Assembly: GCA_937888435.1 (NCBI GenBank)
Contig: CALAQS010000109.1
Location: forward strand, 26,039-90,038
Source: an uncultured Acidobacteriota bacterium
Lineage (GTDB): Bacteria > Acidobacteriota > Thermoanaerobaculia > UBA5066
Reading direction: 5' to 3'
Length of the DNA stretch: 64,000 bases
In this document: positions 1 through 64,000 of the stretch, in pieces
Position numbering within the stretch: position 1 is the stretch's first letter
How the letters are laid out: every line of letters begins with the position of its first letter
Position numbers and translations under genes: made by a program
The notes under the pieces: generated by a model
The model's database searches: none
Told to the model about the DNA's origin: nothing
What the model saw: the letters and a program-made list of their open reading frames with translations, nothing else

Positions 1-235
1 CTGTCCCAGATGGAAGAGCGTGATCGAGAGATTGAGCAGGACGTCGGGGTCGCGCGGGCGCAGTCGCCGCGCTTCCTCGAACTCGCGCCGCGCGGTCTCG
101 TGATATCCGCGCGCCATCTCCTCCTTGCCGCGGTTCAGGTGAAGGAGAAAGAGCCCGTGGTCGAAGAATGGCGCGGGTCTGAAGGCCCTCGTCGTCTCGG
201 ATCCCCGCGTGGCCGCCATTCCGTCCCCGTCCGCC

Positions 236-979
236 TCAGCGCATCCGCCCCAGCGCAGGAGCCTGGCGTTCCGTGATGTCGACCGCCGTGTTCGAGAGGA
301 CCGCCATCCCGTTCAGGCTCGAGACTCGTATCGCGGCCGTCCGGGCGGGCGGCCCGGTCGGCGTGCCACGGAACCCGCCGCCGATGACGGGCCCGATTCC
401 GCCCTCTCCGTGCCGCGCGACGAGGACGCGCCGGATGTACTCGCGCGTCTCGCGATACGGCGGCACGCCGGAGTGGTGCGTCACGGCGTTCTCGCCGGCG
501 TTGTACCCCGCGAGCGCCAGGGCCACGTCGCCCTTGAACTGCTCGAGAAGGGTGGCGAGATACTTCACGCCCGCGCGAATGCTCTGGCCCGCGTCATACC
601 GGTCGGACACGCCGAACCGAAGGGCCGTGCCGGGCATGAGCTGCATGAGGCCGCGGGCGCCCTTCCTCGACATGGCGCGCGGATTGAAGTTGGACTCCAC
701 GAGCATGACGCTCTTGACGAGCGCTGCATCGACGCCCGCCGCCCGCGCCTCGCTCTCGATCGCCGCGTCGTACGGCGACGGCGTGTTACGCCGCTCGACG
801 AGGTAGGCGTCCGAGGGCGCCCCGCCGCTCACGCGCCAGCCGCTGCCGACCTTGTCGTTGAAGATCAGCGCCGAGCCGTTCGCCTGGCGCACGAGATGGA
901 CGTCGGCGCGCAGGGCGCCCGTCGCCGCGAGCAAAGCGGCCACAGACACCCGCGCCAGACCAATCCCGCGAGATGGCAT
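236..979 (-). CDS. Family-1 soluble lytic transglycosylase (SLT domain) protein with N-terminal signal peptide.
   Basis: Translation contains the SLT motifs ESNFNPRAMSRKGARGLMQLMPGTA and AYNAGENAV. N-terminus is signal-like (VSVAALLAATGALRA). Confidence 0.8.
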   Translation of the reverse strand: MPSRGIGLARVSVAALLAATGALRADVHLVRQANGSALIFNDKVGSGWRVSGGAPSDAYLVERRNTPSPYDAAIESEARAAGVDAALVKSVMLVESNFNPRAMSRKGARGLMQLMPGTALRFGVSDRYDAGQSIRAGVKYLATLLEQFKGDVALALAGYNAGENAVTHHSGVPPYRETREYIRRVLVARHGEGGIGPVIGGGFRGTPTGPPARTAAIRVSSLNGMAVLSNTAVDITERQAPALGRMR

Positions 980-1012
980 TGCCCAGAGATTATAGCCCAG
1001 CGCGGTACAGCC

Positions 1013-3772
1013 TCAGGCCGACAGCCTCTCCCGCACCTTCGCGACGCCCAGCGCGAGAGCCGGCTCGATTTGCGCCGCGTCCTTGCCGCCGGCCTGCGCG
1101 AGGTCCGGCTTTCCGCCGCCCTTGCCCCCGACGGCGGGAGCCATGACCTGCGCCAGCTCGTGGGCGGAGACCCGGGCGACGAGGTCCGGCGTGACGGCCG
1201 CGAGCAGCGTGACCTTGCCTTCCAGCTCGGTTCCGAGCAGCACGACGCCGGACTTCAACTTGCTTCGGAACGTGTCGGCGAGATTGCGGAGCTCGTTCGC
1301 GGGGAGTGACGACACACGGCGAGCGAGAACCTTCACCCCCGCAATCTCCTCGATGCCATCGGTCCCGGTGCTGGGGACGTCCGAAGAGAGAGATTTCTTA
1401 GAAGGTGAAGATTCGGAGGGACCCGTTCCCGCGAGAGCAAGATCGCGTTTCAGGGTCGCGATCTCCTTCTCTTTCCTTCTAAGAGAATCCAGCGCGTCCC
1501 TCAGCTTCGAAGGAAGCTCGTCAAAGGGCACGTTCGCCGTCTGCGCCATATTCGCCAGGATTTCCTCGTCTTTCTGAAGCCGCTCGACCGCGTTCAGCGA
1601 CGTGACCGCCTCGAGGCGGCGGACGCCGGCCGCGAGGCCCTTGTCAGAGATCACCTTGAATGCGCCGATTTCTCCCGTGCGCCCCACATGGCAGCCACCG
1701 CACAACTCCGTCGAGAAGCCCAGCACGTCCACCACGCGCACGCGCTCGCCGTACTTCTCACCGAAGAACATGAGCGCGCCCTTCTTCTTCGCCTCATCCA
1801 TCGACATCACGGCCTTCGAAACCTCGCGGTCGCGCAGGACCTCCTCGTTCACGAGGCGTTCAATCTCGTGGATCTCGTCGGCGGTCGTCGGGCGCGAGGC
1901 CGCGTAGTCGAAGCGCAGGCGGTCGGGCGCGACGAGCGAGCCCATCTGCCGGACGGACTCCCCCAGCACCTTGCGCAGCGCCGCGTGGAGGAGGTGCGTC
2001 CCTGTGTGATTCGCCTGCGTCTTGCGGCGGGTCCATTCGTCGACGTTCATCCGCACGAGCTGACCGGGAGCGAGAGAACCGGAGGAGATTCTTAGAAGGT
2101 GAAGAGTGGCTTTCCCATTTGGCGCGCGCCTCGTGTCGATCACCTCGGCGACACCATCCGGAGCCCATGAAAAGGCACCCTGGTCGGCCACCTGGCCGCC
2201 GCTTTCGGGATAGAAGGTGGAACGGTCCGTGACGACCCAGCCCTGTTGGCCCGCCGTGAGGCGATCGCCACCTTCGAAGAGACCCTGCTTAGAAGGTGTA
2301 AAGAGACCGAGGACTCGTGCGCCCTCCAGGCTCACGAAGTCCTGCTCGGGATATCCGCGGAATTCGGTCGTCCACGAGGCGTCGATCTGGTCGTCCTTCG
2401 GAAGGTCGCCCTCGTGCTCGAACTTCGACGCACCCTTGCTCCGCTCGCGCGCAGCCTTGAGCTCCCTCTCGAACTCCTCTCGATCAATCTCCAAGCCTTC
2501 CTCTCGAGCGATCTCCTCTATCAATTCGAGAGGAACCCCATACGTGTCATAAAGACGGAACACGCCTCCGAGCATGGCGATTCCGGAACCTCCCGCTTCA
2601 TCTGCCGCTCGGCGATGCGCAGAAATCTCCTCGCCAACGCGATCCGCTCCGACGGACATCGTTTTCGCGAACCGAGCTTCTTCGTCTGACAGTGCGACCT
2701 GGATGAGCAGGGGCCGCTGATCCCCTTGACGTGCGTCGAAGTGGATGCCTCGGAACTCTTCGAGGATTACTGACGAGAGTCTGCTTACGACGGGCGTCTC
2801 CAGGCCGAGTCTGCGGCCATAGCGGATCGCCCGGCGAATGATCCTCCTCAGGACGTATCCCCTTCCTTCATTCGAAGGGATTACTCCGTCCAGCATCAGC
2901 ATGGTCGCCGCCCGCGCGTGATCGGCGATCACCCGGAAAGGCGCGTCCTCCACCGCCATGTTTCCCCGGTATTTCTTCCCCGAGACTTCCTCGATCTTCC
3001 TGATGATTGGTGCAAAGAGGTCCGTGTCGTAGTTGTTGTTCTTGCCCTCGAGGATCGCCGTGATGCGCTCGAGGCCGGCGCCCGTGTCGACGCTCGGCTT
3101 CGGAAGCGGGGTCATCTTTCCCGAGGCGTCGCGGTCGAACTGCATGAAGACGAGGTTCCAGATCTCCATGAGGCGGTCGCCGGCGCCGTTCGGCGTCGCG
3201 TCGCCGGGAACGCCATCGCCCTGGTCATAGTGAATCTCGCTGCACGGGCCGCACGGCCCCGTGTCGCCCATCGACCAGAAGTTGTCTTTCTCGCCGAACC
3301 GTGCGATGCGCGCCTTCGGGAGGTAGCGCTCCCACAGCGCGGCCGCCTCGTCGTCGTCCGTGAAAACCGTCGCCCAGAGGCGCGACGGGTCGAGGCCATA
3401 GCGCCCGGTGACGAGCTCCCACGCGTAGTCGATCGCCTCCACCTTGAAGTAATCGCCGAAGGAGAAGTTGCCGAGCATCTCGAAGAACGTGTGGTGGCGC
3501 GCCGTGTAGCCCACGTTGTCGAGGTCGTTGTGCTTGCCGCCCGCCCGCACGCACTTCTGTGACGACGTCGCGCGCGTGTAGGCCCGCTTCTCGCGCCCGA
3601 GGAAGAGATCCTTGAACTGGTTCATGCCCGCGTTCGTGAAGAGCAGCGTCGGGTCCTCAGCGGGCACGAGCGAGGAGGACGCCACGCGCGTGTGGCCCTT
3701 CTCTTCGAAGAAGGACAGGAACGTCTCGCGGACTTTGCGGGACGTCCAGCCGCCGGGAGGATGAGTTGCCAT
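1013..3772 (-). CDS. alaS: Alanine--tRNA ligase.
   Basis: 919-aa ORF with the class II AlaRS N-terminus (FLSFFEEKGH, FTNAGMNQFKD), the editing-domain HxxxH motifs (HTGTHLLHAAL, CGGCHV) and a C-Ala domain. Confidence 0.95.
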   Translation of the reverse strand: MATHPPGGWTSRKVRETFLSFFEEKGHTRVASSSLVPAEDPTLLFTNAGMNQFKDLFLGREKRAYTRATSSQKCVRAGGKHNDLDNVGYTARHHTFFEMLGNFSFGDYFKVEAIDYAWELVTGRYGLDPSRLWATVFTDDDEAAALWERYLPKARIARFGEKDNFWSMGDTGPCGPCSEIHYDQGDGVPGDATPNGAGDRLMEIWNLVFMQFDRDASGKMTPLPKPSVDTGAGLERITAILEGKNNNYDTDLFAPIIRKIEEVSGKKYRGNMAVEDAPFRVIADHARAATMLMLDGVIPSNEGRGYVLRRIIRRAIRYGRRLGLETPVVSRLSSVILEEFRGIHFDARQGDQRPLLIQVALSDEEARFAKTMSVGADRVGEEISAHRRAADEAGGSGIAMLGGVFRLYDTYGVPLELIEEIAREEGLEIDREEFERELKAARERSKGASKFEHEGDLPKDDQIDASWTTEFRGYPEQDFVSLEGARVLGLFTPSKQGLFEGGDRLTAGQQGWVVTDRSTFYPESGGQVADQGAFSWAPDGVAEVIDTRRAPNGKATLHLLRISSGSLAPGQLVRMNVDEWTRRKTQANHTGTHLLHAALRKVLGESVRQMGSLVAPDRLRFDYAASRPTTADEIHEIERLVNEEVLRDREVSKAVMSMDEAKKKGALMFFGEKYGERVRVVDVLGFSTELCGGCHVGRTGEIGAFKVISDKGLAAGVRRLEAVTSLNAVERLQKDEEILANMAQTANVPFDELPSKLRDALDSLRRKEKEIATLKRDLALAGTGPSESSPSKKSLSSDVPSTGTDGIEEIAGVKVLARRVSSLPANELRNLADTFRSKLKSGVVLLGTELEGKVTLLAAVTPDLVARVSAHELAQVMAPAVGGKGGGKPDLAQAGGKDAAQIEPALALGVAKVRERLSA

Positions 3773-3805
3773 CGCTCGGAGGATAAGGGGTTTCCCCCCG
3801 CCCCC

Positions 3806-5017
3806 CTATCCCGGCTGGTTCGAGAAGTCGAAGGGCGAGGCCGCTTCCTGCGAGCTGAGCGCGTCGGGCGACTCCAGGGCGCCCTCCATGAGCTCGTTCG
3901 CGATGTCGGACGTGGACTGGATGCCCTGCACCTTGAGCTTGAACTCGTTCGGGTTGCTCGAGCGCCGGATCGCCTCTTCCAGCGTGATGAGGCCCGTCTT
4001 GTAGAGCTGGAAGAGCGACTGATCGAATGTCTGCATCCCGTACTGCGAGGTGCCGGCCTTGATCGCGTCGTGGATGTACTTCGTCTTTTCCTTGTTCTCG
4101 ATGCAGTCGCGGATGTAGTTCGTCGCCACGAGCACCTCGACGGCCGGCACGCGGCCGAGGCCGTCCGCGCGCGGGAGAAGACGCATCGAGCACACGGCCT
4201 TGATGACGGCCGCGAGCTGCAGGCGAATCTGCTTCTGCTGGTGCGGCGGGAAGACCGAGATGATGCGGTTGACCGTCTCGGTCGCGTCCATCGTGTGGAG
4301 GGTCGACATGACGAGGTGGCCCGTCTCGGCGGCCACGAGCGCCGTCTCGACGGTCTCGAAGTCGCGCATCTCGCCCACGAGGATGACGTCCGGGTCCTGC
4401 CGGAGGGCCGCGCGGATCGCGGACGCGAACGAGCGCGTGTCCACCTCGAGCTCGCGCTGGTTGATGATCGATTTCTTGTCGCGATGGAGGAACTCGACGG
4501 GGTCCTCGATCGTCATGATGTGCTCGGACCGGGTCGAGTTGATGTAGTCGATCATCGCGGCGAGCGACGTGGACTTGCCCGAGCCCGTCGTCCCGGTCAC
4601 GAGAATGAGGCCGCGCGTCTCCTCGCAGATTCTCTCGAGCACGGGCGGCAGGAGGAGGTCGCGAACCGTGAGGATGCGGGCCGGGATGACGCGGCAGACC
4701 ATTCCGACCGTCCCGCGCTGCTGGAAGATGTTGCAGCGGAACCGCCCGAGCCCCGGCACCGAATACGCGATGTCGATCTCGAAGTTGTTCTTGAATTTTT
4801 CCTTCTGCCGCGAAGACATGATCGAGAACGCCATCGCGATCGTGTCTTCCTGCATGAGGCGCTTGAGGTCGACGAGCGGGGTCAGCTCGCCGTCGACACG
4901 GATGATCGGGTGCGCGCCGACCTTCAGGTGGAGGTCGGACGCCTTCCGCTCGACCGCGATCTTGAGCAGGTCGTTGATGTGCATGAGCGACCTCCGACCG
5001 TTCCGGGATTCGGACAA
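3806..5017 (-). CDS. pilT: Type IV pilus twitching-motility/retraction ATPase PilT.
   Basis: Walker A GTTGSGKST, the PilT/PilU signature and the MAFSIMSSRQKEKF N-domain. Carries a short acidic C-terminal tail beyond typical PilT length. Confidence 0.88.
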   Translation of the reverse strand: MSESRNGRRSLMHINDLLKIAVERKASDLHLKVGAHPIIRVDGELTPLVDLKRLMQEDTIAMAFSIMSSRQKEKFKNNFEIDIAYSVPGLGRFRCNIFQQRGTVGMVCRVIPARILTVRDLLLPPVLERICEETRGLILVTGTTGSGKSTSLAAMIDYINSTRSEHIMTIEDPVEFLHRDKKSIINQRELEVDTRSFASAIRAALRQDPDVILVGEMRDFETVETALVAAETGHLVMSTLHTMDATETVNRIISVFPPHQQKQIRLQLAAVIKAVCSMRLLPRADGLGRVPAVEVLVATNYIRDCIENKEKTKYIHDAIKAGTSQYGMQTFDQSLFQLYKTGLITLEEAIRRSSNPNEFKLKVQGIQSTSDIANELMEGALESPDALSSQEAASPFDFSNQPG

Positions 5018-5109
5018 GAATAAGGCTTTCAGGCACTTGGGTCAACGCGGGGGTGACATCATTAACACGATCCCGCTGTATATTTCGGGGGCGCTGAGGG
5101 AGGACGACG

Positions 5110-5748
5110 ATGGCCGAAGACAAGGCTCACCCACCCGACGGAACGAGCGGCGTCACCCGCCGCGGCCTGATCAAGGGAATCGCGAGCGCCGTCACCGCCG
5201 CCTCGACCGGCGCCACGGCGCTCCTCGTCGAGACGCGCCACGAGCTTCAGGCCGCAAACCTGTCCGGCCCGATGGCCGTGAGCGTCACGGTGAACGGAGC
5301 CGTGAAGGCGGGTTCGTTCGAGCCGCGCACGACGCTCGCGGAGGCGTTACGCGATTCGTGGGGCATGACGGGCACGAAAGTGGGCTGCGACCGCGGCGCC
5401 TGCGGCGCCTGCACGGTCCTGCTCGACGGCCTCGCCGTGAACTCCTGCCTCACGCTCGTCCACGACGCGGACGGCAGGAAGGTCACGACGGTCGAGGGGC
5501 TCGGCTCGCCCGAGGCGATGGCTCCGATCCAGAAGGCGTTCGTCGAGGCCGACGCGCTCCAGTGCGGTTTCTGCACGCCGGGGATGGTCGTCTCGTGCGC
5601 CGGCCTCCTCGCGAGGAACCCAAGGCCCTCGGAGCACGACGTGAAGGAAGCCGTCGCCGGCAACCTCTGCCGGTGCGGGACCTACACCGGCGTCTTCGCC
5701 GCCTGCGAAGCGGTTGCGCACGCCAAGTCGGAGGTGACCCGTGGCTGA
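5110..5748 (+). CDS. (2Fe-2S)-binding small subunit of a xanthine dehydrogenase/aldehyde oxidoreductase-family molybdoenzyme, carrying a twin-arginine (TAT) signal.
   Basis: N-terminal RRGLIKGIASAVTAAS twin-arginine motif. Two [2Fe-2S] Cys clusters (CDRGACGACTV, CGFCTPG, CRCGTY). GGGAGG RBS sits upstream of the ATG. Confidence 0.85.
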   Translation: MAEDKAHPPDGTSGVTRRGLIKGIASAVTAASTGATALLVETRHELQAANLSGPMAVSVTVNGAVKAGSFEPRTTLAEALRDSWGMTGTKVGCDRGACGACTVLLDGLAVNSCLTLVHDADGRKVTTVEGLGSPEAMAPIQKAFVEADALQCGFCTPGMVVSCAGLLARNPRPSEHDVKEAVAGNLCRCGTYTGVFAACEAVAHAKSEVTRG

Positions 5749-8035
5749 CGCCCTCAAGACGAAGATCGAGGTCGGCCTCGCCGGGAAGACCACCGTCATG
5801 GAGGTCGAGATCCCGGCCGGCGATCCGCCGCCGTACAAGGTCGGCGAGCGCCCCGTCACCGGGAAGCGCCACCCGCGCCTCGACGGGCCGCAGATGGTCA
5901 CGGGTCGCGCGGCCTACACGCACGACGCGCGGCGGCCGGGCATGCTCCACGCCCGCATCCTCCGCTCGCCGCACGCGCACGCGAAGATCGTCTCGATCGA
6001 TACGTCGGCCCTCGAGAAGATGCCGGGCGTCGTCTTCGAAAACCCGGGTAAGGATACCGTCCGCTACCACGGCGAAGCCGTCCTCGCGCTCGCGGCGCCC
6101 ACGCGCGCGGCGGCCGAGGACGCGCTCCGCGCCGTGAAGGTCGTCTACGACGTCCTCCCCCACACCGTGAGCCTCGCGGCCGCCCGGAAGGAGGGCTCGC
6201 CGCTCGTCTTTCAGAAATTCGTCGAGGAGAAGCACAGCGCGGGCGACGTGCCAGGCGGTGCGGCCCCGGTAGAACAGAAGGGCAACGTGCGCGGGCCGAA
6301 AACCTCCGGCCGGGGCGACGCCGACAAGGGCTTCGCCGAGGCGGAGGGAACCCTCGAGGTCGTGACGACTACGGCCGTCCAGACGCACGTGCCGCTCGAG
6401 ACCCATTCCCTGTTCGCCGAGTGGGTGGGCGACACGCTCGAGGTCCAGGCCTCGACGCAGGGAACATTCAGTGTCCGGGACGAGCTCGCCGAGGTCCTCA
6501 AGCTCCAGAAGAACAAGGTGAACGTCCGCGCCGAGCTCACGGGCGGCGGGTTCGGCGCGAAGTTCGGGGCGGGCGACTACGGCGTCTTCGCCGCGAAGCT
6601 CGCGAAGAAGGCCGGCAGGCCCGTCCTCATGGCGCTCGACCGCAAGGAGGAGCACCTCGCGGCGGGCAACCGGCCCGACTCGTGGAACCGCGTGAAGCTC
6701 GGCTACAAAAACGACGGGACGGTCACGGCGGTGGACTACGAGTCCTTCGGCACGGCAGGCGTCGCGACGGGCACGGGCACCGGCGGCTTCGTGAAGTCGG
6801 CCTACGGCTTCCCCGCGGTGAAGGTCGCCGAATCCGACGTCTTCACGCACCTCGGCCCCGGCTGCGCGATGCGCGCGCCCGGCCACCCGCAGGGCTGCTT
6901 CGCCGTCGAGACTGCACTGGAAGCGCTCGCCGAGAAGCTCGGGATGGACCCGCTCGCCCTGCGCCTCAAGAACGATCCCTCCGAGGTGCGGCGCACCGAG
7001 TGGGAGCTCGGCGCGAAGGAGTTCGGCTGGTCCCGCCGCGCCGGGATCTCGAAGGCGAACGCCGCCGCCGCGGCGGCGGGCAGCCCACTCCGGCGCGGCC
7101 TGGGCTGCGCGGCGGCGGTCTGGTACACGTTCGTCGCGCCGGGCTCTCAGGTGATCGTCCGGATTCACCGCGACGGAACCGTCGAGGCCGAAAACGGCGT
7201 GCAGGACATCGGGGGCGGCGTGCGCACGCCGATCGCGATGGTCGTCGCCGAGGAGCTCGGCCTCCCGGTCGCGAAAGTCAGCGTGAAGATCGGTGACTCG
7301 CGCTACCCGTTCGGGCCCGCCTCGGGCGGCTCCGTCACGACGGGCTCGCTGATCCCGGCCGTTCGCGCGGCTGCCGTCCACGCGAAGGAGAAGCTCCTCG
7401 ACGTCGCGTCAAAGCTCCTCGGCGTGCCGGCCTCGGAGATCGCGCTCGCGAACGGTGTCTTCTCGGCGAAGGGCAAGTCGGCGGACTTCCGGAAGGTCTG
7501 CTCCCGTCTCCCTGGCGAGACGCTCGTCGCGACGGGCGACCGCGCGAAGGACTACGACGGGACCGACACGCGGCTCTTCGGCGCGCAGTTCGCCGAGGTG
7601 GTTGTGGACGTCGAGACCGGCGTCGTCGGCGTGAAAAAGGTCGTCGCCGTGCATGACTGCGGCCAGCCGGTCTGGAAGACCGGAGTCGAGAGCCAGATCC
7701 GCGGCGGCATCCTGCAGGGCATCAGCTACGCCCTCTTCGAGGAACGTGTCGTGGACGAGCGCTCAGGCCGCGTGCTGAACCCGAACGTCGAGTTCTACAA
7801 GGTCCTCGGGAGCAAGGACACGCCGGAGATCGTCCCGCTCCTCGTAGACCTCTATCCGGGCAAGAACAACGCGCACGCGCGTGGCATCGGCGAGCCGGCA
7901 ACCGTGCCGACGGCGGCCGCCGTCGCGAACGCGATTGCGCACGCGACGGGCATCCGGCCGACGGCGCTCCCGATCACGCCGGCGAGGATTCTGGAAGCGC
8001 TCGGGAAGGTTCCGAAGCGGGAGGTGAGGGCGTGA
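5741..8035 (+). CDS. Molybdopterin-binding large subunit of a xanthine dehydrogenase/aldehyde oxidase-family enzyme.
   Basis: 764-aa ORF with aldehyde oxidase/xanthine dehydrogenase a/b hammerhead and Mo-binding regions. GTG start overlaps the upstream small-subunit gene by 8 nt. Confidence 0.88.
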   Translation: MADALKTKIEVGLAGKTTVMEVEIPAGDPPPYKVGERPVTGKRHPRLDGPQMVTGRAAYTHDARRPGMLHARILRSPHAHAKIVSIDTSALEKMPGVVFENPGKDTVRYHGEAVLALAAPTRAAAEDALRAVKVVYDVLPHTVSLAAARKEGSPLVFQKFVEEKHSAGDVPGGAAPVEQKGNVRGPKTSGRGDADKGFAEAEGTLEVVTTTAVQTHVPLETHSLFAEWVGDTLEVQASTQGTFSVRDELAEVLKLQKNKVNVRAELTGGGFGAKFGAGDYGVFAAKLAKKAGRPVLMALDRKEEHLAAGNRPDSWNRVKLGYKNDGTVTAVDYESFGTAGVATGTGTGGFVKSAYGFPAVKVAESDVFTHLGPGCAMRAPGHPQGCFAVETALEALAEKLGMDPLALRLKNDPSEVRRTEWELGAKEFGWSRRAGISKANAAAAAAGSPLRRGLGCAAAVWYTFVAPGSQVIVRIHRDGTVEAENGVQDIGGGVRTPIAMVVAEELGLPVAKVSVKIGDSRYPFGPASGGSVTTGSLIPAVRAAAVHAKEKLLDVASKLLGVPASEIALANGVFSAKGKSADFRKVCSRLPGETLVATGDRAKDYDGTDTRLFGAQFAEVVVDVETGVVGVKKVVAVHDCGQPVWKTGVESQIRGGILQGISYALFEERVVDERSGRVLNPNVEFYKVLGSKDTPEIVPLLVDLYPGKNNAHARGIGEPATVPTAAAVANAIAHATGIRPTALPITPARILEALGKVPKREVRA

Positions 8036-9039
8036 AAAGCTTCGAAAGGGTCCAGCCCCGAAGCTGGGACGAGGCGGCGTCCGCTCTCGCGGCGGCCCGC
8101 AAGTCCGGGAAGACCGCTGAAGCCAAGGGCGCGGGCACCGAGCTGCTGGACCGCCTCAAGGAATACAACCTCGCGCCCGACCAAGTCGTCGACCTCCGGC
8201 GGCTGACGTCGCACAACTCCATTCGCAGGAATCCCTCCGGCGGCGCCTCGATCGGCGCGCTCGTGACCCTGACGGCGGTGGCCGAGGGGCTCCGCAAGGA
8301 CTTCCCTGCTCTCGCGGACGCCTGCGAGGGCGCCGCGACGCCCCAGATCCGCAACGCGGCGACGCTCGCGGGCAATCTCTGCCAGCGCCCGCGCTGCTGG
8401 TACTTCCGCTCGTCCGAGTTCCAGTGCCTCAAGAAGGGCGGCGTCGAGTGCCTCGCGAAGTCGGGCGAGAACGAGTTCCACGCAATCTTCGGGAACAACA
8501 CGTGCGCGATCGTCCACCCCTCGGCGGCCGGCGTCGCGCTCGTCGCCTTGAACGCCCGCATCGAGACGCTCGCCGCGAGTGGAGGCCGCACGCTCCTCGC
8601 CGCGGACTTCTTCGTACGGCCCGAGGTCGAGATCTTCGCGGAGAACGCGCTCGAGCCCGGCGAGCTCGTCGTCGAGATCCACGTCGAAAAGCCGCAGGGC
8701 CTGCACTCGGCGTACCGCAAGATCAAGCATAAGCAGACCTTCGACTGGCCGCTCGCCGACGCCGCCGTCGCGTGGCGTGACGCGGGCGGCGCCGCGAAGG
8801 ACGTGCGGATCGTGATCGGGTCCGCGGCGCCGGTGCCCTGGCGCGCAAAGGCGGCCGAGGCGCTCGTCGAGGGGAAGAGGATCGACGCGGCGCTCGCGGC
8901 GAAGGCCGGAGAGGCCGCGCTCGAGGGCGCAACGCCTCTTGGCAAGAACGCCTACAAGCTGCCGATGGTCGCGGCGGTCGTCCGGCGGACGCTCCTCGCG
9001 TCGGCCGGGCTCCCGGACGGGACGGAGGAGCACGGATGA
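8032..9039 (+). CDS. FAD-binding medium subunit (CoxM/XdhB-like) of the molybdenum hydroxylase.
   Basis: 335-aa ORF with an FAD-binding PCMH-type domain (AGGTELLD and LAGNLCQRPRCWYFR). GTGA overlap with the large-subunit stop. Confidence 0.85.
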   Translation: MKSFERVQPRSWDEAASALAAARKSGKTAEAKGAGTELLDRLKEYNLAPDQVVDLRRLTSHNSIRRNPSGGASIGALVTLTAVAEGLRKDFPALADACEGAATPQIRNAATLAGNLCQRPRCWYFRSSEFQCLKKGGVECLAKSGENEFHAIFGNNTCAIVHPSAAGVALVALNARIETLAASGGRTLLAADFFVRPEVEIFAENALEPGELVVEIHVEKPQGLHSAYRKIKHKQTFDWPLADAAVAWRDAGGAAKDVRIVIGSAAPVPWRAKAAEALVEGKRIDAALAAKAGEAALEGATPLGKNAYKLPMVAAVVRRTLLASAGLPDGTEEHG

Positions 9040-9284
9040 GCGCGCCCTCCGGCCTGGGCGGCTCCGACGCAGTCGCCCTCGACCCCGCGCTGCGCTGCCG
9101 GCACTTGCGGACGAAAACGATGTTCGTCGCGACGGGCGACTGGGACGAGCACGCGCGCGAGCATCCCTCGACCTCCGCCGCCTACTGGTGTCTTCAGGTC
9201 ATGGGGCCCGTCGGCCCGGACGGCCAGCCCGCCTGCCTCGACGACTGCCGGGCCGGCCGCGCGTGCTTCGAGGGCGAAGACTGA
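9036..9284 (+). CDS. Hypothetical small Cys-rich protein (82 aa) inside the Mo-hydroxylase cluster.
   Basis: ATGA start/stop overlap with the FAD-subunit gene. Very high third-position GC consistent with coding. Five Cys residues including a C-x3-C-x5-C pattern at the C-terminus. No family recognised. Confidence 0.45.
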   Translation: MSAPSGLGGSDAVALDPALRCRHLRTKTMFVATGDWDEHAREHPSTSAAYWCLQVMGPVGPDGQPACLDDCRAGRACFEGED

Positions 9285-9295
9285 GCGGACCTTCG

Positions 9296-10036
9296 GTGCG
9301 CGTCTCCGGAGTGCTCCTCGCGGCCGGTGCGTCCACGCGCTTCGGTTCGCCGAAGATGCTCACGCCGGTCGGCGAGGACAGAAAGCCTTTGCTTCAGAAG
9401 GTCTGCGAGACGTGGCTGGAAGCGGGAGTCGGCGAACTCATCGTCGTTCTGGGAAAGGATGCGGACGCGATTCGAGAGCGCCTCGGAGATTTCTCATATG
9501 CGGCGGCTGCTGATGCAGCCGCCGATAGCAGAAAATCTGGTGGCCGGAAGCCGGCTGTCAAGGGCGCGCGCAGCGCGCCGCTCCGCGGTCAAAGACCCTT
9601 GACAGCCGGTTTCCGGCCGCACATCCCGCGATTCGTCCAGAATCCCCGCTGGGAGGCAGGGATGTTTTCTTCTGTGAAAGCGGGCCTCGCCGCGACGGCC
9701 GCCAACTCGACGCACATCGCCCTCTCCCCTGCGGATCTTCCCTTTCTCAGCAAAGAATCCATTCGAACGGTGCTTTCGGCAGTGGCGTCACTCGATGCAG
9801 GCGGATCGAGCCTCGTCGTCCCCACGCACGCCGGCCGGCGCGGGCACCCGCTCTTGATCCCCGCGGCGCTGCGCTCGCGGCTCCTCTCATGGCCCGATTC
9901 CGCGCGGCTCAACCAGCTCTTCGACGAGCCCGACGTCACGGTCCACCCCCTCGAAGGTTTCGACGAGACGATTCTTCGCGACGTCGATACGCCGAACGAT
10001 CTCTTCGCGTCTCTTCCATCCTCTTTTTCCTTCTGA
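9296..10036 (+). CDS. MobA/MocA-like molybdenum cofactor nucleotidyltransferase (probable cytidylyltransferase) with an internal low-complexity insertion.
   Basis: N-terminal LLAAGASTRFG nucleotide-binding motif and NPRWEAGMFSS motif. A 40-aa Ala/Arg-rich insert is encoded by two DNA hairpins (9501-9524, 9542-9618). GTG start. Confidence 0.78.
   Translation: MRVSGVLLAAGASTRFGSPKMLTPVGEDRKPLLQKVCETWLEAGVGELIVVLGKDADAIRERLGDFSYAAAADAAADSRKSGGRKPAVKGARSAPLRGQRPLTAGFRPHIPRFVQNPRWEAGMFSSVKAGLAATAANSTHIALSPADLPFLSKESIRTVLSAVASLDAGGSSLVVPTHAGRRGHPLLIPAALRSRLLSWPDSARLNQLFDEPDVTVHPLEGFDETILRDVDTPNDLFASLPSSFSF
9501..9618 (+). repeat. Two consecutive in-frame hairpin-forming inverted repeats inside mocA (10-bp perfect stem at 9501-9524, and a 23-bp arm inverted repeat at 9542-9564/9596-9618 around a GCGCGC palindrome).
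   Basis: CGGCGGCTGC tgat GCAGCCGCCG, then GGCCGGAAGCCGGCTGTCAAGGG ... CCCTTGACAGCCGGTTTCCGGCC (22/23 complementary). Together they encode the AAAADAAADSRKSGGRKPAVKGARSAPLRGQRPLTAGFRP insert. Confidence 0.8.
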
Positions 10037-10060
10037 GAAATCCTATTCTCGTCTCTCCCC

Positions 10061-10849
10061 ATGAGTAGCCGACTCCTCACAGAACTTCCCGCCCTCCTGG
10101 AGAAGCAGGGCCGCGTCGCCATGGCGACCGTCGTTTCGGCCGTGGGCTCGACGCCGCGCGAAACGACCGCCCGGATGCTCGTCCTAGCGGACGGATCGAC
10201 CGTAGGGACGATCGGGGGCGGGAAGTTCGAATCGCTCGTTGTCGCGGACGCACGGAAGCTCCTCGACTCCCGCGGCCTTCCTTTCACCCGCGACTACGAC
10301 TTCGTGCCGACGGGAGAGAACTCTTTCGGCGCGGTCTGCGGCGGAACCGCCACCGTCCTTCTCGAAGTCGTCGAGCGCGCGCCGCATCTCCTCGTCGTCG
10401 GCGCGGGCCACTGCGGGCGCGCGCTCGCGCGCGTCGCGCGCTTAACGGGATGGGACGTGACCGTGGCCGACGAAAGGTCCGCGCAGCTCGATCCGGCAGC
10501 GTTCCCGGAGGGAGTGCGGCTGGTGCAGGTGAAGGACGATTACTCGGATCTGCCCCTCCCCGCTCCGCTCGACTCGGTCGCCATCGTCTCGCGCGGCCAC
10601 GTGACGGACGGACAGGCGTTCCGGCGCCTTCGCGGCGTTCCGCTCGCGTATCTCGGGATGATCGGCAGCAAGGCCAAGCGAAAGGCCCTCTTCGACGAGC
10701 TGCGTGCCGAGGGGTTTTCCGAGGAGGAGCTCGCCCGGGCGCACAGCCCCATCGGCCTCCCTATTGGCGCCGAGTCGCCGGAGGAGATTGCCATTTCAAT
10801 CGTCGCGGAGCTCATCGCCAGCCGGCGCGGGGCCGGCGACCGGAGGTGA
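10061..10849 (+). CDS. XdhC/CoxI-family molybdoenzyme maturation factor.
   Basis: XdhC_CoxI N-domain (ATVVSAVGSTPRETTARM) and a Rossmann-like C-domain (LLVVGAGHCGRALA). Confidence 0.85.
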   Translation: MSSRLLTELPALLEKQGRVAMATVVSAVGSTPRETTARMLVLADGSTVGTIGGGKFESLVVADARKLLDSRGLPFTRDYDFVPTGENSFGAVCGGTATVLLEVVERAPHLLVVGAGHCGRALARVARLTGWDVTVADERSAQLDPAAFPEGVRLVQVKDDYSDLPLPAPLDSVAIVSRGHVTDGQAFRRLRGVPLAYLGMIGSKAKRKALFDELRAEGFSEEELARAHSPIGLPIGAESPEEIAISIVAELIASRRGAGDRR

Positions 10850-12357
10850 GAGGCCTTCCGAAGCCCCGCGGCCGCGTCCTCATCCTTGCCGCCCTCTCCG
10901 CCGCGGCGTTCGCGTACGCCGCAGTCCGAGCGGTCCGGGTCCCGATCGTCCACGACGAAGCCCTCACGTACTTCCTCTTCGTAGCCGGGCGGCACGCCGG
11001 CCCCCTCGCCCCCGGCTTCGAGGCGAACAATCACTTCCTGAACTCCGTCCTGACGGCAGCGTCCCGGCAGCTCTTCGGGGAAGGCGAGGTGGCTCTCCGG
11101 CTTCCGAATCTCCTCTCCCTGCCCCTCTATCTCGCGGCGACGGCGCACCTCGCTCTCCGACAGCGGACGGCCGCGCTCACGGTGGCGGCGTTCCTCCTCC
11201 TCAACGGCAGCGCCTTTGCCCTGGAGTTCTTCTCACTCTCCCGCGGGTACGGCCTGGGCCTCGCGTTCCTCGCGTCGGGCGTGGCGCTGTTCGTCGACGC
11301 TCTCGAAGGACGGGGAGCCGCGACGGCACGGGCGGGTCTCGCGTTCCTTTGTCTCGGGCTCGCGTCGCTCGCAAACCTCTCTTTTCTCCTTCCGCTCGCG
11401 GCCGCCGTGGCGGCCGGGACCGCCTTGGAAGCGTGGCGACGATTCGCGCGCAGCCGCCCGGGAGCTCCGGCCCTCCGCGAAACGCCGTCCCTCCTCGTCC
11501 CTCTCACGCTGTCCCTTCCGTTCCTGATCGTCCTCGTCCCGTACGCGACAGAGATGTCGCGAAAGGGCGGATTCAGCATGGGGGGCTCGAGGGGCCTCTG
11601 GTCCGACACCGCCGTCTCCCTGCTTGCCGTGCTCCGGAACCTCCCGCCCGAGGAGGCGCCCCGCGCTCCCCTCCTGGAGGCGGTCCTCGCCGCGGTTCTT
11701 CTCCTCCTGGCCGTAGCAGTCCTCGTCCGGCCGGGCCGGCTCTCGCCCCTTTCTCTCGTTCCGGCCTCCCTCCTAGCCCTCACGGCGGCGGGCATCGAGC
11801 TGGCAGGCCGACTCCTCGGCGCCCGGTATCCCGTCGAGCGGGCCGCTCTCCCGGTCCAGTTCCTTTTCCTCGCGGCGGCGACCGGCGTCGCGGGGGACTG
11901 GGTCGCAAAGAGGAGATCGGGCTGGAAGCCGGCCTCCGCCGCCGCACTTATTTCGGCGGCTCTCGCCGTCGTCGCGTTCGCCGCCGCCGCCGGGACTACG
12001 CACACCCTCCTTTGGCGATACGACGCCGACAACCCCCGGATGCTGGACGACCTCGACCGGGCGCGCCGCGAGCGCGGCTTCGCCCGACCCGTGCGCCTCG
12101 GGATCACCTGGCTCATGGAACCGTCGATCAACTACTACCGCTTCCGCCGCGGTCTCGACTGGCTCCTCCCCGTGACCCGGCGCGGCCTGGCGGACCGGGA
12201 CCCGGATTTCTGCTACTGGACGCCGAAGGACGACGACGTGGCCAGGGCTCTCGACCTCGCGGCGCCGACGGTTTATCCCGTCTCGGGGAACCGCCTCGCC
12301 GCGCGCGGTCAGGCCCGCGCGGGGACTGCAGCGTACACCGGCGTGAGCCAGCCATAG
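10846..12357 (+). CDS. Polytopic membrane protein, GT-C (ArnT/PMT, GT39/83-like) glycosyltransferase fold candidate.
   Basis: GTG overlapping the xdhC stop. Has 10 or more hydrophobic segments and an HDEALTY DE-motif in the first loop. The 3' end overlaps the convergent ilvE by ~49 nt, so the exact end is uncertain. Confidence 0.55.
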   Translation: MRGLPKPRGRVLILAALSAAAFAYAAVRAVRVPIVHDEALTYFLFVAGRHAGPLAPGFEANNHFLNSVLTAASRQLFGEGEVALRLPNLLSLPLYLAATAHLALRQRTAALTVAAFLLLNGSAFALEFFSLSRGYGLGLAFLASGVALFVDALEGRGAATARAGLAFLCLGLASLANLSFLLPLAAAVAAGTALEAWRRFARSRPGAPALRETPSLLVPLTLSLPFLIVLVPYATEMSRKGGFSMGGSRGLWSDTAVSLLAVLRNLPPEEAPRAPLLEAVLAAVLLLLAVAVLVRPGRLSPLSLVPASLLALTAAGIELAGRLLGARYPVERAALPVQFLFLAAATGVAGDWVAKRRSGWKPASAAALISAALAVVAFAAAAGTTHTLLWRYDADNPRMLDDLDRARRERGFARPVRLGITWLMEPSINYYRFRRGLDWLLPVTRRGLADRDPDFCYWTPKDDDVARALDLAAPTVYPVSGNRLAARGQARAGTAAYTGVSQP

Positions 12358-13253
12358 CGGTCGTCGACCTTGCCCTCGACGATGTCGAAGAAGGCCTTCT
12401 GGAGGGCCTCGGTCATCGGGCCGCGCTTGCCGTTCCCGACTGGAATCCGGTCCACGGACCGGATCGGCGTGATTTCGGCGGCCGTGCCCGTGAAGAACAT
12501 CTCGTCGGCCGCGTAGATCATCTCGCGCGGTATCGTCTTCTCTTCCATCTGGAAATCGAGCTCGCGGGCGAGCTGGATGACGGAGAGGCGCGTGATGCCC
12601 GGGAGCGTCGAGGCCGACAACGGCGGCGTGTAGAGGCGGCCCTTCCACACGAGGAAGAGATTCTCGCCGGACCCTTCGGAGATGCGCCCGTTGTGGTCCA
12701 TCGCGATCCCCTCGTGGTAGCCGTTCGTGATGGCCTCCATTTTGATTAGCTGGCTGTTCGCGTAGTTCGCCGTGGCCTTCGCCATCGCGGGCATCGTGTT
12801 CGGCGCGATGCGCATCCAGGACGAGCAGCAGGCATCGACTCCCTGCTCGAGCGAGTCGGCACCGAGGTACCTGCCCCACTCGTAGCACCCGATCGCGACG
12901 TCCACCGGGTTCGGGAACGGGTTGACGCCGAGCGAGCCGTACCCGCGATAGACGAGCGGCCGGATGTAGCAGGCCTTGAAGCCATTCGCGCGAACGACCT
13001 CGAGCGTCGCCTCGCGGAGCTCCTCGACCGTGAACGGGATCGTCATCCGGTAGATCTTCGCGGACCAGAAAAGCCGGTCGAGATGCTCGTCGAGCCGGAA
13101 GATCGCCGATCCGCGGGCCGTGTCGTAGCAGCGCTCACCTTCGAAGACGCCGGACCCGTAATGAAGGGCGTGCGTGAAGATGGAGATCTTCGCGTCGGCG
13201 AGGTCCACCAGCTTCCCGTTCATCCAGACCTTCTTGACGTTCTCGAAGCTCAT
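12309..13253 (-). CDS. ilvE: Branched-chain amino acid aminotransferase.
   Basis: 314-aa class IV aminotransferase with the conserved EGSGENLFLV region and PLP-fold motifs. Confidence 0.9.
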   Translation of the reverse strand: MSFENVKKVWMNGKLVDLADAKISIFTHALHYGSGVFEGERCYDTARGSAIFRLDEHLDRLFWSAKIYRMTIPFTVEELREATLEVVRANGFKACYIRPLVYRGYGSLGVNPFPNPVDVAIGCYEWGRYLGADSLEQGVDACCSSWMRIAPNTMPAMAKATANYANSQLIKMEAITNGYHEGIAMDHNGRISEGSGENLFLVWKGRLYTPPLSASTLPGITRLSVIQLARELDFQMEEKTIPREMIYAADEMFFTGTAAEITPIRSVDRIPVGNGKRGPMTEALQKAFFDIVEGKVDDRYGWLTPVYAAVPARA

Positions 13254-13317
13254 GAGGCCCTCCGTCGCCGATCCGTCGGAATCCTAACCGAAACGGGCCG
13301 TGCGCTCCGGAGCGGAT

Positions 13318-14070
13318 TCAGGCGAGATCGACCAACCGCGCGAGCGCCACGACCACGGCCGTCTCGAGCCGGAGAATGCGGGGGCCCAGCGAGAGGAAGA
13401 CCGAAGATTTTTCTGCGAATGAGGAGAACTCGGCCGGAGTAAACCCACCCTCGGGGCCGATGGCAACGACTACGCCGAGGAGCGGCGCGAACGAGGCGAT
13501 GTGCGCTTCCCCGGGGTCCGCGACGATCAGGGTCTCCCCACTTAAACCTCCGAGAAATTCTTCGGTGCTCTTCGGACCCTCCACGAAGGGCACGATCGTC
13601 CGGTCGCACTGCTTCGTCGCCTCTTCCGCGATCCGGATCAGCCGCGGGATCCTCTTCGAAAGCGCCGCGACGTGAGAGCGCTGCGAGCGCTCGGCGTCGA
13701 GGAGAACGAAGCCTGCGGCGCCGCATTCCGTGCCTTTCTCGATCGCCCATTCGACGCGCGCGGGCTCGGCGCACGCAAGGAGCACCGTCACGCTGTTCGC
13801 GGGCTCACCGGGAAGAAGAGAAGGCGAAGAGGAAGACTCCTCAAATGAAAGATGGGCGACCGCCGTCCCGCTCCGGGTCAGCTTTCCGCGCGCCCTGAGG
13901 CCCTTTCCGTCGAGCACGACGACCTCGTCGCCATCGCGCAGCCGTCGGGATCGGACGTGGTCTTTCTCTTCCCTTCTAAGAAGAATTTCGTCCTCTTCGG
14001 GCGCGGCCCTGTGCGCCGCCAGCTCCGGCACGAGCACGCGCGGCGGGCGCGCGAGGAGGTTCTCACCCAT
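13318..14070 (-). CDS. rsmE: 16S rRNA (uracil1498-N3)-methyltransferase RsmE.
   Basis: RsmE-family PUA-like N-domain and SPOUT C-domain (VVVAIGPEGGFTPAE). Confidence 0.82.
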   Translation of the reverse strand: MGENLLARPPRVLVPELAAHRAAPEEDEILLRREEKDHVRSRRLRDGDEVVVLDGKGLRARGKLTRSGTAVAHLSFEESSSSPSLLPGEPANSVTVLLACAEPARVEWAIEKGTECGAAGFVLLDAERSQRSHVAALSKRIPRLIRIAEEATKQCDRTIVPFVEGPKSTEEFLGGLSGETLIVADPGEAHIASFAPLLGVVVAIGPEGGFTPAEFSSFAEKSSVFLSLGPRILRLETAVVVALARLVDLA

Positions 14071-14938
14071 TCGAAGAAATCCATGCCGACCCGAACCACT
14101 CGTTTTCCGTCAGAGAACGAAGCTGACGAAAGCCGCCTTTCGAAAGCAATCCTTCCCACTCTTCTCTTCTCTCGACGAGCTGGCCGGAGCACAGCAGCTT
14201 CCCCTCCGGCGCGAGGCGTACGCGCAGCGCCGGAAGGAGTGGCCCGATCTCTTCGTGGATCATGTTCGCGACGATGACGTCGAACCGAGCCTCGTCACGT
14301 AGCGCCTGGATAGGACCGGCGAATGCGCAAAAGCGCGGAATACCGTTCGCGCGCGCTTGCTCGCGCGTCGCGAAGGCGGCGTGAGGGTCGACGTCGAATG
14401 CCACGACGTGGCGTGCGCCTTCCAGCGCGGCGACGAACGCGAGCGTCCCGGTTCCGCAGCCCGCGTCGAGGACGCGCGCGCGGCGCAGGTCCTCCGAGAG
14501 AAGGAGACGCACGGCGAGACGTGTGGACTCGTGCGAGCCGGTCCCGAAGGCGCGAACGGCCGGAAGAAAGAGCCGGCGAACGCCCGGCGGCGGCGCCGTG
14601 GCGAGATCGGCGTCGTGGGGGTCGAAGAGATAACGGTCCACGAGGACGGCTCTCCGAAGGGCGGCCGACTCGGCGACCCAGTCGGTGGATTTTTCTTCGA
14701 AGGTGGAAAGGCCGCAAGCGCCGAGCGCAGCGAGTCCCGTCAGGGCAGCCTCCAGGTCACGCGGCTCGACCCAGACGAGGAGCTTGCCGTCCGCCGCGAC
14801 GGTGGACGAGAACGAAAGTCCCCCTAACCCTTCTAAGAAATCCCCATGGTTCTCTTCGAACCTGGCGGCCAGTTTCGCGGGGACTTCGATACGAGTCGCC
14901 TGTGCCATGACCCAGGAGAACCGGGGGGAACACTCCAT
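14063..14938 (-). CDS. prmA: Ribosomal protein L11 methyltransferase.
   Basis: PrmA SAM-binding motif VLDAGCGTGTLAFVAALEGA and DVDPHA. Overlaps the rsmE start by 8 nt. Confidence 0.82.
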   Translation of the reverse strand: MECSPRFSWVMAQATRIEVPAKLAARFEENHGDFLEGLGGLSFSSTVAADGKLLVWVEPRDLEAALTGLAALGACGLSTFEEKSTDWVAESAALRRAVLVDRYLFDPHDADLATAPPPGVRRLFLPAVRAFGTGSHESTRLAVRLLLSEDLRRARVLDAGCGTGTLAFVAALEGARHVVAFDVDPHAAFATREQARANGIPRFCAFAGPIQALRDEARFDVIVANMIHEEIGPLLPALRVRLAPEGKLLCSGQLVERREEWEGLLSKGGFRQLRSLTENEWFGSAWISSNG

Positions 14939-14964
14939 GTCGCGTTCCCCCCGGCGCCCCTCTC

Positions 14965-16086
14965 CTACGTGCCAACGAAATCCTTCAGCCGCTCGAAGAA
15001 GCCCTTCTCGTCCTTTGTCGGCGTCCCCGACTCCGACCCAAACGCGTCCGCGAGCTTCTCCACCGCGTCACGCTGCGCGGCGTTCATCTTCTTCGGCACG
15101 CGCACGGTGAGGAGGACGTGCTGGTCGCCCTTGCCGCGGCCGTCCAGGCGCGAAATGCCTTTCCCCTTGAGCGTGAAAACGCGGCCCGCGGCCGTTCCGG
15201 GCGGCACGTCGAAGCTGGCGTCTCCGTGGAGTGTCGGGACGCGCAGCGTGCCGCCGAGCGCCGCGAAGTGGAACGGCACGGCCCAGGTGAGAACCACGTC
15301 GAAGCCGTCGCGCCGGAACTGCTCGTGCGACGCGACCGACACGAACACGTAGAGATCGCCGGGACGTCCGCCCCGCCGGCCCGAGTTGCCCTCCCCGGTG
15401 AGACGCAGCCGCGCGCCGTCGTCCACACCGGGGGGGATCGCCACCGTGAGCGTTCGCGCGCGGCGCGTGCGGCCGTCGCCACGACACTCGGGACACGGGT
15501 CCTTGACGCGCTCGCCGGAGCCCTCGCAGTCGGGACACGGGCGGGCGAGGGCGAAGAAGCCCTGCCGGTACTGGACGCGGCCCTGGCCCCGGCACGTCGG
15601 GCACGTGGCGGGCGCGGCCCCGCCGCGGCCTCCGCGCCCCTCGCAGGCATCGCAACGTTCGTGGCGCTGGATCGGGAGCGAAACCTCCGAGCCGAAGGCG
15701 GCGCTCTCGAAAGAAAGGGTGACCTCGGCCTTCAGGTCCTCGCCGTTGCGCCGGCCTCCACGCGCGTCTCCCCCCGCCGCGAAGCCGAACAGGTCGCCGA
15801 GAATGTCGGCGAAGTCCACGAACTGTGTCGGGTCGAACCCCGGGCCGCCCGCGCCCCGTACCCCATCGTGCCCGAAGCGGTCGTAGCGCTCTCGCTTTTC
15901 GGCGTCCGAAAGGACGGAGTAGGCCTCGGCCGCCGCCTTGAACTTCTCTTCGGCGCCCTCGTCCTCGGGGTTCTTGTCGGGATGGTGCTTCAGCGCCGCC
16001 CTGCGATAGGCGGCCTTGATCTCTTCGGTGGAGGCGGTTCGCCCCACACCGAGAACCTCGTAGTAGTCGCGAACGGATGTACTCAC
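14965..16086 (-). CDS. dnaJ: Molecular chaperone DnaJ.
   Basis: J-domain with HPD (KHHPDKNP), a Gly-rich region and four CxxCxGxG zinc-finger repeats. Confidence 0.95.
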
Positions 16087-16109
16087 GGCAGACTGCTACG
16101 GCGCGGGAG

Positions 16110-17960
16110 TCAGGCCGGTTTCTCCGCGCCGTCTCCCCGCCGCTCCTTGGACTCGGGCTTGTAGAGCATGGCCTGCGTGAGAATGCGCGAAACGCCTTTC
16201 ATATCGATCATCGCGTCGTCGATGGGACCCCGCTCCTCGCCCGTCAGGACCTCGCGCGCGTTCTCGAGCGTGCGCTGGACGCGGTCCTTCTCATCGGGCT
16301 GCAGGAGGTTACCGAACTCGCGAAAGATGCGGTCGTTCCCCGCGATCATTCCCTCGAGCTTGTTCTTCAGCTGGCGCAGCTCCTTGCGCTTCGTGTCGGC
16401 CGCCTTGTTCGCGGCGGCCTCCTCGATGATCTTCTCGATCTCGGTCTGTGACAGGCCGCCGGCCGGATTGATTTGAAGGCCTTGCGCCTTTCCCGTAGCC
16501 AGGTCCTTCGCCGATACGTTCACGATTCCCGAGGAGTCGATCGCGAACGTGACCTCGATCTGGGGGACGCCTTTCGCCGCCGCCGGGATGCCGACGAGCT
16601 GGAACTTGCCGAGGGATTTGTTCTCCTTGGCGATGTCGCGCTCGCCCTGCAGGACGTGGATCTCGACGGTCGTCTGGTTGTCCGCGACCGTCGTGAAAAT
16701 CTGCGTGTTCTTCGTCGGGATCGTCGAGTTGCGTTCGATGAGCTTGACGAAGATGCCCCCGTGCGTCTCGAGGCCGAGCGAAAGCGGGGTGACGTCCAGA
16801 AGAACGAGGTCCTTGATGTCCCCTCGCAGGACGCCTGCCTGGATCGCGGCGCCGACGGCCACGACCTCGTCCGGGTTGATCGAGCGGTTCGGCGGCTTCC
16901 CGAAGATCGTCTCGACCATCTGCTGGACCTTCGGCGTGCGCGTCTGACCGCCGACGAGGATGATGGTATCGACCTGCTCGGGCTTGAGGCCGGCCGCTTC
17001 GAGGGCGTTTCGGCACGGGCCCTCGGTGCGCTGGATGAGGTCGGCCGCGAGCGCCTCGAACGTGTCGCGCGTCAGGAGCTTGTTGATGTGCTTGGGGCCT
17101 GAAGCGTCCGACGCGATGAACGGGAGCGCGATCATCGTCTCGAGCGCCGTCGACAGCTCGCACTTCGCCTTCTCGGCGGCCTCCTTGAGCCTCTGGAGCG
17201 CGAGGCGGTCCTGTCTCAGGTCTATGCCCGTCTGCGTCAGGAACTCGGCGAGAAGCCAGTCCATGATGGTCCGGTCGAAGTCCTCGCCGCCCAGGAACGT
17301 GTCACCCGACGTCGCGAGCACCTCGAACATGCCGTTGTCGATGCGCAGGATCGAGATGTCGAACGTGCCGCCGCCGAGGTCGTAGACGGCGATCGTCTCC
17401 TGCTTGCGGTTCTTCTCGAGCCCGTACGCGAGCGCGGCCGCCGTGGGCTCGTTGATGATGCGGAGCACCTCGAGGCCCGCGATGCGGCCCGCGTCGCGCG
17501 TGGCCTGGCGCTGGGAGTCGTCGAAATAAGCCGGGACCGTGATGATCGCTTCCTTGATCTCCTCGCCGAGCGCCTCTTCGCAGAATTCCTTGATCTCGCG
17601 CAACGTGAACGAAGAAATCTCTTCGGGCGAATAGTCCCGGTCGCGTACCTGGATCTTCACGTCGCCGTTCGGAGCTTCGACGAGCGCATAGGAAAGGTGC
17701 TCGCGCGCGTGCTTGACGTTGGCATCCGACATCTTGCGACCGATGAGCCGCTTCACGGCGTAAATCGTCTGCGTCGGATTCGTGATCGCCTGGCGCTTGG
17801 CGATCTGGCCGACGAGCCGCTCGCCGTCTTCCGTGAAGCCCACGATCGAAGGCGTCGTCCGGGCGCCCTCGCGGTTCGGGACGACCTGGGGCGAGCCGAC
17901 TTCGACGACGGCCACGCACGAATTCGTCGTGCCGAGATCGATGCCGAGAACCTTACCCAC
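16110..17960 (-). CDS. dnaK: Molecular chaperone DnaK (Hsp70).
   Basis: 616-aa ORF with Hsp70 signatures ([22 protein letters not shown]). Confidence 0.97.
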
Positions 17961-17975
17961 GTGGCGCCTCCTGGC

Positions 17976-18698
17976 TCATCCCTTAGCCTCCCCGGCGGCC
18001 CGGGGTGCCGCAACCTTCACGCGCGCGGGCCGCAGGAGCCGGTCGTTGAGAAGGTACCCTTTCTGGAGTACCTCGAGCACCGTGCCCGGCGCGACGGATT
18101 CCGTCTCTTCGCGCACGACGGCCTCGTGAACGTTCGGGTCGAACGGAAGGCCCGAGGCTGGCACCTCCCCGACGCCGTACTTTTTGAGCGTATCGGCCAG
18201 CTGCCTCGCGATCATGTCGATGCCCGCGTGGAATTCGTCTCCCGTGGCGTCGGCGCGATGGGCGAGCGCGCGCTCGAAGTTGTCGACGACGCTCAGGATG
18301 TCGGCAAACGCCTCGGCGAGCGCAAACCGGAAATATTCGGCCTTGTCTTTCTCGGTCCGGCGCTTCAGGTTGTCGAAATCCGCCGACTTCCGGAGCAGCG
18401 CCTCGCGAACGCGGCCCGAGTCCTCCTCGGCGCGAAGCGCGCGTTCACGCTCTTTCGCGACCTGATCCTCGAGGACGGCCAGGCGTGGATCCGGCACCGG
18501 CGGCTTCGGCGGTGCGGGCTCGGGCTCGGGGGCCGCGACGGCGACCGGACGAGTGCCTTCGCTCTTGCGGTGCTTCTCCTCGACAACCTCGATGGCGCGC
18601 TCGGCCTCCGCGAGCGCGCGGGCGACGTCGCTGCGGCTCTCGGTCTCGAGGAAGATGATGTCTTCGTCCTCGCGGTGCGGCTTCTTCGGGCCGCTCAT
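17976..18698 (-). CDS. grpE: Nucleotide exchange factor GrpE.
   Basis: GrpE coiled-coil and C-terminal beta-domain. Position lies between hrcA and dnaK. Confidence 0.9.
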   Translation of the reverse strand: MSGPKKPHREDEDIIFLETESRSDVARALAEAERAIEVVEEKHRKSEGTRPVAVAAPEPEPAPPKPPVPDPRLAVLEDQVAKERERALRAEEDSGRVREALLRKSADFDNLKRRTEKDKAEYFRFALAEAFADILSVVDNFERALAHRADATGDEFHAGIDMIARQLADTLKKYGVGEVPASGLPFDPNVHEAVVREETESVAPGTVLEVLQKGYLLNDRLLRPARVKVAAPRAAGEAKG

Positions 18699-19753
18699 GC
18701 CGCTCCTTCCGTGAGCCGGCGGCTCACGTAGCGCGAAAGCTCGCCCACGAGCGGCACGACGCGCGCGTACTTCATCCGGCGCGGCCCGATCACCCCGAGC
18801 ACGCCGATCACGCGGTCGCCACGGCGGTACGGCGCGGAAACGACGGCGCTGCCGGTCTCGTCCGTGAAGGGGCTCTCGGAGCCGATGACGACCGCGAGAG
18901 AGTCGGCCGTGATGCAGTCGGCGAGAAGGCTCACGAGCCGCGCCTTCTCCTCGAACGCGTGAAACATCCGTCGCAGAGCCTCGAGGTCGTTCCGAAACTC
19001 GGGCTTCTCGAGCAGCGACTCGGTGCCCTCCATGTAAACGGCTTCTTCCTGCGGGCCAGTCTCGGCGAAGGCCCGGCGCCCGAGCTCGAGCGCGCGTGCG
19101 AGCGCGCGGTCCATGCGCACCTTCTCTTCTCCCAGCGAGGCGAGGAGGAGGACACGGATTTCGCCGAGGCTCTTTCCGGCGAAGTCGATCGTCAGCCGGT
19201 TCGAGATGCCGTCCAGCTCGGCTTGCGAGAAGTCCTCGCGGGTCTCGATGAGGCGGCTCTCGACGAATCCCGTGTCGGAGACCTCGGCCACGACGATCTT
19301 GCAGTCGGAGAGGCGCGTGAAATGCACGGACTCGAGGACGAAGCTCATCGAGGCGGGAGCCGCCACCACGCCCACCTCTCCCGTCAGACGGCAGAGAACG
19401 CCCGACGTGGCCTTCAGGAAGCGCTCCGTCTCGAACGGCTCGGGCGAGAGCTCGTCGGCGATCCGGGCGCGGTCACTTTCGCTGGGCGCTTGCGCCGGCA
19501 TCAGGTCGCGGACGAACGCCCGGTACCCCAGATCGGTTGGCACGCGGCCGGCCGAGACGTGGGGATGCGTGAGAAAGCCGAGATCCTCGAGGTCCGCCAT
19601 CGCGTTGCGCAGCGACGCCGACGAAAGGCCGAACTTCCCCCCCTTCGTCAGCTGACGCGACGACACGGGGACGGCACTTTCGATGTACGCGACGATCACC
19701 GAGGCGAGAACCTCGCGGGACCTCGCGTCCAAACCCTTGAAATCGTTGGTCAT
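18695..19753 (-). CDS. hrcA: Heat-inducible transcription repressor HrcA.
   Basis: HrcA N-terminal wHTH (REVLASVIVAYIESAVPVSSRQL). First gene of the hrcA-grpE-dnaK-dnaJ operon. Confidence 0.9.
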   Translation of the reverse strand: MTNDFKGLDARSREVLASVIVAYIESAVPVSSRQLTKGGKFGLSSASLRNAMADLEDLGFLTHPHVSAGRVPTDLGYRAFVRDLMPAQAPSESDRARIADELSPEPFETERFLKATSGVLCRLTGEVGVVAAPASMSFVLESVHFTRLSDCKIVVAEVSDTGFVESRLIETREDFSQAELDGISNRLTIDFAGKSLGEIRVLLLASLGEEKVRMDRALARALELGRRAFAETGPQEEAVYMEGTESLLEKPEFRNDLEALRRMFHAFEEKARLVSLLADCITADSLAVVIGSESPFTDETGSAVVSAPYRRGDRVIGVLGVIGPRRMKYARVVPLVGELSRYVSRRLTEGAA

Positions 19754-19787
19754 CGCGGCGCAAGGCCCTCCGCCCCTGCTTGGCTCC

Positions 19788-19816
19788 TTGACGTCACCGG
19801 GAGCGGCTCATGATAT
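19788..19816 (+). promoter_or_regulatory. Candidate sigma70-type promoter for the mglA-like gene (TTGACG-N17-TGATAT).
   Basis: Hexamers at 19788-19793 and 19811-19816 with 17-nt spacing lie in the hrcA/mglA divergent region. The -35 hexamer is part of the 8-bp palindrome TGACGTCA. Confidence 0.4.
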
Positions 19817-19881
19817 CAAAGGTAGTCGCCCTCGGGTGTAAGATCAGATGCCCCTCGGGAGGTCGGCGGAGCCTTATTCCT

Positions 19882-21225
19882 ATGGTTTTCTTCAATTACG
19901 CGACGATGCAGATGGCCGCCAAGATCGTGTATTACGGTCCGGGTCTCTGCGGGAAAACCACGAATCTTCACGTGATTTACGGGCGCACAGCGCCCACCTC
20001 TCGCGGGGAGATGGTCTGCCTGGAGACGGAAACCGACCGGACGCTGTTCTTCGACCTGCTGCCGCTGGACGTCGGTGTCATCGGGGGATTCAAGACCCGC
20101 CTCCAGCTGTACACCGTACCCGGACAGGTTTTCTACAACACGACGCGGAAGCTCGTCCTCAAGGGCGTGGACGGAATCGTGTTCGTGGCCGACTCCCAGC
20201 GGCCTATGAAGGATCCGAACGTCGAGAGTCTTCGCAACCTCCGCGAAAACCTCGCAGAGATCGGCATCTCCCTCGATGCGACTCCCCACGTTTTCCAGTA
20301 CAACAAGCGCGATCTCGCGAACATCCTGACTCTCGACGAGCTGAACGACGCCCTGAACCCGGATGGCGCGGTGGAGTGGTACGAGGCTTCGGCCAGGAAT
20401 GGGACGGGAGTCTTCGAGACCCTCAAGGCGATCTCGAAGCTCACTCTCCGCTCCCTCAAGGGCCGGATGGCGGTCGAGCAGAGACGTCCCGCGGTCGTCG
20501 CGACCGCGACCACTCCCGGTCCCCAGCCGATGATGTCGTCGAAGGCCGCCGCCTCGGGCATCGGCGAGGCCATCGATGCGATGGCGACGACGCAGGCGGT
20601 GATCACGGCTCCTGCCGTGCCCGAAGAAGGCCCCGATTCGACGATCTCCCGGCTCAAGCGTTTCCAGGAGGCCGCCCGGCGACAGAACCGTGATCTCGAG
20701 GCGCGGGACGTCCCCGCCGACACGTCGCCCGCGCTTCTCCTTTCCGCGGAAACCGCGCCTTTCGACGCCGCCAATTACCCGCAGACCGAAGACACGGCCA
20801 GCGAGGTGAGCTTCGCCGAGATCCAGCCTCCGCCGGACGACGTGCCCATGGACTCTTCGATGAAGCACGTGCGCGTGCGCTCGAACGTCGACATCCTTTC
20901 CGAGCTCGAGAAGCTTCGAAAGATCGCGACCCAGCGGCCGGCGATACCAGGTGGCTCCCACAAGAGCAAGAGCGCCGCGGATTTTTCGCTCGACGACCTG
21001 CTCGGATCGGCGCGAAACCATCGGAAGGACGTGGCGCAGTCGTTCGACCTCGAGGTCCCTCGCGACACTCTCGCGAAGACCCGCCACGTGACGGTCGGGC
21101 TCTCGTTCGGCGACGGGGCCGGCGCAGCCCTCGGCTCCGAGAAACGGTTCGACGTGGATTTCGCGGGCCTGAAGGACATCAACAAGCTCCTGCTCTCGCT
21201 GAAGTTCCATGTCAAGGGCGAGTAG
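19882..21225 (+). CDS. mglA: MglA-family Ras-like small GTPase with a ~250-aa low-complexity C-terminal extension.
   Basis: N-terminal ~195 aa carry MglA hallmarks: KIVYYGPGLCGKTTN (P-loop), TETDRTLFFD (switch I), YTVPGQVFY, QYNKRDL (G4). Start taken at ATG 19882 (MVFFNY). An in-frame ATG at 19810 would sit inside the putative -10 hexamer. The ORF runs uninterrupted to 21225. Confidence 0.8.
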   Translation: MVFFNYATMQMAAKIVYYGPGLCGKTTNLHVIYGRTAPTSRGEMVCLETETDRTLFFDLLPLDVGVIGGFKTRLQLYTVPGQVFYNTTRKLVLKGVDGIVFVADSQRPMKDPNVESLRNLRENLAEIGISLDATPHVFQYNKRDLANILTLDELNDALNPDGAVEWYEASARNGTGVFETLKAISKLTLRSLKGRMAVEQRRPAVVATATTPGPQPMMSSKAAASGIGEAIDAMATTQAVITAPAVPEEGPDSTISRLKRFQEAARRQNRDLEARDVPADTSPALLLSAETAPFDAANYPQTEDTASEVSFAEIQPPPDDVPMDSSMKHVRVRSNVDILSELEKLRKIATQRPAIPGGSHKSKSAADFSLDDLLGSARNHRKDVAQSFDLEVPRDTLAKTRHVTVGLSFGDGAGAALGSEKRFDVDFAGLKDINKLLLSLKFHVKGE

Positions 21226-21283
21226 GGCCGCGGGGCGATTGCGCTTGACGTCCCCCTCCCGGGTCGGGTTCACTCCCCAGGCG

Positions 21284-23089
21284 ATGAGAATCCTCCGGCG
21301 GTCTTCCGCCCGGGTCGCGCGCCTCGCGGCCGGGCTCCTGCCTCTCGCGATTGCCGCCTGCTCGGCTGCACCCCGCGAGGCCCCGGTTTCGCGGATGTCG
21401 CCGGCCGAAGACCCGCCGGCGATTGCCGCTGCGCATAAGCTGGCCGCCGAGCAGTTCTACCAGGGCAAATCGCTCGCCCTCGCGGGCGAGAGCGACTGCG
21501 CCCGCGAGGCCTTCCGCGACGCCCTCGAGACGTTCCGGATCGCGTCGCGCCCGGGCAACCCGTCCGACCTCGCGTTCGCGAGCGAGCTCTATGACTCGAT
21601 CGCCCTCTACCGTCCCGCGATCGAGGCTGGCGCGCGCGCGGCCGAGGCCGAGCGTCCGCCCGCCGAGGACCCGCGTGACAGCCTCGTCGCCACGGCGCCG
21701 CTCCCGTCTCCGGACGAGGTCGAGAGGGCCAAGACGGAGGTCGGCTTGGCGGCTTCGGGAACCGGCTTCGACATTCCGATCGTCGTGAACGACGCCGTGC
21801 TCCGGGCCGTCGCCTTCTACCAGTTCCGGACCCCCATGGCCTTCGCGGCGGCCCTCAAGCGAAGCGGGCGCTACCTCGACCTCATGCGCGGCGTCCTCAA
21901 GGAGGAGGGAGTTCCGCAGGATCTCGTCTATGTCGCGATGGTCGAGTCGGCTTTCAAGTACCAGGCTCACTCGCGCGCGGCCGCCCACGGCTTCTGGCAG
22001 TTCATCGCCGGCACGGGTAAGCGTTACGGGCTCAAGCGGAATCGCTCTCTCGACGAGCGGAGCGACCCTGTAAAGTCCACGCGCGCCGCTGCGGCCTATT
22101 TCCGCGACCTCTACGAGATGTTCGGGGACTGGCACCTCGCGATGGCCGCGTACGACGCGGGCGAGGGCCGGATCCTGAAAGGCCTCCAGCGCACCGGCGC
22201 GCGCGACTTCTGGGAGCTCGCGACGGGCAACAGTCTCCGGCGCGAAACACGCGACTACGTGCCGTTCATTCTCGCGACGGCGCTCATCGCGAAGGATCCG
22301 GCACGCTTCGGTTTCGACGTCGTTCCCGATCCGCCGCTCGCCTGGGACACGGTGACGGTCCGTAAGCCGGTCGATCTCGCGCGCGTGGCCGAGCTCACGC
22401 TGGCGACGCTGCCTGAGCTCCAGCTTCTCAACAGCGAGCTCAGGACGCGCACGACTCCGCACGGAGTCCTTGCATACGACGTGCGCGTCCCCGCCGGCTC
22501 GGCCGCTCTTCTGGCGTCGCGGATCGCCGCGCTTCCGGCCGCGCCGGCGGTCGTCGAGAAGCGCGTCGTCGTCAGGAAGGGCGACACGCTCCTGAAAATC
22601 GCGAAACGGGCGGGCGTGTCCGTGACCGAGCTGTGCGACTGGAACGACCTGCCCCGCACGGCCCGCCCGAAGAAGGGCACCGTTCTCGTCGTGCCCGGCA
22701 AGCGCGGGACCGCCCGGCCACGCGAGGCGCTCGCCTCGGCGTCCCCCGCATCCCGGGGCGAGATCCGCGGGGTTCCGACGCCCGCGGCGGCGGTCACGTC
22801 GGCATCTCTCGTCGGGCCTTACACGTCATCGGTTCCGCCCACGACGGCCTCACGAACCACCGAGGCGCCACCCGCCGCCGTCGCGATTCCCGCGGAGGGG
22901 TTCGTCGACACGCCTTCGCGCGGGACCCGCGTCGTCCGCCATACCGTCAAGAAAGGCGACACGCTTTTCGCGATCGCCTCGCACTACGGCGTGAGCGTGG
23001 GCGAGATCCAGCGCCAGAACCGCATCCGCTCTCCACACGCGCTCAAGGCAGGGCAGACGCTCGTCCTCTCGCTCGCTGCATTGAACTGA
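21284..23089 (+). CDS. Membrane-bound lytic murein transglycosylase D-like lipoprotein (SLT domain plus two C-terminal LysM domains).
   Basis: Lipobox LAIAAC. SLT motifs (VESAFKYQAHSRAAAHGFWQF, AYDAGEG). Two LysM repeats (VVRKGDTLLKIAKRAGVSV, HTVKKGDTLFAIASHYGVSV). Confidence 0.8.
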   Translation: MRILRRSSARVARLAAGLLPLAIAACSAAPREAPVSRMSPAEDPPAIAAAHKLAAEQFYQGKSLALAGESDCAREAFRDALETFRIASRPGNPSDLAFASELYDSIALYRPAIEAGARAAEAERPPAEDPRDSLVATAPLPSPDEVERAKTEVGLAASGTGFDIPIVVNDAVLRAVAFYQFRTPMAFAAALKRSGRYLDLMRGVLKEEGVPQDLVYVAMVESAFKYQAHSRAAAHGFWQFIAGTGKRYGLKRNRSLDERSDPVKSTRAAAAYFRDLYEMFGDWHLAMAAYDAGEGRILKGLQRTGARDFWELATGNSLRRETRDYVPFILATALIAKDPARFGFDVVPDPPLAWDTVTVRKPVDLARVAELTLATLPELQLLNSELRTRTTPHGVLAYDVRVPAGSAALLASRIAALPAAPAVVEKRVVVRKGDTLLKIAKRAGVSVTELCDWNDLPRTARPKKGTVLVVPGKRGTARPREALASASPASRGEIRGVPTPAAAVTSASLVGPYTSSVPPTTASRTTEAPPAAVAIPAEGFVDTPSRGTRVVRHTVKKGDTLFAIASHYGVSVGEIQRQNRIRSPHALKAGQTLVLSLAALN

Positions 23090-23100
23090 CGAGGGGGACG

Positions 23101-24627
23101 ATGACCGTCGCCCGCGCGTACTCGGCGACGGTCGCCGGCCTCGAGGGCATGACCGTCATCGTGGAGGCCGCGATCGGGGCGGGCCTTCCCGGCCTCACGA
23201 TCGTGGGCCTTCCGGACGCGGCCGTGAAGGAGTGCCGCGAGCGCGTTCGCTCGGCGCTCCGGCACGTCGGATTCCCGATGCCGTCCAAGAACATCGTCGT
23301 GAATCTGGCACCGGCCGACCTCCCGAAATCGGGCACAGCCCTGGACCTCGCCGTCGCGCTCGCGATCCTCGCCGCGAACGGAGATTTGCCCGCCGAGGCG
23401 CTCGCGAAGACGACTCTCGTCGGAGAGCTCGCCCTCGACGGGGAGCTCCGGAGCGTGCCTGGCGTTCTGTCGTTTGCCGAGACGTCGCGCCGGGAAGAGC
23501 GGGCTCTCCTCGTTCCACCCGAGAACGCGGAGGAGGCGGCCGCCGTCCCGTCTCTCCACGTTTTCGCGGCACCGCACCTCGGCGCGGCAATCGCCCATCT
23601 CCTCGGGCGGCAGGTCCTCCCGCGCGTCGTGCCTTCCGCCGTTCCCCCGCCGCTCCCGGGATCCGAGCCGGACCTCGCGGACGTGAGGGGCCAGGCCGTC
23701 GCGCGCCGCGCCTTGGAGATCGCCGCCGCGGGCGGGCACAACATCCTGTTTTCCGGCCCTCCCGGCTCCGGCAAGACGATGCTGGCGCGAAGGCTTCCCG
23801 GAATCCTCCCGCCGCTCTCGCGCGAGGAGAGCCTCGAAGCGACGCGCGTCTGGAGCGTCGCGGGCCGTCTTCCCGCGGGAAGCGGACTCCTCACGCAGCG
23901 CCCGTTCCGCGCTCCACATCACGGCGCGTCGGCGGCGGCGCTCGCTGGCGGAGGAGTCGACCCGCGCCCCGGGGAGCTCTCGCTCGCGCACTTCGGCGTC
24001 CTCTTCCTCGACGAGCTGCCCGAGTTCCGAAGGGACGCGCTCGAAGCGCTGCGCGAGCCTCTCGAAGACGGCGTCGTCTCCGTCGCCCGCGTGGCCGGAG
24101 CGCGCACGTTTCCGGCCCGCTTCCTCCTCGTCGGCGCGATGAATCCGTGCCCGTGCGGCTTTCGCGGGGACCCGCGGCGCGCCTGCTCGTGCTCGCCGCG
24201 CGACGTGGCGCGCTACCGCCGGAAGATCTCCGGGCCGCTCCTCGACCGCATCGACCTCCACGTCGAGGTGCCGGCGCTCGCCGCGACGGACCTCGGCACC
24301 GAGGGCGACGGCGAGACGTCGGCCGCCGTCCGGGCGCGGGTCGAGGCCGCGCGGGTGCGACAGGCGGCGCGCGCCGGCGACCCCCGCCTCGTGAACGCGG
24401 CCGTTCAGGGCCGCCTCGCCCGCTCGATTCTGAAGACGACGCCCGATGCCCGTGCGCTCCTGACTCGCGCCGTGGACCGCCTCACACTTTCGGCGAGGGG
24501 TTTCCAGCGCGTTCTGCGCGTTGCCCGGACAATCGCGGACCTCCAGGAGGCGGCCGTGATCCAGCCCGCGCACGTGGCCGAGGCCCTTCGCTATCGTCCC
24601 GTCTCTGACCCGGCCGGTACGACTTAG
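23101..24627 (+). CDS. comM: YifB/ComM-family Mg-chelatase-like AAA+ ATPase.
   Basis: ChlI/YifB N-domain, Walker A GPPGSGKT and a C-terminal Mg-chelatase C domain. RBS GAGGGGGA precedes the ATG. Confidence 0.88.
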   Translation: MTVARAYSATVAGLEGMTVIVEAAIGAGLPGLTIVGLPDAAVKECRERVRSALRHVGFPMPSKNIVVNLAPADLPKSGTALDLAVALAILAANGDLPAEALAKTTLVGELALDGELRSVPGVLSFAETSRREERALLVPPENAEEAAAVPSLHVFAAPHLGAAIAHLLGRQVLPRVVPSAVPPPLPGSEPDLADVRGQAVARRALEIAAAGGHNILFSGPPGSGKTMLARRLPGILPPLSREESLEATRVWSVAGRLPAGSGLLTQRPFRAPHHGASAAALAGGGVDPRPGELSLAHFGVLFLDELPEFRRDALEALREPLEDGVVSVARVAGARTFPARFLLVGAMNPCPCGFRGDPRRACSCSPRDVARYRRKISGPLLDRIDLHVEVPALAATDLGTEGDGETSAAVRARVEAARVRQAARAGDPRLVNAAVQGRLARSILKTTPDARALLTRAVDRLTLSARGFQRVLRVARTIADLQEAAVIQPAHVAEALRYRPVSDPAGTT

Positions 24628-24736
24628 CCGCCGCTTTGTCAATGAGTTGGATGAGGGACGCGTTTCTCCCTTGACAGGTCCGCCACGCGGATTAAGATTT
24701 CCATCGTTCAATCGTTGGCCTTCGTGGTGTAAGGCT

Positions 24737-25642
24737 ATGCGTGTGTTTGCGGGAAGGAAACGGATGCCGAGAAGAGAGCACACCATCATCTTCCTGCCCC
24801 ACGCTAGGGCGCGTTTCCGGCAGTTCCGCGTCTCCTCGCGGCTTCTCTGGTGCTTGGGCGTCTCTTTCGGCCTCGCGGTCGTCCTCGGCGTGACCTTCTC
24901 CGTCCTGTGGGTCCGCTCGATCCGCAGGAACAGAGAAGTCACCGCCATTCTGGCCGAGAACTCGGACTTGAGGTCGCGGGCGGCTCTCACGAATACGCGC
25001 CTCGAGTCGATCGAGAAGATGCTCGCCGACTTCGAGGATCGCACGCGCCGTCTGTCGATCGTCGCCGGGCTGTCGGCGGTGCGGGATCCCGGCATGGGCG
25101 GCGTCGGCGGCCTCACGGCGGTGCCCGTGAACCCCGCGGATTCCGTCGAGTCGGGCCTCAGCGAGGCCGGGCGCCGCGGCGCCCTCCTGTCGTCGCGCCT
25201 GAAGGTCGTCGAGAAGAAGCTCTTCCTGCAGGCCGACCAGCTCGCCCTGACACCCAGCATCGCCCCCGCCGTCGGCGTGCTGACGGCGGGCTTCGGGGCG
25301 CGCCCCGACCCGTTCACGAACCACTCCGAATTTCACACCGGCATCGACATCTCGACTCCCGCCGGGAATCGCGTCGTCGCTCCGGCGTCCGGCACGGTCG
25401 TGCGCGTGGGCTGGGACCAGGGCTACGGCCGCTTCCTGGAGATCGCCCACGGCTACGGCGTCACGACGCTGTATGGGCACCTTCAGGCAGCGCGAGTGGC
25501 CGAGGGCCAGCGCGTCAAGCGCGGAGACCTCGTGGCGCTCGTCGGCTCCACGGGCCGCTCCACCGGGCCGCACCTCCATTACGAGGTGCACGCCGACGGC
25601 AAACCGGTGAACCCGCTCGACTACGTTTTGAACGCTTTCTGA
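24737..25642 (+). CDS. M23-family peptidoglycan metalloendopeptidase with an N-terminal membrane anchor.
   Basis: M23 motifs HTGIDI and HLHYEVH, one TM helix and a coiled-coil. The alternative start ATG at 24764 has a better RBS (GGAAGGAAAC). Confidence 0.8.
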   Translation: MRVFAGRKRMPRREHTIIFLPHARARFRQFRVSSRLLWCLGVSFGLAVVLGVTFSVLWVRSIRRNREVTAILAENSDLRSRAALTNTRLESIEKMLADFEDRTRRLSIVAGLSAVRDPGMGGVGGLTAVPVNPADSVESGLSEAGRRGALLSSRLKVVEKKLFLQADQLALTPSIAPAVGVLTAGFGARPDPFTNHSEFHTGIDISTPAGNRVVAPASGTVVRVGWDQGYGRFLEIAHGYGVTTLYGHLQAARVAEGQRVKRGDLVALVGSTGRSTGPHLHYEVHADGKPVNPLDYVLNAF

Positions 25643-25714
25643 CGGCTTCGCCTCCCCGCCTCTACCTGCTAAACTGATTTTTTGCGCGTCCTCTTCTGGG
25701 CGTGCATTCCTCGC

Positions 25715-28555
<2,841 letters not shown>

Positions 28556-28601
28556 CGGGGCAGACGAAAGAGGCCATCCACCGTCTGTGGTATGAATCCC
28601 C

Positions 28602-30074
28602 ATGGTGAATGACCGGGAAATCCCGCTCGCCCTCACGTTCGACGACGTCCTCCTCCTCCCCGCCCGCTCGAAAGTCCATCCCGCCGAAACCGACCTGAAG
28701 ACGCGGCTCGCACCAGGGATCGGGCTGAACATCCCCATCCTTTCGGCCGCGATGGACACGGTCACCGAGTCGCGCCTCGCGATCGCGATGGCGCAGAACG
28801 GCGGGCTGGGCGTCATCCACAAGAACCTCACGATCGATTCGCAGGCCGCCGAGGTCGACAAGGTGAAGCGTTCGGAGAGCGGAATGATCGTCGACCCCGT
28901 CACCTGCCGCCCGACCCAGAGGATCTCGGAAGCGCTCGAGGTCATGGCGAACTTCCGGATCTCGGGGGTGCCGGTCGTGGACGACCGCGGCAAGCTCGTC
29001 GGCATCCTGACGAATCGCGATCTGCGCTTCGAGACGCGCATGGACCTCCCGATCTCCGAGCGCATGACGAAGGAGAACCTCGTGACGTGCCCGCCGGGCA
29101 CGACGCTCGAGCAGGCCAAGGAGCTGCTTCACCGCCACCGCATCGAGAAGCTGCTCGTCGTGGACCGCGCCGGCAACCTCAAGGGCCTCATCACGGTCAA
29201 GGACATCCAGAAGCAGATCAAGTACCCGAGCGCGTGCAAGGACTCGTTCGGCCGCCTGCGTGTGGCCGCGGCGGTGGGCGCGACCACCGATCTCCTAGAC
29301 CGGGCCCGGGAGCTCGTCGCGGCGAAGGTGGATCTCCTCGTGCTCGACTCCTCGCACGGCCACAGCGAAGGCGTGCTGGAGGCGCTCTCGTCCCTGAAGA
29401 AGAAGTTCCCGTCCGTCCCTGTTCTCGCGGGCAACGTGGCGACGGCGGAAGGGACGCGCGATCTCGTGCGCCGGGGGGCCGACGCCGTGAAGATCGGCAT
29501 CGGGCCCGGCTCCATCTGCACGACGCGCGTCGTCACGGGCGCCGGTGTGCCACAGATCCACGCGATCCAGGAATGCGTCAAGGGCGCCGCGAAGTCGAAC
29601 ATCTCCCTCGTGGCCGACGGCGGCATCAAGTTCTCGGGCGATGTCACGAAGGCGCTCGCCGCGGGCGCGCATTCCGTGATGATCGGGAGCCTCTTCGCGG
29701 GCACGGACGAAGCGCCCGGCGAGACGATTCTTTATCAGGGCCGCACGTTCAAGGCGTATCGCGGCATGGGCTCGCTCGGCGCGATGAAGCTGGGCTCCGC
29801 CGACCGGTACTTCCAGGACGAGGAAGAGCCGCGAAAGCTCGTGCCGGAGGGTATAGAGGGCATGGTTCCCCACAAGGGACCCGTTTCGACGCTCCTCACG
29901 CAGCTGACGGGCGGCGTGCGCTCGGGCATGGGCCTCGCGGGCGCCGCGACCCTCCCGGAGCTCGTGAGAAAGGCGCGGTTCGTGCGCATCACGGCGGCGG
30001 GCCTCCGCGAGAGCCACGCCCACGACGTGATCATCACGAAGGAAGCGCCGAACTACAGGCGCGAAGAGATCTGA
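28602..30074 (+). CDS. guaB: IMP dehydrogenase.
   Basis: TIM-barrel IMPDH with a CBS pair and the catalytic loop [11 protein letters not shown]. Confidence 0.95.
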
Positions 30075-30823
30075 GCGAGCTCTCCTTCAAGGACCACTTC
30101 TCCGGCCACGCAAGCGATTACGCCCGCTACCGGCCCACGTACCCGCCCGAGCTCTTCCGGACCGTCGCGGCTCTGACGCCGCGGCACGAGCGCTGCTGGG
30201 ACGCTGGTACTGGGAACGGGCAGGCCGCCGTCCCTCTCGCGGAGCACTTCGCCGAGGTCGTCGCGACGGACGCGAGCGCCGACCAGATCGCCCACGCGAC
30301 GCCGCACCCGCGTGTCACCTACCGCGTGACGCCTGCCGAGAGGTCGGGCCTGAAAGGCGGATGGGCCGACCTCGTGACCGTCGGGCAGGCGGTTCATTGG
30401 TTCGATCAGAGGAGATTCTTCGAGGAGGTGAAGAGGGTCGGCGTGCCTGGAGGCGCCATCGCGGTGTGGGCATACGATCTCTTTGATCTGGAGGGCGAGG
30501 CCGGAGCGGCTGTTCGCCGCTTTCACGCCCGCGTCGAGCCGTTCTGGCCCCCGGAACGCGCGCTCGTCGCACTTCGCTATGCTGATCTCGTCATTCCATT
30601 CGAGGAAATTCCCGTCCCGCGCGTGGCCATGACCGCGCAATGGGATCTCGAACGAATGCTCGGATATCTTTCCACCTGGTCGGCGGTCAAAGCGTTCGAA
30701 AGGGCGAACCGGGAGAATCCGGTCGAGACCCACCGGGCAGAGCTGACCGGGGCCTGGGGCGACCCTGCCGACGAGAAGACAATCACCTGGCCTCTCGTCC
30801 TTCGCGCGGGAAGGATCGGCTAG
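30071..30823 (+). CDS. Class I SAM-dependent methyltransferase.
   Basis: Motif [11 protein letters not shown]. No ATG or GTG lies near the guaB stop in this frame, so the start is uncertain and the coordinate given is the first in-frame codon after that stop. Confidence 0.55.
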
Positions 30824-30842
30824 AACGAAGGGCAGCAGCAAG

Positions 30843-31292
30843 ATGCAGTTTCCCGACCTCATTCCGATTCTTCAGGTCGCCATCGGCCCGGTCATCCTCA
30901 TCTCGGGCGTCGGCCTCCTGCTCCTCACCATGAGTAACCGGCTCGGTCGCATCTTCGATCGCACGCGGCAACTCTCGCAGGAGCTCCGTCTCGCCCAGTC
31001 TGCGGAGCCAGACCGCGCCGTCGCACAGCTCACCATTCTTCTCACTCGGGCGCGCATCGTACGCGCCGCAATAGCGGCGGCCTCAATCAGCGTCCTTCTT
31101 GCAGCCTTGCTCATCATCGTCATTTTCGTCGGCGCCCTGTTCAAGCTGTCATTTGCCGCGGCTGTCGTGGGCCTGTTCTCCTCGTGCCTGGCGTCCCTTA
31201 TCGGCTCACTTCTCTTGTTCATCAGGGACATCAACTTGTCACTCAAGGCTCTCCGTCTCGAAGTCGGTACAGCGGGCGACCGCGCTGCCTAG
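30843..31292 (+). CDS. DUF2721-like small membrane protein.
   Basis: Two predicted TM helices. ILISGVGLLLLTMSNRLGRIFDRTRQL matches the DUF2721 pattern from memory. Confidence 0.55.
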   Translation: MQFPDLIPILQVAIGPVILISGVGLLLLTMSNRLGRIFDRTRQLSQELRLAQSAEPDRAVAQLTILLTRARIVRAAIAAASISVLLAALLIIVIFVGALFKLSFAAAVVGLFSSCLASLIGSLLLFIRDINLSLKALRLEVGTAGDRAA

Positions 31293-31360
31293 CCCAGTGC
31301 TCCAGCGGAGTCGCTTGCGCCCGCCGCCGACCTCGATATCGTGAGGTGCCACGAGCTACA

Positions 31361-32479
31361 ATGAATCGAGTCTCTTGGGTCAAGGTCGGCACGTTCGTCG
31401 TGCTCGTTCACGCTCTGGCTTACTGCGGCCAGGGCGTTCTCAAATCGCCCCTCCAGTCGGGCTGGGATCCGACGGCCACCGCGGAGGCTTCGCCGCTCGC
31501 CCGGTTCGACGCGGGTTGGTATCGCTCTATCGCCGCGAGCGGGTACTTCTGGGACCCCTCCACAGGCGTCGGAAACCTGGCGTTCTTCCCCTTCTACCCC
31601 TTCCTCATGAAGGTGCTGGCCTTTTCGGGGCTCCCGCTCTTTTGGGCGGGAACGCTCCTCTCGCACGCGTTCTTCGTCATCTCGGTCGTTCTGCTTCAGC
31701 GGCTTGAGGCGCGACGGCCCGGGCCGGCCCCGGCGCATACCTCACTCCTGGCTCTTCTCACGTTCCCGTGGGCATTCTTCCTCCTCGCCCCGTACACCGA
31801 GTCACTCTTTCTCGCGCTCGCCCTGGCAACGTTCCTGGCGGCTCGTCGCGGGCGATGGGGTCTTGTCGCCTTCCTTGGCTTTCTTGCAGGCCTCACGCGC
31901 CTTTTCGGCCTGGCCCTCGTTCCGCCGCTTCTGATCCTTGCCTGGCGCGCCAGCGCGCAGCCCGTCAGAACGCATGAGGGAACTCGGCTGGGCGCTGTTC
32001 TCGCGGCGCTCACCCCCGCCATCGGTTTTGGGACTTTCGTCACATGGCTCGCGTTCCGGTTCCGCGACCCGCTCGTGTTCGTTCACGCCTTGCAGCGAGG
32101 CTGGGGCCGCCGACCAGGCTGGTCAGGCCTGCTGTCGTCCCTTTACGCAATTGTGGAGAACATTCGCCAGCGCGGGTGGTTTCACGTTGGTCCCGCGGTC
32201 GATCTGCTGGTGGTTCTACTCCTCGTCGCATCGGTCGTCCACGCCCTGCGTTCGGGAAGGCGCACCAGCGCGTCCTACGTCGGGTCCGGCGTCACGCTCA
32301 TCGCGGTGAGCGGCTCGCTTCTTTCCTCGGGCCGATATGCGCTGGTTCTGTTCCCCGTGTTTGGCTTCCTTGCGCTCCTCGCACGAAGACCTGTCGTGTG
32401 GTATTCGTATCTGCTTCTCTCCTCCACACTCCAGGCCTACCTAGTCGTGCGCTTCGTCAACAACCTCTGGGTCGCTTAG
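31361..32479 (+). CDS. Polytopic membrane protein, PIG-V/mannosyltransferase-like glycosyltransferase family.
   Basis: FDAGWYRSIAASGY motif (DxxWYxxIAxxGY) typical of the PIG-V-type GT-C family, with 8 or more TM segments. Confidence 0.55.
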   Translation: MNRVSWVKVGTFVVLVHALAYCGQGVLKSPLQSGWDPTATAEASPLARFDAGWYRSIAASGYFWDPSTGVGNLAFFPFYPFLMKVLAFSGLPLFWAGTLLSHAFFVISVVLLQRLEARRPGPAPAHTSLLALLTFPWAFFLLAPYTESLFLALALATFLAARRGRWGLVAFLGFLAGLTRLFGLALVPPLLILAWRASAQPVRTHEGTRLGAVLAALTPAIGFGTFVTWLAFRFRDPLVFVHALQRGWGRRPGWSGLLSSLYAIVENIRQRGWFHVGPAVDLLVVLLLVASVVHALRSGRRTSASYVGSGVTLIAVSGSLLSSGRYALVLFPVFGFLALLARRPVVWYSYLLLSSTLQAYLVVRFVNNLWVA

Positions 32480-33727
32480 GAGCTTCTCGACCGCGCCTTC
32501 GATCTCCTTCTTCGTTTTCGCGAAGCGCTCGCCCGTCGCCGGGCCGTCGAAGCCCGAGTGGATCTTCACGATCCGGTGCCTGCGGTCGAGGAAGAGCGTC
32601 GTCGGATAGCCCTCCCAACCTTCCAGCGGAAGGATCGCGGGCGAGGTAGGCGCGCCTCTCGTCGTGCCCGCGAGGAGGATCGGATACCTCGTTCCGAAGC
32701 GCTCGATGAACCTCTTCACCTGCCGGCGGTTGCGCTCCACGTCGTCCGTGTATTCGAACGAGAGCGAAACGATCTCGAGACCCCGCGGCCCGTATTTCTC
32801 CTCGAGATCCCGCAGAAACGGTGCCTCGTCGGCGCAGTTCGGACACCACGTCCCCATGAACGCGATGAGCATGGGCTTCCCGGCAAAACGTGCGTCCGCC
32901 GTCGACACGATCCGGCCCTCGACGTCGGGAAACGACACGACGTACGGTTGAGACGGATCCTTCGGCTTGACGATGTCGAAGGAGCCCGGCAGGAACGTGG
33001 CGGCGGCGGCCGCGTCGAGCCGGGTCCCGCGCCAGGAGACGGGCGGATTCATGCGCGAGCGGTATTCCCCCGCGAGCCTGCCGTCCGGCAGCAGCTCGGC
33101 GTCGAAACGGTAGACGTGCACGCCGTCGAAAACCGACAGGACGAGCCTTTCCCCGTCGAACGTGCCGTGCAGGGCACCATAGTCGCCGGTCGTCGAGAGA
33201 AACGTCCCCGTCACTGCGGTGCCCTTCTGCCGGAAAACGCCGGTCAGCTTCTCGATGGTCTTTCCGTCGCGCATCTCCACACCCCAGCTCCCGTCCAGGG
33301 AAGCGCCGCCTCTCGGGACGGGCGCGGCGGGCGCCCTTCGGGACGCGCGAAACGGCACCTCGGCGAGACCCGCCGCGATGACGCGCGTGTATCGGCCTTC
33401 CAGCTCTGGGCCCTTCGGCTCCGCCACGACCGTCGCGTCGTAGTGCGCGAGCTCGAGCGTCAGTTTCGCGCCGTCCCAGGAGGCCGATGTGAACGGGATC
33501 TCGGAGGCGCCGTTCAGGAGCGATGCGGAAAGGCCGGAGCCCTTCGCGACGACCTTCAGGTCGAAGAAGACTTCGTGCCCCACCGAGGGAATCAGCTCGG
33601 CGTGCCAGAGGCCGACGGGCGCGGCACCGGGCGCGGGGGGAGAAGAAAAAAGACTCTTAGAAAGTAAGAGGGGAAGGGCGATGAGCAACACGATGAGAGC
33701 GTACGCGCCCGGCCGAGGCGTTGCCAT
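32441..33727 (-). CDS. TlpA-like thiol:disulfide oxidoreductase (redoxin) with an N-terminal signal peptide and an extra N-terminal domain.
   Basis: C-terminal thioredoxin fold with the WCPNC active site. Signal peptide LIVLLIALPLLL. RBS AGGGGG precedes the ATG. Confidence 0.78.
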   Translation of the reverse strand: MATPRPGAYALIVLLIALPLLLSKSLFSSPPAPGAAPVGLWHAELIPSVGHEVFFDLKVVAKGSGLSASLLNGASEIPFTSASWDGAKLTLELAHYDATVVAEPKGPELEGRYTRVIAAGLAEVPFRASRRAPAAPVPRGGASLDGSWGVEMRDGKTIEKLTGVFRQKGTAVTGTFLSTTGDYGALHGTFDGERLVLSVFDGVHVYRFDAELLPDGRLAGEYRSRMNPPVSWRGTRLDAAAAATFLPGSFDIVKPKDPSQPYVVSFPDVEGRIVSTADARFAGKPMLIAFMGTWCPNCADEAPFLRDLEEKYGPRGLEIVSLSFEYTDDVERNRRQVKRFIERFGTRYPILLAGTTRGAPTSPAILPLEGWEGYPTTLFLDRRHRIVKIHSGFDGPATGERFAKTKKEIEGAVEKLLSDPEVVDEAHD

Positions 33728-33812
33728 CCCCCTATTCCCTTCTAAGTAACTTTGCAGACCGTCACCCGTCGCTCGGACGCCCGAATTCCCGCACGGGTCC
33801 GAAGCAAATCAG

Positions 33813-35195
33813 TCATTCCTTCTCTTTCTTCCTTTTCAGTTTTTCCCTCAGCGCCCGGATCGCCTCGGCGCGCGCCTTGAGATCCTTCTCCGCCCCTTCG
33901 CCCGACGGCCGGTAGTAGTTCCGACCCTGCAGCGCGTCGGGCAGGCACGAGAGGCCCGCGGTCTTCTCGGCCAGATCGTGCGCGTAGCGGTAGCCCTTCC
34001 CGTAGCCCACGTTCTTCATGAGCTTCGTCGGCGCGTTACGGATCGCGAGGGGCGGCGGCTCGTTCGGGCGCTCGTGCACGTCGGCCACGGCCTCTCCGTA
34101 CGCCGTGTAGAGCGCGTTCGACTTCGGCGCCAGCGCCATGTGCACGACGATCTCGGCGAGCGCGAGCGCGCCCTCGGGCATGCCGATGAAGTGCACGGCT
34201 TCCTTCGCCGCCATCGCGAGCGCCAGCGAGGACGGGTCGGCGAGGCCGACGTCCTCGGAGGCGAAGCGCACGAGGCGGCGGGCGACGTAGAGCGGGTCCT
34301 CCCCCGCCTCGAGCATCCGCGCGAGCCAGTAGAGCGACGCGTCCACGTCCGAGTCGCGGAGTGACTTGTGGAGCGCGGAGATGAGGTTGAAGTGCTCCTC
34401 GCCGGACTTGTCGTACAGGAGGACTTTTCGCTTGAACAGATCCTCGAGAAGGGAAACCGAGAGCGGAGAAGAATTTTCTTCGAAGGGAACATGGGAAACG
34501 GCCGCCTCGAGTGCCGTGAGCGCCCTTCTGGCGTCGCCATCGGCAAATCGTGATATCCATTCGAAGGCATCCTCGTCGACCGTCACCCGGGCCGCGAGTC
34601 CCCTCGTGGGGTCCGCGAGCGCTCTCTTCATCAGCCTCACGAGGTCCGCCTCCGTGAGCGCGGGCAGGATGACGACCCGAAGCCGGGAGAGCAGCGCGCC
34701 GTTCAGCTCGAACGAGGGATTCTCGGTCGTGGCGCCCACGAGCACGATGTCTCCGACCTCGACGAACGGCAGAAACGCGTCCTGCTGCGCCCGGTTGAAA
34801 CGGTGGATCTCGTCCACGAAGAGCAGCGTGCGGCGGCCCCGGCGCTTGGCGCGGGCCGCTTCCTCCATCACGTTCCGGATCTCCTTGATGCCCGAGACGA
34901 CGGCCGAGAATCCGATGAAGCGGGCCTGGGTCTTCGCCGCGATGATCCGCGCGAGCGTCGTCTTGCCGCTTCCAGGGGGGCCCCAGAAGACGAGCGAGGG
35001 AACCTTGTCGGCCGCGAGCGCCTTCGCGAGAAACGAGCCGGGGCCGATGAGATCCGCAGGCCCTTCCACCTCGGAGAGGTCGCGGGGGCGCATCCGCTCC
35101 GCGAGCGGCGCGTCCCGCGGCACGACCCCCTCGGCGGCGGGCCCGTCTTCAGCCGGGCGCTCGTCCTCGAAGAGGTCGCCCGGCGACGAGGTCAC
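33813..35195 (-). CDS. rarA: Replication-associated recombination protein A (MgsA/RarA AAA+ ATPase).
   Basis: Walker A GPPGSGKTT, the MgsA helical lid and a C-terminal tetramerisation domain. GTG start at 35195 overlaps the upstream TPR gene stop (GTGA). Confidence 0.88.
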   Translation of the reverse strand: MTSSPGDLFEDERPAEDGPAAEGVVPRDAPLAERMRPRDLSEVEGPADLIGPGSFLAKALAADKVPSLVFWGPPGSGKTTLARIIAAKTQARFIGFSAVVSGIKEIRNVMEEAARAKRRGRRTLLFVDEIHRFNRAQQDAFLPFVEVGDIVLVGATTENPSFELNGALLSRLRVVILPALTEADLVRLMKRALADPTRGLAARVTVDEDAFEWISRFADGDARRALTALEAAVSHVPFEENSSPLSVSLLEDLFKRKVLLYDKSGEEHFNLISALHKSLRDSDVDASLYWLARMLEAGEDPLYVARRLVRFASEDVGLADPSSLALAMAAKEAVHFIGMPEGALALAEIVVHMALAPKSNALYTAYGEAVADVHERPNEPPPLAIRNAPTKLMKNVGYGKGYRYAHDLAEKTAGLSCLPDALQGRNYYRPSGEGAEKDLKARAEAIRALREKLKRKKEKE

Positions 35196-35932
35196 GCCCG
35201 TGGGCGTCCTTTCGCTCGCTGCTCGAGGTCGCTCGTGAGGCGGTCGAGCGCCGGGATCTCGGGATGCTCCTTCTTGAGCTTCGTGAGGATCTCGAGCGCC
35301 TTTTTCGTATCGCCTTTGTCGATGCCGTAGACGATCGCGAGATTGAACTGCGCCGGCCAGTGGTTCGGATCGCGTGCCGACGCCTGCGTGAACATCGTCA
35401 GCGCCTTGTCGACGTTGCCGAGATTCCGGTACGCGACTCCGAGATCGGTGAGGACGTTGGGATCGGCGTCGCGCAGCTTGAGAGCCCTCTCGTAAGCGTC
35501 GACCGCCTTCTTCCAGTCCTCGACGTCGTACGCCGTGTTCCCGAGCTGCACGAGGAGGTCCGCGTTCTTCGGCTCCTTCGCCACGGCCGCCTCGAGGTCG
35601 GAGAGCTTCTGCCGGGCGACCGGGTCGACGGCGAGAGACGGCTGCCCGCCGCCGCTGCCGGGCAGATCGCGCGTCGCGCCCGGGCCGACGCCGGCGAGGC
35701 CGGCATGCGGATCGGACAAGGAAGCCTGCGGCACCCCCGACGGGTTCTTGTCCAGGTACAGATATGCGGCCGCGAAGCCGGCGAGAAGGCCCACGGCGAG
35801 GAACAGCCCCCGGTCCGGCCACGGGGACGTGCGAGGCGCCGGCGCCCCCGGGGCGCGGGCTTTTTTCTCCCGGACGAGCTTTCCGGCCGGGACGGGCGGA
35901 GGCAGGTGGTCGTCCATCTCTTCGGCAGTCAT
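35192..35932 (-). CDS. Membrane-anchored tetratricopeptide-repeat protein.
   Basis: One TM helix (LFLAVGLLAGFAAAYL) followed by 3-4 TPR units (AYERALKL, GVAYRNLGNVDKA). 4-nt overlaps on both sides. Confidence 0.72.
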   Translation of the reverse strand: MTAEEMDDHLPPPVPAGKLVREKKARAPGAPAPRTSPWPDRGLFLAVGLLAGFAAAYLYLDKNPSGVPQASLSDPHAGLAGVGPGATRDLPGSGGGQPSLAVDPVARQKLSDLEAAVAKEPKNADLLVQLGNTAYDVEDWKKAVDAYERALKLRDADPNVLTDLGVAYRNLGNVDKALTMFTQASARDPNHWPAQFNLAIVYGIDKGDTKKALEILTKLKKEHPEIPALDRLTSDLEQRAKGRPRA

Positions 35933-36720
35933 TTCGATTCACTCTCCTCGTCGCGCACCGGCTGCGCCGCCCACGTCCCCGCCACGGGGCCTGAGACCGG
36001 GGCCGGCGCGATCTGCGTCCCGTCCCACGTGCCCGCGATGCGGCGCGATGCCCCGATCGTCAAGCGGCCGTAAAACTTCGCATCCACGCCGAGCTCGGAG
36101 TCGATCCGCTCGAGCGTGACGCGGTCGCCCACGAACGTGCCCCTGAGAGAACCATGAAACCCGCCGTCGAGGACATAGTCCCCCGAGAGGATTGTGCCGT
36201 CGAGCGAGAGGCGGTAGAAGCCGCGCCGCGCTCCCGGGTTGATGAAGACCTCCCAGCGGCCCGTGAGAGGGTCGGAAAGCGTGGTTCTGAGGGCCTCGCG
36301 GCGGCGCGCGATCTCCTCCCGGAACGCGGCGAGGCGCCGCACGCGCTCGGCGAGCCGCTCGGAAACGGCGAGGCGCCTGTTCTGTCCTGCCTGCACGCGC
36401 GCCCGCGCGTCAGAGGCGGCCTGCTCGGCCTGCTCCAGCGCGTTTCGGTCCAAGATGCCCTCGCGCGCGAGACGAGCGATTTGATTCAGGGCCGAAGTGA
36501 AGTCGGCCTCCGCCCGCGACGCCTGCCCCGAGATCCGGTCGAACTCCTCGAGATCCTCGGTCACGCGCCGCTTCTCCATGTCGACCGACGCCAGCAGGAC
36601 GTCGAGCACGCCATCGCCCGTCCGGCTCGGGACGGGCGCGGCGGCAGCCGGCAGCGCGAGCGTCAGCAGGAGTCCCACCGTCAGGCCGGTGAGCATCGGG
36701 CGCGAAGCCATCCTCGCCAC
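35929..36720 (-). CDS. Hypothetical secreted coiled-coil protein.
   Basis: Signal peptide LTVGLLLTLALPAAAAP and a long coiled-coil segment. First gene of a three-gene overlapping set with the TPR protein and rarA. Confidence 0.55.
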   Translation of the reverse strand: MARMASRPMLTGLTVGLLLTLALPAAAAPVPSRTGDGVLDVLLASVDMEKRRVTEDLEEFDRISGQASRAEADFTSALNQIARLAREGILDRNALEQAEQAASDARARVQAGQNRRLAVSERLAERVRRLAAFREEIARRREALRTTLSDPLTGRWEVFINPGARRGFYRLSLDGTILSGDYVLDGGFHGSLRGTFVGDRVTLERIDSELGVDAKFYGRLTIGASRRIAGTWDGTQIAPAPVSGPVAGTWAAQPVRDEESESK

Positions 36721-36778
36721 TATACGGAAGTTGCGGCCGCCCCATCGCGTCCGGAGTTTCTTTCGGGCGTGGAGGGGG

Positions 36779-36808
36779 CCAGGGGGACCCGGCCCGGGTT
36801 TCCCCTGG
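36779..36808 (-). terminator. Stem-loop immediately downstream of cdnL (candidate terminator or structural element).
   Basis: Near-perfect inverted repeat CCAGGGGGACCCGG C CCGGGTTTCCCCTGG. No clear U-tract. Confidence 0.3.
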
Positions 36809-36813
36809 GCAAT

Positions 36814-37350
36814 TCAGTGGTCGCGGTTATTTCCGGCCAGGACCGCGACGGGACGCCGCTTGAGGATCGCCCGGTCGAGTGCCTTCTCTACTTCGGTCGC
36901 GACCTCGCCCTCCGGCAGCCCGTTGATCTGCGCGATCTCGGAGACGATCAGATAGCGGGCGCGCTCGTACATCTTCTTCTCGCGGAAGGAGAGCGCCTTT
37001 TGTTTCTGCACCCACGTCAGGTTCTTGAGGACGTCCGCGATGTCCGTGAGGCGGCCGGAGCGCATCTTGTCGAGGTTCTGCTTGTACCGGCCCTTCCAGT
37101 CGCCGCTCGGCGGGAGCATCGCGTTCTCGAGAACGCGGAAGACCGAGCCCACGTCCTTGCGCCGCGTGAGCGGGCGGAGGCCGATGCGGTCCGAGTTCCC
37201 GACCGGCACCATCACGCGCGAGTTGTTCCCGATGAGGCGAAGCTGATAGCAGGGCGCGGTCGAGCCTTCGAGGAGGGACTCCTGGATCGTTTCCACGACC
37301 CCGACGCCGTGGTTCGGGTAGACAAGCCTGTCGCCGATCTTGAAAGCCAC
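36814..37350 (-). CDS. cdnL: CarD/CdnL-family RNA polymerase-binding transcription factor.
   Basis: CarD_CdnL_TRCF N-domain FKIGDRLVYPNHGVGVV. Confidence 0.85.
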   Translation of the reverse strand: MAFKIGDRLVYPNHGVGVVETIQESLLEGSTAPCYQLRLIGNNSRVMVPVGNSDRIGLRPLTRRKDVGSVFRVLENAMLPPSGDWKGRYKQNLDKMRSGRLTDIADVLKNLTWVQKQKALSFREKKMYERARYLIVSEIAQINGLPEGEVATEVEKALDRAILKRRPVAVLAGNNRDH

Positions 37351-37408
37351 GGCAAAATCCTCCTTGGAAAGGGGACCAAGAGATTACTCCCGCCCCCTCC
37401 GTGCGTCA

Positions 37409-38005
37409 ATGAGTTTGGCAGGCGCTAAACTCCCCGCCATGCCGAACGATTCCGGCCGCAACTCGCTCGTCGCCGAGATTCCCGTCTCCTTACCCGGGAA
37501 GCCCGACGCCGCGCGCACGGAAGAGCCCGACGAGGTGATGGCCCGCAACATCGCGGGCGTGCGCGCCGAGCGCCTCGCGGGCTACCACGACCATCGGGGC
37601 TCGCTCGTGCCCTTCATGGATTTCACGAGGCCTTTCTGGAACGAACCGATCGTCCACGCGTACGAGTTCACGATCCGGCCCGGGCGCATCAAGGGCTGGG
37701 GCATGCACCGCCGGCAGGCGGACCGCTACTTCGTTCAGACGGGCGACCTGCGAATCGTGCTCCACGACGGGCGCGAGGGCTCCCCCACGAAGAACGCCTT
37801 CTGCGAGTTCTGGTTCGCCGGGAGCGGATCCCTCCTCCTCTACATCCCGCAGGGCGTCTGGCACGCGACGTTGAACTGGGGCACGACGCTCGGGAGGATC
37901 GTGAACTTCGGCACGGCGCGGTTCGACCCCGCGGACCCCGACAAGGCCCGCATCGACCCGCACTCCGGCGTCATCCCGTTCGACTGGACGATCCGGGACG
38001 GCTGA
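37409..38005 (+). CDS. Cupin-fold protein, dTDP-4-dehydrorhamnose 3,5-epimerase (RmlC)-like.
   Basis: RmlC-like beta-barrel region (IKGWGMHRRQADRYFVQTGDLRIVLHD). Start ambiguous (ATG 37409 or 37439). 3' end overlaps the convergent GT2 gene. Confidence 0.5.
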   Translation: MSLAGAKLPAMPNDSGRNSLVAEIPVSLPGKPDAARTEEPDEVMARNIAGVRAERLAGYHDHRGSLVPFMDFTRPFWNEPIVHAYEFTIRPGRIKGWGMHRRQADRYFVQTGDLRIVLHDGREGSPTKNAFCEFWFAGSGSLLLYIPQGVWHATLNWGTTLGRIVNFGTARFDPADPDKARIDPHSGVIPFDWTIRDG

Positions 38006-39074
38006 GAGAGCGCAGCGCTGCGCGCAGCGGCTCGAGGACGGGCAGGAGGCGCAGGTAGATCCGCCACCAGAGGACGCTGGTCATCGCGGCGCTCTCCGCC
38101 TCGAGGCTGCGCGCATACTCGCGTTGGAGCGCGAGGTCCTGCTCGAGGGCGCGGCGCTCGTCCTCCACGTCGGCCGCCCGCGCCTCCGCGGGAGGCGCAG
38201 CGGTTCGCCGCTGTCCCGACGCGAGGCGCGCGGCGCGCTCCCCGGCCCGCGCGAGCGCGCGGGCGACGGACTCCGGCGAACCTCCGTCCCAGGGCTCCTG
38301 CGCCGCGATCGCTTCTCCCCACTTCGCGAGAAAAGACGCGCGATTGTGCGCCGAGACCCACTCGCGGAACTGCTTTCGCGAGCTGGAACCCCGCCGGTGC
38401 CGGTTGCGGGCGTGCGGCTCGAAGAGGACGGACCAACCGGCTTCGCGGAGCCCCATCGCAAGGTCGGTGTCGACGAAATACGCCGGGAAAAATCGCTCGT
38501 CGAGCCCGCCGGCGGCGTCCCAGGCCGCCGCGCGGACGAGAAGGGCGTTCGACCCGCAGAAGTCCACGGCGCGCCGGCGGCCGAAGGCGTCGGGCCGCGG
38601 CGGAGCGCCCGCCCAGGGCGGCGACGTCGCGCCGTCGCGCCAGAGAATCACTCCGGCGCCCTGCAGCGTCCCGTCCGGGAAGAGGACGAGCCCGCCAACG
38701 GCCCCCGCCTCGGGATGGGCGTCGGCCGCCGCGACGAGCGCCTCGAGCCAGCCCGCCTCGATCTCGGAGTCGTCGTGGAGAAGGGCCAGGAACTCCCCCC
38801 GCGCCACGCGCCGGCCGCGGTTCCCCGAGCGCGCGAGCCCCAGCCGCACGGAGGACGCGACGACCCGAGCCCCGGGCGCGGCGGCCTCGACGCGCGCCGC
38901 CGCGCCTTCCGGCGCGCCGTCGAGGACCACGATCGTCTCCGTCGGGATCGACGCCGGCAGGTGCCGCTCGAGCGAGCGCAGGCACGCGAACAGGAGTTCC
39001 TGGTCGGCCGCCGACGGGACGACGATCGAGACGCGCGGCGCCTCGGACCGGGGAATGTGGATGAGATCGCTCAC
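37971..39074 (-). CDS. Family 2 glycosyltransferase.
   Basis: GT-A fold with VSIVVP ... VLDGAP ... DDD region. GTG start chosen at 39074. The ORF-track start at 39095 (a TTG codon) would abut the tRNA. Confidence 0.72.
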   Translation of the reverse strand: MSDLIHIPRSEAPRVSIVVPSAADQELLFACLRSLERHLPASIPTETIVVLDGAPEGAAARVEAAAPGARVVASSVRLGLARSGNRGRRVARGEFLALLHDDSEIEAGWLEALVAAADAHPEAGAVGGLVLFPDGTLQGAGVILWRDGATSPPWAGAPPRPDAFGRRRAVDFCGSNALLVRAAAWDAAGGLDERFFPAYFVDTDLAMGLREAGWSVLFEPHARNRHRRGSSSRKQFREWVSAHNRASFLAKWGEAIAAQEPWDGGSPESVARALARAGERAARLASGQRRTAAPPAEARAADVEDERRALEQDLALQREYARSLEAESAAMTSVLWWRIYLRLLPVLEPLRAALRSLSRPGSSSRTG

Positions 39075-39096
39075 GCCGGGCCGTGACGATAGCAAG

Positions 39097-39183
39097 TGGT
39101 GCCGGAGGAGGGAGTCGAACCCTCACGGCCTTGTGGACCGGGGGATTTTGAGTCCCCTGCGTCTGCCATTCCGCCACTCCGGC
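39097..39183 (-). tRNA. tRNA-Leu (anticodon CAA), class II with long variable arm.
   Basis: Reverse complement reads GCCGGAGTGGCGGAATGGCAGACGCAGGGGACTCAAAATCCCC ... GAGGGTTCGACTCCCTCCTCCGGCACCA. 7-bp acceptor stem GCCGGAG/CTCCGGC, anticodon loop CTCAAAA, T-arm GGTTCGA, encoded CCA. Confidence 0.85.
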
Positions 39184-39197
39184 TCGCCGGAAAGAGT

Positions 39198-39662
39198 CTA
39201 CTGCCAGTCGAGCCGGACGTTGCGGTGGAGGTGCGCGGCGGCGCAGCCGGCGATCGTGCCGAGGACGTTCCAGAAGACGTCGTTCACGTCGGTCGCGCGG
39301 GTCGGCAGGAAGAGCTGGACCGTCTCGATGCCCACGCTGAACAGCGTCCCCGCGATGAGGACGTCCGCGTGGTTCCGCGCGGCGGAGCGGCCGGGGCCGT
39401 CGAGGAACTTCCACAGCAGGAACGCCCACACCGCGAACATCGCGAGGTTTCCGACGATCCCGACCACCGCGTAAAGGAACGCGTTCGACAGGTAGCCGCC
39501 GCGCCCCGCGCGCAGGATGAGGCGCTGGATGTCGTCGAACGGCGCGAGATTCGTGCGCACTCCTCCGCTCCCCTGCACGAGAAGCGTCACGGCGAGGAGG
39601 AGGCACGAATACGAGGCCAGCAGCAGCCCCTGAACGCCCTTGCCGACGCGGATCGTGCGCAC
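39198..39662 (-). CDS. VanZ-family membrane protein.
   Basis: Four TM helices and the VanZ-like FSVGIETVQLFLPTRATDVNDVFWNVLG motif. Only the C-terminal ~155 aa of the long ORF-track frame look protein-like. Confidence 0.62.
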   Translation of the reverse strand: MRTIRVGKGVQGLLLASYSCLLLAVTLLVQGSGGVRTNLAPFDDIQRLILRAGRGGYLSNAFLYAVVGIVGNLAMFAVWAFLLWKFLDGPGRSAARNHADVLIAGTLFSVGIETVQLFLPTRATDVNDVFWNVLGTIAGCAAAHLHRNVRLDWQ

Positions 39663-39722
39663 GGCGCGCAGATTACCCGAACAGGCGTTGACGAGGCCCC
39701 GCCTCCTCCCGACAATGCCTCC

Positions 39723-41033
39723 GTGACGACGCCACCGCCGACTTCGCCCGCGCGCACCACCGCCGTGCCCGCGCACGAGGGTTTTTTCGTCTCGGAGTTT
39801 CTCGGCGAGACGGTGCGCGACGTGGCGCGCCACCCCGTCGGAAAAATCTCGGACTTCGCCGTCGCCACGAGCACGCGCGCCCCCTTTCCGCGCGTGACGG
39901 GCCTCCTCATCCGCGACCGCTTCGAGACGTTCGTCCTGCCCTGGGAGGACGTCGCCATCTTCCAGCGCGGCGCCGTGCGCACCCGGCTCGTGAGGGAGGA
40001 CCTCCTGCATCGTCCCGCGCGGGAGGACGAGATCTTCCTCGCGCGCCATCTTCTCGACAAACAGATCGTGGACATCAACGGCGTGAAGGTCGTGCGCGTG
40101 AACGACCTCAAGCTGGACGTGCTGTCGGGCGACCTCGTGCTCACCGCCGCCGACGTGGGCGTGCGCGGCCTCGTGAGGCGGGTCTTCGGCGCGCGTGTCA
40201 CGCCGCGCGGAGGAAGGCTTTCCGACGCATCTCTTCCGGCGCGGCTCATACCGTGGGACTCGATGCAGCCGCTTCACGGGCGCCTCGAGCGTCTCGAGAC
40301 CACGCTGCCCCAGGAGAAGCTCCAGCGGCTCCATCCGGCCGACATCGCGGAGATCCTGAGCCAGGTCTCGGGCACCGAGCGATCCGGCATCTTCCAGAAG
40401 CTGAACGTCGAGACGGCTGCCGAGACGCTGCACGAGATGGAGCCCGAGATCCAGGCGGAGATCATCGAGGACCTGCCCGAGAGGCGCGCCTCGGAGATCC
40501 TCGAGCAGATGCCCGCGGACGAAGCGGCGGACGTCCTCGGCGAGATCGAGGGCGAGCACGCCCGCGACCTCGTCCAGCTCATGGAGAAGGGCGCGGCCGA
40601 AGAGGTCACCGAGCTGCTCGTGCACGACGAGAACACGGCGGGCGGCCTCATGGGAACCGACTTCGTCACGTTTCCGCCGAATCTCTCCGTGCGCGAGACG
40701 CTCCAGCGCCTCAGACCCCTGGCCCGCGACGCCGAGGCTCTCTTCTACTTCTACGTCGTCGACGAGAAGGATCGCGTGCTGGGCGCGCTCTCGGTGCGCA
40801 ACCTCCTCGCCGCCGACGATGACACGCTTCTCGAGAACGCCATGGCGACGCCCGTGCGTAGCGTCACGGCGGACGTCTCGGCCGACGAGGTCGCCGAGAC
40901 GATGTCCAAGTACGACCTCCTCGCCCTGCCCGTGACCGACCCCGAAGGCGTTCTCGTCGGCATCATCACGATCGACGACGTCGTCGACCGACTTCAACCG
41001 CAGCCTCGCCGCCACCGGCGGAGGCTGCGGTGA
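39723..41033 (+). CDS. Soluble MgtE-N domain plus CBS-pair protein (cytosolic Mg2+-sensing module of MgtE without the transmembrane domain).
   Basis: MgtE_N helical domain (LPQEKLQRLHPADIAEIL ... EILEQMPADEAADVLGEI), followed by two CBS motifs ending GIITIDDVVD. The ORF stops right after the CBS pair with no hydrophobic segments. GTG start assumed. Confidence 0.78.
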   Translation: MTTPPPTSPARTTAVPAHEGFFVSEFLGETVRDVARHPVGKISDFAVATSTRAPFPRVTGLLIRDRFETFVLPWEDVAIFQRGAVRTRLVREDLLHRPAREDEIFLARHLLDKQIVDINGVKVVRVNDLKLDVLSGDLVLTAADVGVRGLVRRVFGARVTPRGGRLSDASLPARLIPWDSMQPLHGRLERLETTLPQEKLQRLHPADIAEILSQVSGTERSGIFQKLNVETAAETLHEMEPEIQAEIIEDLPERRASEILEQMPADEAADVLGEIEGEHARDLVQLMEKGAAEEVTELLVHDENTAGGLMGTDFVTFPPNLSVRETLQRLRPLARDAEALFYFYVVDEKDRVLGALSVRNLLAADDDTLLENAMATPVRSVTADVSADEVAETMSKYDLLALPVTDPEGVLVGIITIDDVVDRLQPQPRRHRRRLR

Positions 41034-42322
41034 TCGCGCCGGCCGCCGACACGGCCTCTTCGCGCTCCGAGGTCCGCGGCTGGAAGCGGCGTGTGATGCT
41101 CTTTCTCGCGGTCCTCGGACCCGGGATCATCACGGCGAACGTCGACAACGACGCGGGCGGCATCGCGACGTACTCCATCGCGGGCGCCCACTTCGGCTAC
41201 TCGCTGCTCTGGACGCTCGTCCCCATCACGATCGCCCTCATCGTCGTCCAGGAGATGTCCGCACGCCTCGGCGCCATCACGGGAAAGGGCCTCGGCGAGC
41301 TCATACGCGAGAACTACGGCCTGAGGGCCACGTTCTACCTGCTCGTCGCCCTCCTCGTGACGGACATCGGGAACACGGTCGCCGAGTTCGCCGGCTGGGC
41401 GGCCGCGCTGGAGATCTTCGGGATCCCGCGCTTCGTCTCCGTGCCCATCGGCGCGTTCGTCGTGTGGTGGATCGTCGTGAAAGGGAACTACAAGTCGGTC
41501 GAGAAGGTATTCCTGATCGCCTGCACGATCTACCTGACGTACATCCTGTCGGCGATCTTCGCGAAACCCGTCTGGAAGGACGTCCTCAAGCAGACTTTCG
41601 AGCCCAGGATCGAGTCGAGCGCCGCGTGGATCCTGATGATCATCGGGATCGTCGGAACGACGATCGCGCCCTGGATGCAGTTCTACCTCCAGGCCTCCAT
41701 CGTGGAAAAACGAATCGGCCCGGAGGAGTACAAGCTCTCGCGCTGGGACGTCATCGTCGGCTGCATCCTGACGGACGTGGTCGCGTTCTTCATCATCGTC
41801 GCCTGCGCGGCCACCCTCTTTCCGAAGGGGATTCGCATCGAAGGCGCCGAGCAGGCGGCGCTCGCCTTGAAGCCGCTCGCGGGGAAATGGGCCGGTACGC
41901 TCTTCGCCTTCGGGCTCGCGAACGCCTCGCTGTTCGCGGCCTCCATCCTGCCGCTCGCCACGGCCTATTCCATCTGCGAGGGGCTGGGCTTCGAGGCCGG
42001 TGTGAACAAGACCTGGAGCGAGGCGCCCCAGTTCAATACGCTCTACACGGGCATGATCGTGATCGGCGCCGGCATCATCCTGATTCCCGGGGTTCCGCTC
42101 TTCCCCGTCCTCTTCCTGTCCCAGGTGCTGAACGGGTTGCTCCTCCCGTTCGTCCTCGTGTTCATGTGCCTCCTCATCAACCGCGAGGACCTCATGGGTG
42201 AGCACGTGAACGGCCGCGTGTGGAACTGGGTGGCCTGGGGGACCTGCGTCGTCATGATCGGACTGACGCTGGTCCTCGTCGTCACGTCGATCTGGCCCGG
42301 GCTGTTCCCGGCGAGCCCCTAA
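41030..42322 (+). CDS. NRAMP/SLC11-related transporter with non-canonical metal-site residues (NRMT-like, putative Mg2+ transporter).
   Basis: 11-12 TM helices with NRAMP fold motifs. TM1 has DAGG where canonical NRAMP has DPGN. TM6 has APW where canonical has MPH. GTGA overlap with the upstream MgtE-N/CBS gene. Confidence 0.82.
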   Translation: MIAPAADTASSRSEVRGWKRRVMLFLAVLGPGIITANVDNDAGGIATYSIAGAHFGYSLLWTLVPITIALIVVQEMSARLGAITGKGLGELIRENYGLRATFYLLVALLVTDIGNTVAEFAGWAAALEIFGIPRFVSVPIGAFVVWWIVVKGNYKSVEKVFLIACTIYLTYILSAIFAKPVWKDVLKQTFEPRIESSAAWILMIIGIVGTTIAPWMQFYLQASIVEKRIGPEEYKLSRWDVIVGCILTDVVAFFIIVACAATLFPKGIRIEGAEQAALALKPLAGKWAGTLFAFGLANASLFAASILPLATAYSICEGLGFEAGVNKTWSEAPQFNTLYTGMIVIGAGIILIPGVPLFPVLFLSQVLNGLLLPFVLVFMCLLINREDLMGEHVNGRVWNWVAWGTCVVMIGLTLVLVVTSIWPGLFPASP

Positions 42323-42426
42323 GCACGGGTATGCCCGTTGCTTGCCAACCTGTCGTGTGGCGTGTGCGTCTCATTGCGGGAACACCCATGCGTTCGGCTC
42401 CAAAATCCGGTCTTTCAGGAGGTTTC

Positions 42427-43101
42427 ATGCGTCGTTTCCTCGGCTTTCTCGCTCTCGCCTGCGCCGTTCTGACGCTCGCGGCGCCCGCTTACGCTCAGGA
42501 CCGCACCGGCACGTGGGAGATCTCGCCGTTCGCGGGCGGCTACTTTGGCGGTCGCCTTTACGGCAACTACACGGTTCCCTTCTCGTCCGGCACGGTGTCG
42601 AACGTCCGATTCCTCGAGCCGGACGACGACCTCGCGTACGGCGCACGCCTCGCGTACAACATCACGCGCCATTTCGGCTTCGAAGTCGACTGGACCTCCG
42701 CGCGTGCCGATCTCCGCTCTCCCGACTTCTTCGGCTCCGTTCCGCGACATCTCAACGTCGGGACCCTGCGCCAGAACGTCTACGAGGCGAACGCCCTGTT
42801 CAATTTCGGGCGTCGGCGCGTGATCGGCTACGTCGGCATAGGCGCCGGCAGCGCGGTCGAGAAGCGGGACATCGCCGGCGTCAACCCGGCCGCGACCGGC
42901 CGTTTCACGGCGAATCTCTCGGTCGGAGGAAAGTTCTTCTTCGTCCCGCGCGTCGGGCTGCGCATCGACGGCCGCTACCGCGCCATCGACCTCCGCTCTG
43001 ACGATGGCACCTCCTGTGACCACAACATTTTCTGCGACAACCGGCGGGGAAACTGGTCGTACAACGGAGAGGTCACCGGAGGGCTCGTCTTCGCCTTCTG
43101 A
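42427..43101 (+). CDS. Outer-membrane beta-barrel protein (OmpA-like/OMP_b-brl family).
   Basis: Signal peptide LALACAVLTLAAPAYA. Alternating beta-strand pattern with a terminal aromatic (LVFAF). AGGAGG RBS. Confidence 0.7.
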   Translation: MRRFLGFLALACAVLTLAAPAYAQDRTGTWEISPFAGGYFGGRLYGNYTVPFSSGTVSNVRFLEPDDDLAYGARLAYNITRHFGFEVDWTSARADLRSPDFFGSVPRHLNVGTLRQNVYEANALFNFGRRRVIGYVGIGAGSAVEKRDIAGVNPAATGRFTANLSVGGKFFFVPRVGLRIDGRYRAIDLRSDDGTSCDHNIFCDNRRGNWSYNGEVTGGLVFAF

Positions 43102-43104
43102 GCC

Positions 43105-43542
43105 TCACGGGGAGGAGGGGCGGATTCCCGGAGGCTCGACGTCGATCGTGCGCGACCCGTCGGACTCGATGCGCAGCGCGACGCGCCAGGCCCGCCGTTC
43201 GGTCAACGGCGGACGCGGCCATTCCACCGCGAGAATCGCGCTTTTCCGCTCGTCGAGACCGAGGTCCGCGATCGACGCGCCCGCGAAGACTCGATAGAGG
43301 TCGCCGTGGACGAGAAGGGGCGGCTTCCCCGCCGGCCCGTATTCGTGCACGAGAGCGAAGCTCGGGGACGACACGTCCTCCGGGTCGAGGCCGAGCCCGG
43401 CAGCGATCCCCTTTACGAAGGCAGTCTTGCCGGCACCGAGCTCCCCTTCGAGGAGCACGACGTCGCCGGGCGCGAGACGGCGCGCGAGGCTCGCCCCGAG
43501 GCGCCTCGTTTCCTCCTCGGTTGCCGAGACGTGCGACGTCAC
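43105..43542 (-). CDS. tsaE: tRNA t6A37 biosynthesis ATPase TsaE (YjeE).
   Basis: P-loop GELGAGKT and the conserved SPSF(A/T)LV motif. Confidence 0.85.
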   Translation of the reverse strand: MTSHVSATEEETRRLGASLARRLAPGDVVLLEGELGAGKTAFVKGIAAGLGLDPEDVSSPSFALVHEYGPAGKPPLLVHGDLYRVFAGASIADLGLDERKSAILAVEWPRPPLTERRAWRVALRIESDGSRTIDVEPPGIRPSSP

Positions 43543-45047
43543 CCGCCGACGCTCTCGCGCGCTTCGAAGAAGGCCTCGGAGAGCGCTTCCACGACGTCGG
43601 ACGCCGAGAGCGACTCCTCCCCTCTGACCTCCCGTACGAAGTCACCTGCCATGCCGTGGAGCCAGGCGGCCGCGCAGGCCGCATCGAAGGCGTCGAGGCC
43701 CCGCGCGAGGCACGCCCCGACGACGCCGGTGAGGACGTCGCCCGTCCCCCCCGAGGCAAGCGCGGGGTTCCCAGCGAGGACGGGCACGACCTGACCCGCC
43801 GGCGAGGCCACGAGGGGCCGGAACCCCTTGAGGATGACGACTGCCTTCGCCCGCGAGGCGATCTCGCGCGCTGCGACCTCCCGATCCGCGTTCACGCGCT
43901 CCGCGTCGAGGCCGAGGAGGCGCCCGGCCTCCCCGGCGTGCGGCGTGAGCACGGTGGGTGCGACCCGCGAAGCGAAGTACGCGGCCTCGCCGGCGAGGTT
44001 GAGCGCGTCCGCGTCGAAGACCGCCGGAAGGCGCGCCGCCGCCGTGCGCTGAAGGAGCGCGCGGGCAGCCGTCGACGCGCCGAGCCCGGGTCCGACCGCG
44101 AGGGCGTCGAAACGCGCGACATCGACGTCGGCGCCTGCCGTCGTCGTCTCGGGGCTGAGCGCGTGTACCACCCAACGCACGGAATCCGGCGCGAAAACGC
44201 TGACGAGGCCGGCCCCCGCACGGTGCGCTCCTCGCGCCGCGAGGGCGGGCGCCCCCGCCATGCCCTCGGTGCCTCCCACCACGAGCAGGCGCCCGAACGT
44301 GCCCTTGTGCGCCGTCGCCTCGCGCCGCGGGAAGAGTCTCGCGACGTCCAGAGCGCAGATGGCATCTCCCGCGGTCCCGCTCTCCTCCTCCAGAGGCAGA
44401 AAGCCGATGCCGGCGACGCCAATCCGCCCGCAAAGAGCCGCGGCAGGCAGGCGCACGTGACAGGGCTTCGGGTATCCGAACGTGACGGTGAGGTCGGCGC
44501 GTACGGCGGGAGACCACGGGAGCGGCTCGTCGGCCGAGAGACCAGAGGGCACGTCGACCGAGACTACGAACGACCGCCCTTCCGCGACGAGGCGCACGGC
44601 GCGCGCCGGAAGCCCGTCCGGCGAGATGGGCCTTTTCAGGCCCGTGCCGAAGAGCGCGTCCACGACGAGCGTCGCCGTCCGCAGAGGTTCGAGATCGGCT
44701 TCCTTCGTCACCTCGCGAATCGCCCCTCCTGCCTTCTCGAGGCGCTGGTGGGTCTTTCGGGCGTCCAGACTCAGATGCTCGGGCGCCCCGAAAAGCAGCG
44801 TCTCCACGTTTCCCCCGACGTGCGCCGCCTTGAGAAGGCGCGCCGCCTCGAAACCATCCCCTCCGTTGTTGCCCGGGCCCGCGAGGACGACGATTCGCGC
44901 GCCCCGGGATGCCCGGCGCGCGACGACGCCCGCGATCTCCCGCACGAGCGCCGCGGCGGCCCGTTTCATGAGGACGAGCCCCGGCGTACCGGCCGCGATC
45001 GTCCGCGCGTCCAGGGCGCGGGCAGCCTCCGACGTGAGAACCTTCAC
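43539..45047 (-). CDS. nnr: Bifunctional NAD(P)H-hydrate repair enzyme (epimerase/ADP-dependent dehydratase).
   Basis: N-terminal YjeF_N domain (GPGNNGGDG) plus a C-terminal carbohydrate-kinase-like dehydratase domain (GGTGDVL). Confidence 0.9.
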   Translation of the reverse strand: MKVLTSEAARALDARTIAAGTPGLVLMKRAAAALVREIAGVVARRASRGARIVVLAGPGNNGGDGFEAARLLKAAHVGGNVETLLFGAPEHLSLDARKTHQRLEKAGGAIREVTKEADLEPLRTATLVVDALFGTGLKRPISPDGLPARAVRLVAEGRSFVVSVDVPSGLSADEPLPWSPAVRADLTVTFGYPKPCHVRLPAAALCGRIGVAGIGFLPLEEESGTAGDAICALDVARLFPRREATAHKGTFGRLLVVGGTEGMAGAPALAARGAHRAGAGLVSVFAPDSVRWVVHALSPETTTAGADVDVARFDALAVGPGLGASTAARALLQRTAAARLPAVFDADALNLAGEAAYFASRVAPTVLTPHAGEAGRLLGLDAERVNADREVAAREIASRAKAVVILKGFRPLVASPAGQVVPVLAGNPALASGGTGDVLTGVVGACLARGLDAFDAACAAAWLHGMAGDFVREVRGEESLSASDVVEALSEAFFEARESVGG

Positions 45048-45736
45048 CCGGCGCTCCGCCCGAGCAGCGCGAGAAGCGCGCGTCGCGTCGCGGGGGCGAG
45101 ATCCGGATCGGCCGCGAAAAGGGCCTCCACCCTTCCGAGGTCCGTGATCTCATCGACGTCGGGCACCGTCGAGAGCAGACGCACGCGGTAACCCGTCGCC
45201 TCTGCGGATCTCCTGCAGTCGGCGAGGGCGTGCTCCGAAGACCATCGCACCCCGGCCTGGAAAACGGCGGCCGGATCGACGTTTCCACGCATGCCGACGA
45301 GCGAGAATCCCCCGTCGGGAGCCGGCGCGAATACGACGTCGCTCTTTCCCCCGAGGGCGTCGAAACCCTCGGAGAGATCCTCGACGGTGAGCGTCGGGGC
45401 GTCGCTTCCGGCGATAAGCACGTCGCGCCGCCCTTCCATGCGGGCGCGCACGACGGCGCGCGCCAGACGGTCACCGAGCGAGCCTTCGCCCTGAGGCACG
45501 AGGTCCCAGGGAGGGCGGAAGGTCGCGAGGAGATAGGGACCGGCGTCGAACTCCACGTGCGCGAGCACAGCGTCCCACTGTCCCGGCGCCGTCAGCGAGG
45601 CGGCCAGGTCGGAAAGGAACGCCTCGTAGAGCGACGTGGCGGCCGCGGGCCCGATCTCGCGGGCGAGGCGCGTCTTCACGCGCCCCCTCACGGGCTCGCG
45701 CGCGAACAGAATGAAGCGCTTTGTCGGTGCGTTCAC
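45044..45736 (-). CDS. DUF2064/TIGR04282-family nucleotidyltransferase-fold glycosyltransferase-like protein.
   Basis: N-terminus RFILFAREPVRGRVKTRL matches the family signature. GTG start. Confidence 0.7.
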   Translation of the reverse strand: MNAPTKRFILFAREPVRGRVKTRLAREIGPAAATSLYEAFLSDLAASLTAPGQWDAVLAHVEFDAGPYLLATFRPPWDLVPQGEGSLGDRLARAVVRARMEGRRDVLIAGSDAPTLTVEDLSEGFDALGGKSDVVFAPAPDGGFSLVGMRGNVDPAAVFQAGVRWSSEHALADCRRSAEATGYRVRLLSTVPDVDEITDLGRVEALFAADPDLAPATRRALLALLGRSAG

Positions 45737-45750
45737 GGCCTGGCTTGGCC

Positions 45751-47466
45751 TCACTTCCGGGGTGCGGCCTCCTCGCCGGCGAAGGCCGAGATGAAGACGG
45801 ACTTCTGAAGATAACTCGTTTGGTTCGTGATGTCGTCGCGCACCGCGATCGAGAGCTTCTGGCCGCCCGGGATCATGATGAGTTTCACGCTGTAGACGAA
45901 ATCCTTGCGCGCGAGCGCCTCGAACTCCTTCGCGCTGTACTCGATCGGCTGGGGCTGCGTCGTGAGGTCCGACTGCTTTCCCGCCGAGTCGATGACGACG
46001 AAGTAGAAGACGACGCGGCCGCGCACCTTCGAGCCCTCGGGCAGCATCGCGAGGCGCGAGTAGGGAATCCGGATGACCACCGGGACCGCGAAGTTCTCGC
46101 GGTCGGCCGGGGCGGGCTTCCCGACTTCGAGACCCACGGCGAGGGGATTGTCGTCGCGCGGGAAGAATAGCGCCGAGGTGACCGCCTCGCGCACCTTCGT
46201 CTCGACGCCCTTCTCGAGATAGCTGCGGCGCGCGCGCACGGTCAGCCCCTTCTTCTTCAGCTTGACCTCGACCTTGTGCGGGCGGTCGAGCCCGGTGCGC
46301 AGGCTCCGGTAGCCGATCGAGTAGTACGACGTGTAGTCCTTCTCGATGTTCTTGAGGGCGCCGAGGACGTCGTTCTTGTTCAGGATGGCCTCGCCGCCGG
46401 TTTCCTCGGCCATGAGGCTCAGCATCGACTCGAGGTTGTTTTGCTCGAGGAACGCGTCGATGCGCTGGGACGTGGCGCGGTTCTCGGCCGATATGTTCGA
46501 ATCCACCGTGAGGCCCGCCGCATCGATCGCGTAGATCGACACGCCTGAGGAATTCGCCGCCTGCACGACGGAAAGGTACTTCGTGGTCCGATCGAACTCG
46601 AAAGTCGACATCAGGCCCACGGAGTTGGGGTACTTGTCGGAGATGTACTTCCACAGCTCCGCCCCCGGAGACTGCGGCAGGCCGTCGGAGATGTGGATGA
46701 AAATCTTGCGGCCCTCGACGCCGGCGAGCTGGTTGATCGTCGTGTTCATCGCGTCGATCGTGAAGTTCAGGTCGTTGTCGAGCGACTGGCAGTAGGACCG
46801 CACCCGGCCCGCAGCCTCGTCCGCGGTCGTGGAGTCGTCGATCGCCTTGATCACGTCCCGCCGGTCGGAGAGGTCCTGCTGACCCATGGTGCTCTCGTCC
46901 TCGATCTGCCTGAGGACGTCCGACAGGTCGCGGCCGTCGTTCGTGAACTTTCTCCGGATCTTCAGCGACCGGTTGAACGCGACGATCATGCCCTCGACGT
47001 TGTCCTTGACGTTCTCGCGGACGAAGATCTCGACGTTCCTGAGGACGCGGTTGCGGTTGAACGGCGAGAGGTGAAGACTGTCCACGAAAACGATGATGCG
47101 GGTCCTCGGCATCTTCTCGCGCGCCGGCGCCGGGGCGGGAGCCGGCGCGGGCGCGGGCGCGGGCGGAGTCTCCTCGACGGGCAGGACGAAGCGGCCCTGC
47201 TCCACGGGAGAGAAGTTCGTGACGAGCTGCTCGAGGTTGTCCTCGACGACGATGAAGTCCTCTTTTTTCAGGCCGGTCACCCGGTTCCCCTTCCCGTCGG
47301 TCACGACGACGTCGAGGTTCGTCACGGTGATGCTCTCGCGGGCGACGAATCCTCCCGCCGGCGTCTCGGGCTTGCCGGCGGGAGCCTGGGACACGGCGGA
47401 CGATCCGGCGAGCGCGACGACGAGGAGGAGCGGGGCCCGAAGGAGGAAAGCGGGGCGAATCGACAT
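45751..47466 (-). CDS. Secreted VWA-domain protein (VWFA-related Acidobacterial-type).
   Basis: Signal peptide and a (PA)7 linker. VWA MIDAS-like region (IIVFVDSLHLSP). Resembles the TIGR03436 family from memory. Confidence 0.7.
   Translation of the reverse strand: MSIRPAFLLRAPLLLVVALAGSSAVSQAPAGKPETPAGGFVARESITVTNLDVVVTDGKGNRVTGLKKEDFIVVEDNLEQLVTNFSPVEQGRFVLPVEETPPAPAPAPAPAPAPAREKMPRTRIIVFVDSLHLSPFNRNRVLRNVEIFVRENVKDNVEGMIVAFNRSLKIRRKFTNDGRDLSDVLRQIEDESTMGQQDLSDRRDVIKAIDDSTTADEAAGRVRSYCQSLDNDLNFTIDAMNTTINQLAGVEGRKIFIHISDGLPQSPGAELWKYISDKYPNSVGLMSTFEFDRTTKYLSVVQAANSSGVSIYAIDAAGLTVDSNISAENRATSQRIDAFLEQNNLESMLSLMAEETGGEAILNKNDVLGALKNIEKDYTSYYSIGYRSLRTGLDRPHKVEVKLKKKGLTVRARRSYLEKGVETKVREAVTSALFFPRDDNPLAVGLEVGKPAPADRENFAVPVVIRIPYSRLAMLPEGSKVRGRVVFYFVVIDSAGKQSDLTTQPQPIEYSAKEFEALARKDFVYSVKLIMIPGGQKLSIAVRDDITNQTSYLQKSVFISAFAGEEAAPRK
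47113..47164. repeat. GC hexamer microsatellite (GCGGGC-like x4-5) encoding the (PA)n linker of the VWA protein.
   Basis: Tandem gccggcgcgggcgcgggcgcgggcgg visible on the plus strand. Confidence 0.6.
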
Positions 47467-47505
47467 GGCAGGATTGTACGGGGCGCGCGGATAGAATCCC
47501 GTCCG

Positions 47506-48084
47506 ATGCCATTCCGCGTCCGCCGCCACCTCACTGCCGGGCTTCTCGTGCTCGTTCCGCTCGTCATCACGGCGGTCGTCATCCGCTTCGTCTTCAACGT
47601 GATCGACGGCGCCAGCCAGCCCCTCACCGAGCGCCTCGTGGGCCGGGCCATCCCGGGCCTGGGGCTCGTCCTGACGATCGCCGTCATCTGGCTGACGGGC
47701 CTTCTTTCCTCGAATCTCGTCGGGAAGAAATTCCTTGAACTTTTCGGCCGCCTCTTGGAGAATCTCCCCCTCGTCAAGACGGTCTATACCGCTTCGAAGC
47801 AACTCGTCGAGGCTGTGTCGCCGGGCGGCCGTCGGGCCTTCCAGCGAGTCGTCCTTGTCGAATTTCCTCATAAGGGGACCTTTGCGTTGGGATTCGTGAC
47901 GGGGAACGGCATCGGCTCACTCGACGCGAGCACGCTTTCGGTCTACGTTCCAACGGCGCTAAACCCGACGAGCGGTTTCCTGATATTCGCGAAGGAAAGC
48001 GATATTCTCGACCCCCGCCTCACGGTGGAGGAGGGGATCAAGCTCGTCGTGTCGGGCGGAGTCGTCAGGCCGCACGGGAACTAG
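47506..48084 (+). CDS. DUF502-family membrane protein.
   Basis: Two N-terminal TM helices and a conserved DUF502 core (LVKTVYTASKQL ... VLVEFPHKGTFALGFVTG). Confidence 0.72.
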   Translation: MPFRVRRHLTAGLLVLVPLVITAVVIRFVFNVIDGASQPLTERLVGRAIPGLGLVLTIAVIWLTGLLSSNLVGKKFLELFGRLLENLPLVKTVYTASKQLVEAVSPGGRRAFQRVVLVEFPHKGTFALGFVTGNGIGSLDASTLSVYVPTALNPTSGFLIFAKESDILDPRLTVEEGIKLVVSGGVVRPHGN

Positions 48085-48119
48085 AAGCCTTGCCGGGCGG
48101 TCCAACGGAGCGGCCGGAG

Positions 48120-49058
48120 ATGAGCGCGAAGCGGCGGGAGACCGAAAGGAGTGAACGGGCGATGACGGGAAATCTCACCGGCAGGGGACGAACGGTTCGG
48201 CGGATCGCCGCGGCCGGTCTCGCCGTGCTGTCGCTCGGGGTCGCGGGTTGCGACAAGTTCAAGAGCAAACAGCTCATCCGGGAGGGAAACGCCTACTTCA
48301 AAGAGCAGCTCTACGAGGACGCCCTGAAGAAGTATGAAGCGGCCCAGGCCCTCGATCCGACCGAGGTTCGCCTCGACAAGTTCGTCGCGATGGGCTACAT
48401 GGCCCTCTATAACCCCGGCTCGACGCACCCGAAGGACATCGAGGCGCTGAGCCGGTCGATCGAACACTTCAAGAAATACCTCGCCGCCAAGCCCGACGAC
48501 GACAAGGCCGCGAGGTTCCTCGTCACGACGTATATGAACGCCCAGAAATACGACGAGGCGATCAAGTATTTCAAGGAGCTCGTGGAGAAGCACCCCCAGG
48601 ACTCGCAGGCCGTGCAGACGATCGCGATGCTCTACGCGAAGCAGGGCGACTACGAGAACTCCATCGAGTGGCAGAAGAAGCGCGGCGTGCTCGAGCCGAA
48701 CAACGCCGAAGTGTTCTACACGATGGGTGTCACGGCCTGGGACAAGTCCTACAACACCGTGGGCGTCGACATCTCCCCCGACAAGGGCCTGACGCCCGAG
48801 AAGCGGAAGGAGATCCTGGATTTCGGCATGGCGCAGCTCGACAGGGCGATCCAGCTCAACCCCGACTACTTCGAGGCCATGCTCTACAAGAACCTGCTCT
48901 TCCGGCAGTACGTGCGCATCGAGCCGGACCCCGCTAAAGTCGCGGACCTGAACGCCAAGGCGACCGAGTGGCAGCAGAAGGCGCTCGAGATCAGGAAGAA
49001 GATCCAGGACAAGCAGCGCGCCGAGCAGGCCAGGAAGAATCCGCTCGAGGCGATGTAG
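48120..49058 (+). CDS. TPR-repeat lipoprotein encoded upstream of the TonB system.
   Basis: Lipobox LSLGVAGC. Multiple TPR units (AYFKEQLYEDALKKYEAA, YAKQGDYENSIEW). Confidence 0.7.
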   Translation: MSAKRRETERSERAMTGNLTGRGRTVRRIAAAGLAVLSLGVAGCDKFKSKQLIREGNAYFKEQLYEDALKKYEAAQALDPTEVRLDKFVAMGYMALYNPGSTHPKDIEALSRSIEHFKKYLAAKPDDDKAARFLVTTYMNAQKYDEAIKYFKELVEKHPQDSQAVQTIAMLYAKQGDYENSIEWQKKRGVLEPNNAEVFYTMGVTAWDKSYNTVGVDISPDKGLTPEKRKEILDFGMAQLDRAIQLNPDYFEAMLYKNLLFRQYVRIEPDPAKVADLNAKATEWQQKALEIRKKIQDKQRAEQARKNPLEAM

Positions 49059-49076
49059 GGAGCCAGGAGAGCACGC

Positions 49077-49808
49077 ATGTTCGAAGCCTCGCTCATCGAG
49101 TCAGGGAAGCACAAGGGGACCCAGCGCTGGTACACGCTGCCGCTCTCGTTCCTGATCCACCTCGTCGTGGTCGGGACCGCGGTCGGCCTCTCGATGTGGT
49201 TCATCGAGGACATTCCCGAGCCCCCGATCCCGGTGCAGTTCTACTCAAGCCAGGCGGCCCCGCCGCCCCCGCCGCCGCCGCCGGCGAAGGCCGCGGCCGC
49301 GAAGCCGACTCAGAAAGTCGAGCCCGTCAAGCCGAGCCAGGTGACATCCCCCCTCGTCGTTCCGGAGTTCCTTCCGCCGCCGACGAGCGCCCCCGAGCCG
49401 GATAACGCCGGCGTGGAAGGCGGCGTGGAGGGCGGCGTGGAGGGCGGCGTCGCGGGCGGCGTCATGGGCGGCGTCCTCGGCGGCGTGAAGGGCGGAATGC
49501 TCGGCGAGAAGGGCGAGGAGCCCCTCCGGGTCGGCGGCGAGGTCAAGGAGCCCGTCGAAATCTCGCGCGTGAAGCCGTCGTATCCCGAAGCGGCCCGCAA
49601 GGCCCGCATGCAGGGCGTCTGCATCCTTGAGGCCATCATCACGAAATCGGGCGATGTCGAGTCCGTTCGCGTGCTCCGCGGTCTGAACCCGCTCCTCGAC
49701 AACGCGGCGATTCGTGCGGTCTCGCAATGGAAATACAAGCCTGCGACCTTCAATGGACGCGCCGTTCCGGTCTATCTGACGGTCACCGTTACCTTTACGC
49801 TCCAGTAA
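49077..49808 (+). CDS. tonB: Energy transducer TonB.
   Basis: N-terminal TM anchor, a Pro-rich spacer, a Gly-Gly-Val 4-residue repeat array and the TonB C-terminal domain (ARMQGVCILEAIITKSGDV ... YKPATFNGRAV). Confidence 0.85.
   Translation: MFEASLIESGKHKGTQRWYTLPLSFLIHLVVVGTAVGLSMWFIEDIPEPPIPVQFYSSQAAPPPPPPPPAKAAAAKPTQKVEPVKPSQVTSPLVVPEFLPPPTSAPEPDNAGVEGGVEGGVEGGVAGGVMGGVLGGVKGGMLGEKGEEPLRVGGEVKEPVEISRVKPSYPEAARKARMQGVCILEAIITKSGDVESVRVLRGLNPLLDNAAIRAVSQWKYKPATFNGRAVPVYLTVTVTFTLQ
49412..49498. repeat. Tandem 12-bp repeats (GGCGGCGTGGAG-like, ~7 units) inside tonB encoding (GGVx)n.
   Basis: Direct reading of ggcgtggaaggcggcgtggagggcggcgtggagggcggcgtcgcgggcggcgtcatgggcggcgtcctcggcggcgtgaagggcgg. 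Confidence 0.7.
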
Positions 49809-49835
49809 GGCGCCGGCGGCCACTCGAAATAGAAT

Positions 49836-49875
49836 AGAAACGCAAGGACCACGAGCTCCGCTCGGAAACGCAAGG
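49836..49875 (+). promoter_or_regulatory. Direct repeat GAAACGCAAGGA (x2, 28-nt spacing) plus AATAGAATAGAAA tract upstream of exbB. Candidate operator or regulatory element.
   Basis: Copies at 49836-49847 and 49864-49875. The second copy overlaps the exbB RBS. The AT-rich tract at 49828-49840 is unusual in this GC-rich DNA. Confidence 0.3.
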
Positions 49876-49887
49876 AGGACGATTCAA

Positions 49888-50568
49888 ATGGATATGAGTC
49901 TGATGGGGCTGATCAAGACGATGTCGCCGCCCGCGCTGGCGATCTTCTTCCTGCTCTGCCTGCTTTCGGTCTACTCGCTCGCCGTGTCGGTCGAGCGGTG
50001 GATAACCTTCCAGAAGGCGAAGCAGCAGTCGGTCAAGTTCGCCCTGGAGGTCGGCCAGCTCCTGAAGCAGGACAAGCTCAGGGAGGCGATCGACCTCGCC
50101 AAGAAGTACAAGAACAGCCACGTCGCGAAGGTCGTGTCCGCGGGGCTCCTGGAGTTCGCCTACGAGGCGCACGGCGCCGCCGCGCAGGGGCACGACACCG
50201 TCGCCGCCGCGGAGCGCGCGGTCGAGCGCGCCTCGATGATGACAACCGCGGACCTCAAGAAGGGCCTCGGCGGTCTTGCCACGATCGCGACGACGGCGCC
50301 GTTCATCGGCCTTCTCGGCACCGTCATCGGCATCATTAACGCCTTCCGCGGCATGGCGGCGTCCGGGGCCGGCGGTCTCGGCTCGGTGTCGGCCGGCATC
50401 GCGGAAGCTCTCGTCACGACCGCCTTGGGCCTCTTCGTCGCCATTCCGGCGGTGTGGCTCTACAACATGTTCCTCAACAAGATCGAGCGCTTCCAGGTCG
50501 AGATGTCGAATTCGGCCTCCGAGCTCATCGATTACTTCATGAAGCGCCAGGCGACGAAGGCCGCGTGA
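49888..50568 (+). CDS. exbB: MotA/TolQ/ExbB-family proton channel.
   Basis: Three TM helices and the TolQ/ExbB signature (ATTAPFIGLLGTVIGIINAF). Confidence 0.88.
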   Translation: MDMSLMGLIKTMSPPALAIFFLLCLLSVYSLAVSVERWITFQKAKQQSVKFALEVGQLLKQDKLREAIDLAKKYKNSHVAKVVSAGLLEFAYEAHGAAAQGHDTVAAAERAVERASMMTTADLKKGLGGLATIATTAPFIGLLGTVIGIINAFRGMAASGAGGLGSVSAGIAEALVTTALGLFVAIPAVWLYNMFLNKIERFQVEMSNSASELIDYFMKRQATKAA

Positions 50569-50641
50569 GGACCGTCCGGTCAACAGAGATCCCGCCAGCC
50601 GCCCTCGAGCGGATAGCGGCGCAGTAGCGAGGAGTTCACTC

Positions 50642-51061
50642 ATGGGAATGGATAGCTTCGGCGGCCGTCAGAGCATGAAGAGCGACATCAACGTGACGCC
50701 GCTCGTCGACGTGTGCCTCGTTCTCCTCATCATCTTCATGGTCGTGACGCCGATGCTCCAGAAGGGCAAGCCCGTGACGCTCCCGCAGACCGACCGGCCC
50801 GACAAGAAGCCCGAGTCCGACAAAGAGCTCATCATCTCCGTGATTTCCGACAAGACCATCTTCATCGACACGAAGTGGTTCCCCCCGAAGGATTTCGAAG
50901 CGAAGATGAAGGAGATCGGCGAGCGCGCGGCGAACAAGGACATCCTCATCAAGGCCGACAGAACCCTGAACTTCGGCGACGTCAAGAACGTCATGAGGAT
51001 GATCAAGGACGGCGGGTTCGAGCGCGTCGGCCTCATCACCGAGAAGAAACCGGACAAGTAA
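50642..51061 (+). CDS. exbD: ExbD/TolR-family biopolymer transport protein.
   Basis: INVTPLVDVCLVLLIIFMV TM segment plus a periplasmic domain. Confidence 0.88.
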   Translation: MGMDSFGGRQSMKSDINVTPLVDVCLVLLIIFMVVTPMLQKGKPVTLPQTDRPDKKPESDKELIISVISDKTIFIDTKWFPPKDFEAKMKEIGERAANKDILIKADRTLNFGDVKNVMRMIKDGGFERVGLITEKKPDK

Positions 51062-51072
51062 GGAGTTATCCC

Positions 51073-51516
51073 ATGGACATCGGAGGTGGCGACGGACCCA
51101 AGTCGGAGATCAACGTGACTCCGCTCGTGGACGTCGTTCTCGTCCTTCTCATCATCTTCATGGTCGTCCAACCGCTTCTGCAGCGCGGCTACGACGTGCA
51201 GGTCCCTCCGAACGCGCCCGCGACACCGCCGAACACGCCGCCACCGACGGACCAGATCATCGTGTCGCTCACGGCAAACCGGGAGTACTACCTGAACAAG
51301 GAGAAGGTCGACCCGCAGAACATCGCGATCCGCCTCCAGGAAGTCCTGCGGAATCGCAGCTCGAAGGTCGTCTTTTTCTCGGCCGAGGACACCGTCAAAT
51401 ACGACGATGCGATGAAGCTCATGGACATCGTCCGCAACAGCGGGAGCGGCGACAAGAAGGTGAACATCGGCATCGTCATGGACTGGGTCAACCCGGCCGG
51501 GCCGGCGACTCCCTGA
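51073..51516 (+). CDS. exbD: Second ExbD/TolR-family protein.
   Basis: INVTPLVDVVLVLLIIFMVV TM segment. It is a paralog of the preceding gene. Confidence 0.85.
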   Translation: MDIGGGDGPKSEINVTPLVDVVLVLLIIFMVVQPLLQRGYDVQVPPNAPATPPNTPPPTDQIIVSLTANREYYLNKEKVDPQNIAIRLQEVLRNRSSKVVFFSAEDTVKYDDAMKLMDIVRNSGSGDKKVNIGIVMDWVNPAGPATP

Positions 51517-51555
51517 GCTTGAGATCCGCGGCGCCCTCCTCTTCCACGACCCTCG

Positions 51556-51580
51556 ACGTCCCCGGTCATGCCGGGGACGT
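51556..51580 (+). terminator. Perfect 10-bp stem / 5-nt loop hairpin after the exbD pair (candidate intrinsic terminator).
   Basis: ACGTCCCCGG TCATG CCGGGGACGT, followed by TGCCTGTCTG (weak U-tract). Confidence 0.4.
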
Positions 51581-51631
51581 TGCCTGTCTGAGCCTCCCCT
51601 TTTTGCCCCCGACGAAAGGACGTTCACGCGC

Positions 51632-54064
<2,433 letters not shown>

Positions 54065-54074
54065 GGAGGGACCC

Positions 54075-55484
54075 ATGGGCACGATGACGAAGTCGGGCTC
54101 GACGCAGCCGGCGTTTCCAAGAACGCTTCCCAGGAGGCTCGGCCTCGTCGACGCGACGACGATCGTCGCAGGATCGATGATCGGCTCGGGCATCTTCATC
54201 ACGTCGGCCGACATCGCGCGGCAGGTCAAGAGCGCGAGCCTCCTCCTCCTCGTCTGGGTCTTCACGGCGCTCGTCACGGTGGCGGGCGCCTGGAGCTACG
54301 GAAAGCTCGCCATGGCGTTCCCGAAAGCCGGCGGTCAGTACGTCTACCTGCGCGAGGCGTGGGGCGACCTCGGCGGGTTCCTTTACGGCTGGGCGGCCCT
54401 TCTCGTCATCCAGACGGGCACGATCGCGGCCGTGGCCGTCGCCTTCGCGAAGTATCTCGGCGTCCTCATTCCGGCCATTTCCTCGAAACACGTGTTCTTC
54501 AAGGCGAAATTTCTCAGCATCACGCCGCTCGAGATCGTCGCGATCCTGCTGATCGCCCTCCTCACCTGGTGGAACACGACGAGCGTCCAGAACGGCGCCC
54601 GCCTCCAGAACGTCTTCACCGCGGCCAAGGTCCTCTCCCTCGTGGGTCTCCTGTCCGTGTGTTTCCTGGCCGGCGGGCAGCTCGGGAACATCTCGTGGGC
54701 GCTTCCCGCGGCCGGGGACCTCAAGATTCCCCTCCTATGGGCATTCGCCGTGGCCACCGTCGGCTCGCTTTTCTCGGCTGACGCGTGGAACAACGTGACC
54801 TTCCTCGGCGAGGAAGTGCGGGACGCCGAGACGAACGTGCCGAAAGCCCTCGTGTACGGAACCGGGCTCGTGACTCTACTCTACGTCCTCGCGAACGTGG
54901 GCTACCTGAGCGCCCTCCCTCTCTCCGGCATCGCGTCGGCTCCCGAGGACCGCGTCGCGACGGCGGCCATCGGGGCCGTCTCGGGCTCAGCCGAGGCGGG
55001 CACGCCGGCGCTCATCATGGCCTGCATCATTCTCGTGTCGACGTTCGGCTGCCTGAACGGCCTCATCCTGGCGGGGTCGCGTGTCCTTTACGCGATGTCG
55101 CGCGACGGACTTTTCCTGCCGGCCTTCAGCGAAGTCGCGCCGAAGACGATGATCCCGGTAAACGCCCTCGTGGCGCAGTTTCTCTGGTCGGCCCTTTTGT
55201 GCCTCTCCGGCAGGTACGGCGACCTCCTGGATTACGTCATTCCGACGGTCCTGATGTTCTACATCGCGACGATCGTCGGGCGATGGAAGCTCGCCCGGAC
55301 GAATCCCGCCCTCGCGCCGCGCTCCCTCGCGGACCGCGTCATCCCCGTCCTCTACGTCATCGCGACGGTCTACGTGACGATTGCCCTCGTGGTTTTCAAG
55401 CCTACATTTACCGTGCGCGGTCTGGTCATCGTGGCCCTCGGCGTCCCGGCGTTCTTCCTGTTCCGGAAAAAGCCGGCGGCCTGA
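54075..55484 (+). CDS. APC-superfamily amino acid permease.
   Basis: 12 TM helices with an N-terminal AGSMIGSGIFITSADIA consensus. Confidence 0.82.
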   Translation: MGTMTKSGSTQPAFPRTLPRRLGLVDATTIVAGSMIGSGIFITSADIARQVKSASLLLLVWVFTALVTVAGAWSYGKLAMAFPKAGGQYVYLREAWGDLGGFLYGWAALLVIQTGTIAAVAVAFAKYLGVLIPAISSKHVFFKAKFLSITPLEIVAILLIALLTWWNTTSVQNGARLQNVFTAAKVLSLVGLLSVCFLAGGQLGNISWALPAAGDLKIPLLWAFAVATVGSLFSADAWNNVTFLGEEVRDAETNVPKALVYGTGLVTLLYVLANVGYLSALPLSGIASAPEDRVATAAIGAVSGSAEAGTPALIMACIILVSTFGCLNGLILAGSRVLYAMSRDGLFLPAFSEVAPKTMIPVNALVAQFLWSALLCLSGRYGDLLDYVIPTVLMFYIATIVGRWKLARTNPALAPRSLADRVIPVLYVIATVYVTIALVVFKPTFTVRGLVIVALGVPAFFLFRKKPAA

Positions 55485-55502
55485 CGTCCCCGATCGACGC
55501 CT

Positions 55503-56678
55503 CTAAACGAGGAGCGAGAAGACCTCGTTCGACAGGAGCACGCCGCGGCGCGTGAGGCGCACGCGCCCGTCGGCGCGCTCCAATAAGCCCGCCACAAAGG
55601 TGTCCTCGAGGCGAGAGATCGATTCGGACGGAAGAAGAGACGAGATTTCTTCGAAAGTGTCGGAGGGGACTCCGCTCGACAGGCGCAGGCCCAGCATCAA
55701 TCCCTCCTTACTTCTGGGAAGATCTTCCTGTTCCTCTTCGGACGTCGCGACGGGCGAGATGCCCTCCCGCGTGCGCCGGAGGTATTCGGTCAGCATTCCC
55801 GTATTCGCATAGCGCTTTCGTCCGTCGTACGAGTGCGCCCCGACGCCGAAGCCGAGAACGGGCGTGAGCGTCCAGTACTTCAGGTTGTGCCGGCTCTCGA
55901 ATCCCGGCCGCGCCCAGTTCGAGAGCTCGTAGCGCGGCACGTCCACCGCCGTCAGGCGCTCGTCCACTGCCTCCCACCGGTCCGCCATCTCGTCGTCATC
56001 CGGGAAGAGCTCCGGCCTCTCCTTCTTCAGGGCGACGAGGCGCGGCGCCTTGTCGATCTCGAGGAGATAGACGGAGAGGTGCGTCACTCCCGCCTCGAGG
56101 AGCCCGTCGACGCTCGCGAGCAGAGTCTCACGCGTCTGTCCCGGAATGCCGATCATCAGGTCGGCCGAGACGTTCCCGAAAACGCGCGCGGCTTCCGACA
56201 CGGCCCGACGCGCGGCCGCGGCGTCGTGCCGCCGCTCCAGGGGAAGGAGCTCGGCGTCCACGAGCGACTGCACGCCGATGGAGAGCCGGTTTACCCCGAT
56301 TCCCCGAAGGGCTAGCAGCCGGGAGACATCGAGGTCGTCCGGATTCGCTTCGACCGTTATCTCAACATTCGAAGAAATTCCGAAGACTTCTTCGAGGGTC
56401 CCTAGCACGCGGCCGAGCCGGAGCGGATCGACGTACGAAGGGGTTCCTCCACCGAAGTACACGGAGTCGAATCCCCTGATCGCGGCAAGAGCGCCCCCCG
56501 AGGCCTCTACCTGCCTCGCGCGGATCTCCCTCTCCACCCCTTCAAAGAAGTCTCCCTCTTCTCTTTTCCCCTCTTGCGCGATGAACGAGCAATATGTGCA
56601 GCGGTGCGCACAGAAAGGCACGTGGACGTACGCGCCGGGCGCGCCGGTTGCGCCCCGCGGGAGGCCGTCAGCGGTCAC
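55503..56678 (-). CDS. hemW: Radical SAM heme chaperone HemW (HemN-like).
   Basis: CxxxCxxC radical-SAM motif (CAHRCTYCSF) and a HemN C-domain. Confidence 0.85.
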   Translation of the reverse strand: MTADGLPRGATGAPGAYVHVPFCAHRCTYCSFIAQEGKREEGDFFEGVEREIRARQVEASGGALAAIRGFDSVYFGGGTPSYVDPLRLGRVLGTLEEVFGISSNVEITVEANPDDLDVSRLLALRGIGVNRLSIGVQSLVDAELLPLERRHDAAAARRAVSEAARVFGNVSADLMIGIPGQTRETLLASVDGLLEAGVTHLSVYLLEIDKAPRLVALKKERPELFPDDDEMADRWEAVDERLTAVDVPRYELSNWARPGFESRHNLKYWTLTPVLGFGVGAHSYDGRKRYANTGMLTEYLRRTREGISPVATSEEEQEDLPRSKEGLMLGLRLSSGVPSDTFEEISSLLPSESISRLEDTFVAGLLERADGRVRLTRRGVLLSNEVFSLLV

Positions 56679-57349
56679 GCGCCTTCGGTCAGGAGGCCGC
56701 GCAAGCGCTCGTCCCGCGCGCCTTGCGCTTCAACGGCTTCGCGTGTCTCGCCGAGCCGCGCCGCCAGGAGCCGCTCGACGTACTTTCCGAGGACGTCCAC
56801 CTCGAGGTTCACGCGGTCGCCGGCCTTTCGCTCCCCCAGCGTCGTGGCCGTGAACGTGTGGGGGATGACGGCCACGTCGAACGAGCTCTCTCCGAGCGCC
56901 GCCACGGTGAGCGAGATCCCGTCCACGGCGATCGAGCCCTTCTCGACTGTGTAACGCGCGAGGGGAGCCGGCAACGAGAACCGGAAGGTCCACGAGTCGC
57001 CGGACTTCTCGACGGCGAGCACTTCGGTCGTTCCGTCCACGTGCCCCGCGACTATGTGCCCGCCGAGGCGGTCGCCTGCGGCGAGCGCGCGCTCGAGATT
57101 CACGCCTGCGCCCACGGCCAGGTCGCCGAGAGCCGAGCGCGAGAGAGTCTCGGGCGAGACGTCGAAGAACAGCGCCTGGCCCCGAGCCGCCGGGGGTACG
57201 ACCGTCAGGCAAACCCCGGAGACGGCGATGCTCTCTCCGACGGCGGCGTCTCCAAAGGCCGGCGGCCGCTCGACCGCGAGGACGGCGCCCGCCGCGCCCG
57301 ACCGAAGTGAAACGACGCGGGCGACGGCGGACACGAGGCCGGTGAACAT
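56675..57349 (-). CDS. ribE: Riboflavin synthase (alpha subunit).
   Basis: Starts MFTGLV, with two lumazine-binding repeats. 4-nt overlap with hemW. Confidence 0.85.
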   Translation of the reverse strand: MFTGLVSAVARVVSLRSGAAGAVLAVERPPAFGDAAVGESIAVSGVCLTVVPPAARGQALFFDVSPETLSRSALGDLAVGAGVNLERALAAGDRLGGHIVAGHVDGTTEVLAVEKSGDSWTFRFSLPAPLARYTVEKGSIAVDGISLTVAALGESSFDVAVIPHTFTATTLGERKAGDRVNLEVDVLGKYVERLLAARLGETREAVEAQGARDERLRGLLTEGA

Positions 57350-57359
57350 CCCGCGAATC

Positions 57360-58487
57360 CTACCCGACCACGAAATCCGGCAGGATCCGCGCCGACAGTC
57401 GCAGATCGTCTCCGATCCGGACCGCGTCGAGGCCGGCGAGGCGGCAGGCGTCTCCGAGACGGTCAGCCCCCTCGCCCCCGAGCGGTGAGCGGGCGTCGGC
57501 GCCGCCCACGAGAAGCGGCGCGACATACGCGGTCACGCGGTCCACGAGACCCGCCTTCAGGAACGACGCGGCCGTCACGCCTCCGCCCTCGACGAGCACG
57601 GAGCGCACCTCGAGGGCGTGGAGCGCGCCGAGGAGAGCCCCCAAATCGACGCCGCCGCCCGCCGCGGGCCTCGAGAAGACCTGCACGCCGCGCTCGAGGA
57701 ATGGCGCGAGGCGCGGATCGCCGGACGGCACTGCCGTGACGAGCCAGACCTCGCCTCCCGCCGCGGAGAACACGCGTGCGGTGGCCGGCACGCGGAGGGC
57801 TCCGTCGAGGACGAGTCGGCGATGCGGCGTGATCGCCGAGGAAAGCGCAAGGCGGCGGGTCAGGAGAGGGTCGTCCGCGAGGATCGTGAGCGCGCCGACG
57901 AGGATCGCGTCGCACTCCTCGCGCAGGCGCAAGGCGTCCTCGCGCGCGGCCTCGCCGGTGATCCACTTCGAGTCGCCGCTCCGCGTCGCGGTCCGGCCGT
58001 CCAGCGACGCCGCCCACTTCAGGTGGACGAACGGACGGCGGGCGCGAATGGCCTTCAGGAAGGCCTCGTTCAGCGTCTCGGCCTCGTCCGCGAAGGCTCC
58101 GACCAGCACGTCGACGCCGCGCTCTTTGAGACGGCGGACCCCGCGCCCGGCGGTCCGCGGGTCGGGATCCTCGATCGAGCAGACGACGCGCGAGACCCCC
58201 GCCGCGAGCAGCGCCTCCGTGCAGGGAGACGTGCGACCGAAATGAGAGCAGGGCTCGAGGTTGACGAGCAGTGTCGCGCCCTTCGCGCGCGCTCCCGCGG
58301 CCGCCAGCGCGATGGCCTCGGCGTGCGGGCCGCCGGCGCGCTCGTGAGCGCCTTCCCCGATCACCGTCCCGTTCGCGTCGACGAGGACGGCGCCGACGCG
58401 CGGATTCGGTGACGTCGAAAAGCGCCCACGTTGGGCGAGCTCGAAGACGCGCCGCCAGAGGACGTCGAGAGGCGAGGTTTCAATCAT
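57360..58487 (-). CDS. ribD: Bifunctional riboflavin biosynthesis deaminase/reductase RibD.
   Basis: CMP/dCMP deaminase zinc motifs (HAEAIAL, PCSHFGRTSPC) plus a RibD C-terminal reductase domain. Start taken at MIETSP. Confidence 0.85.
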   Translation of the reverse strand: MIETSPLDVLWRRVFELAQRGRFSTSPNPRVGAVLVDANGTVIGEGAHERAGGPHAEAIALAAAGARAKGATLLVNLEPCSHFGRTSPCTEALLAAGVSRVVCSIEDPDPRTAGRGVRRLKERGVDVLVGAFADEAETLNEAFLKAIRARRPFVHLKWAASLDGRTATRSGDSKWITGEAAREDALRLREECDAILVGALTILADDPLLTRRLALSSAITPHRRLVLDGALRVPATARVFSAAGGEVWLVTAVPSGDPRLAPFLERGVQVFSRPAAGGGVDLGALLGALHALEVRSVLVEGGGVTAASFLKAGLVDRVTAYVAPLLVGGADARSPLGGEGADRLGDACRLAGLDAVRIGDDLRLSARILPDFVVG

Positions 58488-59412
58488 CCACGAGCGCTCC
58501 GGCGAACGCCGCCGCATCGAAGTCGAGAAGGTCGTCCGTCGTCTCGCCCACGCCCACGTAACGGACCGGCAGCGCGAGCTCGCGCACGATCGCCAGGATC
58601 ACGCCGCCCTTCGCCGTTCCGTCCATCTTCGTGAGCACGAGACCGGTGACACCGGCGGACTTCGTGAACTCGCGGGCCTGGGCGATCCCGTTCATTCCCG
58701 TCACGGCGTCGAGAACGAGAAGGACCTCGTGCGGCGCCCCCGGAATGCTGCGTGCGGCGATGCGGCGGATTTTGGAAAGCTCCTCCATGAGGTTGTGCTT
58801 CGTGTGAAGGCGTCCGGCCGTGTCCACGAGAAGCAGGTCGGCCTTTCGCGCGAGCGCAACCGCGCACGCGTCGTGGACGACGGCGGCCGGATCGGCCCCC
58901 GCCTTGAGCTTCACGAGGGGAACGTTCAGCCGGGAGGCCCACACCTCGAGCTGCTCCATCGCCGCGGCGCGGAACGTGTCCGCCGCAGCGAGGACGACCG
59001 ACTTCCCCGCGGCCACGGCGCGTGCCGCGAGCTTGGCGGCCGTCGTCGTCTTGCCCGTGCCGTTCACCCCGACCAGGAGAATCACGTGGGGAGATCCGGG
59101 CGCGAGGTCGGGCCCGCGGATAGAGAGCCGCTTTTCGACCTCGGCCTTGAGAACACGCCTGACGACGTCCTGCTCGGCGGCGTCGCGCCGCCCGGCCTCG
59201 GCCTTCACGGCGGCGACCAGCTCCTCCGCCGTCGCCGGACCCACGTCGGCCGCAAGGAGGCCCTCCTCGAGCGCGTCGAGCGCCGCGGGATCCGCCTCGA
59301 ACGTGGCCCGGATCGCGCCTCCCACCTTCGCGAGGAGCTCCGTGTGGGTCATGAAGAGCCCGCGCTTCAGGCGGGCGAGGACAGAGGACGGGTCGCGATC
59401 GCCGTTCGCCAT
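58480..59412 (-). CDS. ftsY: Signal recognition particle receptor FtsY.
   Basis: NG domain with GVNGTGKTTT, DTAGR and TKMDGTAKGG motifs. Confidence 0.9.
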   Translation of the reverse strand: MANGDRDPSSVLARLKRGLFMTHTELLAKVGGAIRATFEADPAALDALEEGLLAADVGPATAEELVAAVKAEAGRRDAAEQDVVRRVLKAEVEKRLSIRGPDLAPGSPHVILLVGVNGTGKTTTAAKLAARAVAAGKSVVLAAADTFRAAAMEQLEVWASRLNVPLVKLKAGADPAAVVHDACAVALARKADLLLVDTAGRLHTKHNLMEELSKIRRIAARSIPGAPHEVLLVLDAVTGMNGIAQAREFTKSAGVTGLVLTKMDGTAKGGVILAIVRELALPVRYVGVGETTDDLLDFDAAAFAGALVDD

Positions 59413-59441
59413 CGACCTCCGAGACTAGCAGGACCCGAGGC

Positions 59442-59792
59442 TCACGAGACCTCGGCGACGAGGCGCGCGCGGGCCTCGTCGAGCCGTGCGCGCGCGGCGT
59501 GCGGCTCGCCGCCACCGTCGAAGACGACGAGGACGAAGTAGCCCGCTTTCACGTGAGTCGTGAGAATTCGCCGGCTCGCGAACTGGAACGAGAGATCGGA
59601 GATCTCGCCGAGGCCCGAGCGCTCGGCCGCGCGGCGCAGCTCTCCCAGCCATACGGACTGGTAGGCTCCGAGAACTTCCGTCGCGCTCTTCCCGCCCACG
59701 CGCGCGATGATCTCGCCCTGCGGGTCGATGAAGGCCGCGCCCAAGGCGCCCGGAGCGTCGAGAAGACCCTCGAGCGCGTCCGCGAATCTCAT
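59442..59792 (-). CDS. Roadblock/LC7-domain (MglB-like) protein.
   Basis: 116-aa alpha-beta-beta-alpha-beta pattern (LGAAFIDPQGEIIARVGG ... YFVLVVFD). 4-nt overlap with the upstream TPR gene stop. Confidence 0.65.
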   Translation of the reverse strand: MRFADALEGLLDAPGALGAAFIDPQGEIIARVGGKSATEVLGAYQSVWLGELRRAAERSGLGEISDLSFQFASRRILTTHVKAGYFVLVVFDGGGEPHAARARLDEARARLVAEVS

Positions 59793-60592
59793 CGTTCGGT
59801 CTCCGGAGTCGCGGGTTCGTTCGCGAGGAAGCGGCGCGCGCGCCGCCCTTCGTCACTTTCCGGGGCGGCGCTGACCGTGCGCTGCATGTAGCGGACCGCG
59901 AGGTCGCGCCGGCCGCCCGACAGAAGGCAGAGCGCGGCCTGATAGTTCGCGACCGAGTCTTGCGGTTCGTTCTTCAGGACGGAGAGAAAATCCTCGAGCG
60001 CGCCCTTCAGGTCGTCGAGCTTCATACGCGCGAGACCCCGTTCGCGAAACGCGCGGTCGTTGTCGGGTGAGTCGGCGAGGGCGAGCGAGAATTCGCGTTC
60101 GGCGTCGCGCCAGGCCTCCCGCCGGCGGTGCAGGAGCCCAAGGTTGTAATGCGCATTCGCTTTCTCGGGCGACGGAGGGCCGTCGAGGACGGCCTGAAAG
60201 TCGACCTCCGCGTCCTCGAAGTGGCCCGCCTCCATTTGCGCGACTCCTCGGTTGTTTCGCGCTTCGACGAACGTGGCGTCGAGGCGGAGCGCGTCCGAGA
60301 ACGCCCGCAAGGCGTCTGGGTAGTCCCTCTTGAAGAGCAGCGCGAGCCCGAGCGCGTTCGGAACGTGCGGATCCCGCGGCGAGCTCGTGCGCGCCCTGAG
60401 GAGAATCTGGATGGCCTCGTCCGCGCGGCCTTCCCGCAGCATGGAAAGTCCGCTCCGATAGTCGACGAGGTCGGAAAGGTTGGGGTTCTCTTTCGGAGGC
60501 GCCGAAGCGCTTCCGCACCCCGCGAGACCGGCCGAAAGCACGAGAAGCTCCGCCGCGGCGATGCAGGCGGCCCGGACGCTCCACGTCCTCAC
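59789..60592 (-). CDS. TPR-repeat lipoprotein.
   Basis: GTG start. Lipobox LSAGLAGC. 5-6 TPR units. GTGA overlap with the HD-GYP gene stop. Confidence 0.68.
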   Translation of the reverse strand: MRTWSVRAACIAAAELLVLSAGLAGCGSASAPPKENPNLSDLVDYRSGLSMLREGRADEAIQILLRARTSSPRDPHVPNALGLALLFKRDYPDALRAFSDALRLDATFVEARNNRGVAQMEAGHFEDAEVDFQAVLDGPPSPEKANAHYNLGLLHRRREAWRDAEREFSLALADSPDNDRAFRERGLARMKLDDLKGALEDFLSVLKNEPQDSVANYQAALCLLSGGRRDLAVRYMQRTVSAAPESDEGRRARRFLANEPATPETER

Positions 60593-62319
60593 GCAGAGGC
60601 CTTCAGCGGAACCTCTTCCCCGAGGAACTCGAAGTCGCCGGAATTCCACGCCTTGTCGAGCGCGGCGATCACCGCCGGGTCGAACGATTTTCCCGCGAAG
60701 GAGATGATCTGGGTGATGACGTAGGTGAGCGGCATGGCCTTCTGGTAGGGACGCGTCGTCGTCATCGCGTCGAAGGTGTCCGCCACGGCTACGACCCGCG
60801 CGACGAGCGGAATGCCCTCGCCCTTCAACCCGTCCGGGTAGCCCCCGCCCGTCCATTTTTCGTGATGGTGCTTGATGCCCGGGATGATGTCCTTGAGCTG
60901 CGGAATCTGGCCCATGATGAGCGCGCCCTTGGCCGGGTGCGTCTTCATGATCTCGAATTCCTCGCTCGTGAGAGCCGTGGGCTTCCTCAGGATGCGGTCG
61001 TCGATGCCGATCTTGCCCACGTCATGGAGCAGCGCGGACAGCCGCACCACGCGCACCTCCTCCGGGGAGAGGTCCATGTGGCGCGCGAGGACGACGGCAT
61101 ACCGGGCGACCCGCTCCGAGTGGCCGCGGGTGTACGGGTCTTTCGCGTCGATCGCGGCCGCGAGCGTGCGCACGGAGTTGATGAACAGCTCCTGGTTCTC
61201 TTTCGCCGCGCGCTTGAGCCTGTCGACCGACTTTTCGATCGAGTCGGACATGGAGTTGAACGTCTCGGACAATTCCGCGAGCTCGCGCACGCCACGGACC
61301 TCGACCCGCTGCTTGAAGTTGCCCTCGGCGATGGACCGAACCTTCGCGACCAGCTCGACGAGCGGGTGCGCGAGCAGGCGCGCGGCCACCAGCGCGACGA
61401 GGCCGGCGAACAACAGCGAAAACACGGCGAGAAGAGAAGATGCCTTCTGCATCTGCGCGACCGACGCGTAGGCCGCCGCCTCGTCCTTCTCCACGATGAC
61501 GCCCCAGTCCGGCGTCGGCATCGTCGCGAGCGTGCCGAGGACGCGCCGCGCCGTCTTGCCCTCGCCCCGCATGTACGATTTCGTGATCCGGACCGGATGC
61601 GCGATGAACTCGCTCACGAGGTCGAGGTAATGCACGTCCTTCGAGCGGAAGGCCGAGGCATCACTCGACAGGATGAGCGTGCCCGACCGGTCGACGACAT
61701 ACGCGAGGACGCCGCCCTGCCCTGCCTCTTCGAGCTTTGCCTTGATGAACTTGAGCGAGAGCAGCGCCTCGACGACGCCGATCGGCTCCTGGCCCTCCGC
61801 CGGCCGAACAGGCACCGCGAGGACAAGCGCGCCATCCGGCAGGGACCGGGGGAAGATCGGGTCGGCCACGTAGGCGTCGCCGCGCATCGCGGCGTTGTAG
61901 GCCTGGCGGAGCGGACGCTCCACGTCTGGGTCGAGCGCCACGGAATCGGCTTCCGACGCGACGCCGTCACGATCGAGGGCGCGCAGCACCGGGAAGCTCG
62001 ACTCGGCGTCGGCGTACTCGCGCAGCAGCTGCTTTTTCGAAAGGTAGAAGAAAGGATCCGTGGACATCGAGCTCGCGAGCCGGATGCCGTCCGCGATCTT
62101 CTTGAGCTGCGATTGGGCGTTCGTGATGTAGGTGTCGAAGCTGTCGGCGAGCGTCACCGAGCTGTTCTTCAGGTACTTCTTCTCGGCCGTTTCGAGAGCG
62201 TCCCGGTTGATCCGGATGAGGTTGAAGTGCAGGAGGGCGAGGGGGACGATTGAGACGAGGACCAGCGCGACGAGCAGAGCCGTCACAATCCTCAGGCGCG
62301 GAACCCGGGCAACACCCAT
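60589..62319 (-). CDS. Membrane sensor HD-GYP phosphodiesterase (periplasmic Cache-like domain, TM, HAMP, HD-GYP).
   Basis: Two TM helices flank a periplasmic sensor region. HAMP (LVAKVRSIAEGNFKQRVEV). HD-GYP motifs HSERVARYA, LLHDVGK, HHEKWTGGGYP. Confidence 0.85.
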   Translation of the reverse strand: MGVARVPRLRIVTALLVALVLVSIVPLALLHFNLIRINRDALETAEKKYLKNSSVTLADSFDTYITNAQSQLKKIADGIRLASSMSTDPFFYLSKKQLLREYADAESSFPVLRALDRDGVASEADSVALDPDVERPLRQAYNAAMRGDAYVADPIFPRSLPDGALVLAVPVRPAEGQEPIGVVEALLSLKFIKAKLEEAGQGGVLAYVVDRSGTLILSSDASAFRSKDVHYLDLVSEFIAHPVRITKSYMRGEGKTARRVLGTLATMPTPDWGVIVEKDEAAAYASVAQMQKASSLLAVFSLLFAGLVALVAARLLAHPLVELVAKVRSIAEGNFKQRVEVRGVRELAELSETFNSMSDSIEKSVDRLKRAAKENQELFINSVRTLAAAIDAKDPYTRGHSERVARYAVVLARHMDLSPEEVRVVRLSALLHDVGKIGIDDRILRKPTALTSEEFEIMKTHPAKGALIMGQIPQLKDIIPGIKHHHEKWTGGGYPDGLKGEGIPLVARVVAVADTFDAMTTTRPYQKAMPLTYVITQIISFAGKSFDPAVIAALDKAWNSGDFEFLGEEVPLKASA

Positions 62320-63407
62320 CCGACCGTATTGTACCGCGCAAGAACGCCCTCGAATGCCTCCAGGAGCTCGGCCGCCTCGGCCCGCACGAGCACGGCCCGC
62401 CCGGGCCGGGCGAGGAGTACGGCCCTGAGGCCGACCCGATCGGCTTTCTTGTCGGCGCGAAGTAGCGCGGCGACGCGGAACACTGCGGCGGCGGAGGGCC
62501 GCGGCGCCTTGACGAGGCGGACGACGCGCCCCGCGAGCGCCTCGGCCGTCCCCCGCGGGAGCCCTGCGCGCTTCACCGACAGGTGCAACGCCGCGAGCAG
62601 TCCCCAGGCGACGGCTTCCCCGTGCTCGAGGCGGTGTCCCGACGCCGTCTCGAGGGCGTGACCCACGGTGTGTCCGAGGTTCAGGGCCGCCCTCTCTCCC
62701 GTTCGTTCGAACGGATCGAGCGTCACGGCGCGCGCTTTCACGCCCAGGGACCGGCGCACGGCCTCGGAGACGGCAGCCGGTTCGCGGGCGGAAAGAGGCG
62801 CCTCGAGACGCGCCATCGCGCGGTGGAAGCCCGCGTCGAGCATCGAGGTCTTCACGACCTCCGCGAGGCCGGAGCGATACGCGCGGAGCGGAAGCGTCAC
62901 GAGCGCCGACGTGTCGACGACGACGAGGCGCGCCGGATGGAATGCGCCTGCGAGATTTTTCCCCGAGGGAAGGTCCACGGCCGTCTTGCCGCCGAGGGCG
63001 CTGTCGGAGGCCGCGAGGAGCGTCGTGGGAGCCTGGACGACGGCTACGCCGCGCAGCGCGAGAGCGGCCGCGAGCCCCGCCACGTCGCCCACCGTTCCGC
63101 CTCCCAGAGCGACGACGCCCCCGTCCCGCCGAAGCCCGCGCCGGACGAGCTCCTCGAGGAGGCGGCCGAGGACGTCCCACGTCTTGGCGGCCTCGCCATC
63201 TGGGACGAAGAGGGGCTTTGGATCCAGCCGATCTCCGCCTCCAGCGAGAAGCGAACCGCCATGCAGGAGAAAGACCTTCTTAGAAGAGATGAGGAACCAG
63301 CGCCCCGGAGCGATGTGGCGCAGCCGCCTATCCAGCCCGGCGTAGGCCCCCTTGCCGACGAGCACGTCGGTGCGGGCCCCCGCCGCGACGAACGAGAACC
63401 GACGCAC
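62292..63407 (-). CDS. aroB: 3-dehydroquinate synthase.
   Basis: Rossmann GGGTVGDVAG and metal-binding His motifs of the DHQS family. Confidence 0.9.
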   Translation of the reverse strand: MRRFSFVAAGARTDVLVGKGAYAGLDRRLRHIAPGRWFLISSKKVFLLHGGSLLAGGGDRLDPKPLFVPDGEAAKTWDVLGRLLEELVRRGLRRDGGVVALGGGTVGDVAGLAAALALRGVAVVQAPTTLLAASDSALGGKTAVDLPSGKNLAGAFHPARLVVVDTSALVTLPLRAYRSGLAEVVKTSMLDAGFHRAMARLEAPLSAREPAAVSEAVRRSLGVKARAVTLDPFERTGERAALNLGHTVGHALETASGHRLEHGEAVAWGLLAALHLSVKRAGLPRGTAEALAGRVVRLVKAPRPSAAAVFRVAALLRADKKADRVGLRAVLLARPGRAVLVRAEAAELLEAFEGVLARYNTVGWVLPGFRA

Positions 63408-63408
63408 T

Positions 63409-64000
63409 TCAGGTCTTCGGCGGTTTCGCGAGCGCGATGTGAAGCTCGGCGAGCTGCTCGGGCGACACGGGGTTCGGACACTGAGTCATGAGATCCGCAC
63501 CGGAGGCCGTCTTCGGGAACGCGATCACGTCGCGAATGGAGGACGAGCCCGTCAGGATCATGAGGATGCGGTCGAGGCCGAGCGCGATCCCGCCGTGCGG
63601 CGGCGCCCCAAAACGGAATGCGTCAAGGAGGAATCCGAACTTCGCGCGCGCTTCCTCGGGGCTGATCCCGAGCGCCGAAAAGACGCGCGATTGCACGTCG
63701 GGCCGGTGGATCCGGATGGACCCGCCGCCCAGCTCCATGCCGTTCAGGACGACGTCGTAAGCGCGCGCCTTCACCCGACCGGGCTCACTCTCGAGATACG
63801 GCAGGTCCTCCTCGCGCGGCGAGGTAAACGGATGGTGCATCGCGTACCAGCGGGCGTCCTCCTCGTGCCACTCGAGAAGCGGGAACCCGGTCACCCAGAG
63901 GAACTCGTAGCGTCCTTCGGGGACGAGCTTCTCCTCGCGGGCGATCTGGACGCGGAGGGTGCCGAGAAAGTCGAAGACGGACTTGGCCTTTCCGGCCGCG
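63409..64000 (-). CDS. aspS: Aspartate--tRNA ligase, C-terminal part (gene continues beyond the window end).
   Basis: Class II motif 3 region (GGGSIRIHR ... [14 protein letters not shown]) at the C-terminus. The ORF is open at position 64000. Confidence 0.9.

Follow-up and report, generated by a model that had tools for sequence, protein, structure and literature searches.

We found that a short AT-rich word, with the core TTTCTT[A/C]GAAGG and purine-rich flanks, is retained within particular housekeeping genes by unusual codon choice in one group of uncultured Acidobacteria. The window, the whole 64,000-nucleotide stretch that was analysed, comes from a metagenome-assembled genome of the Thermoanaerobaculia (Acidobacteriota) with ~68% GC. 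Our preferred explanation places the word at the core of a cis-acting element of ~30–45 nt that is specific to the clade and kept at the nucleotide level in and between particular genes, and it looks like an undescribed regulatory signal. The arrangement of neighbouring copies shows that the working unit is usually two facing copies 80–200 nt apart.

The 8-mer CTTAGAAG/CTTCTAAG occurs exactly eight times in the window, at 1397, 2091, 2288 and 63279 on the plus strand and at 1476, 13973, 14830 and 33739 on the minus strand, against ~0.4 copies expected, an enrichment of the word of about 20-fold. Dinucleotide shuffles of the window predict 0.44 copies and reached eight in 0 of 100 runs, and a third-order Markov model predicts 0.36, bearing out the count of eight exact copies with less than one expected in the first-pass annotation of this DNA. 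A related word, CTTAGAAGG, tops the ranking of over-represented 7–10-mers in the window (7 observed, 0.12 expected). The 11-mer TTCTTAGAAGG matches 13 times when one mismatch is allowed (0.28 expected); it had been described as exact in five copies, and only four were found. The reported one-mismatch copy is indeed present, at 33656, and the reported single-substitution relatives lie near 9391, 10029, 14066–14082 and 56539. A form in which C replaces A, TTTCTTCGAA, recurs equally (5 observed, 0.30 expected), at 14066–14082, 14687–14706, 34471–34490, 55642–59 and 56366–81. The copies are clustered, with four neighbour distances below 1 kb (P = 0.003 by simulation). The C-form had been passed over in the first-pass annotation, as had the alaS sites at 2268–2281 and 2858–2881.

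Each copy alone fits an information-rich asymmetric consensus of at least 11–14 nt, regardless of locus, frame or strand. The longer element runs from a (CC)GAAGAG box through a spacer of 0–20 nt, itself a variable purine run, to GATTT-CTT[A/C]GAAGG and a G-rich purine box; the purine-rich flanks noted earlier are present. The consensus GATTTCTT[A/C]GAAGG is only partially palindromic (TTCTnAGAA), and neither of the perfect palindromes, CCTTCGAAGG or TTCTAGAA, is enriched, with 0 copies observed. Sites are concentrated in two hot spots, alaS and prmA–rsmE, with seven sites each; further sites lie in tlpA, aroB, hemW, aspS and the gene for the xdh large subunit. The earlier gene assignments (alaS, rsmE, prmA, the redoxin/TlpA-like gene and aroB) were right. 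The sites in the window are as follows.

1390–1411, plus strand: alaS s4 (amino acid ~790), antisense arm, A-form, GAGATTTCTTAGAAGGTGAAGA
1463–1490, minus strand: alaS s3 (amino acid ~764), sense arm, GGATTCTCTTAGAAGGAAAGAGAAGGAG, facing s4 at a distance of 79 nt
2084–2106, plus strand: alaS s2 (amino acid ~559), antisense arm
2268–2281, minus strand: alaS amino acid ~502, sense C-form arm, CTCTTCGAAGGTGG
2283–2305, plus strand: alaS s1 (amino acid ~493), antisense arm
2858–2881, minus strand: alaS amino acids 297–305, sense C-like copy, ATCCCTTCGAATGAAGGAAGGGGA
10020–10043, minus strand: 3' end of a mobA-like gene, variant copy GGATTTCTCAGAAGGAAAAAGAGG, antisense to that gene
13540–13566 (approximate), minus strand: rsmE site D (nt ~510), sense, degenerate in the window (GAAGAATTTCTCGGAGG)
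13962–13988, minus strand: rsmE site B (nt 90), sense arm
14066–14082, minus strand: 3' end of prmA, overlapping the rsmE ATG, sense C-form GGATTTCTTCGAATGGG
14687–14706, plus strand: prmA nt ~240, antisense C-form arm, GGATTTTTCTTCGAAGGTGG
14819–14845, minus strand: prmA site A (nt 101), sense arm, GGGGATTTCTTAGAAGGGTTAGGGGGA
33652–33673, plus strand: tlpA-like gene, codons ~22–28, antisense arm, variant CTTAGAAA
33728–33752, minus strand: 5' UTR of the tlpA-like gene, sense arm whose core stops 11 nt before the ATG
34471–34490, plus strand: inside mgsA, antisense C-form copy
55642–55659, plus strand: 3' part of the hemW-like gene, antisense C-form arm
55702–55724, minus strand: hemW-like gene, degenerate sense partner of the 55642–55659 arm
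56366–56396, minus strand: hemW-like gene, nt ~290–320, local hairpin of antisense-like CTCGAAGAAGTC followed by sense C-form GGAATTTCTTCGAATG
56528–56554, minus strand: hemW-like gene, nt ~135, sense variant (CTTTGAAGG)
63273–63294, plus strand: aroB nt ~121, antisense arm

The element occurs at the same gene positions in ~35 related contigs. Synonymous third-position identity among the carrier genomes is just 0.50–0.69, near saturation, yet the element retains its rare A/T-ending codons despite this divergence. In the multi-genome alignment of alaS all islands of A/T-ending codons are sites of the family; in that of prmA both well-covered islands are, and a third falls at the N-terminal edge, where coverage is poor. 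The sister group, whose AlaRS is ~68–70% identical, has GC-rich codons at the element positions, including alaS amino acids 297–305, where the copy is written purely through synonymous choices in the codons of the invariant peptide (V)IPSNEGRG. All four stop-free reading frames occur among the copies, the frame differing from copy to copy as reported; together with the purely synonymous alaS site, this upholds the earlier view of a nucleotide-level signal and excludes a peptide motif. Within prmA, 11 of 13 genomes retain the TTCGAAT-type copy at the 3' end (the other two have a variant) and most of the 13 retain the nt ~240 arm, and rsmE site D is exact in many relatives. At the mobA-like locus relatives have a sense copy ~275 nt upstream of the position equivalent to that in the window. 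The dnaK/dnaJ/grpE/hrcA, secA–guaB and pilT regions lack sites, as does the greater part of a further ~85 kb of syntenic sequence, and neighbouring stretches of 10–20 kb are empty, such as 19.8–25 kb of the window and the 10 kb beyond alaS.

Inverted neighbours less than 300 nt apart, counted over alaS, prmA, rsmE, tlpA, xdhL, aroB, aspS and hemW, are head-to-head in 10 of 12 cases and tail-to-tail in two. The two inverted pairs described earlier do exist, with core-to-core distances of 79 and 83 nt. The two tlpA-like arms form a 31-nt inverted repeat spanning the Shine–Dalgarno sequence (SD) and the AUG, and the alaS arm at amino acid ~502 has two possible partners, s1 (8-nt loop) or s2 (~170 nt off). 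Copies in 5' UTRs are in the sense orientation and adjoin the start codon at all five loci (tlpA, prmA, aroB, the pepA|recN-like junction, and rsmE, where the start is overlapped). For aroB, whose leader sense arm was predicted beforehand for relatives, the arm was present in both genomes examined; there it lies in the aspS–aroB leader as partner of the aroB arm, and that spacer is deleted in the window. The xdh arms are present or absent together, and both are absent from the window. Facing pairs as a general unit, and sense-only leader copies abutting the start codon, had both been passed over before.

The minimum-energy fold pairs both arms in 11 of 12 units. Folding z-scores against dinucleotide shuffles average −1.6, with a best value of −4.0 and some near zero, and a lower folding energy than the shuffles is expected of any inverted repeat. 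The predicted stem masks the SD and AUG in tlpA and the SD in aroB of the relative L248. Other genes in the window have a canonical GGAGG-type SD, and hence the element is not an ordinary ribosome-binding site.

We tentatively favor a paired cis-element that is read by a shared factor, perhaps most readily as an mRNA hairpin. The paired unit may act in the transcript: a purine-rich sense arm, which often belongs to the leader preceding an operon-internal gene and stands immediately before its SD and start, would pair with a pyrimidine-rich antisense arm near the beginning of the coding sequence. The resulting long hairpin would enclose or sequester the translation start or form a double-stranded RNA target, thereby setting translation or stability of the carrier genes. 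A putative trans-acting factor (a small RNA, RNA-binding protein or nuclease) would make these genes one regulon. Because every arm holds the same word, and the arms are not merely complementary pairs, we infer that a shared factor reads them. There is no named candidate for such a factor, which counts against the hairpin, as do the lack of covariation, the near-equal orientations and partnerless copies within coding sequence, the turnover of pairs between close relatives (all described below), the near-zero z-scores of some units and the lack of an Rfam match.

In a close rival reading, possible though doubtful, a sequence-specific DNA-binding protein of this clade (regulator, roadblock or architectural) would recognise the element in DNA, along the lines of the binding site for a nucleoid or regulatory protein proposed in the first-pass annotation. 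Each arm would be one asymmetric site, and head-to-head pairs 80–250 bp apart would be bridged by the protein, like looped operator pairs with one operator inside a coding region. A head-to-head pair is identical from either DNA strand, so its orientation alone is no proof of an RNA role, and the preference for it would be natural for a dimerising protein. The independent match of each copy to the asymmetric consensus, the near-equal orientations within coding sequence (about 14 sense to 13 antisense) and the conserved copies without a nearby partner (alaS amino acid 300, rsmE D and hisS) also speak for a bound site. So does the lack of covariation between partner arms: the RNAalifold covariation term for rsmE B/C is positive (+0.55), and the flanks of cognate arms show no greater complementarity than those of arms taken from unrelated loci (12.4 against 13.9 of 36 positions). 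Gain and loss between close relatives, as for the tlpA pair lacking in L244 and L246, resembles binding-site turnover. However, most sites are remote from any recognisable promoter, deep in alaS or at operon-internal junctions without a −35/−10 match, and no overlap of sites with sigma-70-like promoters was seen in the window; variable purine runs and variable spacing between the first box and the core would be odd for a rigid protein site; leader copies are always sense; and here too there is no candidate protein. Among protein sites in the coding DNA of GC-rich genomes, Streptomyces parS clusters and internal operators such as gal OI and lac O2 are likewise AT-richer sites set there by codon choice, sometimes as distant pairs that allow looping, but parS and the classic operators are palindromes bound by dimers, whereas the present element lacks that symmetry and its purine flanks vary. 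The window contains neither dnaA nor parAB genes.

That the element results from mutational or molecular drive and not from a function in the host genes seems unlikely. Master copies of a short selfish repeat could seed new sites through gene conversion or templated patch repair, and template switching could create the inverted partners; alternatively, uptake or repair could be biased. Shared stretches hint at such copying: the 25-nt CGAAGAGAGAGATTTCTTAGAAGGT occurs both in the window's alaS s4 and in the unlinked rsmE C site of L228, and in L239 an intergenic TPR–PGM copy resembles rsmE D of the same genome at roughly 40 of 44 nt by eye. Some sites come with small insertions and expandable purine microsatellites, hemW of L248 has a 73-nt insertion duplicating an arm, and presence or absence differs among close relatives. 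Yet the sites are limited to a few genes and missing from poorly conserved neighbours, and some survive near-saturated synonymous divergence across most, or even all, of the 13 genomes; they have no linked transposase, and viral contigs give only chance-level matches.

The mode of origin also bears on an in-frame inserting element, one of the first-pass proposals, and on whether orthologs reveal lineage-specific insertions. A minority of sites fit: alaS s4 sits within a lineage-specific insertion of 13–19 codons in a linker, and insertions also contributed to the N-terminal extension of xdh and to rsmE region C (poly-Ser). Others arose in place, many without indel or target duplication and some by purely synonymous change. 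Alignments show no indel at alaS s2 (HLLRISS versus HHVKVEE in the outgroup), at s3, which arose through in-place substitution, at the amino acid 300 site or at the second xdh arm, which rules out a MITE or an element like the Rickettsia palindromic elements (RPE). Native coding sequence also separates the arms, that of the PUA domain in RsmE and EVGLAG in XdhL, so the pair is not a MITE, and this also weighs against drive. RPE are likewise repeats inside ORFs that add short peptide segments, and the inverted arms of Neisseria Correia elements and REP/REPIN doublets can likewise form mRNA hairpins; in contrast to all of these, the between-arm sequence here is locus-specific and native, and neither a conserved full-length element nor a target duplication nor a transposase came to light. 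REP/REPIN is ruled out, as copies lie mostly in coding sequence, the units are not palindromic and the window has no transposase domain. Overall, the first-pass interpretation is partly supported.

Translational pause sites, in which two or three consecutive rare codons aid folding or targeting at domain boundaries or after signal peptides, are very improbable: the word does always yield two or three successive rare codons (CTT-AGA-AGG, CCT-TCT-AAG, CTT-CTA-AGA, TTC-TTA-GAA), rare A/T-ending codons are conserved at the sites, and several sites lie near codons 20–40, in linkers or at domain borders, but selection for rare codons would not give the same 11–14-nt word in four frames and on both strands, and copies in untranslated leaders and intergenic DNA are left unaccounted for.

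Several known systems share features with the element. DNA uptake sequences (DUS/USS) occur about once per kb, fairly evenly genome-wide. Those of Neisseria and the Pasteurellaceae are likewise short, asymmetric, lineage-specific words that are strongly over-represented and lie within genes on either strand and in various frames, with occasional inverted pairs, positions common to related species and proteins altered to fit. The present element lacks this even density of roughly one per kb: in the window and the syntenic sequence of relatives sites are clustered with gaps of 10–20 kb, and this confinement to hot-spot genes, with many adjacent stretches empty, leads us to reject the genome-wide uptake-like word suggested earlier. 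The 30–45-nt context, the head-to-head pairs 80–200 nt apart and the sense-only copies at start codons differ as well. The only competence-type gene near the sites encodes a PilT-like ATPase. Cyanobacterial HIP1 (GCGATCGC) is likewise octamer-scale, persists in coding sequence despite running counter to codon usage and recurs at matching places in orthologs, but it is a perfect palindrome spread genome-wide; a HIP1-like palindrome is ruled out by the asymmetric consensus of the present word, which is also clustered and paired.

The rpoS leader (opened by small RNAs), ROSE and fourU likewise have a leader arm beside the SD and AUG that pairs with a downstream pyrimidine-rich segment, and tlpA and aroB resemble such leaders in their predicted hidden translation start. 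Unlike in these systems, most copies here are intragenic, some far from starts, and the arms are conserved as a word and do not covary; a shared word could let one small RNA control many targets. A known Rfam cis-regulatory RNA (ROSE, other thermometers, leaders or riboswitches) is excluded, since no such covariance model matched: in the window only tRNA scored above the gathering threshold, and permissive matches were unrelated and lay elsewhere. A recoding inverton is rejected because simulated inversion brings stop codons into five of the six testable units. The HrcA operator CIRCE (TTAGCACTC-N9-GAGTGCTAA) has no match in the window at up to three mismatches. The hrcA–grpE–dnaK–dnaJ operon is present in the window.

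A short AT-rich word, with core TTTCTT[A/C]GAAGG and purine-rich flanks, is a real, strong and clade-specific signal at the nucleic-acid level, and no curated family accounts for it. The octamer CTTAGAAG/CTTCTAAG occurs exactly eight times in the window, as the first-pass annotation had claimed (1397+, 1476-, 2091+, 2288+, 13973-, 14830-, 33739- and 63279+), whereas dinucleotide-preserving shuffles of the window (GC content 64-71%) average 0.44 copies and never exceed 3. The longer TTCTTAGAAGG gives 13 window matches at up to one mismatch (0.28 expected) and is exact in four copies, not in the five first reported. In an unbiased k-mer scan of the window under a third-order Markov model, the word ranks first at each k from 7 to 10 (CTTAGAAGG: 7 observed versus 0.12 expected), and the form with C at the variable position, TTTCTTCGAA(GG), recurs as much as the form with A (5 versus 0.30). 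Chance or composition is thereby rejected. The eight exact copies are clustered (P = 0.003) and split 4:4 between strands, showing none of the strand bias of a Chi- or KOPS-like replication signal. The genes to which the copies had been assigned are right on the window gene calls:

Word-bearing genes of the window
1013-3772, minus strand, alaS
13318-14070, minus strand, rsmE
14063-14938, minus strand, prmA
32441-33727, minus strand, redoxin/TlpA-like gene
62292-63407, minus strand, aroB

The word is read in four frames (LRR, FLEG, PSK and LLR), which are all of its stop-free frames, and non-coding copies also exist; a peptide motif is therefore rejected, and the earlier view of a DNA-level signal with varying frame stands.

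The word is restricted to one clade. The window AlaRS is identical to that of one JGI metagenome contig, and its relatives by AlaRS are labelled as Thermoanaerobaculia/Acidobacteriota metagenome-assembled genomes. Among species representatives, genomes with 77-81% identical AlaRS (L002, L003, L004 and L011) carry the alaS word at the same positions, and alaS lacks it in the genomes at 67-70% identity (L005-L012) and in all distant genomes, indicating an element specific to a sub-clade. Within this sub-clade, selection acts on synonymous sites at the copies. In codon alignments of alaS (n = 7 genomes) and prmA (n = 13 genomes), third codon positions average 0.16-0.20 A/T, and every alaS island of conserved A/T-ending codons (aa 298-303, 341-345, 500-505, 555-564, 760-769 and 785-796) is a copy of the word family. 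Both well-covered prmA islands are word-family copies as well; a third sits at the N-terminal end of the alignment, where coverage is poor. Third-position identity between carrier genomes at conserved four-fold-type residues is 0.50-0.69, near saturation, yet the rare codons are retained, which indicates persistence against drift. The invariant catalytic-domain peptide (V)IPSNEGRG (alaS aa 297-305) is encoded as ATC CCT TCG AAT GAA GGA AGG GGA in 6 of 7 carriers, and the sister clade uses CCG, GCC, AAC, GGC and CGC codons there even with an identical peptide. Elsewhere the protein is altered to suit the word (QHHVKVEEG to LHLLRISSG, LRDG to LRRK), or the word comes with a small insertion, namely the SPSKKSLSS linker segment of AlaRS (13-19 codons) and a variable poly-Ser stretch in RsmE whose codons form an expandable purine run. 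Lineage-specific insertion, raised earlier, applies at these two places and at the xdh N-terminal extension, and many sites show neither insertion nor deletion. If functional, the word would be a clear case of synonymous sites in essential bacterial genes being under strong selection that serves some end other than the speed of translation, and it would distort codon-usage and dN/dS analyses at word sites in the clade.

Alignment of independent copies in one orientation gave the layout of the element: box 1, (C/T)CGAAGAG; then 0-20 nt of purines; the core GATT(T)-CTT[A/C]GAAGG; and a 3' box (e.g. TAAGAGGGG, AATAGGGGG or GAAGAG) that is C-free for about 8 nt. The A-form and C-form substitute for one another at orthologous sites. 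In window counts the generic palindromes CCTTCGAAGG and TTCTAGAA show no notable enrichment and TTCGAA itself is only 1.4-fold enriched, indicating that the asymmetric word is the selected object; the TTCGAA count also rejects a methylase or very-short-patch repair acting on that sequence. Separately, the palindromic 8-mers ATGCGCAT, ATCCGGAT and GTGCGCAC are enriched about 5- to 11-fold in the window (Markov-3, both strands; 8 versus 0.73, 10 versus 1.2 and 12 versus 2.4 expected) at dispersed positions, e.g. 12808, 27548, 52595 and 60149; 13631, 45101, 46067, 62210 and 63710. ACATCAAC is enriched too, always in sense orientation (codons GAC ATC AAC), and so probably reflects codon usage.

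Neighbouring copies are mostly inverted, forming head-to-head pairs with their G-rich boxes pointing inward. Inverted neighbours less than 300 nt apart are head-to-head in 10 cases and tail-to-tail in 2, and the median within-pair distance is about 140 nt, whereas the next site lies about 620 nt away.

Facing pairs and their distances
alaS s3/s4 (near aa 764 and 790): 79-133 nt
alaS aa502/s2 (s2 near aa 559): about 170 nt
prmA +101/+245: 135 nt
rsmE B/C (B at nt 90): 133-139 nt
tlpA: 83-122 nt
xdhL: about 75 nt
aroB: 170-202 nt
aspS: 157-173 nt
hemW: two pairs

Both xdhL arms are present in the related loci L002, L003, L219, L237 and L239, and neither is present in the window, L203, L205, L216 or L238; the second arm changes KTTVMEVE to HTLSKKIS with the length unchanged. 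Across the loci, simulated inversion of the paired segments introduces stop codons in 5 of 6 testable units, which rejects recoding invertons.

Copies in untranslated DNA beside a gene start, found at five loci, are sense in every case and closely precede the start codon.

Leader copies
tlpA (window, L247): sense, window core ending 11 nt before the ATG
prmA (L217-L219): sense, 11-12 nt
aroB (L248, L249): sense
pepA/recN-like junction (L248): sense
prmA/rsmE junction, C-form: sense, overlapping the rsmE ATG

The window aroB has an antisense copy at +121 only. A sense arm at the aroB start, foretold from the pattern at tlpA, prmA and xdh, is present in both relatives examined, where the aspS-aroB spacer (70-90 nt) is nearly all purine run plus GATTTTCTTAGAAGGGGGAGAGGGGAAGGGC-ATG; both also keep the antisense arm, at +146. 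The spacer is lost in the window, leaving the aspS stop 1 nt from the aroB GTG. Ordinary window genes have canonical GGAGG-type ribosome-binding sites, so the word is not simply the organism's Shine-Dalgarno sequence. Nor is it a sigma-70 promoter, as no match was found in 13-20.5 kb of the window and the non-coding copies, inspected by hand, have no consistent -35/-10.

Other gene junctions also vary. At the mgsA-tlpA junction (window 33727-33813), comparison with L244, L245 and L246 revealed two alleles: a long one (window, L247), which has a spacer of 86 nt and about 28 additional codons in the N-terminal region, and a short one (L244, L246) in which the tlpA ATG overlaps the mgsA stop (ATGA). 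Their spread does not track TlpA identity, a pattern suggestive of recombination or recurrent loss. The long ORF containing mgsA (33813-35942, 709 aa) is artefactual, GC-rich DNA leaving frames open; MgsA is called at 452-472 aa in relatives, with a separate TPR gene upstream, and the real window start is probably near 35190. Upstream of alaS, the 33 nt that separate it from the pilT-like gene (3773-3806) read GGGGGGCGGGGGGAAACCCCTTATCCTCCGAGCG-ATG, with a G/C hairpin and CCTCC (anti-Shine-Dalgarno-like) just 5' of the start and no Shine-Dalgarno sequence; in L239 a recX gene occupies this position.

The units (two arms plus the native sequence between them) have a predicted potential to fold. 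Folded as RNA, 11 of 12 sense-to-antisense units pair their arms in the minimum-energy structure, with z-scores against dinucleotide shuffles of -2.1, 0.07, -1.6, -4.0, -0.5, -3.2, -0.8, -1.5, -1.8, -0.25, -2.8 and -1.3 (mean -1.6). At tlpA a 31-nt inverted repeat (74% complementary) spans the Shine-Dalgarno sequence and AUG, and one long predicted stem takes in both the leader arm and the Shine-Dalgarno sequence of L248 aroB. Covariation support is absent from 12 rsmE sequences (RNAalifold, covariation term +0.55), and flank complementarity shows no excess in partner arms (12.4 of 36 positions) versus arms of unrelated loci (13.9). That every arm conforms to the family consensus suggests a word-reading factor rather than pairing alone. 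No Rfam family matches the word, and the only window tRNA, Leu(CAA), is unrelated, so a tRNA link is rejected.

Our tentative reading is a paired cis-element that acts at the transcript level, as a hairpin in the leader or early coding region, its shared word recognised by a putative trans-acting factor. The hairpins would form in vivo and may control translation or stability, and a common factor would serve all copies. The facing pairs would equally suit a protein site in double-stranded DNA with bridging of head-to-head copies, a possible but less likely explanation. Since a head-to-head pair is identical from either strand, pair preference and pair order cannot separate RNA from DNA; strand is addressed solely by the leader copies, which are all sense.

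A drive or selfish short repeat, unlikely in our judgement, would fit the close likeness of some unlinked copies. Site s4 of the window alaS and rsmE C of L228 share a 25-nt identity; in L239 the intergenic TPR-PGM copy resembles rsmE D (about nt 510) over about 44 nt (by eye, roughly 40/44) and has its 3' box in common with rsmE C; and L248 hemW has a 73-nt insertion duplicating an arm. From such likeness, some spread by duplication or conversion appears likely. If so generated, this repeat would be unusually small, altering conserved proteins in situ. Between the arms lies native sequence (the PUA domain in RsmE, EVGLAG in XdhL), the origin of many arms involved no insertion or deletion, and neither a transposase nor a target duplication was seen at word sites, indicating that the unit is not a MITE. 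Insertion of MITE/RPE type is accordingly rejected as the general origin, and the small in-frame inserting element proposed at first survives only for a minority of sites, namely the AlaRS linker, the RsmE poly-Ser stretch and the xdh N-terminal extension. A viral source is also rejected: a first pattern scan of viral contigs gave at least 120 matches, swamped by chance, and a stricter pattern gave 3 chance matches in low-GC phages. Literature searches returned primers and STAT sites only for the word string, and nothing relevant on Thermoanaerobaculia repeats or motifs. A rare-codon pause site would fit the retained rare codons and is very improbable, copies also lying in untranslated leaders.

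The word has a hot-spot distribution. With the core modelled in nhmmer and matches from about 35 syntenic contigs mapped onto the window, we found about 17-20 orthologous site classes.

Site classes by locus
alaS: 7
prmA-rsmE: 7 (dnaJ-prmA leader, +101, +245, prmA/rsmE junction over the rsmE ATG, rsmE +90, +230, +510)
large xanthine-dehydrogenase-like subunit, N-terminus: a pair
mobA-like gene: 2
tlpA-like start: a pair
aroB: 1-2
aspS: a pair
hemW-like gene: several
pepA/recN-like junction: 1
hisS: 1
TPR-PGM intergenic region: 1

These mapped matches place no sites in hrcA-grpE-dnaK-dnaJ, secA, guaB, the pilT-like gene or the weakly conserved genes at 19.8-25 kb, and most of the 10 kb beyond alaS is likewise without them. 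Four 17-21 kb tlpA loci of relatives have sites at tlpA only, two of the genomes having none. Such a distribution across the window and syntenic contigs argues against the evenly spread, uptake-signal-like word offered as a candidate in the first-pass annotation.

The transcript reading can be carried further, to a proposal that we regard as improbable. In this Thermoanaerobaculia clade, one complementary 'address' pair would be placed in leaders and, by synonymous codons, within the coding sequence of many operon-internal housekeeping genes (alaS, prmA, rsmE, aroB, aspS, hemW, tlpA and xdh), and a single trans-acting factor, a small RNA or word-specific protein, would open, close or cut the hairpins, giving co-regulation. 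If true, the proposal would amount to an intragenic code spanning a regulon, of a previously undescribed kind. The phylum has almost no experimental genetics; a functional word would be a shared nucleic-acid signal overlaid on the coding sequence of many unlinked genes, and its defined sequence, pairs and target genes would offer a handle on a new regulator in uncultured Acidobacteria, be it a small RNA, RNA-binding protein, nuclease or DNA-binding protein.

The heat-shock operon hrcA-grpE-dnaK-dnaJ-prmA-rsmE (13318-19753, minus strand) is complete and HrcA-type, with only 57 nt between hrcA and the divergent gene. CIRCE (TTAGCACTC-N9-GAGTGCTAA, up to 3 mismatches) is absent throughout the window, which rules out the CIRCE/HrcA operator as the identity of the word. 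In L246 (9408-12154), secA is a 193-aa C-terminal fragment beside a 444-aa ORF without a Pfam match, which could mean that an inserted element has disrupted the gene or that the assembly is faulty. Window 10835-12318 (~1.5 kb), between an xdhC-like gene and a class IV aminotransferase, encodes a protein of about 500 aa without a Pfam match. The segment is a presence/absence polymorphism: it is missing in L002, L203, L205, L216 and L219, where 10818-10835 is joined straight to 12318, and by gene order it is probably also present in L237 and L238.

Follow-up and report, generated by a model that had tools for sequence, protein, structure and literature searches.

MglA is the best-understood of the bacterial Ras-like switches, and its logic is known almost wholly from a single-domain protein attended by a separate GAP, GEF and scaffolds, as worked out in Myxococcus and Thermus. 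In Myxococcus, the anchoring of the switch also falls to separate proteins (RomR/RomX and MglB/MglC). The reference survey of the family, by Wuichet and Sogaard-Andersen (2014; PMC4316618), recognizes group-1 MglA by an Arg finger and the G3 motif TVPGQ, and finds 390 of 449 small MglA genes coupled to mglB. A filter on size, not a phylogenetic criterion, removed the 39 of the 488 MglA-clade sequences that exceed 240 aa (PMC4316618); fused forms of MglA were never described because everything above that length had been dropped. A search of the accessible literature for a long MglA in Acidobacteria found no description.

One such protein is encoded in the stretch of DNA analyzed here, 64 kb in all and called the window below (Table 1). 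It belongs to a conserved, previously uncharacterized long subfamily of group-1 MglA, unusual in three respects: its G domain is extremely constrained; a novel conserved module is permanently joined to that domain; and the gene is accompanied by that of a lytic transglycosylase instead of mglB.

Table 1. Features of the long mglA locus and of other genes discussed (window coordinates)
Feature	Position	Strand	Basis
Long mglA gene	19882..21225	+	447 aa; G domain + linker + C-terminal module in one uninterrupted ORF
MglA G domain, aa 1-195	19882..20466	+	PDB 5ymx match, 61% identity
Variable low-complexity linker, aa 196-316	20467..20829	+	Ala/Pro/Thr/Glu-rich
Conserved C-terminal module, aa 317-447	20830..21225	+	Alignments; 141 representative clusters; AF2
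128-bp divergent intergenic region, hrcA/mglA	19754..19881	.	TTGACG-N17-TGATAT and GGTGTAAGAT block
MltD-like lytic transglycosylase gene (SLT + two LysM)	21209..23089	+	SLT 8e-25, LysM 5e-28 (Pfam)
hrcA	18695..19753	-	Pfam HrcA, E 1e-49
pilT	3806..5017	-	TIGR01420, 475 bits (cut-off 319)
Orphan Roadblock/LC7 gene, 116 aa, MglC-like	59442..59792	-	Robl_LC7, E 8.7e-5, 22.6 bits (cut-off 23)

The gene and its G domain

The start is placed at the ATG at 19882, giving 447 aa, rather than at the ATG at 19810 (471 aa) that appears in the ORF list. MVFFNY is the N-terminus of every homolog in the alignment, and the interval 19810-19882 is non-coding, because DNA comparison reveals single-base indels there among close relatives; with this start, 128 bp separate mglA from hrcA. 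The original prediction of a single ORF with an extension of about 250 aa stands. A frameshift artifact is excluded: GC3 in the mglA frame stays between 0.76 and 0.92 across all nine 50-codon blocks, and the same in-frame fusion recurs in relatives (some 57 loci, below).

In PDB searches, residues 1-193 match MglA of M. xanthus (5ymx, E 1.4e-71), with 61% identity over the full length of the G domain, and MglA of Thermus (3t12, E 2e-64). To judge by its motifs, the segment of aa 1-195 is a catalytically complete group-1 MglA G domain, as predicted: G1 is GPGLCGKTT (P-loop G19-T27, including G21); the intrinsic Arg finger, R53, lies beside the G2 threonine in D52-R53-T54; G3 is TVPGQ (T78-V-P-G-Q82, with Q82 catalytic); G4 is NKRD (aa 141-144); and alpha5 bears K182 and K186. 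Both D52-R53-T54 and TVPGQ are invariant in 54 family members. Similarity to the Ras-like G domain is thus full-length and the group-1 signature entire. The protein departs from the group-1 pattern in its size, 447 aa in place of a single domain of 150-240 aa, and in having no mglB within four genes, a linkage that is typical of group 1, not universal. An NCBIfam search with the whole protein returned only a sub-threshold small_GTP match, on the G domain.

Conservation of this domain is extreme. Mean identity among aligned close relatives is 91% (range 84-97%), and it is still 75-90% at the Thermoanaerobaculia and Holophagales loci that diverge furthest.

Two parts of the extension

The extension had been described as about 250 aa of Ala/Pro-rich, probably disordered sequence with a conserved-looking end. 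The description fits the linker (aa 196-316), which accounts for about 120 of the extra residues; it does not fit the remaining 130 or so, which form a conserved, partly folded module. Mean identity is 43% in the linker (range 21-85%) and 66% in the module, as against 91% in the G domain.

The linker is 20% Ala and 10% Pro, with a net charge of -7. It varies in length from about 100 to 330 aa across the family, and natural 382-aa variants lack approximately aa 237-300. Short semi-conserved motifs punctuate it: DSTISRLKRFQE (aa 251-262), APFDAA (292-297) and EVSFAEI (308-314). In the full-length AF2 model its pLDDT is below 50 over most of its length. That model is poor as a whole (pLDDT 51) and useless for intramolecular docking, because the G domains are near-identical and leave no covariation in the alignment.

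The module comprises an amphipathic helix (KHVRVRSNVDILSELEKLRK), the motif SLDDLL, a beta-hairpin at about aa 398-422 and a terminal LLLSLKFHVKGE. The conserved-looking end is indeed conserved: DFAGLKDINKLLLSLKFHVKGE is kept at the C-terminal tail, and L436, L438 and L440 are invariant. When the module was modelled by AF2 from an alignment assembled from database proteins, pLDDT was 76 for the whole and 90 or more across model residues 70-115, the helix and beta-hairpin. The best-conserved motif falls in the last 20 or so residues, for which this monomer model shows no regular secondary structure; a partner may be needed to complete the predicted fold. Sequence comparison shows clear purifying selection on the module down to 20-35% identity.

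The module matches no known domain in Pfam, NCBIfam, PDB sequences or Foldseek. Pfam gave no family for the tail, even with E up to 10, whether queried with the entire protein, the tail by itself or the C-terminal module; searches of PDB sequences with two tail profiles gave only spurious low-complexity matches (E above 1); and the module model compared with the PDB by Foldseek had a best E of 0.19, which is no match. A cryptic Roadblock domain was considered and rejected, as hhalign against the Roadblock family represented in the window gave a probability of 0.7%; nor did the Pfam (E up to 10), PDB-sequence or fold searches give the module any resemblance to Roadblock/LC7 proteins of the MglB kind. 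The module can be put forward for curation as a defined new domain family.

Distribution of the fusion

More than 100 database proteins carry the same in-frame fusion to the same C-terminal motif; full-length homologs, also more than 100, are 57-94% identical at 100% coverage, and more distant relatives are 412-650 aa long. Genome loci number 64, about 57 of them intact and the others frameshifted or ended by the contig. The carriers are all Acidobacteriota MAGs (Thermoanaerobaculia and Holophagales), and the long form is carried across an entire lineage of Acidobacteriota that are abundant in soil and sediment. The tail has homologs well beyond close relatives, which disposes of the reading of it as unconserved sequence.

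A profile of the module run against 1.84 billion representatives recovered 141 clusters, and every full-length cluster among them begins MVFFN[YW]ATMQMA. As far as this profile search reaches, the module is found only in MglA proteins. Short matches to the tail profile (180-300 aa) were considered as stand-alone tail proteins and rejected; they are fragments, because they begin inside the G domain or linker (LKMISKLTLR.., for example) and come from short contigs.

Gene neighborhood

The gene downstream of mglA encodes an MltD-like lytic transglycosylase. The match to the MltD family NF008050 (E 1.7e-58) is below its cut-off; if the start is M26 (nt 21284), the product has a lipoprotein-type signal peptide. 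Across loci this partner is retained, in deep branches of the family too, overlapping or abutting the mglA stop, and it is found downstream also in lineages where the upstream context differs; one deep branch (P0202) lacks the link. The two genes are probably co-transcribed, because they often overlap. This is the strongest contextual signal at the locus and was missed in the original prediction. Within a single phylum, common descent by itself can keep a gene order in place.

On the other side, mglA diverges from hrcA as described, and hrcA is the first gene of an hrcA-grpE-dnaK-dnaJ operon that extends down to 14965; the divergent operon is frequent among related loci. The sigma70-like promoter proposed for the region between them looks weak: TGATAT shares 3 of 6 bases with TATAAT, relatives do not keep the TTGACG -35, and a sigma-70 consensus scan gave no site. 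The GGTGTAAGAT block (19845-19854) is more deeply conserved than TTGACG-N17-TGATAT. The intergenic region contains no inverted repeat, and there is no CIRCE operator anywhere in the window. The pilT gene 15 kb away, cited earlier for a polarity context, is real, but is not evidence of linkage.

Absence of an adjacent mglB was correctly noted: no Roadblock gene lies within 10 kb of mglA, either here or at any related locus. The sole Roadblock gene of the window, which had been overlooked, is separated from mglA by 38 kb and is flanked by ftsY and a gene for a TPR lipoprotein; it is kept in relatives, where it shares a contig with long mglA. With the definition of MglC (the MglB_orphan1 subfamily) in PMC4719450, it classes as MglC-like: an orphan Roadblock protein of about 120 aa, in a genome with group-1 MglA, whose family profile is nearer to MglC (7ct3, E 3.7e-5 over full length) than to MglB (E 0.27-0.45) in the PDB. 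In MglC, the FDI surface (F25, D26, I28) is required for binding MglB, and MglC also interacts with RomR-C. The FDGI positions of MglC align in the HMM comparison to P-Q-G-E in the orphan family, which has its own invariant F21-x-D23-x-x-G26. It is possible that the orphan Roadblock protein and long MglA are members of the same polarity module.

What the module might do

The explanation that we favor for the whole, and hold to be on balance the probable one, is that the module is a built-in localization or partner-binding element, a function that we infer. That is, the G domain would act as in MglA, as a GTP/GDP switch; hydrolysis would need a trans-acting factor that repositions R53 and Q82; the module, on its flexible tether, would bind a partner or a location, possibly by self-association, and so anchor the switch at an envelope site (the pole, the type IV pilus or a cell-wall remodeling complex); and the co-encoded peptidoglycan hydrolase would be the likely output or co-worker of the switch.

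A broader proposal, tentative and a good deal less probable, makes long MglA a self-contained polarity switch, in which a module of new fold either regulates in cis or couples to the peptidoglycan enzyme. In the first option, the module would take over the MglB and RomR roles at the allosteric pocket; in the second, the state of the GTPase would be linked directly, across the membrane, to an enzyme that remodels peptidoglycan. Such a coupling, if true, would be the first description of a GTPase-to-cell-wall link for bacterial Ras-like proteins.

The cis option can be stated more exactly. A stretch of the tail, in the linker or the module, that is acidic or amphipathic would bind the allosteric pocket of its own G domain, made up of the alpha5 lysines and the beta2-beta3 loop, and would regulate the nucleotide cycle, whether like an exchange factor or by autoinhibition; an adjacent MglB would then be unnecessary. 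In Myxococcus MglA, the Glu-rich end of RomR probably enters this pocket. The D/E-rich C-terminal helix of MglB is received there too (PMC6785124). The M. xanthus pocket residues K181, K185, L64 and I67 (PMC6785124) correspond to K182, K186, V64 and I67, and the close family shows no variation at K182, K186 and I67; conserved alpha5 lysines would be expected equally, however, if a partner used the pocket in trans. The acidity of the linker (net charge -7) and the absence of mglB from every locus agree with the proposal, and the near-invariant motif [DE]-[VI]-x-F-[AG]-E (here EVSFAEI) recalls the SPFAEIS that precedes the MglB Ct-helix. The match is of four residues, though, outside the MglB contacts D150-152, D154 and F157 (PMC6785124); EVSFAEI is followed by PPP, where the helix cannot form; distant members have IDFSQ or VEFDT in place of the motif; and no structural model supports docking, the full-length AF2 model having a pLDDT of 51. 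Regulation of the switch by its own tail seems unlikely on this evidence.

Still more doubtful is a module that acts as a fused, non-Roadblock GAP, stabilizing the active-site conformation in cis, or from one dimer subunit to the other, in place of MglB. G21, R53 and Q82 are kept, as in the MglB-responsive type (PMC3983030), and every locus is without an adjacent mglB; but the genome may have an mglB at another place. The only Roadblock protein of the window is nearer to MglC, which is without GAP activity in Myxococcus (PMC4719450). Against this reading, the module is unlike Roadblock by the hhalign, PDB-sequence and fold comparisons given above, and a permanent tether would defeat the switch unless the GAP were itself regulated.

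Lastly, there is next to no chance that the extension is an artifact of assembly or annotation, whether a frameshift fusion to a downstream gene or non-functional read-through: a few database entries and loci carry frameshifts or splits (P0065, P0130, P0132, L027, L028, L057, L065 and L066), but these broken copies are a minority, mostly from long-read MAG series, whereas the fusion is uninterrupted in about 57 independent loci and in over 100 protein clusters obtained with a variety of assemblers and platforms, with a continuous coding signal and a module under clear purifying selection.

If the module localizes the switch, as we favor, or regulates it, long MglA would be a compact polarity module in one polypeptide, and could reveal which roles of MglB, RomR and MglC cannot be dispensed with.

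Relation to known systems

We take the extension of SofG to be N-terminal, and SofG itself to be a paralog much more divergent from MglA. Long MglA begins at MVFFNY, with no N-terminal extension, and its orthologue-like G domain is 61% identical to MglA; the SofG-like paralog suggested in the original prediction is rejected on these grounds. The two proteins are alike in being MglA-family GTPases with an extension and without a cognate MglB (PMC4316618). They differ in form: SofG has 239 aa, and long MglA 447 aa with a C-terminal extension of 250 aa.

RomR offers a likeness of layout: in both proteins a folded signaling domain is followed by a disordered linker that varies with lineage and by a short conserved C-terminal region. 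In RomR these are a REC domain, a Pro-rich unstructured linker and a Glu-rich C-terminal region, and the linker and C-terminal region are each a pole-targeting determinant (PMC3441718). No sequence similarity between RomR and long MglA was detected; the invariant Trp and Pro of RomR-C are missing from the module, and the N-terminal domain is here a GTPase. With the MglB Ct-helix system (PMC6785124), long MglA shares the pocket residues and an acidic tail containing F-A-E-I; as these four residues fall outside the contact residues, the likeness is a lead and not a test.

MglA of Bdellovibrio bacteriovorus, also of group 1, functions without an adjacent mglB (PMC3983030). It is a single-domain protein in which Ser occupies position 21, a residue predicted to lock it in the GTP state (PMC3983030), whereas long MglA keeps G21 and has the tail. 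The MglA proteins of M. xanthus (MXAN_1925) and T. thermophilus have the same P-loop, Arg finger, TVPGQ, NKRD and alpha5 lysines as long MglA, and are without the 250 or so C-terminal residues of linker and module. Small MglA genes, finally, are mostly coupled to mglB; long mglA is uncoupled from it, and is encoded instead with an MltD-like lytic transglycosylase.

The MglA switch and its gene

By sequence and catalytic motifs, the product of the long mglA gene is a group-1 MglA. In a search of PDB sequences, its residues 1-193 align end to end with the MglA proteins of M. xanthus (E 1.4e-71) and T. thermophilus (E 2e-64); identity of the G domain (aa 1-195) to the M. xanthus protein is 61%. 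It has every group-1 hallmark listed by Wuichet and Sogaard-Andersen (PMC4316618), and none of them varies across the family: the P-loop GPGLCGKTT, which includes G21; R53 as intrinsic arginine finger; TVPGQ, which includes Q82; and NKRD. The original prediction of an MglA domain with intact motifs in the first ~195 residues is thus borne out. Pfam, run on the whole 447-aa protein, gave no significant match at E up to 0.01. Bdellovibrio MglA, which is found without MglB, has Ser21 (PMC3983030), whereas the long MglA keeps Gly21; it therefore looks like a GAP-responsive switch.

The start is placed at 19882 because every homolog begins MVFFNYATMQMAAK and single-base indels occur across 19810-19881 among close relatives; the ATG at 19810, where the listed ORF (19810-21225) begins, was rejected. 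With this start, the gene is divergent from the hrcA heat-shock operon across a shared 128 bp, as first described. The window as a whole is chromosomal DNA of high GC (63-73%); GC3 in the mglA frame is 0.76-0.92 in each 50-codon block, with no sign of a frame change.

A sigma70-like promoter had been proposed in this intergenic region, its -35 within a palindrome. The sequence TTGACG-N17-TGATAT does exist, but its -10 agrees with consensus at 3/6 positions; the TTGACG, and hence the TGACGTCA palindrome, is unconserved even in close relatives; and a sigma-70 consensus scan of the region returned no site. TGATAT is conserved in relatives, and downstream of it the block GGTGTAAGAT (19845-19854), invariant in 10/10 aligned sequences, distant relatives included, could serve as the actual -10 region or have a regulatory role. 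No CIRCE operator was found in the window.

Features of the window
Feature	Position	Strand	Remarks
Small second SLT lytic transglycosylase	236-979	-	247 aa; left window end
pilT	3806-5017
hrcA	18695-19753	divergent from mglA	first gene of hrcA-grpE-dnaK-dnaJ
long mglA	19882-21225	+	447 aa
SLT+LysM gene	21209-23089	+	overlaps mglA stop by 17 nt
M23 peptidase	24647-25642	+	3' of putative ComM/Mg-chelatase-like gene
Putative secA	25682-28555		long ORF syntenic with secA in related locus L001
706-aa protein	45751-47871	-	no Pfam match; strong match to TIGR03436, an acidobacterial VWA-domain model (E 6e-58)
TPR protein, then TonB, ExbB, ExbD genes	48090-51061	+
Membrane H+-pyrophosphatase	51632-54064		next after the preceding genes
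Roadblock gene	59442-59792	-	116 aa; Robl_LC7 borderline (22.6 bits, cut-off 23)
Cluster: dCache-HAMP-HD-GYP sensor, TPR lipoprotein, Roadblock, ftsY	ORFs 59442-59792, 59789-60856, 58480-59412, 60589-63180	all -

The TIGR03436 match agrees with an Acidobacteriota source for the window.

A genuine extension with a conserved C-terminal module

Among 5.8 billion proteins searched, over 100, each 424-479 aa long, match the query along its entire length (100% coverage, 57-94% identity). When genomes were scanned with a profile of the tail alone, 64 loci came up; almost all are in MAGs labelled Acidobacteriota (Thermoanaerobaculia, Holophagales), and those nearest to the window are Thermoanaerobaculia MAGs with 85-89% tail identity. 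An MglA ORF is recognisable in 62 of these loci; about 57 of the 64 read unbroken from MVFFNY to LLLSLKF.V..E, and the remainder are frameshifted or end at contig edges. The unbroken loci and the continuous GC3 exclude an artefact: the long extension foreseen in the original prediction is genuine, and its terminal motif and module are kept across relatives. Frameshifted copies (L027, L028, L057, L065, L066, P0065, P0130; mostly MFD-series MAGs) are otherwise near-identical to intact ones, and probably reflect homopolymer errors rather than pseudogenes. One 3-kb tail-bearing contig (L049, JBLMYG010000228.1) is labelled Acidithiobacillales, probably a binning error; the other tail contigs are all Acidobacteriota.

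The ~250-residue tail had been thought probably disordered, which holds for a linker (aa 196-316) but not for the ~130 residues after it (aa 317-447), a conserved, partly folded module. Compared with the window protein, relatives average 91% identity in the G domain, 43% in the linker and 66% in the module. The linker, rich in Ala/Pro/Thr/Glu with a net charge of -7, is predicted to be disordered in an AlphaFold model of the full-length protein, and varies from ~100 to ~330 residues across the wider family. A 382-aa sub-lineage (P0040-P0051; contigs up to 415 kb) shows clean in-frame loss of ~65 linker residues including DSTISRLKRFQE and APFDAA, and retains G domain and module; those linker motifs are therefore dispensable.

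The module has the consensus [VM]K[HRT]V[KR]V.S..D[IV][LM].EL..LRK..T, then S[LI]DDLL, then an alternating hydrophobic stretch to L.L.LK. Its AlphaFold model, from a 58-sequence alignment (19-71% identity), has a mean pLDDT of 76, and at least 90 at model residues 70-115; in it, the amphipathic helix NVDILSELEKLRK is accompanied by a second, short helix and by a long beta-hairpin. Among 1.84 billion cluster representatives, the module profile matched 141 clusters. All full-length matches (412-650 aa) open with an MglA N-terminus, and apparent stand-alone matches of 100-300 aa were rejected as fragments beginning within the G domain or linker; the module is thus unseen alone or on other domains. 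No match was found in Pfam, in NCBIfam or, with two profiles, among PDB sequences; the best Foldseek hit of the model to the PDB had E 0.19.

Gene neighbourhood

Where related loci of Thermoanaerobaculia and Holophagales extend far enough to include the flanks, hrcA-grpE lies divergent upstream and an SLT+LysM gene directly downstream on the same strand. Its product is MltD-like (NF008050, E 1.7e-58, under the equivalog cut-off). An alternative start, at a lipoprotein-type signal peptide (MRILRR...LAIAAC), lies 58 nt past the mglA stop; gene-caller starts in three other lineages give a 4-nt overlap. In the deep branches the context varies. Around the 412-aa homolog P0162 the upstream genes are quite different (pheST, zapB, purA), with mglA, SLT+LysM and a ComM-like gene retained. 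The order DUF2520, mglA, SLT+LysM is found with hrcA at the P0167 locus and without it at that of P0185; in Holophagales the DUF2520-type gene sits between hrcA and mglA, and it is missing at the corresponding position in the window. In Holophagales and deeper branches a Rossmann-like/DUF2520 gene directly precedes mglA on the same strand (L031 8548-9381, L076 6106-6936, L077 5176-6096). The 650-aa homolog P0202 keeps hrcA and lacks SLT+LysM; in that lineage a gene with a PilZ domain is found two genes downstream of mglA, encoded on the other strand (L067 9954-10661; L068 3489-4190).

In the window, a ComM/Mg-chelatase-like gene after SLT+LysM is inferred by synteny with L001. Two peptidoglycan hydrolase genes, for the MltD-like protein and the M23 peptidase, lie 3' of mglA on its strand (21209-25642).

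The pilT gene, which had been read as a pilus polarity context, is genuine; 15 kb off among housekeeping genes, it therefore indicates no more than that type IV pili occur in the organism. The predicted absence of an adjacent mglB proved general: in every locus, Roadblock genes are absent within 10 kb of long mglA.

The window does carry an orphan Roadblock gene, whose homologs are annotated as Roadblock/LC7/MglB-family in Thermoanaerobaculia. In profile comparison its product is closer to MglC than to MglB: the family profile aligns over full length with MglC of M. xanthus (7ct3; E 3.7e-5), and reaches just E 0.27-0.45 with MglB chains. MglC, a member of the orphan MglB subfamily of genomes with group-1 MglA, has MglB and RomR as binding partners and lacks GAP activity (PMC4719450). 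The gene overlaps that of a TPR lipoprotein by 4 nt; the latter has only sub-threshold generic TPR matches (MamA, PilW, Tgl). The order of the cluster is kept in a relative (59% identity), on a contig that also bears long mglA.

Possible roles of the module

The data show an intact switch domain, a tether and a module exclusive to the subfamily; the conserved partner of the gene encodes a periplasmic peptidoglycan hydrolase, and no GAP is encoded alongside. The most likely reading of the module is as a localisation or partner-binding element, perhaps self-associating, which would hold the MglA switch at a site on the envelope. It would do so much as in RomR, where the linker and C-terminal region give pole targeting (PMC3441718).

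A rival reading, which deserves weight, supposes that the tail acts on a pocket of the G domain itself. Baranwal et al. showed that MglB inserts its acidic C-terminal helix into an MglA pocket formed by alpha5 (K181, K185) and the beta2-beta3 loop (L64, I67), and that nucleotide exchange is promoted as a result (PMC6785124). The long MglA has K182, K186, V64 and I67 there, three of the four invariant, and its acidic tail carries a nearly invariant EVSFAEI that recalls SPFAEIS of MglB. However, the residues common to the two motifs fall outside the MglB contacts, EVSFAEI is followed by three prolines, and it drifts in distant family members; the idea is therefore a lead only. That the module is a fused GAP is less likely; as a Roadblock domain it was rejected, with an hhalign probability of 0.7% against this genome's Roadblock family.

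Comparison with known MglA proteins

The suggestion of a SofG-like paralog failed: SofG has 239 aa (PMC4316618), and the long MglA lacks an N-terminal extension, while its G domain is orthologue-like. The MglA family survey left out sequences of >240 aa (39/488 of the MglA clade), and the two acidobacterial proteins in it are short ones of 194 and 196 aa (PMC4316618); the literature searched yielded no account of a long MglA in Acidobacteria. The switch is familiar; the fused module and the pairing with a cell-wall enzyme are new.

Follow-up and report, generated by a model that had tools for sequence, protein, structure and literature searches.

The two adjoining genes described here, located within a window of 64,000 nt (the whole stretch of DNA that was analysed), are with near certainty the nrmT operon of an uncultured Thermoanaerobaculia (Acidobacteriota) bacterium. 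The downstream gene, ORF2, almost certainly specifies an NRMT, from the NRAMP-related clade whose members take up Mg2+ and Mn2+ uncoupled from protons, and there is little doubt that the upstream gene, ORF1, encodes the accessory protein of the 'MgtE cytoplasmic-domain' type that goes with most NRMT genes. The most likely function of this partner would be that of a trans-acting divalent-cation feedback gate. The pairing was already known: an operon joining an MgtE cytoplasmic-domain fragment to NrmT was reported by Shin et al. (2014, PLoS Genet 10:e1004429; PMC4072509). The first-pass annotation of the locus was sound in describing a stand-alone sensor paired with, and probably coupled to, an SLC11/NRAMP transporter, but mistaken in suggesting that the pairing was undescribed. 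The additions to the known pair are modest, namely the retention of the Mg4–Mg7 ligands of MgtE, the loss of its plug helix in favour of a basic tail, and a conserved tandem PRC-barrel. Searches of the later literature yielded nothing on the MgtE-like partner beyond Shin et al. The features of the locus are listed in Table 1.

Table 1. Features of the ORF1/ORF2 locus (window coordinates).
Feature	Position	Residues	Strand	Details and basis
Promoter-like TTGACG-17-GACAAT	39688..39716		+	Consensus scan, pattern match only
ORF1, PRC/MgtE_N/CBS sensor-like soluble protein	39723..41033	436 aa	+	GTG start, TGA stop 41031-41033
PRC-barrel 1 of ORF1	39780..40022	aa 20-100	+	AF2 pLDDT >90, all-beta; Foldseek
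PRC-barrel 2 and next helix of ORF1	40029..40262	aa 103-180	+	Pfam PRC match aa 103-140, AF2, Foldseek
MgtE_N helical domain of ORF1	40311..40634	aa 197-304	+	Pfam, TtMgtE 2YVY alignment, site mapping, Foldseek
CBS pair of ORF1	40635..40994	aa 305-424	+	Pfam, TtMgtE alignment, site mapping, AF2, Foldseek
Basic disordered C-terminal tail of ORF1, LQPQPRRHRRRLR	40995..41030		+	In place of MgtE acidic plug helix
SD-like GGAGG for ORF2	41020..41024		+	Inside Arg codons of ORF1 tail, 5 nt before GTG
ORF2, NRMT-type (NRAMP-related) predicted Mg2+/Mn2+ transporter	41030..42322	430 aa	+	GTG start, ~11 TM

ORF2 matches the Nramp profile PF01566 over positions 1–356 of 357 (E = 3.5e-103) and contains about 11 hydrophobic segments, in agreement with the NRAMP fold of 11–12 TM helices first assigned to it. 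Among transporters of known structure it resembles EleNRMT of Eggerthella lenta (7QIA/7QIC/7QJI/7QJJ; Ramanadane et al. 2022, eLife 11:e74589), with 45% identity across the whole carrier (7QIA, 367.7 bits, E = 8.8e-109), while the best canonical MntH scored lower (119 bits, E = 2e-33). The metal-site residues are common to the two proteins: D41, G44, T210, A213, W215 and Q365 of ORF2 correspond to D55, G58, T224, A227, W229 and Q379 of EleNRMT. The NRMT signature is seen in the D-x-x-G motif of TM1 (DAGG for DPGN) and the Gln of TM10, and in TM6 the sequence T-x-x-A-P-W replaces the canonical A-x-x-M-P-H, with Trp taking the place of the TM6 His. The motifs N-D-A-G-G and G-T-T-x-x-P are invariant in the NRMT alignment. 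EleNRMT, which was examined alone, without a partner protein, transports Mg2+ and Mn2+, excludes Ca2+ and operates without H+ coupling (PMC8806188). By analogy, ORF2 would be expected to transport Mg2+ and Mn2+ but not Ca2+, and to do so without H+ coupling.

ORF1 carries an MgtE_N domain (aa 203–304, E = 8e-26) and two CBS domains (E = 7e-19), and the Pfam search found no MgtE membrane domain (PF01769) in it. The full mgtE model, TIGR00400, scored 174 bits, below its cut-off of 232.75, and matched only at positions 24–252 of 450. A hydrophobicity scan detected no TM helix; the highest 19-residue Kyte-Doolittle value is 1.62, and the stretch in question is a beta-strand in the AlphaFold2 (AF2) model. 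Profile searches and hydropathy thus agree with the initial description of a soluble MgtE_N/CBS protein. The possession of these domains without a pore could point to a truncated or frameshifted MgtE pseudogene, or to a sequencing error. When full-length MgtE was compared with the window in all frames, however, cytosolic residues 1–409 aligned and the TM part matched nothing, so that the locus hides no frameshifted membrane domain. Moreover, 4,395 homologues of ORF1 were found at E <= 1e-5, and among the 120 matches listed most are full-length proteins of 414–456 aa, the exceptions being shorter entries (several of them labelled as partial or lying on short contigs) and three gene calls of greater length. 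The homologues that were compared (421–445 aa) have a similar N-terminal leader, conservation is high along the whole length of the protein, and the ORF1 stop codon overlaps the start of the next gene. A damaged MgtE is refuted by these data, with a residual probability close to nil; they support the view of ORF1 as the cytosolic sensor module of MgtE in stand-alone form, as opposed to a channel cut short.

The fold of the MgtE_N domain and CBS pair is that of Thermus thermophilus MgtE (TtMgtE; PDB 2YVY/2YVX/2ZY9), to whose cytosolic domain ORF1 residues 187–428 align with 39% identity (E = 3e-42). The AF2 model superposes on the Mg2+-bound structure 2YVY with a TM-score of 0.83 and an rmsd of 2.3 Å (Foldseek). 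Mutation of E59, D91, D95, D226, D247 or D250 of MgtE, acidic residues of sites Mg4–Mg7, prevents channel closing (PMC5882242). All six are kept in ORF1, as E234, D266 and D270 in MgtE_N and D398, D419 and D422 in the CBS pair, and they are nearly invariant among the family members aligned. The ATP-contact residues are less well preserved: Y342 and R359 are retained (Y170 and R187 of MgtE), D188 is replaced by N and N203 by A, and in 12/12 of the aligned family members F227 is replaced by L. ORF1 differs from TtMgtE in being a separate polypeptide without a TM pore and in its additional N-terminal tandem PRC-barrel. The alignment ends at TtMgtE residue 256, beyond which ORF1 continues as the basic sequence PRRHRRRLR, and both the plug helix and the Mg2/Mg3 ligands (E258, D259) of MgtE are absent from ORF1 in this alignment.

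The tandem PRC-barrel, missed in the first-pass annotation, makes up the N-terminal ~190 residues according to the AF2 model and Foldseek. The Pfam match to PF05239 is weak, with 27.5 bits against a cut-off of 21.2 and no single stretch passing alone. The model of residues 1–190 has a pLDDT of 82 and a pTM of 0.76, and matches tandem PRC proteins (8QZO, 8ONW), the reaction-centre H subunit and RimM. The best structural match was to the archaeal CdpB1/CdpB2 (Foldseek E = 2.5e-5, probability 1.0), a heterodimer according to the title of PDB entry 8QZO. Sequence identity to CdpB1/CdpB2 is only 16–20%, the likeness being one of fold alone. CdpB1 and CdpB2 have a role in archaeal cell division. The second barrel (PRC2) holds the most conserved block of ORF1, LLDKQIVDINGVKVVRVNDLKL...RGLVRRVFG, and in the conservation profile the mean majority fraction reaches 0.75–0.85 at residues 108–153, above MgtE_N or CBS. 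The same order of PRC, MgtE_N and CBS domains is found in full-length PRC-MgtE channels of ~600–650 aa (P0130 and P0150 from Armatimonadota, P0228 from Thermosporothrix). These share 33–40% identity with ORF1 over residues 1–409, including the invariant Q114/I115/D117/V124/D128 block, but run on into the PF01769 pore domain, whereas ORF1 ends and is followed by the NRMT gene.

At the gene junction the TGA of ORF1 overlaps the GTG of ORF2 by 4 nt, as GTGA (41030–41033), just as had been noticed at the outset. A purine-rich SD-like core occurs at the equivalent position in the window and in 14/14 close relatives (GGAGG, or GGAGA in L015), although in L018 the GGAGG is displaced ~3 nt upstream. 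Across a broader set of loci, 46 of the 49 whose stop is TGA have an SD-like 4-mer at the junction, and 37 of the 71 intact loci with both genes on one strand offer the combination of SD and xTGA overlap. The SD within the ORF1 tail and the 4-nt stop/start overlap argue for co-transcription and translational coupling, and ORF1 and ORF2 are probably coupled in this way. The occurrence of CTG at the overlap position in six close relatives prompted a look at ATG 41096 as an alternative ORF2 start. Among the 14 close relatives, however, most conserve in frame the N-terminal peptide IAPAA...W[KR]RR and the upstream SD-like core, with weaker conservation in L015, L016 and L018; the overlapping GTG is preferred, though not proven, as the predicted start. 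The basic tail of ORF1 is not a mere by-product of the SD sequence, as it persists where the SD-like motif is absent, and the K/R-rich character is retained in relatives with non-overlapping genes and long intergenic gaps.

Whether stand-alone sensors of this kind regularly adjoin NRAMP-family genes had been left to a neighbourhood survey, which showed the adjacency to be conserved. An NRMT gene lies directly beside the ORF1 relative in 77 of 80 independent genomic loci, down to 38% identity and across several phyla, and in three of the adjacent loci inversion of the NRMT gene has left it beside the partner. This frequency indicates that the pairing is no chance arrangement. In the reverse check all three of the distant NRMT-like genes examined proved to be preceded by the partner. 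One, a relative of EleNRMT with 77% identity, has it 12 nt upstream, so that EleNRMT itself probably has a partner too, and the partner also precedes a Chloroflexi NRMT-like gene with 31% identity. The only locus with space downstream yet without an NRMT (L065) has an unrelated minus-strand gene there, and is a genuine exception. Three apparent fusions retrieved with a concatenated ORF1+ORF2 query (P0126, P0127, P0132) were rejected as indel-error assemblies: their contigs carry the homologues of ORF1 and ORF2 broken up over different reading frames and the proteins run out of frame, and they give no Rosetta-stone support for an interaction.

Such adjacency, spanning several phyla, surviving inversion and often accompanied by coupling, is typical of subunits or direct partners. 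It bears on the alternative that ORF1 is an independent cytosolic sensor, acting on another target through its PRC-barrels, with NRMT merely co-expressed as a regulon mate that it does not contact. PRC2 being the most conserved part of ORF1, and equally conserved in full-length PRC-MgtE proteins without NRMT, would suit such a role, as would a related 498-aa soluble form (P0143) that has no NRAMP neighbour and sits beside unrelated metabolic genes, and the lack of a visible effect on co-expression in Bacillus subtilis described below. No further gene is conserved with the pair, however, the flanks varying between clades, and an independent sensor is judged quite unlikely.

The preferred reading remains a feedback gate, in which ORF1 would supply the cytosolic divalent-cation sensor that the bare NRMT carrier lacks. 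As in MgtE, a rise in free Mg2+ (or Mn2+) would let the ion bridge MgtE_N and CBS by way of the acidic ligands that are still present. Once closed, the sensor (probably dimeric) would dock on the cytoplasmic face of NRMT by way of the basic tail and/or the PRC-barrels, and the docked protein may lock or occlude the carrier, stopping an influx that is otherwise potential-driven and uncoupled, and so providing negative feedback in trans. Features counted in favour are the EleNRMT-like ORF2, the six kept ligands, the superposition on 2YVY, the conserved adjacency, and the SD with overlapping genes. Counted against it are the activity of EleNRMT and Clostridium NrmT on their own (PMC4072509; PMC8806188) and the occurrence of P0143 without an NRAMP neighbour. 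The plug helix and Mg2/Mg3 ligands, which in MgtE pass closure to the pore, are missing, so that coupling to the carrier would have to differ. That ORF1 senses the cytosolic divalent cation and shuts NRMT in trans is, taken as a whole, given an even chance of being correct.

Regulation of this kind has been suggested before. In MgtE and CorA, cytoplasmic gating domains couple intracellular Mg2+ demand to transport, and Shin et al. speculated that the fragment provides cytoplasmic feedback regulation (PMC4072509). The Ca_c0685 operon of C. acetobutylicum and the Acp2976/Acp2977 pair of A. capsulatum have the same two-gene unit and order as ORF1/ORF2. The A. capsulatum pair is, like the present one, acidobacterial and without an M-box, while the host of ORF1/ORF2 belongs to another class (a Thermoanaerobaculia MAG lineage). 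The partner was described by Shin et al. as a 'small' MgtE N-terminal fragment, with the PRC-barrel unmentioned, whereas 190 of the 436 residues of ORF1 form the tandem barrel. In the sole experiment on record, co-expression of Acp2976 and Acp2977 in Mg2+-transport-deficient B. subtilis did not improve rescue any further (PMC4072509). That null result does not test gating, since the assay sought improved uptake, which is not expected of an inhibitor; for MgtE, loss of gating came to light through toxicity or Co2+/Ni2+ hypersensitivity at high external Mg2+ (PMC5529423). The null result does bear on the proposal that ORF1 is a positive factor that activates, stabilises or assembles NRMT, for instance by opening the carrier at low Mg2+. 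Translational coupling suggests stoichiometric co-production, and the weak Mg2+ rescue by the A. capsulatum transporter alone would fit such a factor, but adding the partner brought no gain, EleNRMT and Clostridium NrmT are active alone, and in MgtE the Mg2+-bound homologous domain stabilises the closed state. A positive role is considered very unlikely.

The ion concerned is a further matter. An Rfam scan of 36000–44000 returned a single tRNA, and no M-box or other riboswitch upstream of ORF1; the locus thus lacks the riboswitch of the Mg2+-specific, riboswitch-controlled NrmT subset of Shin et al. (2014). The riboswitch-less NrmT of A. capsulatum fully rescued a Mn2+ transport defect and only partly that of Mg2+ (PMC4072509), and as the M-box is absent and the A. 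capsulatum protein is mainly a Mn2+ importer, the ion sensed and transported here may not be Mg2+. Together with the Mn2+ carried by EleNRMT besides Mg2+, and the chaperone or Mn2+-responsive role also suggested by Shin et al. (PMC4072509), this leaves some room for ORF1 to receive the imported ion as a sensor, buffer or chaperone for Mn2+ or for divalent metals in general, and not to gate Mg2+. On the other hand, the kept ligands are without exception hard carboxylates and are the same as those forming the millimolar Mg2+ sites of MgtE, T210 of ORF2 corresponds to the residue that EleNRMT specifically requires for Mg2+, and it is difficult to see why a millimolar ion should need a chaperone. 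This explanation is regarded as unlikely. The Mg2+-specific form of the gate is put forward tentatively, as possible but short of probable: a detachable sensor that would bind an SLC11-fold carrier and close it at high cytosolic Mg2+, the PRC-barrel and tail being its docking elements, so that one ancestral sensor would serve two pore architectures, in cis in MgtE and in trans in NRMT.

If this is true, NRMT would be a two-component system under regulation, and the transport and structural studies published so far would have been done in the absence of the native regulator. NRMTs import Mg2+/Mn2+ without coupling, and the cell would be in danger from one that escaped regulation; an MgtE-type sensor acting in trans would account for their restraint, and show the reuse of a regulatory domain across two transporter superfamilies. 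The locus and its ~75 syntenic relatives offer paired sequences for co-evolution analysis and multimer modelling, and mutagenesis could be directed at the retained Mg4–Mg7 ligands, the site of the lost plug helix, the basic tail and the PRC2 block with its strong conservation.

Upstream of the operon, one promoter-like site was found where 0.2 would be expected. It ends 6 nt before the ORF1 start codon, and transcription from it would give an mRNA with almost no leader.

The locus is an nrmT operon with an MgtE-like accessory gene. ORF1 specifies a soluble MgtE-like sensor protein and ORF2 an NRMT-type (NRAMP-related) transporter, and the tetranucleotide GTGA is common to the end of the first and the start of the second. 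In Pfam, ORF1 matched MgtE_N (aa 203–304, E = 8e-26) and, twice, CBS (E = 7e-19), with a weak match to the PRC-barrel as well; ORF2 matched Nramp (E = 3.5e-103). TM-like segments were sought in ORF1 and none found, while about 11 are present in ORF2. The NCBIfam MgtE model aligned to ORF1 over profile positions 24–252 of 450 only, scoring under the cut-off. Full-length MgtE aligned with the window through the cytosolic 409 residues only, and the pore domain had no counterpart in any frame of the window, which leaves no sign of a frameshift hiding an MgtE TM domain. An interpretation of ORF1 as a truncated pseudogene was excluded. The coordinates, domain matches and TM and pore results therefore bear out the first-pass annotation, which had described a soluble MgtE_N/CBS gene without TM helices overlapping a gene for an NRAMP-fold protein. 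What it overlooked is that ORF1 begins with a separate module of 190 residues.

Features of the nrmT locus and its surroundings (window coordinates)
Feature	Position	Strand	Remarks
CBS-domain-like coding stretch	28842–29243	+	second such stretch, unrelated; weak tblastn match to MgtE CBS part, E = 2e-6
221-aa ORF	37340–38005	+	between CarD and GT2 genes
tRNA-Leu (anticodon CAA)	39097–39183	-	sole tRNA in window; between GT2 glycosyltransferase and VanZ-like genes
VanZ-like gene	39198–39680	-	PF04892, E = 2.7e-18; divergent from ORF1
ORF1	GTG 39723 to TGA 41031–41033	+	436 aa
Terminator-like hairpin, CGTGCCCGCGCACG then AGGGTTTTTT	39764–39787	+	about 40 nt inside ORF1
GGAGG	41020–41024	+	5 nt ahead of ORF2 GTG; within Arg codons of ORF1 tail
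ORF2	GTG 41030 to 42322	+	430 aa

Modelling of ORF1 (AF2, alignment of 73 homologues, mean pLDDT 83.5) predicted beta domains at aa 20–100 and 103–177, joined by a flexible linker to a helical MgtE_N domain (197–299), and then a CBS pair (303–423) that leads into a disordered tail. In the C-terminal half, the model superimposed on the Mg2+-bound cytosolic domain of Thermus thermophilus MgtE (2YVY; TM-score 0.83, rmsd 2.3 Å, 39% identity), and the sequence match to that domain gave E = 3e-42. Modelled separately (pLDDT 82, pTM 0.76), the N-terminal 190 residues best matched tandem PRC-barrel proteins (CdpB1/CdpB2, 8QZO, E = 2.5e-5), followed by reaction-centre H subunits and RimM. This tandem PRC-barrel is highly conserved and previously unremarked. 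The highest conservation in ORF1 lies not in the MgtE part but in a PRC-barrel 2 block (aa 108–153, window 40044–40181) that reads LLDKQIVDINGVKVVRVNDLKL...RGLVRRVFG, and a rival to a gating role is that the partner, as we call the ORF1-type protein accompanying NRMT, is an independent sensor working through its PRC-barrels. The same block occurs in full-length channels of about 600–650 aa, in which the PRC/MgtE_N/CBS architecture is fused to the MgtE pore. This subfamily (P0130, P0131, P0133–P0137, P0150, P0228 and others) comes from Armatimonadota, Actinomycetota, Ktedonobacterales, Thermosporothrix, Dictyobacter and Thermogemmatispora; a literature search for PRC-barrel together with MgtE found no paper naming both.

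The MgtE Mg2+-site residues (PMC5882242) were mapped onto ORF1. All six ligands of sites Mg4–Mg7 (E59, D91, D95, D226, D247 and D250) have equivalents in ORF1 (E234, D266, D270, D398, D419 and D422), which hardly vary among relatives. The MgtE plug helix, which contains E258/D259 of sites Mg2 and Mg3, is missing from ORF1, where the basic tail PRRHRRRLR takes its place. Among the ATP-contacting residues of MgtE (PMC5529423), Tyr and Arg are retained; nucleotide binding by ORF1 is doubtful, because the adenine-stacking Phe is Leu across the family and Asn203 is unconserved.

The closest solved relative of ORF2 is the Eggerthella lenta transporter EleNRMT (7QIA; E = 8.8e-109, 45% identity), canonical MntH matching far more weakly (E about 1e-33). 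The residues defining the NRMT site (Ramanadane et al., PMC8806188) are all conserved: D41, G44, T210 and Q365 (EleNRMT Asp55, Gly58, which replaces Asn, Thr224 and Gln379), and A213, where NRAMP has Met. At the TM6 His of proton-coupled NRAMPs, ORF2 has Trp. EleNRMT carries Mg2+ and Mn2+ but not Ca2+ and lacks H+ coupling (PMC8806188), and similar transport is expected of ORF2 from its sequence.

ORF1 homologues number in the thousands, most of the 120 matches listed being 414–456 aa long; the closest among them belong to Thermoanaerobaculia MAGs, at up to 96% identity, with Nitrospirota sequences next (about 45%). An ORF2 homologue lay directly downstream in 77 of 80 genome loci, on the same strand in 74 and inverted in three; two loci ended at a contig edge, and only L065 truly lacked one. 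Thermoanaerobaculia loci share the window's flanks (VanZ ... OMP/TsaE/YjeF/DUF2064) and Nitrospirota loci do not; flanking genes vary between clades, conservation being limited to the pair itself. When the transporter was taken as the starting point, a PRC/MgtE_N/CBS gene of 494 aa lay 12 nt upstream of an NRMT with 77% identity to EleNRMT, and a partner also precedes a Chloroflexi NRMT-like gene (31% identical to EleNRMT) and a third NRMT-like gene (locus L092). Apparent ORF1-ORF2 fusions (P0126, P0127, P0132) were rejected as frameshifted assemblies in which coding regions jump frames; these gene calls come from L085 and L086 (ENA contigs contig_58896 and contig_116345), with indel errors. 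An unpaired soluble relative, P0143 (498 aa; L087/L088, 4001–5497), has an additional N-terminal MgtE_N-like stretch and metabolic-gene surroundings (HpaB-like and enoyl-CoA hydratase genes come next), with no NRAMP neighbour.

At the junction, a purine-rich SD-like core is retained in all 14 closest relatives, where the overlap codon is GTG, TTG or CTG and the peptide downstream remains in frame. More widely, 37 of 71 intact same-strand loci could use an xTGA overlap start, and the tail codons contain an SD-like 4-mer in 46 of 49 loci whose stop is TGA. Given this conservation, translational coupling of the pair is well supported in the window's clade, without being universal. The K/R tail persists in relatives without gene overlap and is thus a protein-level feature. 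Six close relatives (L006, L007, L008, L009, L016, L017) have CTG at the overlap codon, GGAGG conserved upstream and, in most, a conserved N-terminal peptide downstream; they would use either CTG initiation or a start about 23–62 nt downstream.

The first-pass interpretation holds for a stand-alone MgtE sensor module conserved beside an NRAMP-related carrier. It does not hold for the novelty of the pairing, already reported by Shin et al. in 2014, who named NrmT and speculated that the partner acts as a cytoplasmic feedback regulator or as a chaperone (PMC4072509). The partner is not discussed in the 2022 EleNRMT paper or later NRAMP papers, and a literature search found no studies of it after Shin et al. 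The remaining value lies in the partner's role, its PRC-barrel and the large paired-sequence set, now usable for interaction modelling.

The most likely function of the partner is that of a putative trans-acting negative-feedback gate, because it retains the very carboxylates by which the N and CBS domains of MgtE are closed at millimolar Mg2+, is probably produced stoichiometrically with an uncoupled carrier having no regulatory domain itself, and has precedents in the cytoplasmic gating domains of both MgtE and CorA (PMC4072509). Counting against the gate is the missing plug helix, so that a new coupling route is needed. A further point against it is that in riboswitch-less lineages Mn2+, and not Mg2+, may be the ion concerned; the A. 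capsulatum transporter rescued a Mn2+ defect (PMC4072509), and a rival view gives the partner a Mn2+/chaperone role. Another rival is that it is an activator; co-expressing the two A. capsulatum genes brought no further gain in Mg2+ rescue (PMC4072509), a result irrelevant to the gate, since no such gain would come from an inhibitor when Mg2+ is limiting.

Among other features of the window, the hairpin inside ORF1 may be due to chance, because its T-run falls on conserved Gly-Phe-Phe codons and its stem is only 5 bp. The 221-aa ORF matched nothing in Pfam at E ≤ 0.001. The VanZ neighbour recurs in the related Thermoanaerobaculia loci L001 and L004, again upstream of the pair. A contig of GCA_050258155.1 (L004/L017), labelled Acidithiobacillales, carries an ORF1 with 75% identity to Thermoanaerobaculia loci and is fully syntenic with them (CarD, VanZ, pair, OMP, TsaE, YjeF, DUF2064); its label may reflect mis-binning.

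Follow-up and report, generated by a model that had tools for sequence, protein, structure and literature searches.

The locus described here raises two questions: which metal is carried by the NRAMP-family transporter that it encodes, and what is the role of the MgtE-like gene immediately in front of it. It lies in the window, that is, the whole stretch of 64,000 nucleotides that was analysed. Both the NRMT family and this gene pairing have already been published (Shin et al. 2014; Ramanadane et al. 2022), so the pair in the window is not new, and the transporter as such does not extend current knowledge of the family. The pairing was first reported in 2014, when feedback regulation was proposed (Shin et al., PMC4072509), and the role of the conserved MgtE-like partner has been a standing question since then. 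The window offers a clean case for addressing it, with no riboswitch, six intact MgtE ligands and a gene junction of the kind associated with translational coupling.

Placement of the Transporter in the NRMT Branch

The transporter gene (41030..42322, + strand) starts with GTG, encodes a 430-aa protein and has a GC3 of 0.94. The first-pass annotation had assigned this reading frame to the NRAMP family, at exactly these coordinates, and the protein indeed matches the Pfam Nramp model (PF01566) with 345.8 bits over model positions 1-356 of 357. Its length is unchanged in homologues at 99% identity, and 975 representatives of 50%-identity clusters match it at E<=1e-30. Judged from sequence, the resemblance reflects homology to a large family, and a chance pattern is excluded.

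Within this family, EleNRMT is the closest protein of solved structure: HMMER comparisons give a much better match to EleNRMT (PDB 7QIA; 8.8e-109, 368 bits) than to DraNramp (119 bits), with identities of 45.6% (over 397 aligned residues) and 30.1%, respectively. The curated models for canonical transporters score below their cut-offs, that is, 172.9 bits against 430 for the NCBIfam MntH model NF001923 and 77.8 bits against 272.5 for TIGR01197 (nramp). Moreover, none of 58 diverse full-length relatives, with identities down to 31%, carries the canonical DPGN/AxxMPH motifs, and in a neighbor-joining tree the window transporter groups with EleNRMT, separated by a long branch from DraNramp, which was the sole canonical outgroup sequence. 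The first-pass annotation had noted a resemblance to NRMTs and had proposed clade placement as a check; these comparisons confirm the protein as a member of the NRMT branch of NRAMP/SLC11, a predicted LeuT-fold relative, and place it outside the canonical MntH clade. The NRMT branch is described as importing Mg2+, along with Mn2+, and is thus not restricted to trace metals. Public annotation nevertheless lists it, together with its relatives, as an "Mn2+/Fe2+ NRAMP family transporter."

Residues of the Predicted Metal Site

The TM1 unwound-segment motif VDNDAGGIATYS (residues 38-49; 41141..41176, + strand) aligns without gaps to both EleNRMT and DraNramp, its DAGG facing DPGN in DraNramp and D55-A-G-G58 in EleNRMT. 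D41 corresponds to the conserved metal-binding Asp (EleNRMT D55), while G44 (EleNRMT G58) takes the place of the canonical Asn. In TM6, the motif GTTIAPWMQFY (residues 209-219; 41654..41686, + strand), positioned by alignment to T224, A227, W229 and N234 of EleNRMT and to ATVMPH of DraNramp, sets T210-T-I-A213-P-W215 against A-T-V-M-P-H in DraNramp and T224-T-I-A227-P-W229 in EleNRMT. Consequently, T210 (=T224) stands for Ala, A213 (=A227) for Met and W215 (=W229) for the first TM6b His, and the second TM6b His is replaced by L220, encoded just 3' of the motif (41687-41689). In TM3, T116 takes the place of DraNramp D131, an Asp-to-Thr loss that EleNRMT shares (T130), and lies three residues before E119 (41384..41386, + strand; =E133), which is the sole TM3 carboxylate kept and is found in 77 of 80 relatives. 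Q365 is equivalent to EleNRMT Q379, and around the TM9 relay Arg positions the alignment is gapped.

These residues are close to invariant in the best 80 loci, which served as the genomic relatives of the transporter and among which the Acidobacterium capsulatum and Clostridium acetobutylicum loci do not figure. The TM1 Asp and Gly are each present in 80/80, as is W215, whereas T210 is kept in 79/80 and A213 in 72/80 (otherwise Thr or Ser). The published NRMT signature is DxxG-TxxA/T (PMC8806188), and the transporter carries both halves, DxxG in TM1 and TxxA in TM6. The substitutions read at first pass, Pro to Ala and Asn to Gly in TM1 and Met to Ala and His to Trp in TM6, thus hold when aligned by HMMER to proteins of solved structure, the DAGG and APW positions being those of metal-site residues, and the view that loss of the soft Met and of the Asn is an NRMT pattern agrees with the published signature. 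What that reading overlooked is T210: since the EleNRMT T224A mutation abolishes Mg2+ transport (PMC8806188), this Ala-to-Thr change is, by our analysis, the equivalent of the EleNRMT change that matters most for Mg2+.

The predicted site would thus have lost a soft Met and an Asn (A213, G44) and gained a Thr hydroxyl (T210). In EleNRMT, the equivalent changes widen the pocket enough to accommodate a largely hydrated Mg2+. Replacement of the TM6b His residues and of the TM3 Asp by non-protonatable W215, L220 and T116 means that transport should be uncoupled from H+, and the transporter may act as a uniporter with the membrane potential as driving force.

A Soluble Partner with MgtE Sensor Domains

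The accessory gene (39723..41033, + strand) encodes a soluble protein of 436 aa, the start being uncertain between GTG 39723 and GTG 39762. The first-pass annotation had spoken of an adjacent MgtE-type module, and this is what Pfam finds: MgtE_N (92 bits) and a CBS pair (66 bits), preceded by PRC-barrel similarity (25 bits). The cytosolic domain of Thermus MgtE (native residues 12-256) matches residues 187-428 with an E value of 3.2e-42. The possibility that the protein is itself an MgtE channel was rejected, since it has the N and CBS domains only, with neither a plug helix nor the five-helix transmembrane pore; it scores 174.2 with the TIGR00400 mgtE model, below the cut-off of 232.75, covers only positions 24-252 of 450, and stops 14 residues past the CBS pair. 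This architecture recurs in homologues of 420-445 aa and is the prevailing one in the family recovered with this protein.

The MgtE N domain and CBS pair (40281..40997, + strand), recognised by alignment to Thermus MgtE and by Foldseek, keep all six acidic positions that bind Mg2+ in Thermus MgtE: E234, D266, D270, D398, D419 and D422 correspond to E59, D91, D95, D226, D247 and D250, which in Thermus MgtE contribute to sites Mg7, Mg4, Mg6, Mg5, Mg4 and Mg5, respectively (PMC5882242). D266, D270 and D419 are kept in 54-56 of 58 NRMT-linked homologues, and the ligands of the Mg5 and Mg7 sites vary across the family.

The N-terminal region (39780..40280, + strand) appears to consist of two PRC-barrel-like modules, residues 20-100 and 103-186. 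The PRC matches of the two halves are weak (E 0.016 and 0.012), with 1.7e-5 for the whole protein. A conservation profile identifies LLDKQIVDINGxKxVRVNDLKL (residues 110-131), within the second module, as the best-conserved stretch of the protein. AF2 models the first PRC barrel and the MgtE part with confidence but gives residues 107-194 a pLDDT < 50, so that the second PRC-like module has no confident fold; Foldseek with this model returns only MgtE/CBS matches, MgtE cytosolic domains at the top. The protein ends in a basic tail, PQPRRHRRRLR (40998..41030, + strand), where MgtE has its acidic plug helix (E258/D259). Similar tails (RKKRRKL and the like) occur in some Nitrospirota homologues at 45% identity, but a basic tail is not universal, the last 10 residues of homologues containing a median of 4 Lys or Arg (range 0-7). 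We found no description of the PRC-barrel extension and basic tail in the searchable literature.

Gene Junction and Upstream Region

The two genes are tightly joined. At the junction (41020..41033, + strand), which reads GGAGG-N5-GTGA, a Shine-Dalgarno GGAGG (41020-41024) precedes the transporter GTG (41030-41032) by 5 nt, and this start codon overlaps the accessory stop TGA (41031-41033), the genes sharing the 4 nt GTGA. Such a layout is typical of translational coupling, which we predict here. Upstream, a sigma-70-like match, TTGACG-17-GACAAT (39688..39716, + strand), is a candidate promoter by consensus only; it sits in the gap of ~40 nt between a divergent VanZ-like gene and the accessory gene, which is too short for a riboswitch leader. 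Two opposite-strand ORFs, 40994-42205 and 39198-41015, were set aside as high-GC artefacts, except for the 3' part of the latter, which belongs to the VanZ-like gene.

Pairing and Riboswitch Control in Relatives

The window pair fits the class described by Shin et al. 2014, in which a separate gene for an MgtE cytoplasmic domain lies next to nrmT. Among the best 80 loci, 76 could be assessed, and the accessory gene adjoins the transporter in 61 of these, directly upstream on the same strand in 54; no partner was found within 6 kb in the other 15. Pairing spans Acidobacteriota, Nitrospirota, Desulfobacterota-type lineages, Planctomycetota, Omnitrophota, Coriobacteriia and others, with reading frames that usually overlap or are closely spaced, and in a reverse check an Nramp gene was found beside an accessory homologue in Nitrospirota. 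No fusion of the two proteins occurs among the 150 best 50%-cluster representatives (the longest has 546 aa), and no transporter position tracks the partner, that is, none is at least 80% conserved in 62 sequences with it and at most 30% in 15 without it.

An M-box (RF00380) is found upstream of the orthologous operon in 7 of the 22 relatives scanned (L017, L021, L023, L028, L044, L051 and L078), whose transporters are 56-61% identical to that of the window. These loci are scattered through the tree, interleaved with riboswitch-less ones and sharing their metal-site motif. The window has no M-box at the Rfam gathering threshold and none at E<=1 in 39150-39900, and all six Thermoanaerobaculia relatives scanned lack it. 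No other Rfam element was found upstream of the operon, the sole hit there, to psaA (16.5 bits, E 0.2), being treated as noise. According to Shin et al. 2014, the riboswitch marks a Mg2+-specific, high-affinity subset of NrmT (PMC4072509); the window operon, with no M-box leader, lies outside that subset.

Proposed Function and Alternatives

The best explanation, which we consider probable, is a two-gene operon for regulated uptake of Mg2+ (and Mn2+). An independent link to Mg2+, supported at the sequence level, is provided by the M-box in 7/22 relatives and the six MgtE ligands kept in the neighbour; counting against this reading are the absence of an M-box from the window and from the six Thermoanaerobaculia relatives, the variation of the Mg5 and Mg7 ligands among accessory homologues, the 15/76 loci with no partner, the lack of transporter residues that track it, and the Mn2+ data for the A. 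capsulatum NrmT and EleNRMT described below. The accessory protein would most likely bind cytosolic Mg2+ at its conserved acidic sites and, once loaded, restrain the transporter under Mg2+ sufficiency, and it may take over the role that the M-box riboswitch plays in many orthologues. More tentatively, it could be a detachable gate acting in trans, a sensor that closes on cytosolic Mg2+ and then docks on and blocks the LeuT-fold NRMT, possibly through the second PRC-like segment, which is strongly conserved, through the basic tail, or through both. To our knowledge, no interaction between an NRMT and its accessory protein has ever been shown. If such a gate exists, a module that regulates a channel would have been transferred to a carrier of unrelated fold, and would take the place of riboswitch control in lineages like that of the window.

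It is also conceivable, though somewhat unlikely, that the accessory protein has no regulatory effect on the transporter and is an independent Mg2+- or nucleotide-sensing CBS protein, or a metal chaperone, that is merely co-expressed. Consistent with this, co-expression of the A. capsulatum NrmT with its MgtE-like partner did not change rescue in Bacillus subtilis (PMC4072509), 15/76 NRMT loci have no partner, no transporter residues follow its presence, and AF2 gives no confident fold to residues 107-194. However, the pairing has been kept across many phyla with overlapping or close frames, most of the homologue family has this exact architecture, and the N and CBS domains are precisely those that serve as Mg2+ sensor of the MgtE gate (PMC5882242).

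Another reading, which we regard as unlikely, is that the transporter is a physiological Mn2+ importer of the NRMT clade whose partner senses Mn2+ or another signal, not Mg2+. It draws on the A. capsulatum NrmT, for which such a role has been proposed, the only tested acidobacterial, riboswitch-less homologue, which is likewise partnered and which fully rescued a B. subtilis Mn2+-uptake mutant and rescued a Mg2+-uptake mutant partly, only at millimolar Mg2+ (PMC4072509), and on the lack of an M-box in the window and its closest relatives. EleNRMT, an H+-uncoupled transporter of Mg2+ and Mn2+ that does not carry Ca2+, also binds Mn2+ about four-fold more tightly (Kd ~100 uM, against ~400 uM for Mg2+) and has a Km(Mn2+) of ~120 uM (PMC8806188). 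Yet a Mn2+ Km near 100 uM under millimolar Mg2+ competition ill fits the scavenging of a trace metal. Moreover, T210, equivalent to the Thr specifically required for Mg2+ in EleNRMT, is kept almost throughout the relatives, M-box orthologues with the same motif are interleaved with riboswitch-less ones, and the partner retains every MgtE Mg2+ ligand position. The first-pass conclusion of Mg2+ rather than Mn2+ therefore stands in part: M-box relatives and MgtE ligands strengthen the link to Mg2+, but EleNRMT and the A. capsulatum NrmT speak against excluding Mn2+. Finally, a canonical H+-coupled MntH/NRAMP transition-metal transporter altered by neutral drift is very improbable, since PF01566 membership and the public annotation are outweighed by the failed curated MntH and nramp models, an EleNRMT bit score three-fold that of DraNramp, the absence of DPGN/AxxMPH from all 58 diverse relatives, and near-invariant replacements of Asn, Met and both TM6b His in the best 80.

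If the pair does serve to take up Mg2+ (and Mn2+) under regulation, the window transporter and its relatives, annotated as "Mn2+/Fe2+" transporters, are predicted to be H+-uncoupled Mg2+/Mn2+ carriers, and correcting this would have practical value when metal homeostasis is reconstructed for uncultured Acidobacteriota.

Comparison with Known Systems

EleNRMT of Eggerthella lenta (7QIA/7QIC/7QJI/7QJJ; Ramanadane et al. 2022) belongs to the same clade and length class as the window transporter. The two have identical DAGG and TTIAPW, keep the TM3 Glu and TM10 Gln and have lost both TM6b His, the second being Leu in the window and Asn in EleNRMT. EleNRMT comes from Actinomycetota, whereas the window transporter comes from Acidobacteriota (Thermoanaerobaculia-like). 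Canonical MntH/NRAMP proteins (DraNramp, ScaDMT, EcoDMT) have in common with it PF01566, the LeuT fold, a site at the TM1/TM6 unwound segments and the conserved Asp, but the window transporter, at an identity of ~30%, has other motifs in place of their DPGN/AxxMPH, to which the soft Met ligand and the H+-relay residues belong.

As for the gene pair, the founding member, C. acetobutylicum NrmT (Ca_c0685/CabNRMT), shares its operon with a homologue of the MgtE cytoplasmic domain, as in the window (PMC4072509). In C. acetobutylicum, an M-box governs the operon and the MgtE-like homologue is divided between two genes, whereas the window lacks a riboswitch and encodes the 436-aa protein in one gene. 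The closest published situation, by description, is that of A. capsulatum NrmT and its partner (Acp2977/Acp2976), from the same phylum, with no M-box and with the transporter immediately 3' of the MgtE-like gene; in B. subtilis this NrmT acted mainly as a Mn2+ transporter (PMC4072509). Thermus thermophilus MgtE (PDB 2YVY/2YVX), finally, shares its cytosolic domain and six ligands with the accessory protein, which in contrast has neither plug helix nor pore, adds two PRC-barrel-like modules and a basic tail, and is encoded by a separate gene beside an unrelated transporter fold.

Transporter Gene and Its Metal Site

The first-pass annotation had reported an NRAMP-family transporter at 41030-42322 (+), and a 430-aa ORF with a GTG start occupies exactly that position. 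Its codon-position GC (0.58/0.44/0.94, in a window of 68% GC) is that of a real gene, a GGAGG Shine-Dalgarno sequence lies 5 nt before the start, and Pfam Nramp matches it end to end with 345.8 bits; overlapping minus-strand ORFs were rejected as high-GC artefacts. Both peptides quoted previously were found, VDNDAGGIATYS at residues 38-49 (nt 41141-41176, +) and GTTIAPWMQFY at residues 209-219 (nt 41654-41686, +). When all PDB sequences were searched, the closest was EleNRMT (7QIA), the solved Mg2+/Mn2+ transporter of Eggerthella lenta (8.8e-109, 368 bits), and the best canonical NRAMP was DraNramp (2e-33, 119 bits), with identities of 45.6% and 30.1%, respectively, after re-alignment.

HMMER alignments, without gaps across both motifs, confirm that DAGG and APW occupy metal-site positions. 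Residues D41, G44, T210, A213, and W215 correspond to D55, G58, T224, A227, and W229 in EleNRMT and, in DraNramp, to the D and N of DPGN, the A and M of TM6, and the first TM6b His. L220 aligns with EleNRMT N234 at the NRAMP second TM6b His position, where the local alignment has a gap at DraNramp. E119 (EleNRMT E133) is the sole TM3 carboxylate kept, T116 (T130) stands at DraNramp D131, and Q365 matches EleNRMT Q379. The sequence fits exactly the signature of NRMTs (NRAMP-related Mg2+ transporters), DxxG-TxxA/T, versus DxxN-A/CxxM in canonical NRAMPs (Ramanadane et al., PMC8806188). The Ala-to-Thr change at residue 210 is a further substitution, overlooked in the first-pass annotation, and its reversal in EleNRMT (T224A) abolishes Mg2+ transport (PMC8806188).

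The generic Nramp_1 was the only model that the transporter passed, scoring 172.9 bits against the NCBI curated MntH model (cut-off 430) and 77.8 against TIGR01197 (cut-off 272.5). D41, G44, and W215 occur in all 80 of the genomic relatives compared, which span many phyla; T210 is found in 79, and A213 in 72, with T or S in the remainder. DPGN/AxxMPH occurs in none of 58 full-length 50%-identity cluster representatives (identity down to 31%). In an NJ tree, the transporter clusters with six Thermoanaerobaculia MAGs (81-92% identity), and EleNRMT falls on its side of the long branch to DraNramp, the one canonical sequence included. Model scores, motif conservation, and tree therefore place the transporter outside the canonical MntH clades and, like the alignment, fail to refute the proposed resemblance to NRMTs, which the signature and the EleNRMT match support.

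Substrate

The transporter had been proposed to carry Mg2+ rather than Mn2+. The Mg2+ part is supported, but the exclusion of Mn2+ is not: EleNRMT binds Mn2+ (~100 uM) more tightly than Mg2+ (~400 uM; PMC8806188), and the sole acidobacterial NrmT tested, which like that of the window has a partner gene and no riboswitch, fully rescued Mn2+ uptake and only weakly Mg2+ uptake, its partner having no effect in B. subtilis (PMC4072509). We have therefore reworded the claim to Mg2+ and Mn2+ as the likely substrates, with Mg2+ probably dominant at physiological ion ratios. Scanning of window genes revealed no additional transporter of either ion.

Partner Gene and Its Conservation

The ORF listed upstream (39096-41033) was rejected as too long, since its 5' part crosses tRNA-Leu(CAA) (39097-39183, -) and a divergent VanZ-like gene (39198-39680, -; Pfam VanZ, 67 bits). 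The accessory gene likely starts at GTG 39723 or, alternatively, at GTG 39762. The former yields a 436-aa protein, homologues being 420-445 aa long; the latter would yield MPAHEGFFVSEF, similar to the MPFFAGDIFVSDV N-termini of Nitrospirota homologues. The sole sigma-70-like match (39688-39716) predicts transcription from ~39723, on the first GTG, in which case the mRNA would be leaderless or translation would begin at the second GTG. The stop TGA (41031-41033) overlaps the transporter GTG (41030-41032), a translational-coupling layout.

This pair is widely conserved. The accessory gene is present at 61 of 76 assessable NRMT loci and absent within 6 kb at 15; at 54 of the 80 loci it immediately precedes the NRMT gene in the same orientation, and a few more have it convergent with or downstream of that gene. 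Starting in reverse from Nitrospirota accessory homologues, the adjoining gene is again Nramp. At L013, L014, L020, and L022 (and L018), one subclade labelled Deltaproteobacteria/Actinomycetota, the accessory gene is convergent, lying downstream of NRMT on the opposite strand, and at L070 it lies downstream on the same strand; pairing therefore survives rearrangement. The order tRNA-Leu, VanZ, accessory, NRMT, OMP beta-barrel, TsaE, Nnr is restricted to the Thermoanaerobaculia loci L001-L006, and across phyla only the accessory-NRMT pair is conserved out of it. No fusions were found among the 150 best 50%-cluster representatives, and no transporter residue tracks partner presence (62 NRMTs with, 15 without).

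An OMP_b-brl outer-membrane beta-barrel gene (42427-43101, +; signal peptide MRRFLGFLALACAVLTLAAPAYA), syntenic in close relatives only, begins ~100 nt past the NRMT stop; no terminator-like site was seen in between, and the two genes may be co-transcribed. Ordinary chromosomal genes follow at 48090-55484 (+), encoding a TPR protein, TonB, ExbB, a membrane H+-pyrophosphatase (602 bits), and an amino-acid permease. ORFs 45751-47871 (-; 706 aa) and 36154-37428 (+; 424 aa) have good coding signal, but Pfam gave no hit to either at E<=1e-5. Divergently upstream of the pair, two Nitrospirota loci have a gene of 200 aa that matches PhoU faintly (L081 3105-3707, -; L082 3141-3743, -); the window lacks this gene. 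In a Terriglobia MAG (L021), two Acido-Lenti-1 sRNA matches (9490-9536, -, and 9628-9675, +; 44 and 41 bits) lie downstream of NRMT at a distance of ~2 kb.

Architecture of the Partner and Control

The adjacent MgtE-type Mg2+ sensor module noted previously is indeed present: an N domain and a CBS pair match Thermus MgtE at 3e-42 (residues 187-428 to native residues 12-256), and MgtE cytosolic domains rank first in Foldseek with an AF2 model. With sites assigned as in PMC5882242, all six N/CBS acidic Mg2+ ligands of Thermus MgtE are kept: E59 (Mg7) as E234, D91 and D247 (Mg4) as D266 and D419, D95 (Mg6) as D270, and D226 and D250 (Mg5) as D398 and D422. In a set of 58 accessory proteins linked to NRMTs, 54-56 retain D266, D270, and D419, with variation at the ligands of Mg5 and Mg7.

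The N-terminal 185 residues hold two PRC-barrel-like modules (E ~0.01 per half, a weak match; 1.7e-5 for the whole protein). The second contains the most conserved stretch, LLDKQIVDINGxKxVRVNDLKL (residues 110-131, nt 40050-40115), almost invariant between 45%-identical homologues. AF2 gave this module no confident fold (residues 107-194 poor, 110-131 with pLDDT <50), and residues 110-131 may fold only upon partner binding.

Of 22 relatives scanned, 7 have an Rfam M-box Mg2+ riboswitch ahead of the operon, which supports a link to Mg2+ (126-137 bits for six complete matches; 57.6 bits in L028, cut by the contig end). Carriers, dispersed across the NJ tree, include Terriglobia, Geobacteraceae-like lineages, Coriobacteriia, and one Peptococcaceae genome. 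None was found upstream of the operon in the window or its six closest relatives, and the VanZ-accessory gap is ~40 nt with one promoter-like match; post-translational control via the accessory protein is therefore more likely in the window.

Comparison with Known Systems

Shin et al. 2014 named NrmT, obtained Mg2+ rescue with clostridial genes, noted an adjacent MgtE cytoplasmic-domain homologue gene in "most group members," and speculated on feedback regulation (PMC4072509); Ramanadane et al. 2022 solved EleNRMT structures and found Mg2+/Mn2+ transport to be uncoupled (PMC8806188). Our transporter is thus confirmed as a further member of a known family, as first identified, and its novelty is low. 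In the literature searched, we found no characterisation of the partner and no joint treatment of PRC-barrel, MgtE, and CBS, and the point of mild interest at the locus is the mechanism of this PRC/MgtE_N/CBS protein. Unlike Thermus MgtE, it has neither a pore nor a plug helix (E258/D259). At the place of the acidic plug helix, it ends in a basic tail, PRRHRRRLR (nt 40998-41030), of a kind frequent but not universal among the 58 NRMT-linked proteins, with similar K/R-rich tails in Nitrospirota homologues and none in those of Terriglobia.
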